From Candidatus Falkowbacteria bacterium RIFOXYC2_FULL_36_12 (GTDB lineage Bacteria > Patescibacteriota > Patescibacteriia > UBA11705), in the NCBI GenBank assembly GCA_001778235.1, contig MFGJ01000008.1, forward strand, positions 129,148 through 193,147: a DNA stretch of 64,000 nt. Direction: 5' to 3'. The translations under genes were made by a program, and so were the position numbers. The notes beneath the pieces are model-generated. The model did not search any database and was not told the DNA's origin. It saw only the letters and a list, made by a program, of their open reading frames with translations. Shown here piece by piece: positions 1 to 64,000 of this stretch (positions are counted from its first letter, which is position 1; each line of letters opens with the position of its first letter).

Positions 1-72
1 ACCGATGATTGTGTCTTCGGCTTGGTTGTTTTCATCTCTCATATAATTGTTTTCATTATCTTTTCCAAACAT
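1..72 (-). CDS. Partial CDS (5' end only), possibly a bactofilin/polymer-forming cytoskeletal protein
   Basis: ATG at 72 preceded by GGAGGG; reads MFGKDNENNYMRDENNQAEDTIIG and runs off the window. 'DTIIG' resembles the first strand of bactofilin domains. Confidence 0.4.
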   Translation of the reverse strand, partial: MFGKDNENNYMRDENNQAEDTIIG

Positions 73-104
73 ATCATTTAATTTCTCCCTCCAATTTATT
101 AAAA

Positions 105-1823
105 TTACATTTCTTTTATAGCTTCTATATTAAGCAATTCTAAACCCTTTAGCAAGACCTGACTAACTTTCTTTAATAACATTAATCTTGCTTGTTTAAC
201 ATCGTTTTCAGCTTTCAATACTTGATGTTTATGATAAAACCCATTAAATTTCTGGGCTAACTCAATTAAATAGGTACACAAATATGAACCTTGATATTTT
301 TCAGCCGATACCACAATACTTTCCTCAAACAAACTTAGATGCTTTATCAAACTTTGTTCTTCAACTTCCTTCAAAACTGTAAAATCAATATTTTCTTTGT
401 TTTTTTCTTTTTTCAAAATTGAATTTATGCGCGCAACTGTATAAAGTAAATAAGGACCAGTCGAACCCTCAATGGACATAGCCTTTTCCATATCAAAAAC
501 AATTACAGTATTATTCTCGTATTTCAGCATCCAGAATTTCAAGGCAGCTAAAGCAATTTTTTCTGCCGTTGAATCAATTTTCTTAACCGACCAATCAGAG
601 TGTCTCTGCGCAGTCTCATTTATCAGCCTCTTCTTCATTTCTCCAAACAATGACATAAAAGTTATTACATTCCCTTTTCTTGAGGCCATAGCTCCATCAG
701 GCAATGTTACAAAATCATATGCAACATGAATTTTTTCTTTATCTTCATATCCCAATAGATCCAACAATTTAAAAATTTGTTTCATGTACAAACTTTGCCT
801 ATTATCAACCAGATAAATCGATTTATCAATTCCAAATTCATCAAATTTCTTTTTCCCGAGTGGTAAATCTTTTGTCCCGTAGAGAACATTCCCATCAGAT
901 TTAATCAAAACCAATACATCCAGACCAAATTTTTTCAACTCTGCGATTATTGCCCCTTCACTCTCTTTTATTTCAGGGATTGTTTTATTTTTTACAATTT
1001 CATTAATCAATTTCTTGCCTTCAATTTCCTCTTCACTCTCAAAAAACCATTGATCAAATTTTACACCAAGTAAATCATATACAACCTGAAACCCATCCAT
1101 ACTCCACTCTTTTGTTTGTTGCCATAGCTTAACCATATCACTATCCTGATTCTCCAATTTTCTCTGAATTTCAGAAACTTCCTGACTCAACTCTGGATTT
1201 TCTTCTAATTTTTGGACCGCTTCAGCATACATTTGACCAAGAAACTCACCTTTACTTTTATTTTCAACAAGGTAATTTCCACTAGGAAACTTTTTTTGTA
1301 AAAACCACAAACATTTTGCCACATGCACTCCAGCATCACCAATATAGTTGGCTGCTATCACCTCATTACCTTGATATCGCAAAATATTAACCAGTGATGA
1401 CCCAAGGCAAGCATTTCGTAAATGTCCCACATGAAATTCCTTATGTGTATTTGGTTGTGAATACTCAACCATAACTTTACTCGCTATTCTCACTTTACTC
1501 GCTGTACTCGCTGTACTCGCTGTACTCACTTTTCCCGCTTTCAACACACTTTCATTCCATTTCCCGAGTTTTAACTGAAAATTCAAGTATGGCCCAGTAG
1601 CCTCAACCCTTTCCCAAAGATTACCTTTAATTTGAGTCAATTTTTTACTTAATTCACTGGCAAACTGTGCAGGATTTTGTTTTTTTTCTTTTGCTAGCTG
1701 AAAAACTGGCAAAGCAAATTGCCCCAATTCAATTTTTGGTGGATTAGCCAAAATATTTTCTTCAAACTCCGTATTCAAAATTTTATTTATCTCTTCAACC
1801 AATTGTTTTTTTATACCTTTCAT
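105..1823 (-). CDS. argS: Arginine--tRNA ligase
   Basis: VEYSQPNTHKEFHVGHLRN (HIGH-like), GAMASRKG, GPYLLYTVARINSIL and a DALR-type C-terminus ending in M; ATG at 1823 chosen as start. Confidence 0.96.
   Translation of the reverse strand: MKGIKKQLVEEINKILNTEFEENILANPPKIELGQFALPVFQLAKEKKQNPAQFASELSKKLTQIKGNLWERVEATGPYLNFQLKLGKWNESVLKAGKVSTASTASTASKVRIASKVMVEYSQPNTHKEFHVGHLRNACLGSSLVNILRYQGNEVIAANYIGDAGVHVAKCLWFLQKKFPSGNYLVENKSKGEFLGQMYAEAVQKLEENPELSQEVSEIQRKLENQDSDMVKLWQQTKEWSMDGFQVVYDLLGVKFDQWFFESEEEIEGKKLINEIVKNKTIPEIKESEGAIIAELKKFGLDVLVLIKSDGNVLYGTKDLPLGKKKFDEFGIDKSIYLVDNRQSLYMKQIFKLLDLLGYEDKEKIHVAYDFVTLPDGAMASRKGNVITFMSLFGEMKKRLINETAQRHSDWSVKKIDSTAEKIALAALKFWMLKYENNTVIVFDMEKAMSIEGSTGPYLLYTVARINSILKKEKNKENIDFTVLKEVEEQSLIKHLSLFEESIVVSAEKYQGSYLCTYLIELAQKFNGFYHKHQVLKAENDVKQARLMLLKKVSQVLLKGLELLNIEAIKEM
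1496..1527. repeat. In-frame 9-bp tandem repeat (GCTGTACTC)x3 inside argS
   Basis: TACTC followed by 3 exact copies at 1501-1527; encodes STASTASTAS. Confidence 0.9.
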
Positions 1824-1872
1824 ATATTTATTATTAAAGTCACAATTCATCACTAATTCTCAATCTTCATCA

Positions 1873-2352
1873 TTACTTCCTATATCTCAACCGATCCAGC
1901 TTCTCAATAATATTTTCTTCTTTTTGTAAAATCTGATGTTGTTGTTGCAGAATTTTATCTTCAATCTTTTGAGTTTCTCTGATTTTATCAAGGAAAACAT
2001 CTCCTTCCTTATCAAAATCTTGTTTTACGCTACGAAAATACGGACGCATAAAAAGCGAACTAATCAAGATTAATACTTGCACCACAAAAATTATAAATAA
2101 TATCACTACCAAACTAAATGTCACGAGAGAAATCATTCTTCCTACCAAAGTAATTGCTGACAAATCATCATTACCAAATTTAAAAATATTTTCCACAATA
2201 CGGAATGAATCATTTAGATCGCTGACTTCTGGGTTAATTTGATTTTCAACAATAAACAACAAAAAATTTGCTGATATTAATATAATAACAAAAAACAATC
2301 CCAAAAAACCCAATATCAACCATGATTTTCTTCTTTTTAATTTAGCCTCCAT
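1873..2352 (-). CDS. 2-TM membrane protein resembling a KcsA-type channel subunit with a degenerate filter
   Basis: TM1, then ENQINPEVSDLNDSF, FGNDDLSAITLVGR, TM2 and a C-terminal coiled coil; spacing matches TVGYGDxxPxTxxGR. Confidence 0.55.
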   Translation of the reverse strand: MEAKLKRRKSWLILGFLGLFFVIILISANFLLFIVENQINPEVSDLNDSFRIVENIFKFGNDDLSAITLVGRMISLVTFSLVVILFIIFVVQVLILISSLFMRPYFRSVKQDFDKEGDVFLDKIRETQKIEDKILQQQHQILQKEENIIEKLDRLRYRK

Positions 2353-2407
2353 ATTTTTTCCTATTGGCACTCTGAACCTACAACAAAGGTTTCAGGGGAT
2401 TTATAAA

Positions 2408-3601
2408 CTATTTTATTTTTACAAAATGCCTCTTACCCTTTTGGACAACATCACCGCTTTTAACTTCAAACTCAACCGAATTTATAATTTCATCATTTAT
2501 TTTAACTGCTTTTTGCTCTACCATTCTCTTTGCTTCAGATTTTGAAATTACAAGGCCTGTCTCAATCAAAACATCTACAATATTAAAATTTGAAACTGTT
2601 TTTTCCTCAATTTCATCTGGCCGTTCCTTCTTCTGAAACATTTGGACAAAATTTTCTTCAGCCTTATCAGCCCTATCTTCATCAAAATAAAACTCAACAA
2701 TTTCCTTGGCTAACTCAACTTTCAAATCTCTTGGATTTTCACCTTGTTTCAATCTTTCTTCAAATAATTTTAATTTAACCGATTCAACCATTGTACAAAG
2801 TTCAAACCCCGGAATAATCATGCCATCTGTCCAGCTCATTACCTTGCCAAACATATCATCAGGACTATCAGCCAAAGTAATCATGTTTCCTTCAGATTTT
2901 CCCATTTTTATTCCTGATGGATCTGTCAATAATTTATTAGTCAAAACAAATTTTTCCTTCATTCCAAGCGATTTCATCAAATCCCGACCAGCAAGCATAT
3001 TAAAAGTCTGATCATTACCACCGACTTCACCATCAACATCCATTGCAACTGAATCATAACCTTGCATCAGCGGATACAAAAATTCATGTAAACTAATCGG
3101 TTTACCCTCTTTCATTCTTTTCTGGTACATATCCCTCTCAAGAAACTGCTGGACCGTAAAATTTGAAGCCAAATCAATCACCTGCCGAAAATCAAGTTTA
3201 TCTAACCATTTATGATTAAACTTTATTTCAACTTTATTCTTACCAGTGAAATCAAGTATTTTTTCAGCTTGTTTTTTATAATTTTTAGCATTTATCAATA
3301 CTTGTTCTCGAGTCAAAGGCTTTCTAGTTGCAGATTTGTCAGTCGGGTCACCAATCATTGCAGTAAAACTACCAATTAAAATTATAACCTGATGCCCAAG
3401 CTGTTGAAACTCGCGAAGCTTCATAAAATTTATCGCGTGTCCCAAATGCAAATCAGTTCCGGTCGGGTCAATACCTAAATATAGAGTTAATCTTTGCCCA
3501 GACTTTAATCTTTTCTCTAAAAATTCTCTGCTCGGATAAATATTCTGCACGCCTCGAGTTAATAACTTTTCTATTTTCTGGGAATCTGTATCAATTTTCA
3601 T
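2408..3601 (-). CDS. tyrS: Tyrosine--tRNA ligase
   Basis: YLGIDPTGTDLHLGH, YPLMQGYD, GGNDQTFN, KMGKS, C-terminal S4-like domain. Confidence 0.97.
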   Translation of the reverse strand: MKIDTDSQKIEKLLTRGVQNIYPSREFLEKRLKSGQRLTLYLGIDPTGTDLHLGHAINFMKLREFQQLGHQVIILIGSFTAMIGDPTDKSATRKPLTREQVLINAKNYKKQAEKILDFTGKNKVEIKFNHKWLDKLDFRQVIDLASNFTVQQFLERDMYQKRMKEGKPISLHEFLYPLMQGYDSVAMDVDGEVGGNDQTFNMLAGRDLMKSLGMKEKFVLTNKLLTDPSGIKMGKSEGNMITLADSPDDMFGKVMSWTDGMIIPGFELCTMVESVKLKLFEERLKQGENPRDLKVELAKEIVEFYFDEDRADKAEENFVQMFQKKERPDEIEEKTVSNFNIVDVLIETGLVISKSEAKRMVEQKAVKINDEIINSVEFEVKSGDVVQKGKRHFVKIK

Positions 3602-3612
3602 ATAATTTATTT

Positions 3613-6600
3613 TTATTCTAATTCTTCTAATTGATTTTGTAATTTTTCTATCTTTTCTTTTGCTTCATTAAATTTCCTTTGTTCTTCAGCCACCACCAGT
3701 TCAGGAGCATTTTTCATAAATTCTTCATTTCCCAATTTTTTCTCCAAACCTAATACATATTTTTTACTGTTATCAATCTCACTCTTCAGTCGTTCAATTT
3801 CCTTATCAATATCAAGCAATTCAGCCAAAGGCAAATAAATTTCCACATCTGAAACAATCGCGGTCGCAGATTTCTCTGGTTTTTCAATTACCAGTTCAAT
3901 TTTTTCTAAACGGGCTAAGCTCATGATTATGCCAAATTGACTTTGCAATCTCTCTCCAGCTTTTATTTGAATCTTTATTTTTTTCGCCGGATCAATTTTG
4001 TATTCAGAACGCATATTTCTTATTTTCCCAATCACAACCTGCAGTTGTTCAAACTCTTTCACTCCCTCTTTATCAATCATTTTCTTATCAAATTGTGGAA
4101 ATTTACTTACCATCAACTCTTGTTCTGAACCTAAATTTTGCCAAATTGCTTCAGTCACAAAAGGCATGAACGGATGCCACATTTTGAGCAAATTTTTCAA
4201 TATATGAATCAAAACCACATCTTTGTCATTTTCAACCTTAGCAATTTCCAAATACCAATCAGCCAAATCATTCCAAGTAAATTCTTTTAATAAATCTCCC
4301 GCACCTGAAAAATTATACTCATCAAGCATTTTTGTTACATCCTGAATCAAAGTATTAAATTTTGACAATATCCATCTATCACTCAAACTAACATTTTTAT
4401 TCAATTCAAATTTTGAGTCTCTTTTTTCAGGATTCAATGTCATCAAAATATACCTAGAAATATTCCAAAGTTTATTAACAAAATTTCTATATCCTTCAAT
4501 TTTTTCATCATAAAGTCTAATATCATTACCAGCCGTATTACCAATAAGCAAACTCAATCTTACCGCATCAAATCCATACTTATCTCCAGCCTGAAGCGGA
4601 TCAATTGCTGTTTCAGGTTTTGATTTTGACATTTTATCTCCATTTTTATCTCGAACCAATCCGTGCAAATACACATTTTCAAATGGAACCTCTCCCTTTA
4701 CATAGGTTGTCATCAAAATCATTCTAGCCACCCAGAAAAATAAAATATCATAACCAGTCTCCATCACAGTTGTTGGATGAAATCTTTTCATGTCTTTACC
4801 CTCAAATTTTTTCCCATTCCAATCTTCGGGCAACAAAGTTGAAAAAGTCCAAAGACCTGAACTGAACCAAGTATCTAGAGTATCTGAATCCTGATAAATA
4901 TTTTCCAATCCATTCGGAGACTCTACATTGGTTAATTTTATTTTTATATTTTCACCTGTTTCAGGATAACCAAGTTTAAAAATTTCTTCATCAGTTAAAT
5001 TTTTGTGCATCCCTTGAGCCATTCTAAGCACATCTCCATGGCTAACAACCAACACCTTTTTCCCTGAATATTTTTTCAATATATCTGTTAAACAACTGAA
5101 AACTCGCTTTTTTTGGTGCAGAAAAGATTCAATTCCCTTTGGGCTATCATTTCTCCAAGCTTCAAAATCAGCTTCGCGAAAATGGACAAAATCTCCTACC
5201 GACTTGCCTTCAAACTCACCAACACCCACTTCCCTCAATCTTTCATCAAATATTACTTTTAATTTTAATTCTTTATTTAATATTCCAACTGTTTCTTTTG
5301 TCCGACTAAAATCAGAAGCATAAATAATATCAAACTTTTCATTTTTTAATTTTTCAGCCATTATTTTAATTTGCTTCTTACCTGTTCCAGTCAAACCATT
5401 TTCCAGATTATCAATATCTGAACTCAAAACTCCTTTTTCATTTGTCTTAGCTTCTCCATGTCTCTGCAAAACAATTTCAGTCGGCTTGGCATCAGAAATA
5501 ATCGGCTGTTTTAAATCCTTGTCATACCAAACAGGAATTTGGTGTCCAAACCAAATCTGACGGGAAATACACCAATTATGTAAATTTTCCATCCAATGAA
5601 AATAAACCTTTTCAAATCTTTCTGGAATTATATTAATTTCTTTGTCTTTTACTACCTTGATTGCCACTTGTTTCAAGCTTGCTCCATTACTGAAATATTT
5701 ATTACCTTTTTTTGTGATTTTTTTATTGACATCAATAAACCATTGATCAGAAATTAATGGCTCAATCACTGTTTTACATCTATAACAGACAGATATTTTA
5801 TTATCATAATCATCATCAATCTTCTCAATCAACCCCATAGCCTTCATATCCTTTACTATTGATTCTCTCGCTTCCAAACTTGTCATCCCAACATATTTCC
5901 CACAATTAGCCATCATCCGACCATCTTCATCAATAATTTGCTTGATAGGTAATTCATTTCGCTCGGCAATCTCATAATCAACCAAACTATGCGCTGGAGT
6001 CACTTTTACCGCTCCTGTTCCGAATTCTGGGTCTACAGCCTCATCTGCAACTACAGTTATCTCAAACTCACCCAAAACACCTGGGATCATATACTTTTTA
6101 CCAATCATCGATTTATACCTTTTATCCTTTGGATTTACCGCTACGGCTGTATCACCAAGTTTTGTTTCTGGTCTAGTTGTTGCCAAAACAAACGGACCAT
6201 ATTTAAGCCAATACAACTTACTTTTAGTTTCTTTATATTCTATTTCATCATCTGCCAGAGTCGTATGACACCGCGGACACCAATTTACAATCCTATTGCC
6301 CCTGATTACAAGACCATCATCATACATCATTTTGAAAACTTTTCGCACCGCCATACTACGAACATCATCTAGGGTATATGTTTCTCTACTCCAATCTACA
6401 CTTGAACCCATTTTTCTAGTCTGATTGGTAATTGTTTTCTTGCTCTGACTTACAAAATCCTCAACTTTATTCAAAAAAGCTTCTCTACCTAAATCATGTC
6501 TGGTTTTTCCTTCGTCATTGAATATTTTCTTCTCCACAACATTCTGTGTTGCGATCGCCGCATGATCAAAGCCTGGCAACCAAAGAGTATCAAAACCCTG

Positions 6601-6816
6601 CATTCTTTTGTATCGAATCATCAAATCTTCAATCGCCAACATTGCCGCATGTCCTAAATGCAAAGAACCTGTCACATTTGGTGGTGGCAGTACAATTGAA
6701 AAAGCCTTACCTTTATTATTAATTGTATCAGGATTAAAAAATTTCTTTTCTTCCCAATTATTGTAAATTTTTTCCTCAAAATCTTTTGGGCAATAAGCTT
6801 TTGGCAATTCTTTCAT
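3613..6816 (-). CDS. valS: Valine--tRNA ligase with an inserted histidine-phosphatase domain
   Basis: PPPNVTGSLHLGH, TTRPET, WCISRQ, DTWFSS, KMSKS, C-terminal coiled coil; RHG...SHG domain inserted at about 4930-5485. Confidence 0.96.
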   Translation of the reverse strand: MKELPKAYCPKDFEEKIYNNWEEKKFFNPDTINNKGKAFSIVLPPPNVTGSLHLGHAAMLAIEDLMIRYKRMQGFDTLWLPGFDHAAIATQNVVEKKIFNDEGKTRHDLGREAFLNKVEDFVSQSKKTITNQTRKMGSSVDWSRETYTLDDVRSMAVRKVFKMMYDDGLVIRGNRIVNWCPRCHTTLADDEIEYKETKSKLYWLKYGPFVLATTRPETKLGDTAVAVNPKDKRYKSMIGKKYMIPGVLGEFEITVVADEAVDPEFGTGAVKVTPAHSLVDYEIAERNELPIKQIIDEDGRMMANCGKYVGMTSLEARESIVKDMKAMGLIEKIDDDYDNKISVCYRCKTVIEPLISDQWFIDVNKKITKKGNKYFSNGASLKQVAIKVVKDKEINIIPERFEKVYFHWMENLHNWCISRQIWFGHQIPVWYDKDLKQPIISDAKPTEIVLQRHGEAKTNEKGVLSSDIDNLENGLTGTGKKQIKIMAEKLKNEKFDIIYASDFSRTKETVGILNKELKLKVIFDERLREVGVGEFEGKSVGDFVHFREADFEAWRNDSPKGIESFLHQKKRVFSCLTDILKKYSGKKVLVVSHGDVLRMAQGMHKNLTDEEIFKLGYPETGENIKIKLTNVESPNGLENIYQDSDTLDTWFSSGLWTFSTLLPEDWNGKKFEGKDMKRFHPTTVMETGYDILFFWVARMILMTTYVKGEVPFENVYLHGLVRDKNGDKMSKSKPETAIDPLQAGDKYGFDAVRLSLLIGNTAGNDIRLYDEKIEGYRNFVNKLWNISRYILMTLNPEKRDSKFELNKNVSLSDRWILSKFNTLIQDVTKMLDEYNFSGAGDLLKEFTWNDLADWYLEIAKVENDKDVVLIHILKNLLKMWHPFMPFVTEAIWQNLGSEQELMVSKFPQFDKKMIDKEGVKEFEQLQVVIGKIRNMRSEYKIDPAKKIKIQIKAGERLQSQFGIIMSLARLEKIELVIEKPEKSATAIVSDVEIYLPLAELLDIDKEIERLKSEIDNSKKYVLGLEKKLGNEEFMKNAPELVVAEEQRKFNEAKEKIEKLQNQLEELE

Positions 6817-6987
6817 AAATATAAATCAATTATTACGAACAAAAATTCGCAAAATTTATTTTCTAGATTTAATTGTATTTACTCTTAAATTCTAACATTA
6901 TTTTATCCTAAATTCAACAAAAACTCTCAATAAATTAGCCAACATTGACTTTTATCCCCAAAAATTGCCAGAACACTAAAATTTCTA

Positions 6988-7016
6988 TTGACACCACCTT
7001 GAAAATCCCTTATGAT
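6988..7016 (+). promoter_or_regulatory. Sigma70 promoter for the DHH-like gene
   Basis: TTGACA-N17-TATGAT. Confidence 0.6.
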
Positions 7017-7088
7017 TTCTAATTACTAGCACAAAAACAACCAACCAAGTATAGTCTCCAATTTTTAATATCTAATCAATCAACCTTC

Positions 7089-8210
7089 ATGTCACTAACC
7101 GAAACACAACAAATTTACGAAGCTCTAAAAAATAGCCAAAACGCACTAATCACTTTCTCACCCAATGCCAATGGTGATGCCGTCGCTTCTAGTTTGGCCT
7201 TATCTCTTTTATTAAAAAAAATGAACAAAAATCATGAGATAGTCAGTAATAATTTTTCAGCCTATGATTTATACCATTTTTTACCAAATATAACTTCTAT
7301 AAAAAGTACTCTGACGGGTTTACGAAAATTTTTGTTAAAATTAAATTTACAATCAAATGAGTTAAACAAAATGAATCACTTTATTGAAGACTCATTTCTC
7401 CATATTGAACTCGAACCAAAATCTGGCATATTTTCAGAATCAGATCTTCATTTATCTCATTCAAAGTATAAATATGATTTGATTATTACCATCAGTACCC
7501 CTGATCTCGAATCCCTTGAACAAATATTTGAACACCATACTGATTTCTTCTACCAAACACCAATATTAAACATTGACCATTCTACTGACAATGAATATTT
7601 TGGTCACTACAATTATGTCAATGTAACCGCTTCATCAGCTTCAGAAATATTATATGATTTAATTAATAATATTGATAAAAATTTAGTTGATGAACCTATT
7701 GCTACCTGCCTTTTGACAGGAATGATCCTAAAAACTCAAAGTTTCCGAACCACCAAAGTTACTCCAAAAAGCTTAAACATTGCAGGAGATCTAATAGCTA
7801 CCGGAGCAGATAGGGCAAATATCATTCGTAATCTCTACCAAACAAAATCTCTAAATACTCTAAAACTTTGGGGCAAACTGCTTCAAAAACTTGAACTTAA
7901 TCAATCAAAACAAATTGCTATTTCTCATCTTACGCTTGATGATTTCAAACAAACAAAAAGCACTCCCGAACAAATCCCAGGAGTGATTGAAGAATTGATT
8001 ACCAATATTCCTACTATCAAGTTAACAGTTATTTTTTATGAAACACAAAACTCTCTTTCAGTCCTTATAAAATCTGAAAATGATCTAAATCTCTTGGAAA
8101 AACTTTATTTATTCAACCCAAAAGGTAATAAAAACATGGTAAAAATCAAACTTGGACCAGCAGATAAAATCAAACTACTCGAGAAACTATACACTATAAT
8201 AACCAAGTAA
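7089..8210 (+). CDS. DHH/NrnA-like phosphoesterase homolog with degenerate catalytic motifs
   Basis: NANGDAVAS, ILNIDHSTDNEYFG, SASEIL, ATCLLTGMILKTQSF follow the NrnA layout. Confidence 0.75.
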   Translation: MSLTETQQIYEALKNSQNALITFSPNANGDAVASSLALSLLLKKMNKNHEIVSNNFSAYDLYHFLPNITSIKSTLTGLRKFLLKLNLQSNELNKMNHFIEDSFLHIELEPKSGIFSESDLHLSHSKYKYDLIITISTPDLESLEQIFEHHTDFFYQTPILNIDHSTDNEYFGHYNYVNVTASSASEILYDLINNIDKNLVDEPIATCLLTGMILKTQSFRTTKVTPKSLNIAGDLIATGADRANIIRNLYQTKSLNTLKLWGKLLQKLELNQSKQIAISHLTLDDFKQTKSTPEQIPGVIEELITNIPTIKLTVIFYETQNSLSVLIKSENDLNLLEKLYLFNPKGNKNMVKIKLGPADKIKLLEKLYTIITK

Positions 8211-8348
8211 ATACTACTTCACAAACCCATTTTTTTATGCTATTATAGCTTTAGTTTCCTAATTCAAGGTTACTTGAGACATAGAATAACTCAATCACAC
8301 ATTCACACTTTACTTGCATTTCTCGCTTTGTTCTTATCTCGCTTTTTC

Positions 8349-8425
8349 GGGCCTGTAGCTCAGTTGGTTAGAGCACCACTCTTATAAAGTGGGGGTCATG
8401 GGTTCAAGTCCCATCAGGCCTACCA
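8349..8425 (+). tRNA. tRNA-Ile (anticodon UAU)
   Basis: Cloverleaf: GGGCCTG/CAGGCCT acceptor, GCTC/GAGC D-stem, CCACT-CTTATAA-AGTGG anticodon arm, GGTTCAAGTCC T-arm, encoded CCA. Confidence 0.92.
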
Positions 8426-8426
8426 T

Positions 8427-8503
8427 GGGCAATTAGCTCAGTTGGTTAGAGCGCATCATTGACGTTGATGAGGTCAGAAGTTCGACTCTTCTATTGCCCA
8501 CCA
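8427..8503 (+). tRNA. tRNA-Val (anticodon GAC)
   Basis: GGGCAAT/ATTGCCC acceptor, CATCA-TTGACGT-TGATG anticodon arm, GTTCGAC T-loop, encoded CCA. Confidence 0.93.
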
Positions 8504-8859
8504 CATACCGTCTTGTATGTGGTCCACATCGAAAAATGCATTTATATGTATTTTTTATTTTAAAATAAAAGCACCACCATATAGGTGGTGGGCAGGGGTA
8601 GTCTTTAGGTACGATCATGGTAAAAAATATTACCAATCAATTGAACCATGTCAATCAGATTTTGCCAATTCGCCCCACTAAAAAAGATTACTCTTTACAT
8701 AGATAATTGGTCGATAAATCAACATTATCATTGTCCAACCATAAAATGGATAAGCTTAGCATATTAATTATATGAATTTTAACTTGAATTGTCAAATTAA
8801 ATCCTTTATTTGTAGATTTGTGGTAAATTTGCAATTTGTGGACAATACTTTTTTCTTTA

Positions 8860-8892
8860 AAAACAAAAAAGAGTCTGCTTATTAACAAACTC
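8860..8892 (-). terminator. Intrinsic terminator after orphan unit A
   Basis: Minus strand: GAGTTTG-TTAATAAG-CAGACTC followed by TTTTTTGTTTT. Confidence 0.6.
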
Positions 8893-9155
8893 TAACAACT
8901 TTTCTTCAAAACCGCCATTGTCACATTTGAATCAAGATAATAATCATGCAGATTGAAATAGTGAATTTGACCGATATTATCAACTGCTTTAATTCCAAAT
9001 TTCTTCAAATCAAATGCTCTAAATGAAATATAATCATCAAATCCAACTCCAATCACTCTCATCAATGAATCTTCAGCAATCACATTCAACCAGAAAATTT
9101 TTCCAATATAGAAAACTTCATTCAAACTCACTTCAGCATCTCTTCGTCCATCCAT
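8892..9155 (-). CDS. Hypothetical protein (orphan unit A, gene 2)
   Basis: ATG at 9155 with AGGAAGGAG SD; no recognisable motif. Confidence 0.6.
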   Translation of the reverse strand: MDGRRDAEVSLNEVFYIGKIFWLNVIAEDSLMRVIGVGFDDYISFRAFDLKKFGIKAVDNIGQIHYFNLHDYYLDSNVTMAVLKKSC

Positions 9156-9186
9156 GATTTGCTCCTTCCTCGAAGGCAAGCTTGAT

Positions 9187-10077
9187 CTACCTCAAATTAA
9201 CTTGCTCCCACCCACTATCCTTTTTTTCATACAACCGAATATAACTATCTGTCTTCTTTGTCCTCATACTCTGACGCAATAGCATCTGGGCTTGGTATAA
9301 TTCAGGGAAAACTTCTTCCTTGATTTCTAGTCGCAGGAAAAGAGCAAAGCTCTGTCCGACACTAAAATGAGTCTTTTCCACAAAAATATCTCTTGTCATA
9401 TCAAACATTTCTCTAGTTAATTCATCCATTTCTAGTCTTTCAGAAAATCCATCAAAGAACCCCACAATCAGTTGCTGAGCACGCTCTGCCAAATCAGGTT
9501 GAACCATAGTAATACTATTTACCATTGCCACGACCTTACGTTTTCCATCACTCGATTCAAATGTGATCTGCCTACGCAGTGTGCCATCATCATTCAGTAA
9601 ATGAGGATAAATATGCCGACTCAAATAATTATTTCTAGCCTCCAGAGCTTTTATCACTGCATCATTGAGTTCAAACACAATCGCGATAATTTCATCTTGA
9701 GCTTCTTGTTGCGCTTTAACCTTAGCCACCAATTCAGCCTGTCTTATTCGGAGCTCCTGTAGTCTTTCTTCTTCTTGCCGAATCTTATTTCTAGCCTCAT
9801 CTCGCTCCTTGGTTAATTCTTTGTTTAAATCAGCAAATCTCTTAAAAATATCAGCAATTCTCTTTGATTTCGATTTGAGTTTCTTTGAACCCTTTTTACG
9901 ATCTTCCAATCTTTGTTCCATTTCTCCCAAAACATCAACCGTATCCAAAGATGTGCTTACGAATTCACGAAACTTTTTAACCCAAGATTTTCTAACTTCC
10001 TCTTCCTTTTTACGCAACTTTTTCAAATTTTGTTCAACAACAGCAATCGCTTTCTTTACTTGCTTCAATGCTTCCAT
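9187..10077 (-). CDS. Hypothetical coiled-coil protein (orphan unit A, gene 1)
   Basis: ATG at 10077 after AGGAGGAAGGAA; long charged heptad-rich N-terminal half. Confidence 0.75.
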   Translation of the reverse strand: MEALKQVKKAIAVVEQNLKKLRKKEEEVRKSWVKKFREFVSTSLDTVDVLGEMEQRLEDRKKGSKKLKSKSKRIADIFKRFADLNKELTKERDEARNKIRQEEERLQELRIRQAELVAKVKAQQEAQDEIIAIVFELNDAVIKALEARNNYLSRHIYPHLLNDDGTLRRQITFESSDGKRKVVAMVNSITMVQPDLAERAQQLIVGFFDGFSERLEMDELTREMFDMTRDIFVEKTHFSVGQSFALFLRLEIKEEVFPELYQAQMLLRQSMRTKKTDSYIRLYEKKDSGWEQVNLR

Positions 10078-10095
10078 TTCCTTCCTCCTGTCTCC

Positions 10096-10146
10096 TTGGC
10101 AAAGAACATAACAAACAACTTTAACATAATAACAAAAAAATGTCAA
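10096..10146 (-). promoter_or_regulatory. Unit A promoter plus boxA-like motif
   Basis: TTGACA-N14-TGt-TAAAGT, then TGTTCTTTGCCAA (10108-10096). Confidence 0.7.
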
Positions 10147-10161
10147 TTTTGACATTTAAGA

Positions 10162-10455
10162 TTATTTCTTTTTTATTAACCGACATTTCTTAAGCCCATA
10201 ACCACACATAACACGAGTAATTTTTATATCATATGCATTCCCAGCAATTATCCTTTTAGAATGATCACCATTTACATGCATTACCTCACCGCATTGAAAC
10301 GAAATTTCAGTAACATCACACTCATCTAGATATCTAACAAAATTCACTACATCAATAATCTGTATGGTATTATAATCATCACTACAAGAAAGAACATAAT
10401 TAAAAACCAATACATCTAACAATTCAAAGAAACTTACCACTATCCCCCTAAACAT
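10162..10455 (-). CDS. Hypothetical protein (orphan unit B)
   Basis: ATG at 10455 after AAGGAGGCGAAGGGAGG; own promoter TTGACA(10521-10516)-N14-TGt-TAAATT. Confidence 0.6.
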   Translation of the reverse strand: MFRGIVVSFFELLDVLVFNYVLSCSDDYNTIQIIDVVNFVRYLDECDVTEISFQCGEVMHVNGDHSKRIIAGNAYDIKITRVMCGYGLKKCRLIKKK

Positions 10456-10529
10456 CTTTGCCTCCCTTCGCCTCCTTGACTGAATAACCTTAAATTTAAC
10501 ACTACAATCAGAACTTGTCAATACAATCC

Positions 10530-11273
10530 TTATACAATCTGTTTCCAACTATAAATCTCTTTTTCTACCAAATAATTCAGCCAATCTTTCATAAAAACAA
10601 CAATTTTGTTGAGTAAATCTTGCTTTATTACCAATTTTGGAAAAACTTTTTGATCATTAATAAAAATCAATCTCAAAAATTTAATAACATTTTCATCAAT
10701 TTTTAACTTTTCACAGTTACATTTTGAACATATCATAGAATTATCATGCCAAGAAAAATAAGCTTTTTCACCTACTTTATTATTGCACTTTACACAACTG
10801 TACAACTCTGGACTATATCCTAATAATTTCATAAGCTGGCAAGCAAAATAAATAACAATTATTTTTTTACTATTTTTATCGCTTGTTTTTTCAAGCCTTC
10901 GAATAGTATCAATTACCAATTGCCACTCCAATAAATTTTTATCCTCCAATTCTAGAGACTTTTCCAACAATTCAAATATAATATTTATATAAATAAAATC
11001 TTGCTCTAAATTTAAATCAAACTTTTCAATCAATCTTGCAGATGCCAATTTATCAAAACTATTTTTTGATCGAGCAATCATTAAATCAACCAATCCATAA
11101 CTGCTCAAATGTCCCATCAATTTACTCTTTATTTTTTTCGACCCAATTGCTACCGCCTGAATTTTACCAAAATTTTCAGTATAAAAAGAAAAAAGACTGT
11201 CATTTTCCCTCCAGTCTTTTCTATTTAAAACAAATCCAATTGTCTTATAAGTTTTATCCATATCAATAATCAA
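10530..11273 (-). CDS. recO: DNA repair protein RecO
   Basis: N-terminal OB fold (GFVL..ENDSLFSFYTENFGKIQAVAIG), LGYSPELYSCVKC and CSKC zinc motif; start may be ATG at 11261. Confidence 0.9.
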   Translation of the reverse strand: MIIDMDKTYKTIGFVLNRKDWRENDSLFSFYTENFGKIQAVAIGSKKIKSKLMGHLSSYGLVDLMIARSKNSFDKLASARLIEKFDLNLEQDFIYINIIFELLEKSLELEDKNLLEWQLVIDTIRRLEKTSDKNSKKIIVIYFACQLMKLLGYSPELYSCVKCNNKVGEKAYFSWHDNSMICSKCNCEKLKIDENVIKFLRLIFINDQKVFPKLVIKQDLLNKIVVFMKDWLNYLVEKEIYSWKQIV

Positions 11274-11276
11274 ACA

Positions 11277-11669
11277 TCAAAGTCTTTCAAAATAACTTTG
11301 TAATATTGCTGCTGCCGCAATATCATCATCACCAACCTTTTTATATCCTTTAAATTCTTTCTTCATGCTTTCAGCATATTTTGTTGACATTCTTTCATCT
11401 TCCAAATGGACTAACTTTCCAAACTGTTTAATCCAATTTAAAAACTCCTCAAAATTTTTATGTAAATTTTCTTCTCCAGCCAGCGTTTTTGGTTGCCCGA
11501 TTATTAATTCGTCAATTTTTTCATCATCTATCAATTTCTGGATACTTTTAGCCAATTCACTTAAATTTTTATAAGATAAAATCAATATCGGACTGGAAAT
11601 TTTCATTTCACTTGTACCCAGAGCAAACCCAATTTTCGATTGACCCCAATCAATACCAAGATAATTCAT
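11277..11669 (-). CDS. ruvX: Holliday junction resolvase-like / pre-16S rRNA nuclease RuvX (YqgF)
   Basis: YLGIDWGQSKIGFA, EDERMST, DDIAAAAILQSY. Confidence 0.92.
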   Translation of the reverse strand: MNYLGIDWGQSKIGFALGTSEMKISSPILILSYKNLSELAKSIQKLIDDEKIDELIIGQPKTLAGEENLHKNFEEFLNWIKQFGKLVHLEDERMSTKYAESMKKEFKGYKKVGDDDIAAAAILQSYFERL

Positions 11670-11670
11670 A

Positions 11671-12441
11671 TCATTTCCCTGTTAAAACTTCGCATCCAGT
11701 TTTTGTTATCGCGAAAGTATGCTCAAAATGAGCAGAATATTTTCTATCTTTTGTCGCCACAGTCCAGTGATCTTCCATAGTTTCTATTTCATAATCTCCA
11801 GAGGTAACCATTGGCTCACAAGCCAAAACCATCCCTTCTCTTAAAACAAAATCATAGGTTGGGATGACATAATTCGGCAATTGCGGTTCCTCATGTACTG
11901 CATGACCTACACCATGACCAACTAAATCTCTAACTAAACCATAACCTTGTCCTTCAACATATTTTTGCACCTTTCCAGCCACTTTTGACCATTTTTCCCC
12001 TGCTCTCAAATTATCCTTATATATATCCAAAGCCTGCCTTGTTACATCAACCAGTTTTTGCAATTCTGAACCTATCTTCCCCACTGGGACCGTTATTGCC
12101 ATGTCAGTATACAACCCATTTTCAGCCGGATAACGCATACCAACATCCAGACTTATAATATCACCTTCTTTCAAGATTCTATCCTTTCTTGGCACCCCAT
12201 GAACCACTTCAGCATTTATAGAAGTACAAACACTACCAGGATATGGTGGTTGACCATAATTTTTAAATGCCGGAATACCTCCAGCTTGCCTAATCAATTT
12301 TTCTCCCATTTGATCCAATTCAAAAGTCGATACTCCTGGTCGGACTATTTCTGCTACCTGCATCAATATTTTATTCAACATCTTTCCACCTTGTCGTATC
12401 AATGCAATTTCTTCTTTTGTCTTAATCTTTGCCATTATCAT
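11671..12441 (-). CDS. map: Methionine aminopeptidase type I
   Basis: CTSINAEVVHGVP, GHGVGHAVHEEP, SAHFEHT. Confidence 0.96.
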   Translation of the reverse strand: MIMAKIKTKEEIALIRQGGKMLNKILMQVAEIVRPGVSTFELDQMGEKLIRQAGGIPAFKNYGQPPYPGSVCTSINAEVVHGVPRKDRILKEGDIISLDVGMRYPAENGLYTDMAITVPVGKIGSELQKLVDVTRQALDIYKDNLRAGEKWSKVAGKVQKYVEGQGYGLVRDLVGHGVGHAVHEEPQLPNYVIPTYDFVLREGMVLACEPMVTSGDYEIETMEDHWTVATKDRKYSAHFEHTFAITKTGCEVLTGK

Positions 12442-13078
12442 TAAATATTACCAATATATCTTGATGTACTTTTTCAATTGGTTTTGCACCATTTATTTTT
12501 ACAAAATTCACTCTTTTCTTTTTCTTGAAAAATTTTATTACCGGCGCTGTTTCTTTTTTATACAATTCTATTCGTTTTTTTACAATATTTTTCTTTGAAT
12601 CAGAACGAATAAACAATTTTTTATCACATTTATCACAAACCCCCTTCTTTTTCGGCGGATTGTATTTTATATGAAATGTTTCCCCGCAACTACAACTTCG
12701 TCTACCATTAATACGCTCCATAATGAGTGAATCTTGCAAACTTATCATAACAAAATTAATTTTAACTTTCTTTTCAGTCAAAAATTCATACAACTTTTCT
12801 GCTTGGGGAATAGTTCTTGGATATCCATCAAATAAAACATCTTTTTTTACCTTTTTCAATACTTGAAAAACTTTTTTATCTACAATTTGATTTGGCACAA
12901 TTAATCCATGAGCTAAAAATTTCCTTATTAGGACTCCCACATCTGTATCCTTTTCTGCCTCTTTTCGCAAAAAAACACCTGGCTGAATCAATTTTATATC
13001 CAACTCTTCATCCAACAATTCAGCTTGAGTTCCCTTCCCCGCACCAGGAGGACCTACCAAAATATATGCATTTTTCAT
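12422..13078 (-). CDS. adk: Adenylate kinase
   Basis: GPPGAGKGTQA P-loop, DGYPRT, Cys-containing LID; lies after secY. Confidence 0.94.
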   Translation of the reverse strand: MKNAYILVGPPGAGKGTQAELLDEELDIKLIQPGVFLRKEAEKDTDVGVLIRKFLAHGLIVPNQIVDKKVFQVLKKVKKDVLFDGYPRTIPQAEKLYEFLTEKKVKINFVMISLQDSLIMERINGRRSCSCGETFHIKYNPPKKKGVCDKCDKKLFIRSDSKKNIVKKRIELYKKETAPVIKFFKKKKRVNFVKINGAKPIEKVHQDILVIFNDNGKD

Positions 13079-13190
13079 AATTTATTTTAATCTACTAAAT
13101 TAATATATCAGAATAATATGGTTGAGTCAATCTTGCCTTATTTATTTATAAAATTAAAAAATCAGGTACTACACCTGACTTTTATTTATC

Positions 13191-14462
13191 TTATAATTTA
13201 TCGTATTCTCTCATTTCCATTTGTGACTCTATCTGTTTAACTATTTCTATTACCACCGCTACTACGATTAAAATACTTGTGCCCCCGACAACCATAGAGT
13301 CCATGTTGAAAAGGTTTTGCAAAATCAAAGGTAATATTGCAATCAAAGCCAGAAACAAAGCACCTGTCAATGTGATTCTTGATATTGTATTTTGTAAATA
13401 TTCTTCAGTCTGTTTACCAGGTCGTATTCCAGGGATAAAAGCTCCGCTTTTCTGTAGATTTTCAGCAATCTGACTTGGATGAAAAATTACAGCAGTGTAA
13501 AAATATGTAAAAGCAAAAACTAGTAAGAAGTATAATACACCATAAAATAGATTATTTTGGAAAAGGTTGGTTACCCATGTACCAATCGATACAATAAATT
13601 CAGTTTTCGCCTGTACCATGAATTGTGCAATCATCGATGGAAATAAAACAACAGAAATCGCAAAAATGATTGGAATAACACCAGCTTGGTTTACTCTAAG
13701 TGGCAAATGTGTATTTGTCCCACCATACATTCTATTACCTCTGATTCTCTTGGCATAAGAAACTGGAATATTTCTTTGACCTTCAGATATGAACACCACA
13801 CCAACCACTGTAATCACTGCCACAACCGCAAATACAATAAGTGTGATTAGTTGATCCTGGCTAAAATTAATAAAAATCTGTTGCAAAGCCTTTGGTATTC
13901 CCACGATTATACCCGCAAAAATCAAAAGTGAAATCCCATTACCAATTTTTCTCTCCGTAATTAGCTCCCCGATCCACATCAGAAATACTGTACCAGCAGT
14001 TATTGTCAGTAATGTTGTGATATAAGTAAATAAATTCAAATTTTCCAAAATTGGCTTTGGAGCCCGTAAAAGTAACTGAATCATAGCGTATCCTTGTAAC
14101 GCAGCAAGTGGTACAGTCGCCCAACGAGTCCATGAACTTATCTTATGTCTACCAGCTTCATCTTTATTCATTTCTTCAAGTTTTGGAACAATCATAGCTA
14201 ACAGTTGGAAAATAATTGATGCAGTAATATAAGGCGCTACCCCCATCATCACCACAGAAAAATTCTCCATTCCACCACCTGAAAATAAATTCAATAACCC
14301 CAAAAGTTGATTTGAACTAAAAAATTCCCGCAAATTTTCTACATTAATTCCAGGAATTGGGATATGAGCTGCAAAACGAAAAACTACCAACATTGCCAAG
14401 ATATACAAAATGCTATTTCGTAATTCTTTTATCTTCCAAATTTGACTAAGTTTTTGCCACAT
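13191..14462 (-). CDS. secY: Preprotein translocase subunit SecY
   Basis: MGVAPYITASII, GNGISLLIFAGI, NQAGVIPIIFA, FIPGIRPG. Confidence 0.98.
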   Translation of the reverse strand: MWQKLSQIWKIKELRNSILYILAMLVVFRFAAHIPIPGINVENLREFFSSNQLLGLLNLFSGGGMENFSVVMMGVAPYITASIIFQLLAMIVPKLEEMNKDEAGRHKISSWTRWATVPLAALQGYAMIQLLLRAPKPILENLNLFTYITTLLTITAGTVFLMWIGELITERKIGNGISLLIFAGIIVGIPKALQQIFINFSQDQLITLIVFAVVAVITVVGVVFISEGQRNIPVSYAKRIRGNRMYGGTNTHLPLRVNQAGVIPIIFAISVVLFPSMIAQFMVQAKTEFIVSIGTWVTNLFQNNLFYGVLYFLLVFAFTYFYTAVIFHPSQIAENLQKSGAFIPGIRPGKQTEEYLQNTISRITLTGALFLALIAILPLILQNLFNMDSMVVGGTSILIVVAVVIEIVKQIESQMEMREYDKL

Positions 14463-14505
14463 GTGTTTTTATTTTAATCAATTTACTTTTATCCTATAAT
14501 ATTTT

Positions 14506-14985
14506 TTACTTATTTTCTTCAACTTCCTTCTCAATATTTTTTTCTTTTACCACGACTTTACCACCGATTTTTTCTATTGCTTCCTGCGCTGACTTTGACA
14601 CTTTGCAGTCAACAAATGTTAATTTTACTTTCAATTCTCCATTATTTAAAATTTTTACTGGTTTTCTAACAGAATTAATAACTCCCATTGCCTCTAGAAC
14701 TACTGGAGAAATCTCCATATTATCTTTTCCAATTTTATTTAAAAGCTTAAAATCAACAATCTGATTTTTGGCTTTTGGTTTATCACCTTTAAATTTCGGA
14801 AAAGCCAAAAGAGTGGTTTTGAATCCTTTCAGTTTCAAACCTTTTTTACCACCAGAACGAGAACGCTGTCCTTTTAATCCACGGCTTGAATATGTGCCTT
14901 TACCAGAAGCATTGCCCCTACCAACTCTTTTCTTTGGTTTCATTTTCTCTTTAGGACTTTTTAGATTGTTTAATTCAATAGTCAT
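14506..14985 (-). CDS. rplO: 50S ribosomal protein L15
   Basis: KRVGRGNASGKGTYSSRGLKGQRSRSG. Confidence 0.96.
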   Translation of the reverse strand: MTIELNNLKSPKEKMKPKKRVGRGNASGKGTYSSRGLKGQRSRSGGKKGLKLKGFKTTLLAFPKFKGDKPKAKNQIVDFKLLNKIGKDNMEISPVVLEAMGVINSVRKPVKILNNGELKVKLTFVDCKVSKSAQEAIEKIGGKVVVKEKNIEKEVEENK

Positions 14986-15008
14986 ATCCTATTTATTATA
15001 GCAAATAT

Positions 15009-15611
15009 TTATTTAACTTCCTTCTTTTCTTCTTTTTTTATCGTTTTTCCAGTTTGACTTTTTTCCATCTGCTTTCCATTTTGTTCAGCATTATTTTTCT
15101 TGTCTTGTTTTCTTTTTTCAACTTTTACTCTGTCATTAACAACAAAACTGTTAAGACCAGAAAGTAATGCTTTTACATTATTGACCTTGTTATTACATCC
15201 AAGAATTTTTGCTACGATATTTGGTACGCCAGCAATTTCAAGAACAGCGCGAACAGCACCACCAGCTTTAATACCAGTACCCATTGGAGCTGGCTTCAAT
15301 AAAATCTTTGCGGATTTTTCCTTTATATACATTCTATGAGGAATTGTATTTTTTATAATTGGTATAATAATCAAGTTTTTCTTTGCTTGATTAACAGCTT
15401 TATTTATAGCGATTGTGACATCTGCTCCTTTGGCCAATCCAATTCCGCACTTTCCTTTTTGATCACCAATAGCAACACAAGCCCTAAATCTCATTCTTTT
15501 ACCACCTTTCATCACACGAGTGACTCGAGCAATATCAATAACCCGCTGCTCAAATTCACGATCAGCGCCACCTTTCCTTGAACCACCGGATTTTCTTTGG
15601 TTATTTGACAT
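15009..15611 (-). CDS. rpsE: 30S ribosomal protein S5
   Basis: RVTRVMKGGKRMRF, PAPMGTGIKAGG. Confidence 0.97.
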   Translation of the reverse strand: MSNNQRKSGGSRKGGADREFEQRVIDIARVTRVMKGGKRMRFRACVAIGDQKGKCGIGLAKGADVTIAINKAVNQAKKNLIIIPIIKNTIPHRMYIKEKSAKILLKPAPMGTGIKAGGAVRAVLEIAGVPNIVAKILGCNNKVNNVKALLSGLNSFVVNDRVKVEKRKQDKKNNAEQNGKQMEKSQTGKTIKKEEKKEVK

Positions 15612-15638
15612 AATTTTTATCTATCAAAATTATTTTAA

Positions 15639-16001
15639 TTAAAATTTTAAGCCAGCTTCTCTCATCCCATCAGCTGCAGCTTTTACTCTTCCATGATATT
15701 TAAATCTATTTCTATCAAAAACAACTTCTTTAATCCCTTTTTCTAATGCTCTCTCTGCTACAAGTTTCCCAACAGCCGCTGCTTTTTCAACTGGTTTTAA
15801 TTCTCCAGCTTTTACTTTTAATTCTCCAGATTTAGCTGAAACCAAAGTTGTTCCAGTTGTATCATCTACCAACTGAATATAAAAATGCTTTGAACTACGA
15901 AAAATTGCCGCTCTTGGTTTTTGGACTGTACCATTGATTTTTGCTCGTACTCTATTTTTTCGTCGAAGCGCTGATTGTAATTTATTTTTTGTAATATTCA
16001 T
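15639..16001 (-). CDS. rplR: 50S ribosomal protein L18
   Basis: VVFDRNRFKYHGRVKAAADGMREAGLKF. Confidence 0.97.
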   Translation of the reverse strand: MNITKNKLQSALRRKNRVRAKINGTVQKPRAAIFRSSKHFYIQLVDDTTGTTLVSAKSGELKVKAGELKPVEKAAAVGKLVAERALEKGIKEVVFDRNRFKYHGRVKAAADGMREAGLKF

Positions 16002-16007
16002 ATAAAA

Positions 16008-16553
16008 TTATTCAGTCTTGCCAGCTGTTTTTCCAACTTTTCGGACAATGACTTCATCCATATATTTAATTCCTTTACCCTTATATGGTTCAGGTTTTTT
16101 TATTTTTCTAATAATCGCAGCTGTTTCACCAACCAAATGCTTGTCAATACCACTTATGGCAATAACATTAGCTTTTACTTCAATTTTAATACCTTCTGGG
16201 ATTTCAAAATTAACTGGGTGAGAAAAACCAACATTCAATACAAGGATATTCCCTCTAACTTCAGCTTTAAAACCAATACCATTAATTTCCAATTCCTTTA
16301 TAAACCCTTCAGTCACACCCACAACTAGATTGTTAATCAAACTGCGAAACAAACCCCAAAGCGCCAACTGTTTTCCATCAGTTTCATCAGCGATTTTTAC
16401 TCTAATCTCCTTATCAACCATTTCTACAAAAACATTTTTTATTAATTTCACCATTAATTCACCCTTTGGACCTTTTACTTTTACAATTTCATTTTCAATA
16501 TTAACTTCAACTCCATCAGGTATAATAATTGGTTGTTTTCCTACTCTAGACAT
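16008..16553 (-). CDS. rplF: 50S ribosomal protein L6
   Basis: MSRVGKQPI, PEPYKGKGI. Confidence 0.98.
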   Translation of the reverse strand: MSRVGKQPIIIPDGVEVNIENEIVKVKGPKGELMVKLIKNVFVEMVDKEIRVKIADETDGKQLALWGLFRSLINNLVVGVTEGFIKELEINGIGFKAEVRGNILVLNVGFSHPVNFEIPEGIKIEVKANVIAISGIDKHLVGETAAIIRKIKKPEPYKGKGIKYMDEVIVRKVGKTAGKTE

Positions 16554-16559
16554 ATTTTT

Positions 16560-16949
16560 TTAATAAATTTCACAAATTACTTCTCCGCCAACGCCAGCTT
16601 TTCTAGCAGAATCATTAGTTAAAAGACCTTTTGAGGTTGAAAGAATTGAAATACCAAATCCATTCAAAATTTTCTTAATTTCATCTCTACCAACATAAAC
16701 CCTACAACCAACCTTGCTTACTCGTTTCAATTCCTTTATCTTCGGATCACCCTTTGCTTCGTATTTTAATGAAATCAAAATTTCGCTGAATTGATTTTCA
16801 ACTTTTTCAGCCTTTTCAATATAGCCCTCTTTCTCCAAAATCTGCGCTATCCCAAATTTTATTTTTGAATATGGAACAACTACCTCAGATTTTTTTGCCA
16901 TCTGGGCATTTCGTATTCTTGTTAGCATGTCAGCGATTGGATCTGTCAT
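16560..16949 (-). CDS. rpsH: 30S ribosomal protein S8
   Basis: MTDPIADMLTRIRNA, STSKG, GGEVIC. Confidence 0.98.
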   Translation of the reverse strand: MTDPIADMLTRIRNAQMAKKSEVVVPYSKIKFGIAQILEKEGYIEKAEKVENQFSEILISLKYEAKGDPKIKELKRVSKVGCRVYVGRDEIKKILNGFGISILSTSKGLLTNDSARKAGVGGEVICEIY

Positions 16950-16996
16950 ATAAATTTATCTTTGGATAATATTTTATAAATATAAATTAATCAAAT

Positions 16997-17182
16997 TTAC
17001 CAACTACTTCTAGTTATTCCTGGAATCTGGCCTCTTTCAGCTAATTCACGGAAACAAATTCGGCATAAATCAAATTTTCGCATATATGATCTATTTCTAC
17101 CACACTTCCAACATCTATTCACTTTTCTTGTTGAATATTTTTGCTTTCTCTTTGATTTAGCTATTTGTGATTTAATTGCCAT
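16997..17182 (-). CDS. rpsN: 30S ribosomal protein S14 (type Z, zinc-binding)
   Basis: 61 aa, RCWKCGR...[10 protein letters not shown]. Confidence 0.96.
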
Positions 17183-17209
17183 AGTATCGTCGTATTAACA
17201 TTATATTAT

Positions 17210-17752
17210 TTATTGCTTTTTAAAAGGAAATCCTAGTAAATTCAGAAATTCAAATGCTTCTTCATTATTTTTTGCCGAGGTAGTAATATTTATTTCCAAA
17301 CCATGTGTTCGATCAACTTCATCAGGTAAAATTTCAGGAAAAGCTAATTGTTCTTTAAAACCAAGTGAATAGCCACCCATTCCGTCAAAACTTTTAGGGT
17401 TAATACCTTGGAAATCTCTAACTCTTGGCAAGGTAACCTTTACAAGCTTTTCAACAAAATCCCACATTCTATCTCCGCGCAAAGTAACCTTTAATCCAAC
17501 AACCATCCCTTCACGAATTTTGAAGTTTGAAATGGATTTTTTAGCTAATGTTTTAACCGGCATTTGTCCAGTTATTCTTTGCAAATTTTTTTCAACTGCA
17601 TCAATATAATCCTTATCTTTCAATCCAGCTCCAATTCCAACATTCAGCACCACTTTTTTCATAGTTGGAACCTGCATATTATTTTTATAACCAAACTTTT
17701 CTTTCAAAGCTGGAATAATTTTTTCTTGATAATGTTTTTTGAACCCTTGCAT
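17210..17752 (-). CDS. rplE: 50S ribosomal protein L5
   Basis: ITGQMP, FKIREG, LPRVRDFQG. Confidence 0.98.
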   Translation of the reverse strand: MQGFKKHYQEKIIPALKEKFGYKNNMQVPTMKKVVLNVGIGAGLKDKDYIDAVEKNLQRITGQMPVKTLAKKSISNFKIREGMVVGLKVTLRGDRMWDFVEKLVKVTLPRVRDFQGINPKSFDGMGGYSLGFKEQLAFPEILPDEVDRTHGLEINITTSAKNNEEAFEFLNLLGFPFKKQ

Positions 17753-17814
17753 AATATTGAATAATCTATTTGCTTAATATCTTTGAATCATTTTACATTT
17801 ATTCGCGCTATAAA

Positions 17815-18183
17815 CTATGAATCAATTGACTCATTGCATTTTTTACAAATCCTTATCTTTTTCTTACCTTTCTGATCAGTTTCCAAAACCTTGAAACCAA
17901 CACGAGTAGATTTATTACATTTAGGACAAATCAGCATAACATTTGAGATATCTAATGGTGATGGATATGTGATTTTTTGTCCAGTCTCCCCGCTTTTTCG
18001 AGGTTTCATATGCTTAATCCTTTCATTCAACCCTTCAACCACAACTTTATTTAATTCTGGTAATACCTGAATCACCTTACCTTTATTTTCTTTGGTAGTT
18101 TTTTCATTTTTTGCAGTTTTCTTGTGTCTATCTTTACCTGCAATTATCTTTACTTTATCTCCAGTTTTAATTTTTTGCTTCAT
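17815..18183 (-). CDS. rplX: 50S ribosomal protein L24
   Basis: IKTGDKVKIIAGKD KOW motif, SNVMLICPKC. Confidence 0.95.
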   Translation of the reverse strand: MKQKIKTGDKVKIIAGKDRHKKTAKNEKTTKENKGKVIQVLPELNKVVVEGLNERIKHMKPRKSGETGQKITYPSPLDISNVMLICPKCNKSTRVGFKVLETDQKGKKKIRICKKCNESIDS

Positions 18184-18210
18184 ATATCTACTTTATAAAA
18201 ACTATGTTAA

Positions 18211-18582
18211 TTACAACACTTCTGGTGCCAAAGAAATTATTTTATTAAAACCACCTCGTCTTAATTCTCTCGCAATTGGTCCGAAAACACGAGTTCCCTT
18301 AGGCTCTTTAGATTCTTTATCTACAATCACCACCGCATTTTCATCAAATCTAATATATGTACCATTCGCTCTTCGTACCTCTTTTCTGGTTCGTACAAGA
18401 ACAGCATGGACAACATCACCTTTTTTCACCATAGAATGTGGCTTTGCTTCCTTTATTGAACAAGTGACAATCTCACCAAGCCGTCCATATCGTTTTTTAT
18501 AACCTCCGAGTACTCGAATACACTGAAGCTTTTTAGCTCCAGTATTATCAGCAGATTTTAACATTGTTCGTTCTTGTATCAT
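18211..18582 (-). CDS. rplN: 50S ribosomal protein L14
   Basis: [23 protein letters not shown]. Confidence 0.98.
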
Positions 18583-18605
18583 ATATTAAATCTAATTCAA
18601 ATAAC

Positions 18606-18860
18606 TTATTTTACTTTATTTACCAATCTCCATCGTTTATCCTTGCTCATCGGACGGCACTCCTCAAATACAACAACATCACCTTCTTTCAATTCATTTT
18701 TTTCATCATGAATTTTATATTTTTGATTGGATTTTATCTTTTTCCCATAGACTTTATGAGTTTTCACTGAATCAACCCGAACAACCGCTGTTTTGTCCAT
18801 CGCAACACTGACAACTTCACCTGTTAATCTACGAAAAATTTTATCTTTTATCTCATTCAT
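18606..18860 (-). CDS. rpsQ: 30S ribosomal protein S17
   Basis: GEVVSVAMDKT, ECRPMSKDKRW. Confidence 0.96.
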   Translation of the reverse strand: MNEIKDKIFRRLTGEVVSVAMDKTAVVRVDSVKTHKVYGKKIKSNQKYKIHDEKNELKEGDVVVFEECRPMSKDKRWRLVNKVK

Positions 18861-18878
18861 ATATATTTTATCAAAATA

Positions 18879-19073
18879 TTACTTATTTAATTCTTTTTGA
18901 CAAATAATAGTTTCTATCCTAGCCACCATTTTCTTCACATCTCTGATTTCTCTAATATTCTTTACCTGACTATTTGCAACCTTAAAATTCAAATCATGCA
19001 AACTCACTGCCAATTCTTGCAATCGCACTTTCAACTCTTCAATTTTCTTTTCTCGTAATTCTTGAATTTTCAT
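18879..19073 (-). CDS. rpmC: 50S ribosomal protein L29
   Basis: Size and position after rplP; IREIRDVKKMVARIET. Confidence 0.92.
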   Translation of the reverse strand: MKIQELREKKIEELKVRLQELAVSLHDLNFKVANSQVKNIREIRDVKKMVARIETIICQKELNK

Positions 19074-19086
19074 ATTTATATCAAAA

Positions 19087-19506
19087 TTATTCTTCTTGTG
19101 AAATCATTTTTGTTTTAAGTGGCAACTTGTGTGACGCCCGTCTTAATGCTTCATTTGCCAATTCCTTTGTTACTCCACTCATTTCAAATAAAACCATACC
19201 TGGATGAACCACCGCAACATAATATTCTGGTGACCCCTTACCTGATCCCATTGTAAAGTGAGTTCCTTTTGATGTCACCGGTCTGTTTGGGAAAATTCGT
19301 ACCCAAATTTTTCCTCCACGCTTAATATATCTTACCATTGCTCTTCGAGCAGCCTCAAGCTGTCTAGAACTTACCCAACCACCTGACATCGCTTTAATAC
19401 CATAATCTCCAAAATCCAAATTAACAAGAGAAGTAGCTAAGTGTGTCTTACCACGTCCTCGCGCTTTATGACATTTTCTATGTTTTACTTTTTTTGGTAT
19501 TAACAT
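19087..19506 (-). CDS. rplP: 50S ribosomal protein L16
   Basis: MLIPKKVKHRK, QLEAARR, MGSGKG. Confidence 0.97.
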   Translation of the reverse strand: MLIPKKVKHRKCHKARGRGKTHLATSLVNLDFGDYGIKAMSGGWVSSRQLEAARRAMVRYIKRGGKIWVRIFPNRPVTSKGTHFTMGSGKGSPEYYVAVVHPGMVLFEMSGVTKELANEALRRASHKLPLKTKMISQEE

Positions 19507-19521
19507 AATATTTTAATTCAT

Positions 19522-20256
19522 TTATGCCTTTTCAACGGAATTAACTTTTCCCCTTTTTTCAGATTTATTCACTTCATCTTTATTTTTCATTGTTTCTTCC
19601 ATCTCTTCTTTCGCTGTTTTTTTAAATACATCACCTTTGTAAATCCATACTTTAATACCGATAGTACCATAGGTTGTATTTGCCTTTTCTTCAGCATAAT
19701 CAATGTTTGCTCGGATTGTATGTAATGGGATTGTCCCTGATACCAACATTTCTCGTCTAGCGATTTCTGCTCCATTCAACCTGCCCGCGACAATAACCTT
19801 CACACCCTTTGCTCCAGCTCTTTCTACTCGCTGAATAACCTGCTTCATTGCTCGTCTGTATGGCATTCTCTTCTCAATATCAAATTTTAATCCTTGTGCG
19901 ATCAAAGCCGCTTCAATATTTGGTTTTCCAATTTCTTTAATATTTACTGAAACTTTCACATTCTTATCTTTTACAAATTGACGGCTTATTGTTTTTTTCA
20001 AAATTTCTACCCCAGCACCACTCTTCCCAATTACAACACCAGGACGAGCAGAATGAATAATTACATTCAATTCTTTGCTAGATCTTTCAATCTCAATTCT
20101 TGATACAAAAGCTTCAAGCAAATGTTTCTTCAAAAAAGCTCTAATTTTAACATCTTGCTGTAAAAACTTACTATAATCTTTATCCGCGAACCAAGAAGAC
20201 TCCCATTTCAAGATGCTTTTTATTCTAAATATTTTTGGATTTATTTTCTTTCCCAT
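19522..20256 (-). CDS. rpsC: 30S ribosomal protein S3
   Basis: ARPGVVIGK, GRLNGAEIAR, GIKVWI. Confidence 0.98.
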   Translation of the reverse strand: MGKKINPKIFRIKSILKWESSWFADKDYSKFLQQDVKIRAFLKKHLLEAFVSRIEIERSSKELNVIIHSARPGVVIGKSGAGVEILKKTISRQFVKDKNVKVSVNIKEIGKPNIEAALIAQGLKFDIEKRMPYRRAMKQVIQRVERAGAKGVKVIVAGRLNGAEIARREMLVSGTIPLHTIRANIDYAEEKANTTYGTIGIKVWIYKGDVFKKTAKEEMEETMKNKDEVNKSEKRGKVNSVEKA

Positions 20257-20258
20257 AT

Positions 20259-20846
20259 TTATTCACCAGATTTTCTTCGAAATACTTTTTTCAGAAAACC
20301 CTTATCTTTTTTATTCTTAGTATCTAAATTTTGTGCGTGTCTATGTTTGCCCTGCTCTCTTATATCTACAATCTTCTGCGGTTCTTCACTTGCAGTTGCC
20401 GGTGATACTTTCTGCTCCACTGCTGGCACCATTTCTTCTTTCTTCACAGCTTTATTAATCTTATCTTTAGACAATGAACCTTCTTCTCTTACTTTATCTG
20501 TTTTAACAGTAGGATTCTTTTCTGCGAGCACAACATTGATATTTGAAGTTTTCTTTCTAATCATTGTTGCCCGTCCAAAAGCTCGTGGCATCCATCTTTT
20601 ATATACAGGACCTTCATCTACCGTTATGGTCTCAATAAACAAATTATTTCTATCCAAGCTGAAATTATTTTCAGCATTAGCTAAAGCAGACTGCAAAAGT
20701 TTCATAATAGGCTTTGAGGCTTTTTTATCAACAAATTTAACTGTTTCTATCGCCTTTTCAATATCAAGACCACGCACGACAGCTATAACTAATCTTGCTT
20801 TTCTAGGCGCAATACGAACATAATTTGCTTTTGCTTTTACTTGCAT
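20259..20846 (-). CDS. rplV: 50S ribosomal protein L22 with a long C-terminal extension
   Basis: RIAPRKARLV, PRAFGRA; about 85 extra C-terminal residues. Confidence 0.96.
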   Translation of the reverse strand: MQVKAKANYVRIAPRKARLVIAVVRGLDIEKAIETVKFVDKKASKPIMKLLQSALANAENNFSLDRNNLFIETITVDEGPVYKRWMPRAFGRATMIRKKTSNINVVLAEKNPTVKTDKVREEGSLSKDKINKAVKKEEMVPAVEQKVSPATASEEPQKIVDIREQGKHRHAQNLDTKNKKDKGFLKKVFRRKSGE

Positions 20847-20868
20847 ATTATAATCAATTCTTTATATA

Positions 20869-21150
20869 TTAACTTTTTTCTATAGTCTTTTGCATCTTTC
20901 CTCCATGTCGCATAAACTTTCTTGTTGGAGCAAATTCACCAAATTTATGACCAACCATATTTTCAACAACTCTCACAGGAATAAAATCCTTACCATTGTG
21001 AACACCAAAATGAAAACCTACCATTTCTGGACTAATAGTGCTTGATCTTGCCCAAGTTTTAATCACAGTAACATCACCAGTTTTCAACTTTGAAATCTTC
21101 TGCAACAATCTTGGTTCAATATATGGTCCTTTTTTTAGACTTCTTGCCAT
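20869..21150 (-). CDS. rpsS: 30S ribosomal protein S19
   Basis: [22 protein letters not shown]. Confidence 0.98.
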
Positions 21151-21179
21151 AAATTATTATTAAATCTTATTATATTCTC

Positions 21180-22019
21180 TTATTTTTTCTTTGATTTTCT
21201 TCTTTTTACAATCATTCTATCAGATGCCTTTTTTCTTCTAGTTTTTACTCCAAGAGCGTGTTTGCCCCAAGGAGTTTTCGGATATTTCATACCAATAGGA
21301 TTACTTCCTTCTCCACCTCCATGAGGATGATCAACCGGATTCATTGCTTTACCTCTAACCGTTGGCTTGATACCCATATGTCTTTTTCTACCTGCTTTTC
21401 CGATTTTTACATGCATTATATCAGGATTACTAACTCTACCAACAGTTGCCATACATTCTTTTGGCACAAGTCGAATTTCAGAAGATGGTAATCTAAGTTG
21501 TGCATACTTACCCTCAACTGCCATCAATTTAGCTTGTGATCCAGCTGAACGCACAATCTGTCCACCCTTACCAGGGACTAATTCAACATTGTAAACCATT
21601 GAACCAATTGGAATATTTTCAAGTAATGTCGCGTTGCCAGGTACAATATCAATTGTTTTCTTTGAAGAAATAATCTTATCACCTACATGTAAATTAACCG
21701 GTGCTACAATATATCGTTTTTCGCCATCTTTATATACCAGCAGTGCAATTCTTGAATTTCTATTTGGGTCATATTCAATTGCATCCACTCTTGCTTCAAT
21801 ATCAAACTTATCTCTTTTGAAATCCACCAAACGAATATATCTCTTGCTACCGCCACCTCTATGTCTTACAGTAATTCTACCATTATTGTTTCTTCCACCA
21901 AATTTCTTTTTTATTACGATTAAAGATTTTTCAGGTGTTGTTTTTGTAATATCAGAAAAATCATCAACGCTCATCTGACGCCGTGCATTACTAATTGGTT
22001 TGTAAACTTTAATTCCCAT
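21180..22019 (-). CDS. rplB: 50S ribosomal protein L2
   Basis: [20 protein letters not shown]. Confidence 0.98.
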
Positions 22020-22046
22020 ATTATATCTATATAATCAAAATTCTAT

Positions 22047-22511
22047 TTAAACACCTTCGTAAATTTCAATTTTATCTTCTCCACCTAAAGTCACAATTGC
22101 TTTCCTAAAATCCTTTCTTTTACCATATTTTTTTCCTGAACGAACCATTTTTCCTTTTACATTAACAATGTTAACTTTAACCGGTGATACTCCATATATA
22201 CTTTTTACTGCTTTTTCAACTTCATTTTTTGTTGCATTTGTTGGAACAGCAAAAACATATTTTTTGAAAGCTCCTAAATCTGTAACCTTTTCTGTTACAA
22301 GTGGCCTTTCTAAAATTTTATACTGCTCTGCTTTTGCATTTGTTTCAATTTTTCGGGGTTGAGTCTCTTTTTTTGTTACTTCTTTCTCATCTTTTTTTAC
22401 CGGTTCTTCCTTATTTTCTAATTTACCTTTTTCAATCTGAACTTCTTCTACATTTTTTGCAGTTTTTTCTTCTTTCTTACCAGTCTTTAATATTTTATTT
22501 ATAATTCCCAT
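22047..22511 (-). CDS. rplW: 50S ribosomal protein L23 with an N-terminal extension
   Basis: PLVTEK, KAIVTL; about 60 extra charged N-terminal residues. Confidence 0.94.
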   Translation of the reverse strand: MGIINKILKTGKKEEKTAKNVEEVQIEKGKLENKEEPVKKDEKEVTKKETQPRKIETNAKAEQYKILERPLVTEKVTDLGAFKKYVFAVPTNATKNEVEKAVKSIYGVSPVKVNIVNVKGKMVRSGKKYGKRKDFRKAIVTLGGEDKIEIYEGV

Positions 22512-22525
22512 ATTAATTTAAAACT

Positions 22526-23233
22526 TTATTTTTCAACTGCAACATTTTTTTTATTTACCTTTTCAACACTTTCATTATCTGTTTCATCTTTTTTATCATC
22601 TTTAAACACAATCATATCATCAAGCGCTTTGATCGCTTGCTCTGTCATAACAATATCCTTATATTTCACAACTTCCAGTAAATTAAGATTTCTTGCTTCA
22701 ATCACATCAACTTTTGGCAAATTTTTTACAGACTTTACCAATTCCTTTGTGAACTTTTCAGCTACAAACAAAATACTCTTTTCAAGCTTAATCATTGTTA
22801 GCAATTCTCTTATATTTTTTGTTTTAAATGTATTTATTTCCAAACTATCCAAAACATTCAAATTATTTGATTCAACTTTATCACTTAAAGCCATGAGTAA
22901 TGCCTTTCGCTTCATCTTTCTATTAATCTTTTGTTCAAAATTTTGTTCATTTGTTGGACCAAAGGTTACACCACCACCAATCCAAATTGGAGACCTTGAT
23001 GAACCATGTCTTGCTCGGCCAGTACCCTTTTGACGCCAAGGTTTTCTACCTCCACCACGAACTTCACCTCTATCTTTAACATGTGCCAAATTTTGGCGTT
23101 TATTTGCTTGCATTGCAACCACCACCTGATGAATAACCATCGGATTTACTTTCACAGCAAAAACAGCAGGATTTAATACTAATTCCTTTACTGTTTCACC
23201 TTTCGCATTGTAAACATTAACTTTATTATTCAT
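22526..23233 (-). CDS. rplD: 50S ribosomal protein L4
   Basis: KPWRQKGTGRARHGS. Confidence 0.98.
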   Translation of the reverse strand: MNNKVNVYNAKGETVKELVLNPAVFAVKVNPMVIHQVVVAMQANKRQNLAHVKDRGEVRGGGRKPWRQKGTGRARHGSSRSPIWIGGGVTFGPTNEQNFEQKINRKMKRKALLMALSDKVESNNLNVLDSLEINTFKTKNIRELLTMIKLEKSILFVAEKFTKELVKSVKNLPKVDVIEARNLNLLEVVKYKDIVMTEQAIKALDDMIVFKDDKKDETDNESVEKVNKKNVAVEK

Positions 23234-23238
23234 ATTGA

Positions 23239-24129
23239 TTATTCATTCTTATCTGTTTTATTTTTTTCAACTATCTCTTCTGTAGCTATAGCAATTGGTT
23301 CCTTATTTTCTACTTCAGCTTTTCCGTTTGATTCAACCTTTTCACTATCATCCTTTTTTTCATCTTTAACTACATTAATTTCTTCAGCCTTTATCTCATT
23401 TATCTTATTTTTTTCAACTTGATTTTCTTCCTTTACTACTTCTACAACTTCTTGTTTTTCAACAATTTTTTCTACTTTCACAACTTTTTTTATGATTTCA
23501 AAATCACCTTCAGCTGAAATTTTCAAAAAACCATTTCTGGCTCCTGGAACAGCACCTTTAAGATACAAAATACCATTCTGCGCATCAACATTAATTACTT
23601 CAAGACCATTGACAGTAACCTGTTGACCACCCATTCGACCACCCATTCTCATCCCTTTAAATACCCGAGCAGCTCCTGCTGATCCAATTGATCCAGGCAT
23701 TCTTAATTGATCCTTATGACCATGAGACTTTTTTCCACCAGAAAAACCATGTCTTTTTACAACACCCTGAAAACCTTTTCCTTTTGCCTGACCAACAACA
23801 TCAACCATATCCCCTGCTTGAAAAATCCCAGCAGTAATTTCATCTCCTTCATTTAATTTTTCAACCATCACATCACCTTCAGCCAATGAAAATTCTTTTA
23901 TATATTGAAAATTATTCTTTGAAAATCTCTTAAAAATACCAAGCATTGGTTTATTAAATTTTTTCTTTTCTTGATAAGCGCATCTGATAGCAACATAACC
24001 ATCTTTTTCCATGTTTTTTTTCTGGATAACCAAACAAGGACCGACTTGAATCTTTGTCACCGGAACTACTTTGCCTTCAGGATCGAAAACCTGAGTCATC
24101 TCTAATTTTTTCCCTAAAATAAATTTCAT
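23239..24129 (-). CDS. rplC: 50S ribosomal protein L3 with a charged C-terminal extension
   Basis: GKKLEMTQ, KGKGFQGVVKRH, KGAVPG; ATG at 24129. Confidence 0.97.
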   Translation of the reverse strand: MKFILGKKLEMTQVFDPEGKVVPVTKIQVGPCLVIQKKNMEKDGYVAIRCAYQEKKKFNKPMLGIFKRFSKNNFQYIKEFSLAEGDVMVEKLNEGDEITAGIFQAGDMVDVVGQAKGKGFQGVVKRHGFSGGKKSHGHKDQLRMPGSIGSAGAARVFKGMRMGGRMGGQQVTVNGLEVINVDAQNGILYLKGAVPGARNGFLKISAEGDFEIIKKVVKVEKIVEKQEVVEVVKEENQVEKNKINEIKAEEINVVKDEKKDDSEKVESNGKAEVENKEPIAIATEEIVEKNKTDKNE

Positions 24130-24362
24130 ATAATGTTTCAGCCCATTTAGATTATCATTCAAAACATGCAAAATAAAGAAGCCTGACCTAAACAGCCAGC
24201 TTCTTCATACAAGGCTATATAATAAGTCTATATTTAATAATTTATTCTTTGTAAACCAATACCTCACAACCTCTGTTACCTTTAGAACACTTCACTACTC
24301 TATAGTGGTTATTGCTAAATGCGACAAAAGTTTTATTTTTATTACCTCCACCAAATGAATTA

Positions 24363-24707
24363 TTACATTTTAATCTCAACATCAACTCCAGCCGGAAGAT
24401 TTAAATTCGTCAAAGCATCAATTGTCTGTGGTGTTGGATTAATAATATCAATCAACCGCTTATGAATACGCATTTCATATTGATCTCGTGCATCTTTGTG
24501 AACAAAAGTTGAACGATTAACTGTATATTTCTTCTTTTCAACCGGTAATGGTACGGGTCCAGCAATAGTCGCTCCTGTTCTTTCGCTAGCATCTAAAATA
24601 GTTCTAGCAGATTGATCAATAATTTTGCTATCGTAAGCCTTGATCTTTATTCTAATTCTTTGATTAGGTACATCTACTGTTTTTTTGTCCTTTTTCCCTG
24701 CAGCCAT
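24363..24707 (-). CDS. rpsJ: 30S ribosomal protein S10 (NusE)
   Basis: [23 protein letters not shown]. Confidence 0.98.
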
Positions 24708-24719
24708 GTGTTTAACCAG

Positions 24720-25910
24720 TTATTTAATAATCTTTGTTACAACACCAGAAGCAATAGTTCTACCACCTTCACGAACAGCAAATCTCTGTTGTTCTTCAAG
24801 AGCAATTGAATTAATCAACTTTACTTGAAAAGTAATAGTATCTCCAGGCATTACCATCTCTGTACCCTCTGGTAAAGTTACTTCACCAGTCACATCGGTT
24901 GTACCAATGTAAAACTGTGGTTTATATCCTTTGAAAAACGGTTTATGTCTGCCACCTTCTTCTTTTGTTAACACATAAACTTCTGCTTCAAATTCAATAT
25001 GTGGAGTGACTGATCCAGGAGCCGCAAGAACTTGACCTCTTTCAACATCTTCTTTCTTTAGACCTCTAAGCAAAACACCAGCATTATCACCAGCTCGTCC
25101 TTCATTCAAAGTCTTATTAAACATTTCTATACCAGTTACTACTGTTTTTTGAGTATCTCGAATACCAATTACTTCAACTTCATTATTAACTTTTACAATA
25201 CCTCTCTCTATTCTTCCTGTAACAACTGTTCCACGACCTTCAATTGAAAATACATCTTCAATTGGCATAAGGAATGGCTTATCAACATCACGAACCGGTT
25301 CTGGAACTTTCTCATCCAAGGCATCAAGTAATTCTTGAATTGGCTTACCAGCAGCTTCATCTGTAGGATTTTCTAATGCTTTTAAGGCAGAACCACGAAT
25401 TATAGGCACTTCATCGCCAGGATATTCATATTTTTTCAATAAATCACGAACTTCTTCTTCAACCAAATCAATTAATTCTGCATCATCTACCATATCAACT
25501 TTATTCAAGAAAACCACAATATATGGCACACCAACTTGTCGTGCAAGCAAAATATGTTCTCTTGTTTGTGGCATTGGTCCATCAGTTGCAGCTACAACCA
25601 AAATTGCTCCATCCATTTGAGCCGCACCAGTAATCATGTTTTTTACATAATCAGCGTGTCCAGGACAGTCAACATGAGCATAATGCCTTTTTTCAGTTTC
25701 ATATTCTACATGAGCAGTATTAATTGTGATTCCTCTAGCCTTTTCTTCTGGGGCAGAATCAATTTCTGCTACAGATTTGTGAGATGAAACACCACCTTTG
25801 GCGTTTAAATATGCCAAAATAGCAGCTGTTAAAGTTGTCTTTCCGTGGTCAACGTGACCAATTGTACCCACATTTACATGTGGCTTACTTCGTTCAAATA
25901 CCTCAGTCAT
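24720..25910 (-). CDS. tuf: Elongation factor Tu
   Basis: [25 protein letters not shown]. Confidence 0.99.
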
Positions 25911-26080
25911 TTTTTTATTCTCCTAAATGTGATCCTTAAACAATTATTTTTAAGGTTTTAGCCAATCACAATTTTACTTAATTTTAAGTTATTTTATTCT
26001 TCGATATTATAACAAAAATTTAAAATAATGCAAGCCCCAGAATAACTAATTGAGCATAACTACATTTTTGGCTTATTTTA

Positions 26081-26416
26081 CTAGTCAATTGGTTCAAGAT
26101 AATACGGTTCTTCAGACTGGTCATTTTCAGCCTTATTAGCATTTTGTTCTAATTTCTCAAGAAAAAGCTCCTCCAAATCAGAAGTTTGATCTTCACCTTG
26201 AAGACTCCAGCTTGCAATTTCTTGATTAATTTCAGACAAATCTGGCTGATTTTCAACTTCACCCCAAGTCCCACTATCTGTCGACTCTTTATGTTTCAAT
26301 AACTCGATATATTGCTCCAATTGCATTACAACAAAATTATCCCCTTTTTCGCCAACTATATATTTATCACCTGTTCTTTTTATTAGGTCTAATATTTTTT
26401 TTAAATCTGTTGGCAT
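26081..26416 (-). CDS. Hypothetical protein between fusA and tuf
   Basis: ATG after AAGGAG; N-terminus (VVMQLEQYIEL) is reminiscent of the Phd/YefM fold; acidic tail. Confidence 0.7.
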   Translation of the reverse strand: MPTDLKKILDLIKRTGDKYIVGEKGDNFVVMQLEQYIELLKHKESTDSGTWGEVENQPDLSEINQEIASWSLQGEDQTSDLEELFLEKLEQNANKAENDQSEEPYYLEPID

Positions 26417-26481
26417 ATTTTTTTCTCCTTAAATCGCAAATCAATATTTGCTAAAACCAGAATTATTAAACTCTTGCTTAT

Positions 26482-28560
26482 TTATTTTGTTTTATCACCT
26501 TTTATTTTTTCCACAACATTATTTGGCACTTCTGCATAATGAGAAAATTCCATTGAATAACTTGCTCGTCCTTGTGACATTGATCGCAATTGTGTTGCAT
26601 AACCAAACATTTCTGCCAGTGGAACATTTGCTTCAATAACTTTTAAATTTGAACGATCCTTCATTTCATTAATCTGTCCTCTACGAGAATTCAAATCACC
26701 AACAACATCTCCCATAAATTGTTCAGGAGTCACAATTTCTACTTTTGAAACCGGTTCAAGCAATATTGGATCAGCCTTTTTTGTTGCAGCTTGCAAAGCC
26801 ATTGAGGCAGCAACCTTAAACGCTGCTTCAGATGAATCCACATCATGATATGATCCATCATAAACAATTACTTTAATATCAATCAATGGATATCCGGCTA
26901 CAACACCTCTATCTAATGATTCTTTTACACCTTTTTCAATCGCTGGTACGAATTCTCTAGGAATAGCACCACCTTTTAATTCATCTGCAAACTCAAATCC
27001 TTCACCCTTTTCTCTTGGTTCAACTCGAAGCCAACAATGACCATATTGTCCACGACCACCAGACTGTTTTACATATTTACCTTCACCTTCTGCTAATTTT
27101 TTAACCGTCTCCCTATATGCAACCTGTGGTTTACCTGTATTTGCCTCAACACCAAATTCTCTCTTCATTCTATCAATCAAAATTTCCAAGTGTAATTCTC
27201 CCATACCTGAAATAACTGTTTGAGATGTTTCTTCGTCTGTTTTAACTTTAAATGTTGGATCTTCTTCAGCCAATTTCTGTAAAGCAACACCCATTTTTTC
27301 TTGATCTGATTTAGTTTTTGGTTCAACCGCAATTGAAATAACCGGTTCTGGAAAAGTAATATTTTCCAAGACAACAGGAAAACTCTCATCACACAATGTA
27401 TGCCCAGTAAATGTACTTTTCAAACCAATGGCAGCGGCAATTTCTCCAGAATAAACTTCGTTCACTTCTTCTCTATGATTAGCATGCATTCGCACTATTC
27501 TACCAAGTCTTTCTTTTTCTCCAGTTGTTGTATTTAAAATATATGAACCAGATTTAACCACTCCTTGATAAACACGGAAAAAACAAAGTTTACCAACATA
27601 TGGATCTGTAGCAATCTTAAAAGCTAATCCTACAAACGGAGCATCGTCAGTTGGTTTGATTTCAATTTGTTTTTCACTATCTTTCCAATCTTCAGCCATT
27701 ACCGCCGGCACATCCAAAGGAGACGGTAGATATTCAGTCACAGCATTTAATAATTGCTGAACCCCTTTATTTTTCAAAGCTGAACCACACAAAACTGGAA
27801 TCAATTTATTATCAATAACAGCTTGTCGTAAAACTTTTTTCAAATCTTCAACTGCAATTTCCTCCCCTGCCAAATATTTATCCATCAAGGCCTCATCATT
27901 TTCCACAATTGCCTCAATCAATTTATTTCTATATTCTTGAGCTTTTTCTTTTAAATCTTCAGGTATTTCTATTTCATCAAATTTTGTCCCCATTTCATCT
28001 TCATAAATATAAGCTTTCATCTTAAACAAATCTACAATCCCCTTGAATGTTTCAGCTGCTCCAATCGGTAATTGTACTGGATGAGCATCCTTGGTCAATC
28101 GGTCATGTATAGTTTTTAAATCAAAATAAAAATCAGCGCCCATTCTGTCCATTTTATTAATAAAAGCAATTCTTGGAACGCTATATTTATCTGCTTGATG
28201 CCAAACAGTTTCAGATTGAGATTCAACCCCAGCAACACCATCAAAAACCACCACACCACCATCAAGAACACGAAGTGATCTCTCAACTTCAGCTGTAAAA
28301 TCAACATGACCAGGAGTATCAATAATATTTATTCGACAATCATTCCAAAAACAGGTAGTAGCCGCAGAAGTGATTGTAATTCCTCTTTCTCTTTCTTGCT
28401 CCATCCAATCCATTTCAGCCAAACCTTCATGCACTTCACCAATTTTATGTTTTTTCCCAGTATAAAACAAAATACGCTCCGATACCGTGGTTTTTCCAGC
28501 GTCAATATGGGCAATAATACCAATATTTCTTGTTTTTTCTAAACTATATTCTCGGGGCAT
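26482..28560 (-). CDS. fusA: Elongation factor G
   Basis: [26 protein letters not shown]. Confidence 0.99.
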
Positions 28561-28609
28561 AAATTTAACTAAAAAATTATCTATTATGATTTATTTTCAT
28601 TTTTATTAA

Positions 28610-29101
28610 TTATCGAGCAAAGTGGGCAAAAGCGCGGTTAGCGTCAGCCATTCTATGAACATCATTTTTCTTTTTTACAGAATCACCTTCACCAATCAAA
28701 GCCAACATCAACTCATCAGCCAATTTAGCTGCCATTGATCTGCCTTTTTTCTTGTCAGCTGCATCAATAATCCATCTAAAAGCTAGTGCGTACTTCCTGT
28801 CTCCACGAACTGGAAATGGAACCTGATAATTTGCACCACCAACTCTTTTTCCACGAACTTCTATTTGTGGAGAAATGTTTTTTATAGCTTGATCAAAAAC
28901 CTGCAAGGCATTTTCAAACTCGGCATCAACTTTTTTGTCTTTTATTGCTTTATCAATAATATCAAATGCACCGTAAACTACTTTTTGGGCAACTGATTTT
29001 TTACCAGCACGCATCACATAATTGATAAATTTTGTAACATAAACATTACCATAACGGATGTCTGGTTTTAACTTGTGTTTTGGAGCTTTTTTTCCTCTCA
29101 T
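28610..29101 (-). CDS. rpsG: 30S ribosomal protein S7
   Basis: RVGGANYQVP, HRMADANRAFAHF. Confidence 0.98.
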   Translation of the reverse strand: MRGKKAPKHKLKPDIRYGNVYVTKFINYVMRAGKKSVAQKVVYGAFDIIDKAIKDKKVDAEFENALQVFDQAIKNISPQIEVRGKRVGGANYQVPFPVRGDRKYALAFRWIIDAADKKKGRSMAAKLADELMLALIGEGDSVKKKNDVHRMADANRAFAHFAR

Positions 29102-29142
29102 AAGTATCTACTTGACCCGAAATTTATCGGGTTTTATCAAAA

Positions 29143-29568
29143 TTATTTAGATGATTTTTCTAATTTTGTTCCATATTTTGATCGGCCTTTCTTTCTTCCA
29201 TCCACACCTTGAGAATCATAAACACCACGAACAATTTGATAACGCACACCAGGTAAATCGCTTCGTCTACCACCACGAATAAGGACAATTGAATGCTCTT
29301 GTAAATTGTGACCTTCTCCTGGGATATAAGCAGTTACTTCCTGCCCATTGCTCAATCGTACACGAGCAATTTTTCGCAAAGCTGAATTCGGCTTCTTTGG
29401 AGTTGTTGTAGTAACCTTCAAACATACACCTCTTTTAAATGAGGCGCCTTTAGGCAATTTATTTGTTCGTCGTTTAAGTGAATTCAAAACAGTCTGCATC
29501 GCAGGAGATTTTGATTTTCCTTTTTTTGACGATCTTCCTTTTCTAATCAATTGATTAATTGTAGGCAT
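29143..29568 (-). CDS. rpsL: 30S ribosomal protein S12
   Basis: [24 protein letters not shown]; ATG at 29568. Confidence 0.98.
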
Positions 29569-29689
29569 AATATCATTAAAAAATTTGACCATTGATCATT
29601 TCAATCAACAATCAAAATACGAAAATTTAGCTAACTTATAATAAATGTGTTAGCATTTTATCATTAAGAAAAAAATAAGTCAAGCAATA

Positions 29690-30331
29690 TCAGAAGATTA
29701 AACTGTAGACAAATTCAATTATCGCATTAAAAAAATATCCAAAAATATTTAATCCGACAACATTATCTAAAATTAGCAAAATTAAGAGTAAAATAGGCCC
29801 TCGAGTCTCCAAAAAGCTCCTAAAATTTCTAAATCTCTCACCATCTAGTATTGAGAATAGAACCTTTGAGCCATCAAGCGGAGGAATTGGTATTAAATTA
29901 AAAAGCATTAAAATAACATTCAAAATGACAAAAATATTCAAAAATTGAAATAATAAATTTTCTGGAGGTAAAATATTCATCCCAGCAATTATTTTCAAAA
30001 CAATACCCGAGAATATCGCCAATAATAAATTTGACGCTGGACCTGCAAGCGCAACCAAAGCCGGCCCCCATTTCTGGTATTTCAAATTATATGGATTGTA
30101 TGGCACTGGCTTTCCCCAGCCAAAACCAACAAGTAGCAACATCAAAAAACCCACTCCACTTACATGAGATATTGGGTTTAAAGTTAATCGTCCCAATGAT
30201 TTTGCTGTATCATCACCCATCAAAGCGCTGGCTAAAGCATGAGAAAACTCATGTACAGACAAAACAATTAAAATTGCCACCACCCAAGCAATGAAAATCA
30301 TCGGGTCTGAAAGCAATGTTCCTAATATCAT
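29690..30331 (-). CDS. Site-2 protease family (M50) membrane metalloprotease
   Basis: HEFSH, GWGKPVP, AGPASN, FNLIPIPPLDG. Confidence 0.92.
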   Translation of the reverse strand: MILGTLLSDPMIFIAWVVAILIVLSVHEFSHALASALMGDDTAKSLGRLTLNPISHVSGVGFLMLLLVGFGWGKPVPYNPYNLKYQKWGPALVALAGPASNLLLAIFSGIVLKIIAGMNILPPENLLFQFLNIFVILNVILMLFNLIPIPPLDGSKVLFSILDGERFRNFRSFLETRGPILLLILLILDNVVGLNIFGYFFNAIIEFVYSLIF

Positions 30332-30386
30332 AAGTACTTTTTATTATTTATATTTCTGGGTTTATCTCTCTTACCTTGCTTTACTT

Positions 30387-30445
30387 GCTGTACTCGCTGT
30401 ACTCGCTGTACTCGCTGTACTCGCTGTACTCGCTGTACTCGCTGT
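30387..30445. repeat. Intergenic 9-bp tandem repeat (GCTGTACTC)x6 plus a partial copy
   Basis: Six exact copies at 30387-30440 followed by GCTGT; same unit as in argS. Confidence 0.95.
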
Positions 30446-30534
30446 TCCCACTTTTCCCACCAATCATACACTACTTGATTTATTTATTCAAATATGCTAT
30501 TCTATTGTTACTTGATGAATAACTTGAAAAAACT

Positions 30535-30711
30535 ATGTCAAAGTATTGTGATTTGTGTGGACGAGGACCTGTTTCTTCACAAAGTTCTTCACACGCTAAC
30601 AACAAAACAAAGCGCACTCTTAATATCAATCTTCAAACAAAAAAAATTGATGGTACCAAGGTAAAAGCTTGCACCAAATGCATGAAAACCTTGAAAAAAG
30701 CAGTTGCGTAA
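30535..30711 (+). CDS. rpmB: 50S ribosomal protein L28 (absent from the ORF track)
   Basis: Manual translation: MSKYCDLCGRGPVSSQSSSHANNKTKRTLNINLQTKKIDGTKVKACTKCMKTLKKAVA. Confidence 0.92.
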   Translation: MSKYCDLCGRGPVSSQSSSHANNKTKRTLNINLQTKKIDGTKVKACTKCMKTLKKAVA

Positions 30712-30731
30712 ATCTCCCCCACAAAAAAGAT

Positions 30732-30766
30732 AAAAAAATGAACATCGTTGATGTTCCTTTTTTTTT
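30732..30766. terminator. Bidirectional terminator between rpmB and orphan unit C
   Basis: A-tract, GAACATC-GTT-GATGTTC hairpin, T-tract. Confidence 0.7.
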
Positions 30767-31158
30767 CAAATTTGTTCTATAGGTATTCCTTCAAAAATCC
30801 TCTGCAGAATAACCCCAAGTGGCAAGTTATCATCATAATGATGAACAACCCGAATCAAAGCTTCATCTTGTTCAAAATCACTTTGACTCAATTCACCTTT
30901 TGCAACTCTGAAAACCCAACCAGGAAAAGGAATTACTGCTACCCAAATACTTTTTCCAGAACACTTATTCCTCCCAAAATGCAATTCAGCTATAGCTGGA
31001 GAAAATTCAAACGGTTTACCACCAATAAACATATGAAACAAATTAGCGGACCTGAATGCTTCAACCGGAACATCTGAACGAAAAATAAAATATTTTGCAA
31101 ATTTTGGAAATTCTTTATGACCATTAATAATTACATAACTTACAATTTGATCACTCAT
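30766..31158 (-). CDS. Hypothetical protein (orphan unit C, gene 2)
   Basis: ATG at 31158 after AAGGAG, overlapping the upstream stop (ATGAGTGA). Confidence 0.65.
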   Translation of the reverse strand: MSDQIVSYVIINGHKEFPKFAKYFIFRSDVPVEAFRSANLFHMFIGGKPFEFSPAIAELHFGRNKCSGKSIWVAVIPFPGWVFRVAKGELSQSDFEQDEALIRVVHHYDDNLPLGVILQRIFEGIPIEQI

Positions 31159-31567
31159 CACGCATATCTCCTTTTTCCTTCCCACAGCCATTTCTTAACC
31201 ATCGCAGATACAAATCATCAATAAAAGCAACCATTCTCTTTTCCGTATCCCTTGCGTCCTCGTTATCATCATACTTAAACTCTTCACACCACCTAAGATT
31301 CTGTAAAGTTACCCAGATATCAAAATCAAGAGAACTAAATTCACTATGTTTATCCACGACAAGAACAATCTCAAACTTATCTCCCAACCAATATTCAGTT
31401 TGCGTTTTTTGCCAATCACTTACCTGATATCGATATGAACCTTGCCTAAGGACCAAAGACTTCATTTTAAAAGCAAACACAGGAATTTTTCTAATAATAA
31501 CAAAACCTCTTGGCTTTTTTTCATTATCCAAACATCTTACAAAAATAACAACTGGTACCGTTTGCAT
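31151..31567 (-). CDS. Hypothetical protein (orphan unit C, gene 1)
   Basis: ATG after AAGGGAGA SD; no recognisable motif. Confidence 0.65.
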   Translation of the reverse strand: MQTVPVVIFVRCLDNEKKPRGFVIIRKIPVFAFKMKSLVLRQGSYRYQVSDWQKTQTEYWLGDKFEIVLVVDKHSEFSSLDFDIWVTLQNLRWCEEFKYDDNEDARDTEKRMVAFIDDLYLRWLRNGCGKEKGDMRDE

Positions 31568-31584
31568 TATTGTGTCTCCCTTCT

Positions 31585-31633
31585 TTGATCAAAGAACACA
31601 TCAATAACTTATCACAAATATTAATTTTTGCAA
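31585..31633 (-). promoter_or_regulatory. Unit C promoter plus boxA-like motif
   Basis: TTGCAA-N13-TGa-TAAGTT, then TGTTCTTTGATCAA (31598-31585). Confidence 0.6.
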
Positions 31634-31685
31634 CACAAAAAAGAACATCCAAAATGTTCTTTTTCATTATAATAAACTTAAAAAT

Positions 31686-33323
31686 CTATTGAGGACCTTG
31701 AATCAATTTTCCTGTATATGCATTTACATAGAATATCCCACCTATTTTTGATGACCGCACTTTCAATACAGCAGAATTCATATATCTCTCAACGCTCAAC
31801 TTCCCATATTTTTTTGGAAAAGTAAAATACTTATAAACCGAATGATCACTATACCTTACTTTTATATTTCCATTAGTCAGTCCAACCGCCGAGAGGAGAT
31901 ATCTATTTGCAAAATTTACATTGTATGGATCAATTGTTGAAAGAAAAGGATGTAACCCATTATTCTGAATAGTATTTATCTCATCAATTTCTCCATCTCC
32001 ATCATTATCTCTTCTATCGCCTTTGAATTCCACACCAACTGAATACACCCCATCATCAAAATCATAATTATTTACTACATAACCTACTGGTACATTCCCA
32101 CAAACACTAATTGAAACAACTTTGCTTCCAAGTCCATCTCCATCATTATCTTGATAATAACTGCTACCACCAGCCCCGACCAAAGTTGTTGTATCATCAC
32201 AATCTAATTCAATTTCAACTCCATCGTTATCAAAATCATTGTCATTCAAATCATTGTTATTAGCCACATAACCACTTAGCATTGAACAACTTTGAATCAC
32301 ATCACCATATCCCAAGCCATCACCGTCTTGGTCAATGTAATAATTATTTGAAGCAAACAATTCTGGATTTTGTGGGGCACAATCATTTAAATCTAAAACT
32401 CCATCTCCATCAAAATCACGCCGAACAACTGGGAAATTAAAATGCCGTGTAATTGTCGAGGTACTATCATGAGCAATCAATATTTCAGCCATATTTGTCA
32501 TTGGAACTGATTTAATTACAACACCCTCTCTGGCATCACCAGGTACATCTGTATAAGTATTAATTACTGTCCGTCCATCTGGAGTTAACTCAAACAAATA
32601 ATTATATCCATCATCATAAAGCACAAACAATGTTCCGGTATCTTTACTAAAAAACAAGTCAGAAACATTTCTATTCGGCAATGCAGAATTCAAATTCAAA
32701 TACCCAAGAGAAGTCACTTCCCCGTTCACAGCCAAATTAACATCAAAAGCATAAATCAAACCATCGTCTACAGTTGTATCATTGTTAATATCAACTGGTC
32801 TCTGAACACCAGCATAAAAAACTCCACCAGAGGCTCTATCTCCATATGGATGAAAACCATTTGGGACAAAAGCTAATCCCTCTAATCCAGAATTAGCAGG
32901 ACCAGTAAGCCAAGTTGTCAAATCCCATTTTTTTGGTATTTGAGGACTATTAACCGGTGAAGTAATATCAAATTCATAAATTGCATCTGGATTTTCAACA
33001 CCAACATATATTTTATTACTATTGGGGTCAACAATTGTAAGAGCTTCAAAATCTCCGCCCATCTTCCAAGTCAGCTGATTACTTCCATCTGCATTCATCA
33101 TTGTAATTCTGTTTCCATCACTGGTCAGATCACTTACTGAAAATAATTTTTTAGTTACTTCATTCCAAGCTAAACCACTTGGTTCATAAGGACTTGGCAA
33201 ATTAATTGTATCCGCCGTTGTTATACCAGTCGCTGGCCATGTAGCACCGAAAACAACTGTCGGCATTACCAACATAAAAAAAACAAAAGTCGCTAAACTA
33301 AATTTAATTTTCATAATATACAA
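31686..33323 (-). CDS. Secreted protein: beta-propeller-like domain plus DxDGDG/DCDD acidic metal-binding repeats
   Basis: Signal peptide; EPSGLAW / DFEALT / LEGLAF blade-like motifs; YYIDQDGDGLG, YYQDNDGDGLG, DNDGDGEIDE. Confidence 0.7.
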   Translation of the reverse strand: MYIMKIKFSLATFVFFMLVMPTVVFGATWPATGITTADTINLPSPYEPSGLAWNEVTKKLFSVSDLTSDGNRITMMNADGSNQLTWKMGGDFEALTIVDPNSNKIYVGVENPDAIYEFDITSPVNSPQIPKKWDLTTWLTGPANSGLEGLAFVPNGFHPYGDRASGGVFYAGVQRPVDINNDTTVDDGLIYAFDVNLAVNGEVTSLGYLNLNSALPNRNVSDLFFSKDTGTLFVLYDDGYNYLFELTPDGRTVINTYTDVPGDAREGVVIKSVPMTNMAEILIAHDSTSTITRHFNFPVVRRDFDGDGVLDLNDCAPQNPELFASNNYYIDQDGDGLGYGDVIQSCSMLSGYVANNNDLNDNDFDNDGVEIELDCDDTTTLVGAGGSSYYQDNDGDGLGSKVVSISVCGNVPVGYVVNNYDFDDGVYSVGVEFKGDRRDNDGDGEIDEINTIQNNGLHPFLSTIDPYNVNFANRYLLSAVGLTNGNIKVRYSDHSVYKYFTFPKKYGKLSVERYMNSAVLKVRSSKIGGIFYVNAYTGKLIQGPQ

Positions 33324-33388
33324 ATTATTAATAATTCCTCAAGCATATTGTACCATAACATAAAATATTCATTTCCAATACTAGTTTA

Positions 33389-34282
33389 TTACTCAAACTC
33401 AATCAAATCATAATTCCTATCCCTCAAATACTTATCTGTCACATCATAAAGAACTGGTGCAAAATTTGTAATTACTTTTTGAGTTTTTATAATTTTACCT
33501 TGTTTTTTTTCTTCTTGCCAAATTTCATTATATCTATAATATTTATTTTTATATTTCACAAAAAAATGTTCCTTTTCAAATACATGAAACTTCGAACTCA
33601 TCGAATCTTCAGCTAAAATCTGTCCCTTCAAATGTTGATCAGTCAACCAAATTTTTAATTGTAATGGAGTATCGGAAATATTCCGAACTTTTAAGTCAAC
33701 AAAATTATATAAAATTGTCGCACCACTACCAAAGGGGAGCACTCGACCAGAGTCTGGGAAAACATCTTTTGAATGATGATATCGCTGAATTATTTCCACT
33801 GGAGCATGTAAAAACATCCAATACAACAAATTTGACATCTGGCACAAACCACCACCCATACCTTCAACCACTTCACCATTAGATAGCAACATACCAGTTG
33901 TAAATCCTCGACCAAATGTTGGTTTGCCGACTATGTGCCAGAATGAAAACACTCTACCTGGTGGAATAATTATTCCATTTAATCTTTCTCCGGCAACCGA
34001 TAAATTCAAAATTTTCTGTCTTTGCAATCTTTCAGTTGAATCTCCGAGCTTCCTCATCAACAATGACTGATGCCTGACAACAACATTATCAAAAAAATCT
34101 TTGTTATTTCTAATATTCACGACATGAAGTAACCAATTTCTCCAAAAAGTTAGGTGAACTCGTAATGAAATAATCGGTTTTTTTAAAAATGGAAAGCGAG
34201 AAGAAAGCGCTCGCCTTTTTGGTTCTTCGAGCAATCGAATTTTGTATTTAAGTTGTTTTTTCAATTTTTCAATCCCCTCCAT
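33389..34282 (-). CDS. VanW family protein
   Basis: NGIIIPPGRVFSFW, GGGLCQMSNLLY, RYHHS, YNFVDLK. Confidence 0.88.
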   Translation of the reverse strand: MEGIEKLKKQLKYKIRLLEEPKRRALSSRFPFLKKPIISLRVHLTFWRNWLLHVVNIRNNKDFFDNVVVRHQSLLMRKLGDSTERLQRQKILNLSVAGERLNGIIIPPGRVFSFWHIVGKPTFGRGFTTGMLLSNGEVVEGMGGGLCQMSNLLYWMFLHAPVEIIQRYHHSKDVFPDSGRVLPFGSGATILYNFVDLKVRNISDTPLQLKIWLTDQHLKGQILAEDSMSSKFHVFEKEHFFVKYKNKYYRYNEIWQEEKKQGKIIKTQKVITNFAPVLYDVTDKYLRDRNYDLIEFE

Positions 34283-34375
34283 AACTTTTTACTTGTCAGG
34301 CTGAATTTTTTCAGCCTCTAACTAAATCCTAAAATCTAAACTTACGACACTCCTATAGCAACTGGAGACCAATAA

Positions 34376-34705
34376 CTATCTATCATCTCCATCACCATGA
34401 ATCTGATTTCTCTCAAAGCGTGAATAAAGTTTCTCAATATTCAATTCAGCTACTTCATCAAGAGAAATTTGCAATTCAGTACAAATCTGGGCTACATACC
34501 ACAAAACATCGCCCAATTCTTTTTTTATTTCTTGCCTTTTTTCATTTGTCACTTCGCCATTATTATCACGAATAACTTTTTTTATTTTTTCTGCCACTTC
34601 GCCCGATTCACCAGCCAAACCCAATACAGGATAAACATAATTATTTCCCTTATCCGGATAAAGCGCAGTTTTCCTTGATGCAATTTGATATTGTGTAAAA
34701 TTCAT
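34376..34705 (-). CDS. MazG-like nucleoside triphosphate pyrophosphohydrolase
   Basis: LGLAGESGEVAEKIKK, ELGDVLWYVA, NIEKL. Confidence 0.9.
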   Translation of the reverse strand: MNFTQYQIASRKTALYPDKGNNYVYPVLGLAGESGEVAEKIKKVIRDNNGEVTNEKRQEIKKELGDVLWYVAQICTELQISLDEVAELNIEKLYSRFERNQIHGDGDDR

Positions 34706-34709
34706 AATT

Positions 34710-35222
34710 TTATTCAGTAATAATTCTTAAAGCCTCCTTTAACAAAACTAGATCGCGCAAGACAACATATTTTCCTTCATAACTATCAGGTTTATCCAAC
34801 TCCATTAACTTTATTGCTTCTTCAATCGGAACGAACATCAAACTAAACTTTCTATCTTTTTCTCTTTTTGTAAAGTTTGGCTCTTTTCTTTCAATTACTC
34901 GTGCAAAATAACATTTTGATAACTGATGCAATTTAAATTCATTTCTATATTCTTCAACCACACCTAATTCAGCCTCAATCTCAATTTTACAACCAGTTTC
35001 TTCTTTGCATTCTCTTTTCAAAGCTTCATCTATTTCCTCTCCAGCCTCAACACCACCACCAGGCAACTTATGATATTTTTCTTTCTGAACATTGAGCAAA
35101 GCAATTTCGCCCATCTCATTAAACAAAACAGCGCGCCCAGCAGTTCTCTCCTTATATTCATCCAGTTTTCTGAACTTTACGCCTGAAATATCATCATCGG
35201 TAATGGTTTTAAGTAATTTCAT
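34710..35222 (-). CDS. NUDIX hydrolase
   Basis: Nudix box GGGVEAGEEIDEALKRECKEETG. Confidence 0.92.
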   Translation of the reverse strand: MKLLKTITDDDISGVKFRKLDEYKERTAGRAVLFNEMGEIALLNVQKEKYHKLPGGGVEAGEEIDEALKRECKEETGCKIEIEAELGVVEEYRNEFKLHQLSKCYFARVIERKEPNFTKREKDRKFSLMFVPIEEAIKLMELDKPDSYEGKYVVLRDLVLLKEALRIITE

Positions 35223-35362
35223 ATTTTTTATTTACCAATAAACCTCTTCTTGCTTATACTGTGACAATCTCAAAGGGATCTAAAAAGTTTAATAACATCT
35301 TATCGTTTACGCAAATGTTTTTTTACAATCTCCAGATAGAATCCCAATTTTTTCAATCGTTC

Positions 35363-37915
35363 TTAAATAATTTTTGCGTTTGGATAATTTTTACTTAAAT
35401 CTTCTCTTTGTTTTATTGACAAATTCTTACAATAAATTTTCCCCTGGAAAGCAACCGGCAGTTTCAAACCTTCAGCCGTCTTTAATCCTGACAAATCAAT
35501 ATCACCGCCAATGTTCTCGGGCAGTTTCAAACCATCAGCTGTCGTTAATCCTGACAACACAAGATCCCCACCAATGCTCTCGGGCAATTTCAATCCTTCA
35601 GCTGTCGTTAATCCTGACAACACAAAATCCCCACCAATGCTCTCGGGCAGTTTCAAGCCTTCGACTGTCATTAATCCGTTCAAAAAAAGATCACTGCCAA
35701 TGCTCTCGGGCAATTTCAATCCTTCAGCTGTCGTTAATCCTGACAAATAAAGCTTACCGCCAATACTCTCGGGCAGTTTCAAGCCTTCAGCTGTCGTTAA
35801 TCCTGACAACTCAAGATCCCTGCCAATGTTCTCGGGCAGTTTCAAGCCTTTAGCCGTCGTTAATCCTGACAAATCAAGATCCCTGCCAATGTTCTCGGGC
35901 AGATTCAAGCCTTTAGCCGTCGTTAATTTCATCAAAGACAAAGAGCCACCAATAATCTCGGGCAATTTCAATCCTTCAGCTGTTGTTAAATCCTGCAACT
36001 CAAGATTACCACCAATACACTCTGGCATTATCAATCCTTTAGCCGTCGTTAATCCTGATAAATTAAGAAGTCCGCCAATGCTCTCGGGTAGTTTCAAACC
36101 ATCAGCCGTCTTTAATCCACGCAATGCAAGAGAGCCACCAATACTCTTGGGCAGTTCCAAGCCTTTAGCGGTTGTTAATCCTGACAAATAAAGATTACCG
36201 CCAATACTCTCGGGTAGTTTCAAGCCTTCAGCTGTCTCTAATCCTGACAAATAAAGCTTACCGCCAATACTCTCGGGCAGATTCAAGCCTTCAGCCGTCG
36301 TTAATCCTGACAAATCAAGATTACCACCAATAATCTTGGGCAATTTCAATCCTTCAGCCGTCGTTAATCCTGACAAATCAATATCCCTGCCAATGTTCTC
36401 GGGCAATTTCAATCCTTCAGCTGTCGTTAATCCTGACAAAGAAAGATTACCATAATGAAATTTAATTTCACCACTCACAGCTTCCTCATTTGTCAAGCTT
36501 ATCTTATCCTTGGGAAAACCTGTCACCACCACCAAATCAGCCCTTATATCCTTTCGGTTACTCTTGATTTCTTCCAAACGCGGATCAGCCTCATAACCAA
36601 ATCCTTTAATTTTACCGTCAAACTCATACAAAAATCTCAAATCACTCTTTGCCAGTTCTTGCCCTTGTCTATTTCTCTCCCAAACATCTGTCAATTGCTC
36701 CATATCTGCAGTCTTCTGCTTGTACTCATCTCCTTCCTTGCCAAATTCATCCATTTTCTTTTCCACCACTGGACCAATATATGGATCCAGATTCTGATCA
36801 GTCGCTATACCTCGGACTTCAGCGATTTTTTCTTTCCCCTCCATGCGTATCGCAATCCTAGGAATCACAGCTTCACCATCTTCATTATAGGAATAATAGA
36901 CATAAAAATCTCCTCCTGCCAACTGTTTTCTGGCCGTCTCAATATCAGCTGTGCACCATTCTAGTGGATAACCCTCAAGGCTTTTTACCAACTCATCCGG
37001 TTTTGATTTCTGCGGGAAAATTTTCCACTCTCCTTTAATTTCCTCCAGTCCTTCAGTCGCGTATTCAGGAATTTCCAGTAAAAATTGTGCGTAAAGTTTG
37101 GCAAAGTTTTCCTTCGATAATAATTTAATAAATTCATTTTCCTTTAATTTCTTACTGTCATTTTTTATTTGCAATTTCAACAATTCTTCCTCTCTTTGTT
37201 CTTTGGGCTTTTGCTTTTCTCTCGCCACCCTTTCTTTTTCTTCCAAATAACCAATCATCACTCCGATTGTTTTTGCCAAGGCCCGAGAGTTCAAGAGTGG
37301 AAAGGTGTTTGTAGTTGAACCAGTTCTTCGCTGAAACTGCGCCTTGACGCTTCCATTTATGTCTTCTTTTTTCACCAACTTGCCCATTTTCAGCATTGAA
37401 GTAAACGCCCAATACTTGGCCCACATCGGATACTGGGCATCGTCTGAAGTCAGGTAATTGAACCAAGTTTCTAAACTTTTCGCTTGGTTGTTTCTCACCA
37501 CCACCAACGACTGCTCCCTCATTTCTACCGGAAAAATATAGTTGACAATCTGCTCATCTGACTCATCTCTGATTACTCTTTTTTCCACCCCATTTTGTTC
37601 CAAATCTCCACCATATCCCTGACGAATCATTATTTCCGCCTGGTTATTCCAATATCCTTGAGGTATGTCATCAAGTGTTAGTGTCACATATCTCCGGTAA
37701 TAATATTGTTTTAGTCGTTCCATCACTTTCGGATCATCTCTGTGCCCCAAGTGGGTTCGCTCCAGCACCTTCATCCAATCCGACAACTTTTCCGCTGGCT
37801 TTTGCGTAGTCTGCTCACCACGCCGTTTTTTCCTATCCTGTTCATGCATCGCCGGATCAGACAAATGAAGCTCTGTATCTTTTTGATGTAAAAATTTTTC
37901 TCCAAAATTTGTCAT
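35363..37915 (-). CDS. Large protein with an uncharacterised N-terminal region and a C-terminal LRR-like solenoid
   Basis: 850 aa; WCTA..GDFYVYYS..PRIAIRME..EVRG motif block, then 16 x 21-aa repeats. Confidence 0.85.
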   Translation of the reverse strand: MTNFGEKFLHQKDTELHLSDPAMHEQDRKKRRGEQTTQKPAEKLSDWMKVLERTHLGHRDDPKVMERLKQYYYRRYVTLTLDDIPQGYWNNQAEIMIRQGYGGDLEQNGVEKRVIRDESDEQIVNYIFPVEMREQSLVVVRNNQAKSLETWFNYLTSDDAQYPMWAKYWAFTSMLKMGKLVKKEDINGSVKAQFQRRTGSTTNTFPLLNSRALAKTIGVMIGYLEEKERVAREKQKPKEQREEELLKLQIKNDSKKLKENEFIKLLSKENFAKLYAQFLLEIPEYATEGLEEIKGEWKIFPQKSKPDELVKSLEGYPLEWCTADIETARKQLAGGDFYVYYSYNEDGEAVIPRIAIRMEGKEKIAEVRGIATDQNLDPYIGPVVEKKMDEFGKEGDEYKQKTADMEQLTDVWERNRQGQELAKSDLRFLYEFDGKIKGFGYEADPRLEEIKSNRKDIRADLVVVTGFPKDKISLTNEEAVSGEIKFHYGNLSLSGLTTAEGLKLPENIGRDIDLSGLTTAEGLKLPKIIGGNLDLSGLTTAEGLNLPESIGGKLYLSGLETAEGLKLPESIGGNLYLSGLTTAKGLELPKSIGGSLALRGLKTADGLKLPESIGGLLNLSGLTTAKGLIMPECIGGNLELQDLTTAEGLKLPEIIGGSLSLMKLTTAKGLNLPENIGRDLDLSGLTTAKGLKLPENIGRDLELSGLTTAEGLKLPESIGGKLYLSGLTTAEGLKLPESIGSDLFLNGLMTVEGLKLPESIGGDFVLSGLTTAEGLKLPESIGGDLVLSGLTTADGLKLPENIGGDIDLSGLKTAEGLKLPVAFQGKIYCKNLSIKQREDLSKNYPNAKII
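35444..36451 (-). repeat. 16 tandem 63-bp coding repeats (xxLxLSGLTTAEGLKLPESIG)
   Basis: AATCCTGACAA recurs with a 63-nt period (for example 35484 and 35547). Confidence 0.95.
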
Positions 37916-38514
37916 ATTTTTAAAACTTTTAATAATGCCTCTTGTTCTTTTTTGTCTTTTAAAAATTTCTTGCCTTCCAGTAGTCTCTGTCTTGATATTT
38001 CATAAATAAATATCGCCGTTGTCACCGATACATTCAAACTCTGCACCATACCTCTCATTGGAATTATCAATTTCTTATCCAACATTGAAATTGCTTTTTC
38101 CGACAAACCCGCATGTTCATTGCCAATCAGCAATGCAATCTTATCATATTTTGTAAAAGCTTGATCATAAATTGACTCACAATCATCAGCCAGCACAGTC
38201 CCCATAATTACATATTTTTCTTTTTTCAATTCATTCAAACATTTTTCAGTTGAATCAAATTTCTGAAAATTCAACCACTTATTAGCTGATGCTGAACTAA
38301 CTTTACCGATTTTACGAGGATTATATGATTCTTGTTTTTCAAAAATAAGATAAACATCCTGAATGCCAAAAGCTTCAGCTGTCCGAAAAATTGCCCCCGC
38401 ATTGTGCGGATCATGAATATCTTCGAGCACCAGCACAATATTTTTCTGTCTTTTTCTTACAACATTTATTAATTTTTTCAATCTTTCTTTGGTCAACATA
38501 ACTATTTCTTCCAT
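37912..38514 (-). CDS. trmH: TrmH/SpoU-family RNA 2'-O-methyltransferase
   Basis: LEDIHDPHNAGAIFRTAEAFG, GNEHAGLS, IPMRGMVQSLNVSV. Confidence 0.85.
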   Translation of the reverse strand: MEEIVMLTKERLKKLINVVRKRQKNIVLVLEDIHDPHNAGAIFRTAEAFGIQDVYLIFEKQESYNPRKIGKVSSASANKWLNFQKFDSTEKCLNELKKEKYVIMGTVLADDCESIYDQAFTKYDKIALLIGNEHAGLSEKAISMLDKKLIIPMRGMVQSLNVSVTTAIFIYEISRQRLLEGKKFLKDKKEQEALLKVLKI

Positions 38515-38849
38515 TTACTTTGAGTAATAAATAAAACTCCAATTAACAACGGCAAAATTCCCACAAAAATAAAGACCAATCCTTCCCTATATGCCTGAAA
38601 AAACAAAGTAGAAACAATCGCTATTAATAAAAAAGCTATACCACCCAACCTTGATTTAAACCAAGAAAGAATCAATATCGCGATTAAAACAAATGCCGGT
38701 ATCATGTGAATCAAAAACCCTGCGATTAACCTCCAAACAGAAACGTCCGCAAAGTCGTCACTTTCAAAAACGTCAAAAGACATAACTATAAAAAACAAAA
38801 TACCAATTATCGCTAAAATTCTCGGCGTCCATTTTACAAAATTTTTCAT
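38502..38849 (-). CDS. Small 4-TM membrane protein
   Basis: WTPRILAI, SFDVF, GFLIHMIP; four hydrophobic segments. Confidence 0.75.
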   Translation of the reverse strand: MKNFVKWTPRILAIIGILFFIVMSFDVFESDDFADVSVWRLIAGFLIHMIPAFVLIAILILSWFKSRLGGIAFLLIAIVSTLFFQAYREGLVFIFVGILPLLIGVLFITQSKWKK

Positions 38850-38905
38850 ACTTAGTTTTATATTTATTATCTTTGTAATTTCCGTAATTTTTTGTAATTT
38901 TGTAT

Positions 38906-39304
38906 CTACAAATATTTCTCCTCAAAATCCTTCTCATCATTATACTTAGCAAATTTCTCATGATGAGGCGGGACTTTGAATCCTTGTTTCTTGGCATGCT
39001 GAATTCCGCACCAATAATATTCTGTCTCCGCCGCAATCTCTGACCAATATCTCACCACCCCATTACCATAACCGCAATAAACACAATATATCTTTTCAAA
39101 AATATTCAAATATTTCAATTTATGACGATCAATCAAAATATAATTGCTTCTCTTAACATATTTTATGCCACATAAAGGAAAACAAATTCTATGGTAAATC
39201 TCCATCCAAATATCCATGATTACCATCGGAATTAAAACAGAAGTAATTATCGGCATTACAAAAAAATGCTTTAGCATCCCCCATTTGGTTTTTATATATT
39301 TCAC
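38906..39304 (-). CDS. Hypothetical membrane-associated protein (GTG start)
   Basis: DRHKLKYLN..EK..CVYCGYGNG, YWCGIQH conserved-looking motifs. Confidence 0.75.
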   Translation of the reverse strand: MKYIKTKWGMLKHFFVMPIITSVLIPMVIMDIWMEIYHRICFPLCGIKYVKRSNYILIDRHKLKYLNIFEKIYCVYCGYGNGVVRYWSEIAAETEYYWCGIQHAKKQGFKVPPHHEKFAKYNDEKDFEEKYL

Positions 39305-39398
39305 ATCAAATTTTTTATTTTTTCAAATATAATTCATGCCTGCATTATAGCAAAAATTTTATCATAAATTAAATTTTTTATTCACTTGATTAACAATA

Positions 39399-39447
39399 TT
39401 GACAAAAACAATTATTTGTTATAATATTAAACATTGAATCTTGACAA
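39399..39447 (+). promoter_or_regulatory. Unit D promoter plus boxA-like motif
   Basis: TTGACA-N12-TGt-TATAAT (short spacer, perfect extended -10), then TGAATCTTGACAA (39435-39447). Confidence 0.6.
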
Positions 39448-39469
39448 CCTAGACAAAAAGAGAGGGGTA

Positions 39470-40015
39470 ATGAGTCAATACATTTTCATCCCAAGCTGTG
39501 AAGTTGCTCCACTCAATTCTTTGGAAAACACCCAAACATTGAAAAGATTAAAGAAGGGATTAGCTATCTGGCAAAATCATAACCGTACTATCATTGTTTC
39601 TGGTGGAATTTATTTACCACCCAATGTTCAAACAGTCCCATCAGGTCAGCTTATGAAAATTTGGTTGATTGCTAATGGTGTACCAGCTGAACAAATTATC
39701 GCTGAAACAAATTCACGAGATACTTATGAAAATATTTCAGGAGCTATGCAACTCATTTCTTCAGATACAAACCCTCAAATCACCGTTGTTTCCCAATGGC
39801 AACATTGTTTCCGAATCTTCATAACCTTTTTCCGAGCATATCATATCAGAGTTAAAACCAAACCAATGTTTTATTCAATTGGTCTCAAATCAACCCTCCT
39901 TGAATTTATAATTATATTAATTCATCTTTTTGATAAAAATGGTACGGGAAAAATCAGTAGCCGAAACCGATCTAACCGGACTTACGGGAGACAAGGAAAC
40001 AAACATGCGACCTGA
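39470..40015 (+). CDS. YdcF/DUF218 family protein (unit D, gene 1)
   Basis: IIVSGG, GVPAEQIIAETNSRDTYEN, VVSQWQHCFR; ATG at 39470 after AGAGGGG. Confidence 0.8.
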   Translation: MSQYIFIPSCEVAPLNSLENTQTLKRLKKGLAIWQNHNRTIIVSGGIYLPPNVQTVPSGQLMKIWLIANGVPAEQIIAETNSRDTYENISGAMQLISSDTNPQITVVSQWQHCFRIFITFFRAYHIRVKTKPMFYSIGLKSTLLEFIIILIHLFDKNGTGKISSRNRSNRTYGRQGNKHAT

Positions 40016-40262
40016 CCAACATCCTGATTTGGTATCAATGGGTGTGGGAAAAATCACATGCGACAAATGCATGTTGAATTTATTTCAAGGTGAACCCGAT
40101 GAAACCTGTGAAGATTGTAAATTGAATATTCTAATCCATGGAACTCCATCTGAAAAACAAGCTCATATTCGAGCATTAGTTGATGAAATTAATTCTGCAG
40201 ATACTCAAGCAGTTATTAAAAGCTACATAGATCTCATACCAACGAAACAGCAAAGGAGCTAA
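40005..40262 (+). CDS. Hypothetical protein with two CxxC motifs (unit D, gene 2)
   Basis: ATG at 40005 after GGAGACAAGGA; CDKC...CEDC. Confidence 0.65.
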   Translation: MRPDQHPDLVSMGVGKITCDKCMLNLFQGEPDETCEDCKLNILIHGTPSEKQAHIRALVDEINSADTQAVIKSYIDLIPTKQQRS

Positions 40263-40264
40263 AC

Positions 40265-40642
40265 ATGAACTACCCGATCAAACCACATCACATTTTTATT
40301 GGTTTTGAAGATTCAGAACTACATTTCCGAAATGCAGAAGAATTAGAAACTATTGGTAGTCGTGAACCAGCAATCTTTGTTGCACTATTAAAAATGGCTC
40401 AATCTCGTGATAACTGGTCTCCTTTCACCTGCGAAGATTTTCAACCATTTATTGATAATAACCGTTATGACACCCTCGCTAAAATCCGCATAGAACTTGA
40501 CTGGTTTACTTCTGATGATCTCGCCTGGCTTGGTAGAACCGAAGATGGGAAATACAGATTCACCCACGAATTCGTTTCAACCTGTTTCAAAATCAGCCCT
40601 GCACCAGATTGTATTGTCCAAAGCGAACAACAGGAGCAATAA
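40265..40642 (+). CDS. Hypothetical protein (unit D, gene 3; paralog of the next gene)
   Basis: AAGGAG SD; shares YPI, SR..F and FTH.FV.TCF..PA with 40645-41232. Confidence 0.7.
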   Translation: MNYPIKPHHIFIGFEDSELHFRNAEELETIGSREPAIFVALLKMAQSRDNWSPFTCEDFQPFIDNNRYDTLAKIRIELDWFTSDDLAWLGRTEDGKYRFTHEFVSTCFKISPAPDCIVQSEQQEQ

Positions 40643-40644
40643 TA

Positions 40645-41232
40645 ATGGACTACCCGATCACGCTTGATGATATCAATTGGGATATAGATTTCCGAGTATG
40701 CGTCCCGATGTTAGAAATACGAACAGCTCATCTTTTCAACAAACTACTAGCATTTGCCAAATCACGATATTCATTTGACAGCTTCCAAATCAAAGAATTC
40801 GCTGATTTTATCCGTGGATACCCCTTTATTCTAAGAGATTTCATAGAAGCTTCCCTTGTTGAACAAAATGAAGACGAAAGCTATTCATTCACCCACTGTT
40901 TTGTCGCGACCTGTTTCCTCGTGGCACCTGCTTGCAACCAAACCAATCACCAACCACATAGAAAAACAAACTTGCCAGACTCACTTGAACAAACCTTTGA
41001 TCTATGTCATCAACTGTTGACAGATCTTCCAGCAAATTCAGACACCAGATTAGTCCAAAGACATCTTCGCTCAATTCGAGCAATCATCCAAGATATTACC
41101 CATTGGTACTCGCAAGGAAAAGAACAACACCTGCGTGATCTCAATGCTTGGGACAGATTTATTTGTCTTGAGACAATTATCGGACAACTCGGCTCATTTT
41201 GCTCGACTCACCTTCGTAATCCAAAACAATAA
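40645..41232 (+). CDS. Hypothetical protein (unit D, gene 4)
   Basis: ATG at 40645 after AGGAG; N-terminal half is paralogous to gene 3, plus a helical C-terminal domain. Confidence 0.7.
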   Translation: MDYPITLDDINWDIDFRVCVPMLEIRTAHLFNKLLAFAKSRYSFDSFQIKEFADFIRGYPFILRDFIEASLVEQNEDESYSFTHCFVATCFLVAPACNQTNHQPHRKTNLPDSLEQTFDLCHQLLTDLPANSDTRLVQRHLRSIRAIIQDITHWYSQGKEQHLRDLNAWDRFICLETIIGQLGSFCSTHLRNPKQ

Positions 41233-41403
41233 TCAAAACGACTTCTAATCAAGCCGTTTATTTATTTGCAAAATATTTATTTCATGATAAATTATCCATT
41301 CATGATACAATATAATTAACATCAATAGACTCTTAGGAGCGTAGCGCTGTGAGAATCTACATTTCCCCCTATACTCTCATCTAATCCCTCTTACACTTCT
41401 ATT

Positions 41404-43440
41404 ATGAACTTCAAATTACACTCAAACTACAAACCAGCCGGAGACCAACCTCAAGCCATTGATGGTCTTGTTTCAGGTATTGAAAAAAACTTTAGCAAGC
41501 AAACCCTACTTGGAGTTACTGGCTCTGGTAAAACCTTTACCATTGCTAATGTTATTGAAAAAATCCAACTTCCAACTCTTGTGATTGCTCACAACAAAAC
41601 TCTGGCAGCCCAACTGTGCAATGAATTTCGTGAATTTTTCCCAGACAATGCAGTTGAATATTTTGTCAGCTACTATGATTATTACCAACCTGAAGCCTAT
41701 CTCCCCAATTCAGATACCTACATTGAAAAAGAAGCTCAAATCAACCAAGAAATTGATCGACTTCGTCATGCCTGCACCCAAGCATTAATTACCCGCAAAG
41801 ATGTAATCATTGTTGCCTCTGTTTCAGCTATTTATGGTCTTGGTTCACCTGATGAATATGAAAAAGTTGTTATTGAATTCAAACAAGGTCAAAAATTAAA
41901 TCGCCGACAGCTGATGGAACAACTGGTAAACATGCAATACACCCGAACTGGGGTTGAACTCCGTCGCGGTTTATTTCGCATGACCGGTCAAGTATTTGAA
42001 GTCATGCCAATCAATGAAGAAACTATTTATCGTTTTGAAATATCTGACAAAATTGACAAAATCGAAAAAATTGAACCCATCACCAGAAAATTTATTGAAG
42101 AAATAAAAAATGCTTGGCTTTTTCCAGCTAAACATTATGTTTTGAATGAAGACCTCAAACAAGACGGGATTACAAAAATTAAAACCGAACTTAAACAACA
42201 ATTAGCTAAATTTAAAAAACAAGACAAACTTCTTGAACACGAAAGATTAAAACAAAAAACTCGCTATGATATTGAAATGATTGAAAATATTGGTTACTGC
42301 AATGGTATAGAAAATTATTCCCGACATTTTGATGGCCGATCTGCTGGGCAACCACCATATACGCTTCTTGATTATTTTAAATATGGAACAAGAAAATTTC
42401 TGACCGTAATCGACGAATCTCATGTTACAATCCCGCAAATTCGCGCTATGTATAATGGAGATAAAGCCAGAAAAGACTCCTTAATAAATTTTGGGTTTAG
42501 AATGCCTAGCGCTCGGGACAATCGACCACTAACCTATGATGAATTTAATGCTAAAACCGATTTTACAATTTATACTACAGCTACTCCAAATGATTATGAA
42601 TTAAATAATTCAAAACAAATTGTTGAACAAATAGTTCGACCGACCGGACTTGTTGATCCTGCAGTCATTATTCGTCCAATCACTGAATCAAAAAATCACC
42701 CCTCACAAATTCAGGATTTAATTTCAGAAATTGACAAACAAATTAAGAAAAAAGAACGAACATTAGTTACCACCTTAACCAAGAAAATGGCCGAGGATCT
42801 TTCCGACTATCTAAAAGCCAAAAATATCAAAGTCTCTTATCTTCATAGTGACATTGATACCTTGGAAAGAATTGAAATTTTAACTGAACTGCGTAAAGGT
42901 AGCATTGATGTTCTAATTGGTGTAAATCTTCTCCGTGAAGGACTAGATATCCCTGAAGTTTCCCTGGTCGCCATTCTGGATGCTGACAAAGAAGGTTTTC
43001 TCCGAAGTGAAACCAGCTTGATACAAACAATTGGACGAGCAGCCCGAAATGCTAATGGCCGAGTAATTCTCTATGCTGATCAAATAACTGGTTCAATCAA
43101 AAATGCTCTTAGTGAAACTGATCGTCGCCGAAAAAAACAACTAGCCTACAATAAAAAAAATAACATTACTCCAAAAACCATTGAAAAAAATATTCGTAAT
43201 ATTCTTGAAGAATTTGGTTTGACCGTAAATAAAAATAAAAAAAATAAAAATGGTAAAAAACAAATTGATAAAATTCTTCAGCTTGAACTAAAAAATGATA
43301 CAAGACCGATTGAAAAAATTATTGCAGAAAAAGAAACAGCTATGCGTCAAGCAGCCAAAGATTTGGAATTTGAGTTAGCATCAATTTTACGAGATGAGAT
43401 TAAACAACTAAATAAAAAAAGATCAAAAAGAAAAAAATAA
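41404..43440 (+). CDS. uvrB: Excinuclease ABC subunit B
   Basis: GVTGSGKT, YYDYYQPEAY, DESH, QTIGRAARN, C-terminal UVR motif. Confidence 0.98.
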   Translation: MNFKLHSNYKPAGDQPQAIDGLVSGIEKNFSKQTLLGVTGSGKTFTIANVIEKIQLPTLVIAHNKTLAAQLCNEFREFFPDNAVEYFVSYYDYYQPEAYLPNSDTYIEKEAQINQEIDRLRHACTQALITRKDVIIVASVSAIYGLGSPDEYEKVVIEFKQGQKLNRRQLMEQLVNMQYTRTGVELRRGLFRMTGQVFEVMPINEETIYRFEISDKIDKIEKIEPITRKFIEEIKNAWLFPAKHYVLNEDLKQDGITKIKTELKQQLAKFKKQDKLLEHERLKQKTRYDIEMIENIGYCNGIENYSRHFDGRSAGQPPYTLLDYFKYGTRKFLTVIDESHVTIPQIRAMYNGDKARKDSLINFGFRMPSARDNRPLTYDEFNAKTDFTIYTTATPNDYELNNSKQIVEQIVRPTGLVDPAVIIRPITESKNHPSQIQDLISEIDKQIKKKERTLVTTLTKKMAEDLSDYLKAKNIKVSYLHSDIDTLERIEILTELRKGSIDVLIGVNLLREGLDIPEVSLVAILDADKEGFLRSETSLIQTIGRAARNANGRVILYADQITGSIKNALSETDRRRKKQLAYNKKNNITPKTIEKNIRNILEEFGLTVNKNKKNKNGKKQIDKILQLELKNDTRPIEKIIAEKETAMRQAAKDLEFELASILRDEIKQLNKKRSKRKK

Positions 43441-43448
43441 CACAGAAC

Positions 43449-43474
43449 AAAAATCGACTTACCAGTCGATTTTT
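43449..43474. terminator. Bidirectional terminator between uvrB and unit E
   Basis: AAAAATCGACT-TACC-AGTCGATTTTT. Confidence 0.75.
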
Positions 43475-43530
43475 AAATAAAAAAATGACACTTTTATGTC
43501 AAATTTTGAATAATATTTCTTTATTATCTA

Positions 43531-44049
43531 TCAGTTTTCTTCAATCTGTCTCAAAGATTCTCGACGATCTTCTTCAAACTGTTTTAGTGAAAATTCACTT
43601 TGCTTATACGCACCATTGAAAACCGGTCGAATTTTCAGAGTTGGCACAGACAAACACACCAGAAAATGCCAATAAAAAGTTAAAATCTTCTGCCTTAACT
43701 CACTGACACAACTGTGTTTCCAGTTATCTTCGCCAACATCATCACCAAAAACATACCAAATCAAATCCGATTCATCCAAAGAATTTTCACCAACATATTG
43801 ATCGAGCAACTGTTCACATTGAAACCTCCAACTTTCTACTCTATCAAAGAATTCATTCACCCATGTGATAAAATCAACTGAAACTAGCTTTACTCCAGAC
43901 AGAAACGGCACCTCATCTCGAATTGCCTGCAACAGAGGACCGACCTTCCAAACTCTATAAAGAATAACTTCAAATTCCAATACTACTAACTGATCTTTTG
44001 GCAATCTTTTTAAAGACTTCACACTTTGAAGTATTGTCCAGTATTGCAT
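43531..44049 (-). CDS. Hypothetical protein (orphan unit E)
   Basis: ATG at 44049 after AAGGAG. Confidence 0.65.
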   Translation of the reverse strand: MQYWTILQSVKSLKRLPKDQLVVLEFEVILYRVWKVGPLLQAIRDEVPFLSGVKLVSVDFITWVNEFFDRVESWRFQCEQLLDQYVGENSLDESDLIWYVFGDDVGEDNWKHSCVSELRQKILTFYWHFLVCLSVPTLKIRPVFNGAYKQSEFSLKQFEEDRRESLRQIEEN

Positions 44050-44065
44050 CGTTTCTCCTTTGCGG

Positions 44066-44125
44066 GTGCCAAAGAACAATTAGCTAAACCAATAAAAGTA
44101 TACACTATTACCAAAGATTTGTCAA
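44066..44125 (-). promoter_or_regulatory. Unit E promoter plus boxA-like motif
   Basis: TTGACA-N17-TATACT, then TGTTCTTTGGCAC (44078-44066). Confidence 0.7.
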
Positions 44126-44149
44126 GCTTAAGCTAAATATACACAATTA

Positions 44150-44178
44150 TTGACAATTCAGACAAAAATTCATATAGT
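44150..44178 (+). promoter_or_regulatory. Sigma70 promoter for uvrA
   Basis: TTGACA-N17-TATAGT, followed by a leader hairpin at about 44210-44235. Confidence 0.6.
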
Positions 44179-44316
44179 TAATATTAGACAACCCAAATAT
44201 GCTTGAATACCCTCTAGAAACTTTTTCTAGCGGGGATATTGTAATCTACAAACACACAAAAACTATAATCTAACAACTTACAACTAAAACCTAATTACTA
44301 TCAACTCAAACCAAAT

Positions 44317-46899
44317 ATGCAAGACAAAATAATCATCACTGGCGCCAAAGAGCACAATCTAAAAAATATAAACCTAGAAATCCCCAGAAATAAAATGATA
44401 GTTTTCACAGGTTTGTCTGGTTCTGGCAAATCCAGTCTAGCTTTTGATACTATTTTTGCCGAAGGCCAAAGACGCTATATTGAAAGTCTGTCAGCTTATG
44501 CTAGACAATTTCTTGGTGGACTGCAAAAACCCAATGTTGATGAAATTACCGGACTTTCACCCGCCATTTCCATTGACCAAAAAGCTCACAGCGCCAATCC
44601 CCGATCAACCGTTGCTACCATTACTGAAATTTATGACTATCTCCGAATTTTATTTGCCAAAATCGGTACACCCTATTGCCCAATTTGCCAAACAAAATTG
44701 GATAAAACCACTACTCAAGAAATGACCGAAACAATTTTAACGAAAATAACCAAATTTAAAAATAATCAAGACAATGAATTAAAAATTTTCGCTCCAATTG
44801 TTCGCGGACGCAAAGGAGAATATCATCAATTACTCTATGATATTTATAATTCTGGATTTCTCGAAGCCCGAATTGATAACAAAATCTACAAACTAAAAAA
44901 TCGCATTGATCTTTCCCGCTACCAAAAACACACCATTGAAATTGTTATTGATAAAGCCTGGGTTGATGAATTTTTACTTCAAGAATTCAAAAAAGGCACA
45001 GAGCAACGACTGGCTGAAGCCATAGAAAAAGCCGTTGATCTGTCCAATGGACTTTGCACTGTTATTTATCCTGATTTATCTGAAGAAACTTTTTCTACTG
45101 AATTTACTTGCCCCAAAGACGGTTATAGCTTTCCTGAAATCGAACCTCGTCTTTTTAGTTTCAACAGTCCCTATGGCTACTGTGAATTTTGCACTGGACT
45201 TGGAACTAAAGAATTGTTCAGTACTGAACCATGCCCTGTCTGTGAGGGCAAAAGATTAAACAACAATGCTCTTCATGTCAAAATTGACAATAAAAATATT
45301 TGGCAGATTACCAATCTATCAGTCAAAGATGCCAATCAATTTTTCAACCAACTAAAACAAAAACTAACCAACCAACAGAACGAAATTGCTGAATTAGTTA
45401 TCAATGAAATAAACAATCGCCTGCAATTTATGTTCGATGTTGGTCTACATTATTTAACTCTAAATAGAAAATCAGGTACTCTCTCCGGTGGCGAAGCCCA
45501 GAGAATTAGATTAGCATCACAAGTTGGACAACGATTAGTCGGAGCACTTTATGTTCTTGATGAACCAACAATTGGTCTGCATCAAAAAGACAACGAACAG
45601 CTAGTCAATACCCTGCGCAATCTTTGTGATATTGGCAATACTATTATTGTTGTTGAACATGATGAAGACACAATTCTTTCTAGTGATTGGGTGGTTGATA
45701 TTGGCCCTGGTGCTGGTAAACATGGCGGTGAAATAGTTTTTTCAGGACCTTTAGACAATTTATTGAATAGTAAAAAAATTCTTGAACAAGTATCCTTAAA
45801 CTGCCAGACTGCGGGTCAAGCAAAAAATTCTTTAACCGGTAAATATCTCCGATCTGAAGAAACCATTCCCACACCAAAACAATACCGAAAAGTCGACAAA
45901 AAAACTCCGACAATAAAAATTATCGGAGCATCACAGCACAATCTTAAAAACATTGATGTTGAAATTCCTCTACGCCGGCTTGTTTGTCTTACTGGTGTTT
46001 CTGGCTCTGGAAAATCAACACTAATGAATGATATTCTCTATCGCGCAGTTCAAAATAAATTATTTCGCACCAGAAAAAAAGTCGGCGAGCATAAATCAAT
46101 CAGCGGAACAGAAACTTTAGACAAAATAATTCGCATTGATCAAGGTCCGATTGGCCGTTCACCTCGTTCAAACCCAGCAACCTATACCTGTTCATGGACA
46201 TTTATTCGTGAATTATATTCAGCCACACCTGAAGCCAAAATCAGAGGCTACAAACCAGGTAGATTTAGTTTCAATCGTCCAGGTGGCCGTTGTGAAGCCT
46301 GTGAAGGTCGTGGTGTAAAAGAAATTGAAATGCATTTTCTACCTAGTGTAGAAGTTATTTGTGAAATTTGCCACGGCAAAAGATTTAACAAAGAAACCCT
46401 ACAAGTTCACTACAAAGGCAAGGATATTTCTGAAGTTTTAGACATGACAATTGAAGACGCTGAAATTTTTTTCCGCGATATCCCAATTATTTATTCAAAA
46501 TTAAAAATATTAAATGAAGTTGGCTTGGATTATTTAACACTTGGCCAATCAGCTAAAACTCTTTCCGGAGGAGAAGCTCAAAGAACAAAACTAAGCAAAG
46601 AACTTGCCCGAAAAAGTACAACCCAAACACTTTATCTCTTGGATGAACCAACAACTGGCCTGCATTATGCTGATGTAAAAAAACTACTTGAAGTACTTCA
46701 GAGACTGACCAGCCAAGGCAACACCGTCATGATTATCGAACACAATCTTGATGTTATTAAAAATGCTGACTGGGTAATTGATCTCGGACCAGGCGGAGGC
46801 GAAGAAGGCGGTCATCTTGTTGCCATGGGAACACCAGAAGACATCGCCAGAAAGTCAGCTAGTTTTACCGGAAAATATCTCAAACCATATCTAAAATAA
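44317..46899 (+). CDS. uvrA: Excinuclease ABC subunit A (compact)
   Basis: Two GxSGSGKS Walker A motifs, two LSGGEAQR signatures, zinc fingers. Confidence 0.98.
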
Positions 46900-46905
46900 T
46901 CTTCC

Positions 46906-46940
46906 AAGCAGGTGGTATTTGAGAATATCACCTGCTTTAA
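46906..46940 (+). terminator. Terminator after uvrA
   Basis: AAGCAGGTGGTATT-TGAG-AATATCACCTGCTT. Confidence 0.7.
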
Positions 46941-46995
46941 TTATACTTTTTTAATGTAATTTTTCATCTTATTTCACCTAATTTTAGCCCAATCA

Positions 46996-47050
46996 TTGAC
47001 ATTTTTATCAAAATATGCTATAATTCATTGTTAGGCCTGTACCTTCAATG
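46996..47050 (+). promoter_or_regulatory. Unit F promoter plus boxA-like motif
   Basis: Perfect TTGACA-N14-TGc-TATAAT, then TGTACCTTCAATG (47038-47050). Confidence 0.75.
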
Positions 47051-47084
47051 GTCCAATCTGGACCCGAAACGAGAGGAGACTCCC

Positions 47085-47780
47085 ATGGGAATCACCCTGC
47101 TCCAGCGCATCATCAACCCCAGAGCCAAGGGGACAGTGGATGATCCGGAAGAAATTTGGCCAGAGAAGTTCAACAACAACCCCAGAGCACTGATCGCCAT
47201 CTGGAACTTCATTCCGAAAGTCAACCATGACTGCCCGCTGTGGCAGGCGGTCATCGCCATCTTCAAGGAACTCGAAAAGTTCGACATTGAAGACAACTAC
47301 TGCCCCACCATCGAGGTCTACAACGGTCAGGACCAGAAACCCCAAGTCCTGATCATGGTGGACCGCCCTATCACCACCGGCTACATCGCCAAAACCCAGG
47401 TCTACGGTCCGGCGGATGAACTGATCGCGATCTACAACTCTCTCATCATCTTCACCATCGACATACACAGGAGTCGCTGCTGGCGTAGCCGGTCATGGAT
47501 CACTGCCTGGCTCTGCGCCCTCGGCTTCACAGAGGACGAGGCACACATGCTGGCTTCGGACAGAGATTTCCACCTGAACACCACCGCCTGCTACTTCCTC
47601 ACCCGCCTCGGCCTCCAACTCGGCCACGATGTCGAGGAATGCCTCGAACTTGCGAAGCAAATCAAACGCGAAGCCGATGTGGACGCGATCATCGAACTAC
47701 TGCTCGAAGACCGCTCACTCGGCCTCGACGACGCCGTCGCCCTGGCCTGTCCGATCCCCCGCCCGATCACCCACACCTGA
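47085..47780 (+). CDS. Hypothetical protein, GC-rich (orphan unit F)
   Basis: ATG at 47085 after GAGGAG; C/G-ending codons dominate; terminator hairpin at about 47812-47839. Confidence 0.75.
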   Translation: MGITLLQRIINPRAKGTVDDPEEIWPEKFNNNPRALIAIWNFIPKVNHDCPLWQAVIAIFKELEKFDIEDNYCPTIEVYNGQDQKPQVLIMVDRPITTGYIAKTQVYGPADELIAIYNSLIIFTIDIHRSRCWRSRSWITAWLCALGFTEDEAHMLASDRDFHLNTTACYFLTRLGLQLGHDVEECLELAKQIKREADVDAIIELLLEDRSLGLDDAVALACPIPRPITHT

Positions 47781-47931
47781 AATCCACCAACAACAAGTAA
47801 ACAACAACAACAAACCGACTCATAAAAGTGAGCGGTTTTCAGTTTAAATTTTATTCAGTTATAATATAATTATCAATTAAATTTTATCCTTATGCTAAAA
47901 ATTGACTGGACAAATAAAAATTTATTCAACA

Positions 47932-48325
47932 CCACAAACACGATAAGCCTCGGGGCTTGTCTGCCGTAATCTTGATGAAGGCAGGTCTGGGGGGATTCTT
48001 AACATCAAAAAGCACGCCATAGACTTGATCAAGGGTACCACGCAGAGCGTAATCAATCACTTAATCTCAAAAAAACTTGCTTTAACAAAACTTATCACCT
48101 ACTTTATATATTAAATTCCACAAACACGGCAAGCATCGGGTCTTGCCTGCCGTAATCTTGATGAAGGCAGGTCTGGGTGAACAAGCGCGTCATCAAAACC
48201 ACGAACTTGATCAAAACAATTCGCATTTGTTCACCCAGTGGTTTTTGCATACTTTTTGCCATCAAAAAGTATGACGCGAAGCGTAATCAATCACTTATTC
48301 TCAAAATAACTTACTTTAGCAAAAC
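47932..48325. repeat. Two imperfect direct copies of a structured non-coding element (MITE/REP-like)
   Basis: Copies at 47932-48091 and 48118-48325; identical 31-bp core CTGCCGTAATCTTGATGAAGGCAGGTCTGGG and shared GCGTAATCAATCACTTA. Confidence 0.85.
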
Positions 48326-48465
48326 AACAACTTACATTTAGATTACACTAGTGATCACTACATTCATTTGTTTCGCCTTTAAACCTATATATCAGCTGTC
48401 GCTGTTGGTTTATGTTTAAAACAAAAAAATCTTCACTTAGTTTAGCAAAGATAAATTAGTTTTGA

Positions 48466-48672
48466 TTATTCACCATTCTGCTTCGGAGCACGCCGATTGC
48501 AGGGCATCAGACGACGAGTCAAATTACTCGGCCTCTCACACTGATTTCTGAATGTCAAATCAGGGTTAAAATTTCTTGGTGTTCCATCATTCTGATCCAA
48601 AATCCTCTTATGTTCCTGAAAAACTTCATCCGAATTGAAGGTCGTAGGAAAAGGATTGAACAAGTTCGGCAT
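48466..48672 (-). CDS. Small hypothetical protein (orphan unit I)
   Basis: ATG after GGAGGG; perfect promoter TTGACA(48748-48743)-N14-TGa-TATAAT(48725-48720). Confidence 0.55.
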   Translation of the reverse strand: MPNLFNPFPTTFNSDEVFQEHKRILDQNDGTPRNFNPDLTFRNQCERPSNLTRRLMPCNRRAPKQNGE

Positions 48673-48741
48673 GATTTCCCTCCGTCTGGGTTGGTCTCGA
48701 ACAACTTGACAATAACAAGATTATATCATATTAATCATACT

Positions 48742-49998
48742 ATGTCAACAGTAAACTCAAAAATAAAACAATTACTGAAAAAACTCCCTTCTACACCCGG
48801 AATATACTTTTTTTATAATAGCCAAAAACAAATAATCTATATTGGCAAAGCCACCAACCTTCATACTCGAGTAAAAAGCTATTTTCAAGCTAAAAAAACT
48901 GATCGTCCAATTGAAACCATGATTTCTAAAATTAATAATATAAAATTCCTCCAAACCGACTCTGTGCTTGAAGCAATTATATTAGAAGCCCAACAGATAA
49001 AAAAACTGCAACCGATTTATAATGTCTTAGGCAAAGACAATAAAAGCTGGATCTATATTGTAATCACCAATCACCAATATCCACGAGTTGAAACAATCAG
49101 AGAACATGAGCTAAATCAATTATCTGAAATAACCAAGAAAAAAGTCTACAACAAAATCTTTGGTCCATTTCCAAATTTACGAACAAAAGACACCATAAGA
49201 ATTCTGCAAAAACTTTTCTCTATTTCCTTTTGTCATCCTGATCAGAAAAAAGCCTGTTTTTATCGTCAACTAAATCAATGCTTGGGAGTTTGCACCAATG
49301 AAATTTCCGACAAGGACTATAAAAGTAAAGTTATTAATCCTTTAATTCAATTTTTATCTGGAAAAAAATCTTCAGTCATTCAAAAATTGAAAAAACAAAT
49401 GTTTCAAACTTCAAAAGCTGAAAATTTCGAAGAAGCTGGTCGAATACGCAACCAAATCAATAACTTAAAACATATCCAGGATGTGACGCTAATAGATGAA
49501 AAATTTTTCCAATCATATCGTGCAGACTCCAATCAACATTTATTTAAAATTGAAGGTTATGATATTTCCAATCTAGGATCAACTGGAAAAGTTGGCAGTC
49601 TTGTTGTCTTCGATCAATCAGGTCCGATCAAATCTGAATATAAAAAATTCAAAATCAAAACTGTCAGCGGTCAAAGCGATGTTGATTGTCTAGCTGAAAT
49701 ATTTGAACGCCGATTAAAACATCAAAATTGGACTTTGCCAGATTATTTTTTGGTTGATGGTGGCAAACCACAATTAAACAAAATTAAAAAAATCCTTATT
49801 TCTAAGAACATTGATATTCCTATTATTGGAATTGCCAAGGGTCAAGAACGAAAAAAAAATGAATTCCATCTCACCACTAGAAATCAATCCATTCTCGATT
49901 TCATAAAGCAAAACAGCAAACTTTTGATCCAAGTCAGAGATGAAGCCCACAGATTTGCTATCAGCTACCAACGCAAATTAAGAAAAATAAAGAAATAA
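48742..49998 (+). CDS. uvrC: Excinuclease ABC subunit C (short; no C-terminal HhH2)
   Basis: PGIY..YIGKA GIY-YIG domain, UVR motif, IEGYDISN, VDGGKPQ, RDEAHRFA; ATG at 48742. Confidence 0.92.
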   Translation: MSTVNSKIKQLLKKLPSTPGIYFFYNSQKQIIYIGKATNLHTRVKSYFQAKKTDRPIETMISKINNIKFLQTDSVLEAIILEAQQIKKLQPIYNVLGKDNKSWIYIVITNHQYPRVETIREHELNQLSEITKKKVYNKIFGPFPNLRTKDTIRILQKLFSISFCHPDQKKACFYRQLNQCLGVCTNEISDKDYKSKVINPLIQFLSGKKSSVIQKLKKQMFQTSKAENFEEAGRIRNQINNLKHIQDVTLIDEKFFQSYRADSNQHLFKIEGYDISNLGSTGKVGSLVVFDQSGPIKSEYKKFKIKTVSGQSDVDCLAEIFERRLKHQNWTLPDYFLVDGGKPQLNKIKKILISKNIDIPIIGIAKGQERKKNEFHLTTRNQSILDFIKQNSKLLIQVRDEAHRFAISYQRKLRKIKK

Positions 49999-50008
49999 CC
50001 ACATATGG

Positions 50009-50572
50009 TTATTTCTTTTGATTTATTGGATTATGTTTTATATAAATTCTAATTTGGTCTAATGATTCATCGTTGCGAATTATGTGATCATAATATTGTT
50101 TCTGCCAAAATTGGACACCAATGGAATTATTCAATTTATTAATTTTTCGTGCGGAAAATGTTTTGAACCCGCGGATTATCTCACACAATTTGTATTTTTT
50201 ATCATAAACATTATTTGTAGGTGACGGTTTGAAACCGTCACCTACCGTTTCATCATCAATTAATTGCGGGTTCAAACCGTCACCTATCGATTCATCATCA
50301 ATCAATTGAATAATGCCATGCACATGGTCGGGCATAATAATAAATTCGTCCAAAACACAATTTTTATAATGATTTGGTAGATCATACCAACAATCTCTAA
50401 CAATTTTTCCTAATTCATTTAATAACATTTCATTATTTTCCACCGTACCTAGACAACAAAACCTGTTCTTTACACAAATTGTTATAAAATAAAAACCAGG
50501 ACTCGAATAATCCCAATTTTTTAATCTAAAAATCCCCTTATATTTCCCCCTATATAATTCCTTCTCATTCAT
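50009..50572 (-). mobile_element. REP-associated tyrosine transposase (RAYT / IS200-like Y1 HUH)
   Basis: RLKNWDYSSPGFYFITIC, MPDHVHGI (HUH), FWQKQYYDHIIR, YIKHNP. Confidence 0.88.
50217..50245. repeat. GTAG-type REP palindrome inside the RAYT gene
   Basis: GTAGGTGACGGTTT-G-AAACCGTCACCTAC; a partial second copy lies 42 bp away. Confidence 0.85.
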
Positions 50573-51366
50573 TATCCTGAAATAAATTTCATTACTTTGC
50601 CCAAATACTGCTTCACATCACTCGGTGCTTCAAAATCATGATCAGCTTTTCTCAAAATTATTTGTTTAATTTCTTTTGGGACTTTATTATTACTTACGAT
50701 TGGCACTTTGCTGTCAACCAAACTCTGAACTACCAAAATATGATTAAGCGGGATTGTTACAGTTGACAACAAATCCTGATAATCCATTTCAATATTTTCA
50801 ATAAAATAATCATTTTTTAACCAATGAGCCTTGCGCTCATATTTTTTTTGTTTAATGAAAAGTTTATATTTTAATGGACTGAAAAACCTTTTATAATTAT
50901 CCCAAGTGATTGTCTTTTTATCTTTATACATTCCTCGAACAAAATAATATTTCAAAATTTCTTCCTGATTCCAAGCAGGAGCAAACAAGACTACTTTTGA
51001 AATAAATTTATTTTTTTCCTGAAGGGAATTTACAACCATACAGCCAGCAATACTATGACCAACAACAACTATTTCTTTTAATTGCGGACAGACTCTTTTA
51101 AATGCTTCAAGAGCTGAATCAAATTCTAAAGTTGATTTTTCAACCGTAAAATCTTCAAATTTACCTTCAGACAAACCACAGCCAGAAAAATCAAACCTAA
51201 AAGTGGAATATTTATCTTTTATTCCCTGAAAAATATTTCGAAACTTGTATTCATAACAATTCCTCTCAAATCCATGAACGAAAATTATCCCTTTTGAGCC
51301 AGAGTGTTTAGTCACAACTCCTCGGAGTAAATCTCCACGAAAATTTTTGAACTCAATTATCTGCAT
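50572..51366 (-). CDS. Alpha/beta hydrolase
   Basis: FVHGF, RFDFSGCGLSEG, GHSIAG nucleophile elbow, ADHDF. Confidence 0.88.
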   Translation of the reverse strand: MQIIEFKNFRGDLLRGVVTKHSGSKGIIFVHGFERNCYEYKFRNIFQGIKDKYSTFRFDFSGCGLSEGKFEDFTVEKSTLEFDSALEAFKRVCPQLKEIVVVGHSIAGCMVVNSLQEKNKFISKVVLFAPAWNQEEILKYYFVRGMYKDKKTITWDNYKRFFSPLKYKLFIKQKKYERKAHWLKNDYFIENIEMDYQDLLSTVTIPLNHILVVQSLVDSKVPIVSNNKVPKEIKQIILRKADHDFEAPSDVKQYLGKVMKFISG

Positions 51367-51367
51367 A

Positions 51368-52018
51368 TTATAAATATTTAAGAATACTTTTCATATCTCT
51401 ACTGTTTATTATTACATCTGCCTCTTTTTCCAATTCTCCATTTTTTGGATTAAAAGCAATAAATAAGCCTGCAATCTCCCCCATTGGAATATCTGTGATA
51501 GAATCACCAACGACCACAACATCCTTACCTGACACCTTATATTTCTTCATATAATTTTTTAATACTTCTGGTTTAACATACCGATCAACTTTCCTTTTTA
51601 ATTTTCCTGTTGCAATATTATGCTTGTATTGCAAAATATTTCCTGCCACAAAATCCAAATTCAACTTCTTGGCTAAAACCTCTAAAATAAATTGCGGATT
51701 TGAACTTATTGCTCCAACAATAATTTTTCTTTGTTTTAGCTTTGATATTACTTGCTTCACATTCTTTGCCAACCGAACATCAATATAACCAGAAGCGATT
51801 TGTAAAAGATATGTCTTTTTATAATTTTTAAATAATTCAGCCAATTGTTCGAGCCCCCATGGCCCTTTATTTTTTCTTTTTTCATATTCTGCATGCAATT
51901 TCGCGACTTCCTTTTCTTTTCCCAAAAATTCAGCCACTTCTTTAAATCCACCTTTTTCAACCTCAAGTAAAACCCCATCAACATCAAAAACAACCATCTG
52001 TTTTGCTCTTTTAGTCAT
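51368..52018 (-). CDS. HAD-IB hydrolase (phosphoserine phosphatase-like)
   Basis: FDVDGVL, VGDSITDIPM, IAFNP. Confidence 0.85.
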   Translation of the reverse strand: MTKRAKQMVVFDVDGVLLEVEKGGFKEVAEFLGKEKEVAKLHAEYEKRKNKGPWGLEQLAELFKNYKKTYLLQIASGYIDVRLAKNVKQVISKLKQRKIIVGAISSNPQFILEVLAKKLNLDFVAGNILQYKHNIATGKLKRKVDRYVKPEVLKNYMKKYKVSGKDVVVVGDSITDIPMGEIAGLFIAFNPKNGELEKEADVIINSRDMKSILKYL

Positions 52019-52109
52019 AAATTGAATTTCGTGAATTAATAGCCATCTTATTATAAATTATACCTCATTTGAAAAAAATATACCTTTTTGATTACAAATT
52101 CAACAATTT

Positions 52110-52176
52110 TTATCCACATTTAATTAATTTGACAATATTTTCATAGATGATATATTATTAGTAATGATTATCATTA
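52110..52176 (+). promoter_or_regulatory. Promoter of the perR cluster with a DnaA box and a Fur-type operator
   Basis: TTATCCACA (52110-52118); TTGACA(52129)-N13-TGa-TATATT; palindrome TAATGAT-T-ATCATTA (52162-52176). Confidence 0.7.
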
Positions 52177-52182
52177 ATATTT

Positions 52183-52596
52183 ATGCTCAATTATACTGAT
52201 TTAAAAACTAATATCAATAAATCAGGACAAAGACTCACACCACAAAGATTAACCATCCTGAAATATTTGCAAAGTGTTACCTGTCATCCAACCGCTGAAA
52301 AAATTTATCATCATGTCCGTCAAACAATTCCAAATGTCAGTCTAGGTACAGTCTATCGCAATTTAAATTATTTAGCACAAAAAGGTTTAATCATCCAATT
52401 TCAAAAAGACGCTAACCTTACATGCTTTGATGGTAATCCTTCAGATCACCTGCATTTCATCTGCCAAAAATGCCACAAAGTTTATGACATTTTCGAAAAC
52501 TCACCAATTGATGAAAAAAAACTGAAACAAATTGGTCAGCCACAAAAAATTGAATGTAAAATTTATGGGACTTGTAACAAATGTTTAAATAAATAA
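52183..52596 (+). CDS. perR: Fur-family regulator, PerR-like
   Basis: RLTPQR, HPTAE, TVYRNL, FDGNPSDHLHFICQKCHKVYD (PerR-type Asp ligand), CNKC; next to ahpC and sod. Confidence 0.8.
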   Translation: MLNYTDLKTNINKSGQRLTPQRLTILKYLQSVTCHPTAEKIYHHVRQTIPNVSLGTVYRNLNYLAQKGLIIQFQKDANLTCFDGNPSDHLHFICQKCHKVYDIFENSPIDEKKLKQIGQPQKIECKIYGTCNKCLNK

Positions 52597-52658
52597 TTAA
52601 CAATTTGTAATACTATAATCTCTGTCCCTGCATTTCGTAAAAATAACCCACCCAAATT

Positions 52659-53237
52659 ATGGAAACACAAAATTATTCACTCATAAATCAACCACTTCCT
52701 GACTTTGAGGTTGATATCTACCACCAAGGAAAAGAAAAAAAAATCAAACTTTCAGATTACCGAGGTAAATGGTTGATTTTATTCTTCTACCCAGCAGACT
52801 TCACCTTTGTCTGCCCAACAGAATTAAGAGAACTTGCCCAAAATTATGAGGCAATTAAAAATGAAAATGCCGAAGTTATCAGCTTCAGTACTGACACCGT
52901 CTTTGTTCACAAAGCTTGGCATGACAATTCTGACGCTATTTCTGGAGTTCAATTTCCTATGGCCGCTGACCCAACCGGCAAAGTTTGCAAAGCCCTAGGA
53001 ACCTATATCCCGGACGAAGGACTCTCACTAAGAGCAACCTTTATTATTGATCCAGAGGGAATTATTAAAGCCATTGAGATTCAAGACAACAATATTGGTC
53101 GAAGTGCCTCTGAAATGCTTCGTAAAATCCAAGCAGCAAAATTCGTAGCTGAACACGGAGGAGAAGTTTGTCCTGCTAGCTGGAAACCAGGAGACAAAAC
53201 CTTAAAACCAGATCTTGATCTCGTCGGCAAAATCTAA
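52659..53237 (+). CDS. ahpC: Alkyl hydroperoxide reductase C (2-Cys peroxiredoxin)
   Basis: FYPADFTFVCPTE, GEVCPASW, DLVGKI. Confidence 0.95.
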   Translation: METQNYSLINQPLPDFEVDIYHQGKEKKIKLSDYRGKWLILFFYPADFTFVCPTELRELAQNYEAIKNENAEVISFSTDTVFVHKAWHDNSDAISGVQFPMAADPTGKVCKALGTYIPDEGLSLRATFIIDPEGIIKAIEIQDNNIGRSASEMLRKIQAAKFVAEHGGEVCPASWKPGDKTLKPDLDLVGKI

Positions 53238-53354
53238 CCTAACTAAACTAATTCAGCATTATCAAGAAATAAAGCAATCACCCCTATCACATCATTCACA
53301 CCAATAACAACTTTACTTGCTTTATTCTTATCTCGCTGACCTCGCTAAAAAAAT

Positions 53355-53933
53355 ATGTTTGAATTACCAAAATTGGATTATCCCTATGATGCGCTTGAGC
53401 CACACATTGACGCGCATACAATGGAAATTCATCACTTAAAACATCATCAAGGCTACACTGACAAATTCAACGCTGTACTAGAAAAATACCCCATAATTGG
53501 CTCAATGCCTCTGGAAAATATTTTCCAAAAATTAAATGACCTAGAAATAGCTGAACCAGACCGCCAAGCAATCCGCAACAATGGAGGCGGTTACATCAAT
53601 CACAAAATTTTCTGGCAATCAATGGCGCCCGAAAAACAAATTGATCATGAGCTTATCAAAGAAATTGAAACTTCTTTTGGTTCAGTCGAAAATTTCAAAC
53701 AACAATTTTCCGATATTGCCAAAAATCAATTCGGCAGTGGCTGGGCTTGGCTTGTCAGAGATCAAAATAATGCCTTAAAAATTTATTCCCTACTCAATCA
53801 AGATTCACCTTATACATTAGGACATACCCCTATTTTCAACCTGGATGTTTGGGAACATGCCTACTACCTTAAGTACCAAAACAAACGCCCAGACTATGTT
53901 GAAGCTTGGTGGAATGTATTGAAGTTTTTATAA
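53355..53933 (+). CDS. sodA: Fe/Mn superoxide dismutase
   Basis: LEPHIDAHTMEIHHLKHH, NGGG (Mn-type), FGSGWAW, DVWEHAYY. Confidence 0.9.
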   Translation: MFELPKLDYPYDALEPHIDAHTMEIHHLKHHQGYTDKFNAVLEKYPIIGSMPLENIFQKLNDLEIAEPDRQAIRNNGGGYINHKIFWQSMAPEKQIDHELIKEIETSFGSVENFKQQFSDIAKNQFGSGWAWLVRDQNNALKIYSLLNQDSPYTLGHTPIFNLDVWEHAYYLKYQNKRPDYVEAWWNVLKFL

Positions 53934-54021
53934 ACAAACTTCATTTTAAAAGATCCTAAGAAATTTAATATAAAAATAACTTGCGTGATTGGCCTCATGC
54001 GAGTTATTTTTACCAGCTACT

Positions 54022-56853
54022 ATGCAAATAAACACAAAAATTAAAAAAAGAAATGGTAATATTGTCGAGTTTGATAATCAAAAAATAAAAACTGCCATCA
54101 GTAAAGCAGCTGAAGCATCAGGAGATAAAATTGAAAATGGATTATTACAAACAATCTCCCAGGAAGTAATCACTGACCTAGAACTTAAATTTTTCAACCA
54201 AGACATCATACCCAATGTCGAAGATGTCCAGAATTTTGTTGAAAAAAAATTAATGGAAAAAGGCTTTTTCCGAACAGCTAAACACTATATTATTTATCGC
54301 TATGAACATTTCAAGACACGAGAAGAACATAGACAACAAATCCAACAAAAATTAGACAACAATCAACTCTATGTCATCAAAAAAAATGGCAATAAACAAC
54401 TTTTTTCAATTGAGAAAATAAAAAAATTCATCTTAAACTTTACTCAAAACAATCAAAGCCAAATTGATATTGATTCTATCGCCAGACAAACACAAAAAGA
54501 AGTTTTTGAAGGCATCGACACCAAAAAAATCCAAGAAACCATCATTCTGGCAACCAGAGCTAAGATCGAACAAGAGCCGAGTTACTCCACTCTGGCAACA
54601 AAGATTCTCTCCGACTCTATCTACAAAGAAGTGATACAAATAAATCGTAAAACTGAAAACCTTGAACAAAAACATCAACAAGCTTTTATAAATTACATCA
54701 AGAAAGCCGTCAAACTAAAAATTCTTGATGTCAGAATGTTACTATTTGATTTAGAAAAACTTGCAAAAATCATTAATATTGAGAGAGATGAACTATTTGA
54801 ATACATGGGACTTCAAACTCTCTACGATCGATATCTGATTCGTAATCCCCAAAATAATATTCTACTAGAAACCCCACAATTTTTCTGGATGCGTGTAGCC
54901 ATGGGTTTAGCAATCGAAGAAAATAATCAAGATCAAAAAGCCGAAGAATTTTATAATATTATTTCTACTTTGCATTATGTCCCCTCAACACCAACACTCT
55001 TTCATGCTGGGACAATTCACCCACAATTGAGTTCCTGTTATCTCACAACTGTTGAAGATTCACTTGAACACATTTTCAAATCCATTGGTGACAATGCTCA
55101 ACTTTCAAAATGGTCAGGCGGAATAGGCAATGATTGGACCAACATTCGTGGTATGGGTGCTCTGATCAAAGGCACCCGGGTTGAAAGTCAAGGTGTAATT
55201 CCTTTTCTTAAAATCGCCAACGATACAACCGTAGCCATAAATCGCAGTGGTCGAAGACGCGGAGCCACTTGCGCTTACCTTGAAGCTTGGCATTATGATT
55301 TTGAAGACTTTTTGGAACTCCGTCGTAATACCGGTGATGAAAGAAGAAGAACTCATGATATGAATACAGCTGCTTGGATTCCAGACTTGTTTATGAAAAG
55401 AATTGCCGAAGACAAAGATTGGACTTTTTTTTCACCAGATGAGGTCCCAGACCTTCATCACATCTATGGCCAACAATTTGAACAACAATATGAGCACTAT
55501 GAAAAACTGGCTGAACAAGGAAAAATGAAATTATTTAAAAAAATAAAAGCCAAAGAACTCTGGAGAAAAATGCTCACCATGCTATTCGAAACCGGACATC
55601 CCTGGATCACTTTCAAAGATCCTTGCAACCTCCGTTCACCCCAAGATCATGTTGGAGTAATTCACAATTCTAATTTATGCACTGAAATAACTCTAAATAC
55701 TTCAGTTGAAGAAACAGCCGTTTGCAATCTTGGATCAATAAACCTCGCCAGACACATTTCAAATGGACAACTTGATAAAGAAAAACTCCAATCAACAATT
55801 GATACTGCCATCAGAATGCTCGACAATGTTATTGATATCAATTTCTATCCAACAAAAGAAGCAAAATTTGCCAATTTGAAACATCGCCCGATTGGACTCG
55901 GCATCATGGGTTATCAAGATGCTCTATATCAAATGAACATAAATTTTGATAGTGATAAAGCCATCGAATTTGCAGACCAATCAATGGAATTTATTTCATA
56001 TCACGCTATTTTAGGTTCATCAAAATTAGCAGAAGAAAAAGGAGCTTATAAAACATTCCCAAATTCCAAATGGGCCCGTGGTATCTTGCCCCATGACACA
56101 ATTACACTGCTTGAAAAAGAACGAGGCCAAGAAATCCCAATCAACAAATCTCAAACACTTAATTGGGAATATGTTCGACAAGAAATTATGGCAAAAGGCA
56201 TGAGAAATTCAAACTGCATGGCAATTGCCCCAACCGCCACCATTTCAAACATTGCCGGTTGCCTGCCAAGCATAGAACCAATCTATAAAAACATCTATGT
56301 CAAATCAAACATGAGTGGTGAATTTACTATTGTAAATCAATATCTTATAGAAGATTTGAAAAAAATAAATCTTTGGAACGAAGAAATGCTTAATCAAATC
56401 AAAAAAAATGATGGCGATATTAGTAATATTGAATTCATTCCAAAAGATCTAAGAACAAAATACAAAGAAACCTTTAGCATTGATGCGGAATGGCTGATTA
56501 AATCTGCTGCCCACAGAGGTAAATGGATCGACCAGAGCCAATCACTCAATATTTACCTAAAAACTACTTCTGGAAAAAGAATTTCTGAAGTCTACCAATA
56601 CGCCTGGAAGCTTGGACTGAAAACCACTTACTATTTACGCACATTAGCTGCTTCGGGCATAGAAAAAAGTACTTTAGAGATAAAACAACAAAACATTACT
56701 TCCAAAGATAATATTCAAGTCGCCAATGTCTCTGACAAAATAAAAGCACAGGCATCTTCTCAAGATACCTTAACCAAGCAACAACAATTTGCTGAATCCA
56801 GTTCAGTAAAATTATGCAAAATCAATGATCCAGAGTGTGAAGCTTGCCAATAA
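54022..56853 (+). CDS. nrdA: Ribonucleoside-diphosphate reductase alpha subunit with tandem ATP cones
   Basis: IKKRNG and VIKKNG cone starts, QLSSC, SNLCTEI, APTATIS, KTTYYLR, C-terminal CEACQ. Confidence 0.96.
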   Translation: MQINTKIKKRNGNIVEFDNQKIKTAISKAAEASGDKIENGLLQTISQEVITDLELKFFNQDIIPNVEDVQNFVEKKLMEKGFFRTAKHYIIYRYEHFKTREEHRQQIQQKLDNNQLYVIKKNGNKQLFSIEKIKKFILNFTQNNQSQIDIDSIARQTQKEVFEGIDTKKIQETIILATRAKIEQEPSYSTLATKILSDSIYKEVIQINRKTENLEQKHQQAFINYIKKAVKLKILDVRMLLFDLEKLAKIINIERDELFEYMGLQTLYDRYLIRNPQNNILLETPQFFWMRVAMGLAIEENNQDQKAEEFYNIISTLHYVPSTPTLFHAGTIHPQLSSCYLTTVEDSLEHIFKSIGDNAQLSKWSGGIGNDWTNIRGMGALIKGTRVESQGVIPFLKIANDTTVAINRSGRRRGATCAYLEAWHYDFEDFLELRRNTGDERRRTHDMNTAAWIPDLFMKRIAEDKDWTFFSPDEVPDLHHIYGQQFEQQYEHYEKLAEQGKMKLFKKIKAKELWRKMLTMLFETGHPWITFKDPCNLRSPQDHVGVIHNSNLCTEITLNTSVEETAVCNLGSINLARHISNGQLDKEKLQSTIDTAIRMLDNVIDINFYPTKEAKFANLKHRPIGLGIMGYQDALYQMNINFDSDKAIEFADQSMEFISYHAILGSSKLAEEKGAYKTFPNSKWARGILPHDTITLLEKERGQEIPINKSQTLNWEYVRQEIMAKGMRNSNCMAIAPTATISNIAGCLPSIEPIYKNIYVKSNMSGEFTIVNQYLIEDLKKINLWNEEMLNQIKKNDGDISNIEFIPKDLRTKYKETFSIDAEWLIKSAAHRGKWIDQSQSLNIYLKTTSGKRISEVYQYAWKLGLKTTYYLRTLAASGIEKSTLEIKQQNITSKDNIQVANVSDKIKAQASSQDTLTKQQQFAESSSVKLCKINDPECEACQ

Positions 56854-56871
56854 ACTATAAATTACAAAAAT

Positions 56872-57885
56872 ATGAATCAAAGAAAAAAAATTATCAATTG
56901 CAATCTGACAGATCCCAATAAAATTCTGCCCTTTCAATATCCTTGGGCTAGAGTTCATTACAAAACAGGTGTTGCCAACAACTGGACACCAGAAGAAGTT
57001 CCAATGCAACAAGACATTGAACTCTGGAATAAGCAAGGAACAGGCTCTCTAACCGATAACGAGAAAAAAATGATTCTATGGAACCTTGGATTTTTTTCAA
57101 CTGCCGAAAGTCTAACCGCCAACAACATAGTTCTAGCAATTTATCGCCATGTTACCAACCCAGAATGTCGACAATACCTACTTCGACAAGGCTATGAAGA
57201 AGCTATTCACACTGACACTTTTATTTATATCTGTGATTCCTTGGGGTTAGACCCAGATGAGGTATATAATATGTATCAAAATACCTCCAGTATAAAAGCC
57301 AAAGATGATTTTGTTGTAGCAATCACCGAGTCAATACTAGATCCAAACTTCAAAACTGATACAGTTGAAAATATTCAAAAATTTGTTTCTGATTTAATCG
57401 GCTATTATATCATTATGGAAGGAATATTTTTTTATGCTGGCTTTGCAATGATGTTGTCACTACTTCGACAAAACCGAATGATAGGTATTGGTGAACAATT
57501 TCAGTATATTCTGCGTGATGAAACAACCCATTTAGCTTTTGGTGCGGATTTGATCAATACTATTGTCGAAGAAAATCCTGAAATTTGGACCGATGAATTC
57601 AGACAAACAATTGTCGAAAATATCCAAAAAGCAGTTAAACTTGAAGTCGCCTATGCCGAAGATGCACTGCCAATAGGGATTATGGGATTAAACTCTGAAA
57701 TAATTAAAGAGTACATGGAACATATTGCTGACCGCCGACTAGAAAGAATAAATCTTCAAAAAATTTACAATGCTGGAAATCCATTTCCTTGGATGAGTGA
57801 AATAGTTGATTTGAAAAAAGAAAAAAATTTCTTTGAAACCAGAGTGACAGAATATCAAACTGGCGGTAATCTTGACTGGGATTAA
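56872..57885 (+). CDS. nrdB: Ribonucleotide reductase beta subunit with class Ic (Mn/Fe) signature
   Basis: FFSTAESL (Glu79 ligand), EEAIHTDTF (Phe117 at the radical-Tyr position), EGIFFYAGF, RDETTH, NFFETRVTEY. Confidence 0.93.
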   Translation: MNQRKKIINCNLTDPNKILPFQYPWARVHYKTGVANNWTPEEVPMQQDIELWNKQGTGSLTDNEKKMILWNLGFFSTAESLTANNIVLAIYRHVTNPECRQYLLRQGYEEAIHTDTFIYICDSLGLDPDEVYNMYQNTSSIKAKDDFVVAITESILDPNFKTDTVENIQKFVSDLIGYYIIMEGIFFYAGFAMMLSLLRQNRMIGIGEQFQYILRDETTHLAFGADLINTIVEENPEIWTDEFRQTIVENIQKAVKLEVAYAEDALPIGIMGLNSEIIKEYMEHIADRRLERINLQKIYNAGNPFPWMSEIVDLKKEKNFFETRVTEYQTGGNLDWD

Positions 57886-57917
57886 TTTCATTCAGCTTTC
57901 CACCCAAATTTTACAAA

Positions 57918-57992
57918 AAAACTGCTTATTCACTTAAGCAGTTTTGACATTATTTCATTTTTATATTAAGATACTTTATTGTTCCTTCAATC
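57918..57992 (+). promoter_or_regulatory. nrdB terminator fused to the unit G promoter plus boxA-like motif
   Basis: Hairpin AAAACTGCTTA-TTCACT-TAAGCAGTTTT whose tail forms TTGACA(57944)-N17-TAAGAT, then TGTTCCTTCAATC (57980-57992). Confidence 0.7.
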
Positions 57993-58006
57993 ACCAGGAG
58001 GGAACC

Positions 58007-58423
58007 ATGAGTCTAAACTTCTTTGACCCAAACAGTATTACATCCTTGCATGCAGATTGCCAAAAAGCAGTTGAAGCCTTCTACCAGAAAATTTTCACAC
58101 ATATTGTTGGTCTTGACCGAAGACATTACCAGGACAATATTTATGCTTTTACCAACATTTTGTTCAAAATCTGCCTGCGAAGAAACTGTAATCTAATTTC
58201 GCTTCATAGAGGTTATAACTATAAACAAAGAAAATCTCTTGAAATATATTGCATGAAGCAAGTCAGACGAAAACTTGAATCAAAGCTTGTGACTGATGGA
58301 TATAATCTCGATGATGCTCTTCGAATTATTGCTGGAACATTCAAACTACAGATGGCTTTATATGTTCATTTTGGTCTTCAAGTAGAAGATTTTAGTCTGA
58401 TCGAAACAGGTCCAATTAATTAA
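58007..58423 (+). CDS. Hypothetical protein (orphan unit G)
   Basis: ATG at 58007 after AGGAGGG. Confidence 0.65.
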   Translation: MSLNFFDPNSITSLHADCQKAVEAFYQKIFTHIVGLDRRHYQDNIYAFTNILFKICLRRNCNLISLHRGYNYKQRKSLEIYCMKQVRRKLESKLVTDGYNLDDALRIIAGTFKLQMALYVHFGLQVEDFSLIETGPIN

Positions 58424-58432
58424 GCGTGGAAA

Positions 58433-58915
58433 CTACCGCGTTTTTTTTATTTCTGCTTGCAAGTCTTTCAACACCTGTTTAGCATGTTCAGCTGGTTTAA
58501 CCGACCTATATATTTTGAAAATTCTTCCTTTTGGGTCAATTAGGTATGACATTCTTTTTATTCCAAGAAAACTTTTACCAAACATTATTTTCTTTTGCCA
58601 AACACCATATTTTTCTAATATTTTTTTCTTTTCATCTGACAAAATAGTAAATGGTAATTTATGTTTCTCTGAAAAATTATTATGACTCTCTATACTATCA
58701 GCGCTAATCCCCAAAATCACAGCTTTTATTTTTCCAAACTCTGAATAATTATCACGAATAGAACAAGCTTCTTGAATACAACCTGGAGTATTATCTTTTG
58801 GATAAAAATAAATTAAAACCCATTGATTTTTATAATCACCCAAACGATGTTTTGCCCCCATTTGATCAGGCAGGGTAAAATCAGGTGCCACATCGCCAAT
58901 TTTTAATTCAGACAT
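58433..58915 (-). CDS. bcp: Peroxiredoxin Bcp/PrxQ
   Basis: YFYPKDNTPGCIQEAC. Confidence 0.93.
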   Translation of the reverse strand: MSELKIGDVAPDFTLPDQMGAKHRLGDYKNQWVLIYFYPKDNTPGCIQEACSIRDNYSEFGKIKAVILGISADSIESHNNFSEKHKLPFTILSDEKKKILEKYGVWQKKIMFGKSFLGIKRMSYLIDPKGRIFKIYRSVKPAEHAKQVLKDLQAEIKKTR

Positions 58916-59037
58916 ATATATAATTTATGATTTATATACTTTATCATAACCTATTTTAACAATATTTAAAACAAAAAACCGCTTGATTATGCCACTATCT
59001 CAAGCGGTTCAAATTTAGAATCTTTATATCTTCTAGC

Positions 59038-60339
59038 CTATTCCATTGAAACTTCATCCAATAAAGTTTTTAGCGCCTCTTCACTGATAACCGGCGGAAC
59101 TCCAGCTTCGGTTGGAGGTAAAGCTAAACACTTGGTCTTATAATCAAAAAATTCTCCGTCAGGAACAGCCACTGAAACAGTTAAATAATCAGCCTTGTAA
59201 GTTTGTGTTAGCTTAAGATATGAGTTGATGCCACCTTTAGAGTTCTCCAATTTCTTCGCACTCAATTGAAATGTTATAATCCCACCAGCTTGTTTTTTCC
59301 TCCTTTGGATATCTGCAATCACTTCAAAATCAGAAAACCCATATTTTGCAAACAACTTATTGATTGAGTCCAACTTCTCAACATTTTTTTCTTTTATCTC
59401 TGATTGTTCCCGTTCCCACTCCTGATAACTCCCATAAATCTCATTCGCTTCAGTTTCAGGTTGCTTATCTGCATCAAGAGCTAACTTCTCCAACAAGTCT
59501 CTACCTTGTTCACTATCAAGATCCAACAACTCTCCAATCCCTCTATTTTCCGCAAAATCAATAGTCTGCGGTTCAGCCATTTTAAAATCTTTAGTTCCAT
59601 CTTTTTTAAATAATGTTATAGTCCCACGACCATGACGAACAGCTTCGGTTCCATATGAGAAAAAATAACTTTTATTATTTATTTCAATTTCTCCTCTCAC
59701 ATGAAAATTCACGCGATCGCTAATACCAGCAGGGGTCATTTCTATCTTCAAATTTGATAAACCAATTTTTTTTAACACTGTCTTTACATCCTCTATCACT
59801 TGTTCCTCTTCTGTTTCAAATTTGAGCATTGTTTCAGCACCACCACACTCATACTCAATCCTCTGAACTATTTGTGTTTTATCTATTGATGAAACTGATT
59901 CTGAATAAATAAAGTTAACAATCATATCATCAACACTTCTAGGCCCAGAATCTTTTTTTGGGACACCAGCTATAAGTGACTCTACATAATCAGAATCAAA
60001 ATCATTTATCATTTGATCAACACTTCTATACCCAGAATCTTTTTTTGGGCCAGCAACTGTACTGACTTCTAAATGATCAGAATCATCCATCATTTGATCA
60101 GCACCTGTATCCCCAGAATCTTTTTCTTGGTCAACTCTAGCAGGAACATCTTTATCCGCCATTAATGCCGTAGCCACATTTTCTTGTGATGTTGCCTCTG
60201 CGAGTTCCTCTGCTCTACTTGCTTTTTGTTTGTCATAATACTCTTGTCGTTCATCTTCGGTTAATTGTTCTTCAATTTTTTTCTTACCAAACATGTCAGC
60301 CATTCTGCCGGCAAGACCAATTGGTTTTTTGTCTGTCAT
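59038..60339 (-). CDS. Acidic hypothetical protein with three internal KDSG repeats
   Basis: ATG at 60339; K/EKDSG..S/A.D.M repeated at 81-87 nt spacing. Confidence 0.75.
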   Translation of the reverse strand: MTDKKPIGLAGRMADMFGKKKIEEQLTEDERQEYYDKQKASRAEELAEATSQENVATALMADKDVPARVDQEKDSGDTGADQMMDDSDHLEVSTVAGPKKDSGYRSVDQMINDFDSDYVESLIAGVPKKDSGPRSVDDMIVNFIYSESVSSIDKTQIVQRIEYECGGAETMLKFETEEEQVIEDVKTVLKKIGLSNLKIEMTPAGISDRVNFHVRGEIEINNKSYFFSYGTEAVRHGRGTITLFKKDGTKDFKMAEPQTIDFAENRGIGELLDLDSEQGRDLLEKLALDADKQPETEANEIYGSYQEWEREQSEIKEKNVEKLDSINKLFAKYGFSDFEVIADIQRRKKQAGGIITFQLSAKKLENSKGGINSYLKLTQTYKADYLTVSVAVPDGEFFDYKTKCLALPPTEAGVPPVISEEALKTLLDEVSME

Positions 60340-60418
60340 AAATTTATTATTAATTATTTTATTCTCTACTACCTGATTTTGATCCAACTATTGAGAGTAC
60401 TCCAAATAAATCATCTTC

Positions 60419-61276
60419 TTATAATTTAATATCTCTAAATTTAGGTTTATTACCATAAGGTGTCAAAAAAGTGCTGGTTAGTTCAAAAATTTGTCTTTTC
60501 TCAAACTCCGACATCAAAACAAGCAGTAATGACTTAAAATTGGACATAAATTTTTCAATCTTGAACTTATCAAAATTGAAAACACACTTATCATCAATGC
60601 ATCTCTTTTCAATCAAATTAATTTTGCTTTTAGCCTTATAATACTCCTCCAAAAGATTCTCTCTGCTTTCATCATTTAGAATCAATAAAACAAATTTCTG
60701 CAAAACTTCATCCTTGTTAAAATCATGCCACAATCCTGATAATTTTGCGAGTTGAATATCCACAAGTTCTTTCGTCAACAGCTCAATTTTTTGTCTCTCA
60801 TTATCAAAATCAACCAATAATCTATACATCGTCAAATAATATTCAAGCACATACATCATTCCTTCTGTCTTAAACAAACGATGATCATATTCATTTTGAT
60901 CCGACTCGGTTTTCTGTTGCTTCAAATATTCTCGCTTTGATTTCATTGAATCAAAAACCAACGCTCGATCATAAAATCCGTTCACTGCCTGATGGAAATC
61001 TTTTACTTTTGGTTCACTCGCTTTATGCTTCAAAACAAATCTGCTGATAAATTGTAACAACTTTGCTATTTTCAATTCATCAAAATCCTTACCTTGCAAC
61101 AACTCAATCAATTCCAGCAAATTTGATTTTGTTTCACCTTCTTGAGGTAAACCATCTGTAATAATTCTAACCGCATCTATCGCTTCATCAATAATTACTT
61201 TATTTGTTTCATCAAATAATATTAATGGCTTTTCCTCTCCAATTTTCGCTAAAGCAATTAGCTTGTCTATTTTCAT
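60419..61276 (-). CDS. Hypothetical helical protein
   Basis: 285-aa ORF with host-like composition; no motif recognised. Confidence 0.7.
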   Translation of the reverse strand: MKIDKLIALAKIGEEKPLILFDETNKVIIDEAIDAVRIITDGLPQEGETKSNLLELIELLQGKDFDELKIAKLLQFISRFVLKHKASEPKVKDFHQAVNGFYDRALVFDSMKSKREYLKQQKTESDQNEYDHRLFKTEGMMYVLEYYLTMYRLLVDFDNERQKIELLTKELVDIQLAKLSGLWHDFNKDEVLQKFVLLILNDESRENLLEEYYKAKSKINLIEKRCIDDKCVFNFDKFKIEKFMSNFKSLLLVLMSEFEKRQIFELTSTFLTPYGNKPKFRDIKL

Positions 61277-61374
61277 AAAAATCTAATATTAATTATTATA
61301 TCAAATTTTAGACTAATTTACCAAAACAAAAAACCGAAGCAAATTTATACTTCGGAATTCTTTTAATAATTTTT

Positions 61375-63201
61375 TTAATTCCTATTACGATACTTATTCA
61401 TTTCTCCACTTCGACTCAAATGCTCTTGTGCCAAGGCAAAAACCTCTTCAGGCGTAATCCCAAAATCACCATTGATATAAATCACAAAATCATTCTGATG
61501 GATAAAGACCTCTTCTTCAAGTGGCTCTCTACCAATCACTTTTGCTACCATTTCACGAAGCACTTCAACCAACCTTCTCATCCCTGACACATGACCACAT
61601 TCATTGGTAATAGTGATACCAATTGTTGGCCGTTCAGGATTTGAGGAGATAAACACATCCCAATGCTTTTTCCACTGGTTAACATAACCACGAAGTCTTT
61701 GAGATTCATTGCTATCAGACCCAATCAGAGCAAACATCAAACCATCTTTTTCAACTTCTTCAGCATCATCAGTCAGATACTGAAAACCTTTATTAATGGA
61801 CAATGCCGAGAAAAACCCTTCAATCAAAACATAACCAATCTTCACAATCTGAACCGCTCTCATAAATTTCGGCATGTTTTCAATTGCCATAATAAAATGA
61901 TACGGTGCCAGATGATTCCACTCAAATCTGATGACCTCTCCAATCTGATCACAAACATCCTGATAATGAGCTTCCAAAGCCTCACACACACTCTCAACCA
62001 CCGCAAATCTTCTCACTCCACCATAAATATGATTCACCATCATCAGCATATTCTGCATCTTGGCTCGAGTCATTTCCGGCAAATAAAAATATTGATAAAT
62101 ACATTCAGTCAATGTCCAAAACGGGAAATCATTTGCATTCTGATCAAAAACCAAATGTTCAGCGCTGAAATATCCACCAGTACCCAGATGAATAACCAAA
62201 TCATCTTGCTCTGGCAAAAATTCCTTGTCATAATCCCAAATTGTTTTTCCACCAGATACTTCTATTACCGTTACACTTTCACGATCAAGAGGATTCAAAT
62301 GCATAATTCTGCAGATAAAAGCAAACGCCGAGGCAACATCTCCATCAATCTTATCAGGAACAATGATATAGGTATGTAGCACTTGCATCATTTGTCCAAT
62401 TGGCAATCTCTGATTAATGCTCATTCTTGAAGGATATGCTTCATCAACCCGATCATTGATAGCCATCAATGGTTCGAGCTTCAGGAATTGAATCATATTC
62501 TCGTTTTCATATTCCTGACAAACCGGATCTTCCACTACCACTTCTCTCAAGTCAGCCAGCCGATCTCTTGTGTTAATTTTTTCATAATTATCAATATACC
62601 CTTGCAAAACCGACAAACCCACAATCATCTTAAAATAATCACTAGTGCCTTCAGGCAACTGGCGGATAACTTTTTCCAAATATTCAATCCCGAATTGCGC
62701 TGGGACAAAACGACCAGTACCATTTGTCAAACGCTTTGCCACACGACCAAGCTGTTTGACCAATTCATAATTTTCACCAGTCATTCTACCAATCTTACTA
62801 TCCACCAAATTAACATAATCTCTGATTTCAATGATATGCGGTGGGATATAACTCCGATGAGAATAAAAAACTTCAACCATTGCATGAGTTGCAGAATGTA
62901 CAGGACAACCAACAAAATGATGATCAAAAAATCCATTTTCTGGATCAAGTCTTCGACCAGTATCACAATGAATCACAATTCTGCCATTACTTTCACCATC
63001 ATAGGTCATTCCATGTGAAACAAACATATAAGTCACTCTATCACTTCTGATATCAACCTCATTGGCTTCACAAAAAACCTGTACCGGTGCAACACAATCA
63101 CGATCAATATCAACATGTACTACAAAAAGAAAGTTAGCATCAAATGGGTATGAAATCCTAATCCTACGAAGTTCTTCGAGTGTCATAATATTGCCGGACA
63201 T
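61375..63201 (-). CDS. MYG1/DHH-like phosphoesterase with a duplicated catalytic-type domain (orphan unit H)
   Basis: HVDIDRD, HCDTG..DP..FFDHH; second copy PDKIDGD, HLGTGG..FDQN; C-terminal FIHQNDF. Confidence 0.6.
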   Translation of the reverse strand: MSGNIMTLEELRRIRISYPFDANFLFVVHVDIDRDCVAPVQVFCEANEVDIRSDRVTYMFVSHGMTYDGESNGRIVIHCDTGRRLDPENGFFDHHFVGCPVHSATHAMVEVFYSHRSYIPPHIIEIRDYVNLVDSKIGRMTGENYELVKQLGRVAKRLTNGTGRFVPAQFGIEYLEKVIRQLPEGTSDYFKMIVGLSVLQGYIDNYEKINTRDRLADLREVVVEDPVCQEYENENMIQFLKLEPLMAINDRVDEAYPSRMSINQRLPIGQMMQVLHTYIIVPDKIDGDVASAFAFICRIMHLNPLDRESVTVIEVSGGKTIWDYDKEFLPEQDDLVIHLGTGGYFSAEHLVFDQNANDFPFWTLTECIYQYFYLPEMTRAKMQNMLMMVNHIYGGVRRFAVVESVCEALEAHYQDVCDQIGEVIRFEWNHLAPYHFIMAIENMPKFMRAVQIVKIGYVLIEGFFSALSINKGFQYLTDDAEEVEKDGLMFALIGSDSNESQRLRGYVNQWKKHWDVFISSNPERPTIGITITNECGHVSGMRRLVEVLREMVAKVIGREPLEEEVFIHQNDFVIYINGDFGITPEEVFALAQEHLSRSGEMNKYRNRN

Positions 63202-63250
63202 CTTTCACCCTCTTTCCTCCATCTGCTGTTTGCAGTTTTCCCAACCTAGA

Positions 63251-63304
63251 TTTTCAAGGTTCTTTCTAACAACCAATTTTAACACAAGAAACAAAAAATG
63301 TCAA
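63251..63304 (-). promoter_or_regulatory. Unit H promoter plus boxA-like motif
   Basis: TTGACA-N14-TGt-TAAAAT, then AGAACCTTGAAAA (63263-63251); SD GGAGGAAAGAGGGTG. Confidence 0.7.
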
Positions 63305-63397
63305 GTATTTAACTAGATTTACACAAAATTTAACTAAATCTAGCCTATTTTATTTTATATTGCACAAAACCAGTTTTTGTAGTAAAATTAGTTCATT

Positions 63398-64000
63398 ATG
63401 AAACAAATTAAACCTGAATTATTAGCTCCAGCTGGCAATCTGAAAAAACTTCAATACGCTATTGCTTATGGTGCTGACGCAATTTACTGCGGTCTGCCAG
63501 AATTTTCCTTGAGATATAGGATAAATATGTTTGATTACAAAACCCTAAAACAAGGAATTGATTTTGCCCACAAACACAATAAAAAAGTTTATATTACCGT
63601 CAATATTTATCCCCATAAACAACATCTGACTAAACTGGCTAAACACATTACAAAATTAAAAACCATCAAACCCGATGCTCTAATTGTCTCCGACCCAGGA
63701 ATTTTATCCTATATAAAAGAAGTCTGGCCAAATATCCATATTCATCTTTCAACCCAAGCCAACTGCACCAATTGGCGATCTGCAAAATTCTGGTTTGAAC
63801 AGGGTGTTAAACGAATCATTCTCGCCCGTGAAACTACCTTGGATGATATAAAAGAAATTCATAAAAATGTTCCCGAATTAGAACTGGAAACTTTTGTTCA
63901 TGGTGCAATGTGCATGTCATATTCTGGTCGTTGTATCTTATCAAAATGGTTTACTGATCGTTCAGCTAACCTTGGTGACTGTTCACAGCCATGTCGTTGG
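63398..64000 (+). CDS. U32 peptidase family protein, TrhP/YegQ-like (partial; absent from the ORF track)
   Basis: Manual translation: MKQIKPELLAPAG..GADAIY..HLSTQ..ILARE..ETFVHGAMCMSYSGRC..CSQPCRW. Confidence 0.88.
   Translation, partial: MKQIKPELLAPAGNLKKLQYAIAYGADAIYCGLPEFSLRYRINMFDYKTLKQGIDFAHKHNKKVYITVNIYPHKQHLTKLAKHITKLKTIKPDALIVSDPGILSYIKEVWPNIHIHLSTQANCTNWRSAKFWFEQGVKRIILARETTLDDIKEIHKNVPELELETFVHGAMCMSYSGRCILSKWFTDRSANLGDCSQPCRW

Follow-up and report, generated by a model that had tools for sequence, protein, structure and literature searches.

A shared promoter and Shine-Dalgarno leader with a frequent boxA-like motif on accessory genes of a Falkowbacteria genome

Nine units between core genes

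The window analysed here is a stretch of 64,000 nucleotides from Candidatus Falkowbacteria bacterium RIFOXYC2_FULL_36_12 (G000), in which nine units, A to I, lie among housekeeping genes. Unit A, on the minus strand, has its promoter at 10118-10146 (TTGACA, a 17-nt spacer and TAAAGT, with a TG; the -35 box starts at 10146 and overlaps the weak terminator hairpin of unit B). The boxA-like site TGTTCTTTGCCA (10097-10108) follows 9 nt after the -10 box. The first gene (9187-10077, 296 aa) has 12 homologues at 33-49% identity and is syntenic in G001, a genome of another genus; its N-terminal half, read from the sequence, is coiled-coil-like, and its C-terminal half is weakly similar to phrog_846/DUF3164 (E 7e-8). 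The second gene (8892-9155, 87 aa) is led by a Shine-Dalgarno sequence (SD) and has no family, and the unit closes with an intrinsic terminator at 8870-8893. Unit B (10162-10521, minus strand, -35 at 10521) carries a strong SD and a 97-aa ORF (10162-10455). Unit C (30732-31633, minus strand) has a TTGCAA promoter (-35 at 31633), a boxA-like site at 31587-31598, ORFs at 31151-31567 and 30766-31158 and a weak terminator at 30732-30764. Unit D (39399-41232, plus strand, -35 at 39399) carries an rrn-type boxA-like site (39435-39446) and four SD-led ORFs, at 39470-40015 (DUF218), 40005-40262, 40265-40642 and 40645-41232.

Three units are associated with uvr genes. Unit E (43448-44125, minus strand, -35 at 44125) lies between uvrB and uvrA, with a boxA-like site at 44067-44078, a 172-aa ORF (43531-44049) and a terminator at 43448-43475. 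Unit F (46996-47837, plus strand), between uvrA and uvrC, combines a perfect promoter (-35 at 46996) and a borderline boxA-like site (47038-47049) with a foreign-looking 231-aa ORF of 57% GC (47085-47780) and a terminator at 47813-47837. Unit I (48429-48748, minus strand) also has a perfect promoter (-35 at 48748), together with a strong SD and a weak terminator, and its 68-aa ORF (48466-48672) overlaps the longest uvrC frame. Unit G (57944-58443, plus strand, -35 at 57944) is situated 3' of nrdB and has a boxA-like site at 57980-57991, a 138-aa ORF (58007-58423) and a terminator at 58422-58443. Unit H (61329-63304, minus strand, -35 at 63304) has an rrn-type boxA-like site (63252-63263), a terminator (61329-61360) and a 608-aa ORF (61375-63201) that is internally duplicated, offers only a MYG1/DHH-like lead and has a syntenic homologue in G001.

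A first-pass annotation of the window had listed a motif string for each unit, and all nine were located on the coding strand where it had placed them. We scored the sites with two models foreign to G000, one from the leaders of G001 and one from the 16S leaders of 19 relatives. In at least one model, units A, C, D, E, G and H score above the highest of 53 core-promoter leaders, and the site of unit A passes both (13.6 and 11.7 bits). Unit F, the seventh unit for which the motif had been claimed, is borderline (6.6 against a core maximum of 6.8 and a 95th percentile of 3.9). Units B and I, already described as weaker matches, pass neither model, and a boxA is unsupported in both. The extended TG reported for seven units is present in 7/9, in unit D only if a 15-nt spacer is read, and is missing from E and G. 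Strong SDs occur in all nine units as described, pairing with the G000 16S tail at -8.5 to -11.6 kcal/mol against a median of -1.1 kcal/mol for the SD-poor core genes. The claim of a clear terminator everywhere except unit I was somewhat overstated: hairpins are clear in A, E, F, G and H (-8.8 to -12.6) and weak in C (-8.0), B (-6.9) and I (-6.7), and the hairpin scan detected none in unit D. Orphan status was borne out by Pfam, which assigns no family to 13 of the 14 unit ORFs (the exception being the DUF218 gene of unit D), but not for units A and H, which have homologues in another genus.

A promoter and SD class with a frequent boxA-like motif

The shared leader had been proposed as a genome-wide system, and a genome-wide count agrees: 95 genes of G000 combine a consensus sigma70 promoter with a GGAG(G) SD, and 93 of these are lineage-specific or fast-evolving. 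A shared, non-random leader grammar is thus present across the genome. SDs are mostly missing from the core genes although the anti-SD of the 16S rRNA is intact; SD matches of at least 5 bases precede about 190 genes, a count that includes some false starts, and are found in 133/381 lineage-specific against 55/642 conserved genes. Most units are a single short gene with a terminator of its own (22/60 sampled units against 9/60 core genes), and this bracketing by promoter, SD and terminator, set among conserved genes, is a layout of the moron or PeSL type. The class is defined by the SD and its own promoter, the boxA-like motif being a frequent but non-defining part. The combination of boxA and SD amounts to a sequence rule that picks about 90 genes of no known family per genome, and it bears on the question of how regulator-poor Patescibacteria control many family-less genes.

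boxA binds NusB-S10 and mediates rRNA antitermination. The enrichment check suggested at first pass gave a positive answer: a cross-trained model finds the motif in 26/93 unit leaders of G000 against 3.6 in dinucleotide shuffles (40 runs, none above 7) and in 0/53 core-promoter leaders, and the cross-genome model for G001 finds it in 30/88 unit leaders against 3.4 in shuffles and 1/42 core leaders. When leaders were re-counted irrespective of the SD, promoter leaders with a ribosome-binding site carried the motif in 31/107 cases against 3/75 without one in G000, in 66/119 against 4/71 in G001 and in 15/54 against 1/21 in a sample of G014, with only 2/16 against 1/19 in a sample of G007. The motif is degenerate and T-rich. 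A regular expression for its core matches 24 of the 93 G000 leaders in sense and 3 in antisense, with 3 matches upstream of the -35 box; judged from predicted promoters, the motif lies on the sense strand and inside the transcript. It follows the -10 box at a median of 10.5 nt (G000 units), and in most G000 leaders longer than 55 nt with a scoring site the site stays 6-18 nt after that box. From its end to the SD the median distance is 10 nt in G000 and 4 nt in G001, a spacing of the suhB type. It is strong in about 30% of units at a strict threshold, and expectation-maximization (EM) estimates reach 67-75%.

An unseeded EM search returned TGTTCTTTAACA in G001 and ATTGTTCCTTGA in G000, with log-likelihoods of 165 and 139, respectively, against at most 51 in shuffles; the former is one change from the E. 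coli boxA UGCUCUUUAACA as printed in PMC13753749. The 16S leader of G000 reads TTGACA-17-TATAAT-10 nt-TGAACTTTGACA, so that the unit motif matches the position of the genome's own 16S-leader boxA, the other comparison proposed at first pass. In 12/21 16S leaders the best-scoring site follows the -10 box at a distance of 10-13 nt, and a model trained on rrn leaders only matches 17/72 unit leaders against 3.8 in shuffles. Rrn sites prefer the GAAC variant and unit sites GTTC. The only site in the 23S leader is weak (6.5 bits), and all 14 tRNA promoters scored for the motif stay below 7. Resemblance to the 16S leader, to the E. coli consensus and to a site beside the nusB start (below) leads us to regard the unit motif as boxA-like at the sequence level.

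Nus factors, ribosome signals and the age of the units

G000 encodes NusB, S10, NusA and NusG, and nusB is present in 198/201 genomes of the phylum. At the nusB start region, 16 of 28 loci reach at least 6 bits (28 readable of 30 fetched, with kin among them that are not independent) against 8/398 and 13/382 core genes; the G000 nusB site itself scores 1.5 bits on the unit model and matches the rrn-type variant only. The gene for S10/NusE, the partner of NusB (rpsJ, 24363-24707, minus strand), is SD-less, and inspection of its leader revealed no boxA. Of the factors that the first-pass annotation wanted checked, nusB is therefore present, and rho was not found in G000 (99.8% complete) or in any of 4 genomes of its class; suhB was likewise not found in G000. 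Antitermination against the cell's own Rho, the role of boxA known from rrn and CRISPR array transcripts, is rejected because no rho was found. Across genomes, the promoter-plus-motif pattern has 97 matches against 20 antisense in 44 rho-less genomes and 10 against 6 in 16 rho-bearing genomes, a contrast confounded by lineage. No csrA occurs in the 5/5 genomes looked at, so that this GGA-binding protein is not the SD reader.

The exception made for tuf (24720-25910, minus strand) was correct: its GGAG-type SD is conserved in 26/29 readable loci, and since ordinary ribosomes must read tuf, SD-blindness is not absolute. The rpsU SD reaches at least -4 kcal/mol in strength in 28/30 loci, with a median of -10.6 against the core median given above. 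Of 9 testable pairs, 5 show stronger pairing with the variant 16S tail of the genome itself, and the 4 in which that tail is canonical show equal pairing; GGAGT occurs in 7/8 rpsU leaders of the ACUCC family. The strong SD of rpsU is thus Bacteroidia-like and tracks the anti-SD of each genome.

The SDs of the units, in contrast, stay canonical in relatives with a changed anti-SD, which a model based on NusB-S10 and bS21 does not predict. In G014 (16S tail ACAACUCC) 34/46 unit SDs are GGAGG and 1 is GGAGT, and in G007 (16S tail CUAUCUCC) 13/14 are GGAGG. Of 50 G014 unit SDs, 37 pair more strongly with the canonical tail and 1 with the own tail; in the background, G follows GGAG in only 352/1840 cases. 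The tail of G000 has the canonical core, so that the mismatch comes from relatives only, and the base after AGGTG (A 4 and G 1 of 9 in G000; A 8 and G 6 of 19 in G001) does not clearly favour the canonical tail. Whether the CPR cell or its host reads these genes could be tested sharply and cheaply through this mismatch.

Strand skew at fourfold sites is 0.172/-0.016 in G000 units against 0.092/-0.066 in core genes; as it is as strong as in the core, it points to long residence in the genome. Units show no leading-strand bias (48:45, against 302:133 for core genes). The G001 homologues of A (36% identity) and H (22%) are syntenic and have leaders of the same layout, and more generally promoter and SD are retained in orthologues at 21-47% identity from different genera, in several cases together with the motif. 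There are preferred sites, since G001 also carries a unit in 10/43 unit-bearing syntenic intervals against 21/333 others. Comparison of leaders revealed no long common cassette sequence; G001 has tandem units whose leaders are nearly identical. Unit F is the foreign-looking exception, one of four units with 55-57% GC. Units of G014 carry their genome's skew (0.181/-0.033), so that recent import does not explain the canonical SDs there, whereas those of G007 look recently acquired (GC 0.52 against 0.41, no skew, n=15), which explains theirs. PHROGs matches were obtained for 3/55 unit proteins, and the strict promoter-plus-boxA layout is not enriched in viral contigs (12 against 8 antisense stretches). 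By these signs the genes are long-resident, and not fresh morons: they are chromosomal, ameliorated and mostly unalike in leader, not recent insertions or a repeated phage cassette. The general description of them as foreign, moron-like and captured was not supported, given the host strand skew, the old and syntenic A and H and the lack of a long shared cassette.

A proposed accessory regulon and its relation to known systems

We propose, with a probability of about 0.5, that the units form an accessory regulon repressed by NusB-S10 and translated by SD-competent ribosomes. They would be self-contained accessory genes on which two RNA-level signals report ribosome status inside the CPR cell itself. 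NusB-S10 of the cell would act on the nascent-RNA site and lower translation, as at E. coli suhB, where translation is repressed through a boxA located 6 nt from the SD and repression required the whole Nus complex (10.1101/091223); the boxA core set against the nusB start codon in relatives may be read as self-repression. It counts against the model that the search for SuhB, which in E. coli belongs to the complex, was negative and that the pair of SuhB and Rho belonging to a suhB-type system is lacking. So do the share of only about 30% of units above a strict motif threshold, the low unit-model score of the G000 nusB site, the SD kept by tuf, the unit SDs that do not follow variant anti-SDs, and the weak 23S and tRNA results. 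A ribosome state with a free anti-SD would favour SD-led messages, as Bacteroidia ribosomes without bS21 read the rpsU SD (PMC9976891), a step suggested for G000 by the Bacteroidia signature of rpsU. Units would be switched on whenever new rRNA outruns the supply of S10 and bS21, as might happen in a growth burst on a host, and would otherwise be off, which would give a regulator-poor cell one global switch. Genes would turn over at preferred intergenic sites, with local duplication of leader-plus-gene units, and selection rather than one mobile cassette would maintain the shared signals. If true, Nus-factor control of mRNA, so far a matter of a handful of genes, would reach dozens in a Rho-less cell, and Bacteroidia-type rpsU regulation would extend to another phylum, with NusB-S10 and bS21 as two testable switches.

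The site could instead recruit an rrn-type Nus complex that aids transcription, by less pausing, read-through of weak terminators or 5'-end protection, the units being simply strongly expressed. This would suit a site tied to the promoter rather than the SD and placed as in the 16S leader; moreover, NusA is moved off the exit tunnel in the rrn complex, and in B. subtilis, where Rho is dispensable, NusB still binds the boxA of that species (both PMC13753749). We nevertheless think it unlikely: processivity is little needed because most units are one short gene with its own terminator, the nusB start-codon site fits repression better, and suhB was not found. Somewhat more doubtful is that acquired phage or host genes kept the promoter, SD and boxA of their donor as baggage, spread by local duplication. 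The GC-rich units of G000 and G007, the weak phage likeness of A, the tandem G001 leaders and SDs that are canonical whatever the own tail would all fit a donor origin, but most units are ameliorated, their distant orthologues keep the leader, and neither PHROGs nor viral contigs point to phage.

A further reading, which we hold to be improbable, is that the units are host-directed expression cassettes, with consensus promoter, boxA and canonical SD on about 1/10 of CPR genes. Host RNA polymerase, NusB-S10 and ribosomes would read transferred DNA or mRNA, boxA would protect from host Rho, SD-less core genes would stay silent there, and the products would be host-manipulating proteins; the leader would then tag CPR effector genes, and a cellular parasite would deliver genes to a prokaryotic host. 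The GGAGG that units keep in lineages whose 16S tail no longer has CCUCC and whose rpsU SD has changed along with the tail, the G014 background and genome-like skew, the lack of csrA, enrichment mainly in rho-less genomes (with its lineage confounding) and the lack of leading-strand bias are all consistent with it. However, boxA is explicable without a host because the cell itself has the motif at nusB and in the 16S leader, G000 adds no mismatch of its own or clear preference after AGGTG, G007 units look recently acquired, and an anti-SD change without matching mRNA change has been reported in Erythrobacter litoralis (PMC10783764). We consider it very improbable that the motif arises by chance where transcripts start T-rich. 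Its degeneracy, its T-richness and its absence from B and I would fit, but a chance origin is contradicted because the motif exceeds dinucleotide shuffles across genomes, is missing from core promoters, keeps to one strand and position and recurs at nusB.

Returning to the proposed regulon, lambdoid morons share the bracketing of ORFans by terminator, promoter and SD between core genes. In the PeSL cassettes of T4-like phages (PMC4122927; PMC2839356), the same elements, with a consensus sigma70 promoter, flank ORFans that lie at varying places among core genes. The units differ in lying on a cellular chromosome, in their mostly long-resident genes, in leaders that are not near-identical repeats and in the presence of boxA, a word that does not occur in PMC4122927. 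As regards rrn boxA, the units share the sequence class (E. coli UGCUCUUUAACA, B. subtilis AUGAUCUUUGAAA; PMC13753749), the promoter distance of the G000 16S leader and a cell with NusB, S10, NusA and NusG; here, however, the messages that bear the site are short, protein-coding and individually terminated, and there is no Rho to oppose. The leaders of suhB and of a Citrobacter koseri parE-like gene, as described in 10.1101/091223, likewise have a boxA-like core a few nt upstream of the SD, and a Nus gene bears the site itself, suhB in E. coli and Salmonella and nusB here. That source gives 0-7 boxA sites per gammaproteobacterial genome, against about 30 strict and perhaps 60-70 loose sites here, where Rho and SuhB are lacking, the degenerate site occupies the 5' end, and the targets are lineage-specific in a mostly SD-less genome. 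The closest counterpart on the ribosome side is SD-blind translation in Bacteroidia such as Flavobacterium johnsoniae, with the anti-SD sequestered in a pocket of bS21, bS18 and bS6, which, as reported in PMC9976891 and PMC13000453, shares the SD-poor core, the intact anti-SD and a strong, extended rpsU SD covarying with variant 16S tails; those sources describe roughly one strong-SD gene in Flavobacteriales, against the approximately 190 SD matches here.

Leader grammar of the units in the window and across the genome

The genome that holds the window (G000; 1.09 Mb, 99.8% complete, 35% GC) has one 16S and one 23S rRNA gene, which are unlinked. Small genome size, taken with these traits, points to Patescibacteria. 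The 16S 3' end reads GGACCACCTCCTTT, and its anti-Shine-Dalgarno (anti-SD) is therefore intact. For each of the nine units A-I, the motif string, promoter and SD that the first-pass annotation had listed were found in the window. Its assignment of a boxA-like motif to seven units, with weaker matches in B and I, largely holds: with two scoring models, neither trained on this genome, six units exceed the top score of the core-promoter leaders, F is borderline, and B and I fail. Terminators, claimed for all units but I, are clear in five and weak in three, and none was found for D. A Pfam family is absent for 13 of the 14 unit ORFs in the window.

The window also holds other features. A 111-aa SD-led gene with no Pfam family lies between fusA and tuf (26081-26416) and is syntenic at 33% identity in G001, a relative from the same family but a different genus, where it has no SD. 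A tRNA-Ile (TAT anticodon) adjoins tRNA-Val(GAC) (8349-8503), and an IS200-like Y1 transposase is encoded at 50009-50572. Between units F and I there is a hairpin-rich dispersed repeat of two ~170-nt tandem units (47928-48430), with copies on contigs C1, C6, C7 and C8 at 71-98% identity.

We assigned homologue status to the genes of G000 by BLASTP against G001. An SD match of at least five bases precedes 133 of 381 genes without a G001 homologue and 55 of 642 genes with one; the gene caller and SD rule behind these counts were home-made and misplace some starts (internal TTG starts among them), and G001 genes cut by the ends of 20-kb stretches were lost from the comparison. Ninety-five genes of G000 combine a strong promoter within 120 nt with an ATG preceded by an SD, and 93 of them are lineage-specific or less than 45% identical to G001. 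A Pfam scan of part of the genome covered 89 SD-led genes, among which those with a strong promoter of their own are nearly all family-less. We consider the pattern of this class to be real. One member is an enzyme, a 538-aa protein of the carbamoyltransferase family (G000, contig C1, 69680-71296), whose gene has the promoter, boxA-like site and SD in G000 and G001 alike, is 47% identical between them and is present in three of the four other genomes of the family. Elsewhere, two adjoining SD-led genes (locus L116, 9291-9887 and 9962-10186) each encode a stand-alone ClpX C4 zinc-finger domain and could act on ClpXP.

An unseeded search for the leader motif returned ATTGTTCCTTGA in G000 and TGTTCTTTAACA in G001. 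When the models were cross-applied, 26 of 93 unit leaders matched in G000 and 30 of 88 in G001, as compared with 3.6 and 3.4 in shuffles and with 0/53 and 1/42 core-promoter leaders; against these counts, a motif arising by chance is barely credible. The motif lies on the sense strand, a median of 10.5 nt downstream of the -10 box. Such strand specificity would hardly be expected of a palindromic site, and a repressor that binds one on DNA is an unlikely reader. A strict promoter-plus-motif pattern was built from G000 and G001, so that its 22 matches in G000 (one in the antisense control) are in-sample; 60 other genomes of the phylum gave 107 matches against 26 antisense. The 44 of these genomes that lack rho account for 97 matches against 20 antisense, and the 16 that have it for 10 against 6, a comparison confounded by lineage. 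In one rho-bearing genome a promoter with a boxA-like match (G095, contig C24, 12852-12896) lies ~500 bases upstream of a Rho RNA-binding-domain match on the same strand.

Identity of the motif and its presence at nusB

Three lines lead us to call the unit motif boxA-like. The 16S leader of G000 has a perfect promoter followed 10 nt downstream by TGAACTTTGACA, and a model of the 16S leaders of 19 relatives matches 17 of 72 unit leaders, against 3.8 in shuffles; among core leaders it matches 5 of 46, against 3.1. The E. coli boxA, as printed in PMC13753749, is one base off the de novo consensus. Finally, the core also occurs at nusB, in the 30 bases that precede its start codon, at 16 of 28 readable loci, whereas the same test on core genes gives 8/398 and 13/382; the regular expression for nusB was composed after its leaders had been viewed, and the matrix score was therefore used as the basis. 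The core stands directly before the nusB start of G000 (L002, contig C1, 141946; relatives L125-L153), there as the rrn-type variant only, and across the order it precedes nusB, at times doubled.

Baniulyte et al. (10.1101/091223) showed that suhB is repressed by a boxA 6 nt from its SD and that Nus genes often bear boxA; their count of sites was 0-7 per gammaproteobacterial genome. Self-regulation of nusB appears likely in Patescibacteria. As the first-pass annotation had suggested checking, nusB is encoded in G000, as are nusA, nusG and rpsJ. Neither rho nor suhB was found in this 99.8%-complete genome, and antitermination against the cell's own Rho is ruled out, as rho is lacking.

Shine-Dalgarno sequences and the 16S tail

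The SD of rpsU (L163, G000, contig C7, 286131-286286; relatives L154-L183) is strong and extended in 28 of 30 loci and tracks each genome's 16S tail, which together make up the signature of Bacteroidia. In Bacteroidia the anti-SD is hidden by bS21, and ribosomes without bS21 read SDs (PMC9976891; PMC13000453). We found bS21 in 37 of 41 genomes. For parts of Parcubacteria, loss of the anti-SD and frequent absence of bS21 are reported, and the available sections of that study do not mention the gene class (PMC9297842). The SD of tuf is also kept, in 26 of 29 readable loci, and SD-blindness is thus not absolute. The tuf leader (window 25911-25975; L253-L282) consists of CTGG, a short AAAACC-like word, a variable hairpin and GTCGC/GCCGC, then GGAGA; this layout is conserved in most relatives and looks like a structured regulatory RNA. 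We rejected rpoB as an SD unit since the purines before its start form one side of a hairpin, after which comes a T-run; its leader (G000, contig C1, 54106-54150; L224-L252) keeps the hairpin and the T-run up to the start codon, and the hairpin appears terminator- or attenuator-like.

Two families have changed tails: ACUCC replaces CCUCC in 8/8 genomes of f2 with a readable tail, and f4 has UCUCC. In both, rpsU SDs follow the changed tails, whereas unit SDs do not: GGAGG precedes 34 of 46 units (GGAGT one) in a 370-kb sample of one relative, G014, and 13 of 14 in a 316-kb sample of another, G007. The G007 units look like a recent acquisition; those of G014 have the genome's strand skew, yet their GC is 0.42 against 0.36. 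CsrA was rejected as the reader of GGAGG, csrA being found in none of five genomes, and the carbamoyltransferase-like unit, found in 0/16 genomes of the variant-tail family, was unusable as a test gene. The mismatch could be tolerated, as has precedent in Erythrobacter (PMC10783764), could reflect old donor signals, or could mean reading by a host ribosome; G000 cannot decide among these because its tail has the canonical core.

History of the units and possible mechanism

The first-pass annotation took the units to be foreign and moron-like, which suits their layout and mostly not their history. A and H have syntenic G001 homologues with the same leader layout. The G001 counterparts of the uvrB-uvrA, uvrA-uvrC, post-nrdB and near-rpsL intervals hold different SD-led units, some in tandem with near-identical leaders, and unit-bearing intervals coincide with G001 units above chance (10/43, against 21/333 of the others). 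Synonymous sites of the units carry the chromosome's replication skew. Leaders have little common sequence outside the short signals; a single mobile leader cassette was rejected, as comparison of the 93 units gave 16 weak pairs of leaders, and the two perfect ones among these are divergent genes on one common intergenic region. A phage early-gene origin of the leader was also rejected (12 strict matches against 8 antisense in viral contigs), with PHROGs matches for 3 of 55 unit proteins. Protein A belongs to a small family with 12 homologues and a weak DUF3164/phrog_846 likeness; its genomic loci were searched for and none was confirmed, and it has no Atlas entry. Protein H is internally duplicated, with MYG1/DHH-like leads, and a search of the protein database gave a single further homologue of it.

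At the level of sequence, the leader grammar, its enrichment, the links to nusB and rpsU and the long residence of the units are demonstrated. We suggest that NusB-S10 would bind the 5'-proximal site and lower translation of the units, and that ribosomes with a free anti-SD would prefer unit messages; through both signals, the class would then come on whenever S10 and bS21 are in short supply compared with rRNA. As one account, this combination of damping and preference has, in our estimate, a probability of about 0.5. A boxA-like site that helps transcription is a clearly weaker candidate. Somewhat less probable again are leader signals that are inherited baggage, to which the unit SDs of the variant-tail families could correspond, and, slightly further down, units read by a host, which the same SDs could also reflect.

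Among known systems, mRNA boxA sites, rpsU autoregulation and promoter-SD-terminator cassettes have all been described. A literature search, largely outside subscription journals, returned no description of the class in Patescibacteria. What did not appear in the literature searched is a cell without Rho and poor in SDs in which dozens of lineage-specific genes combine these known parts.
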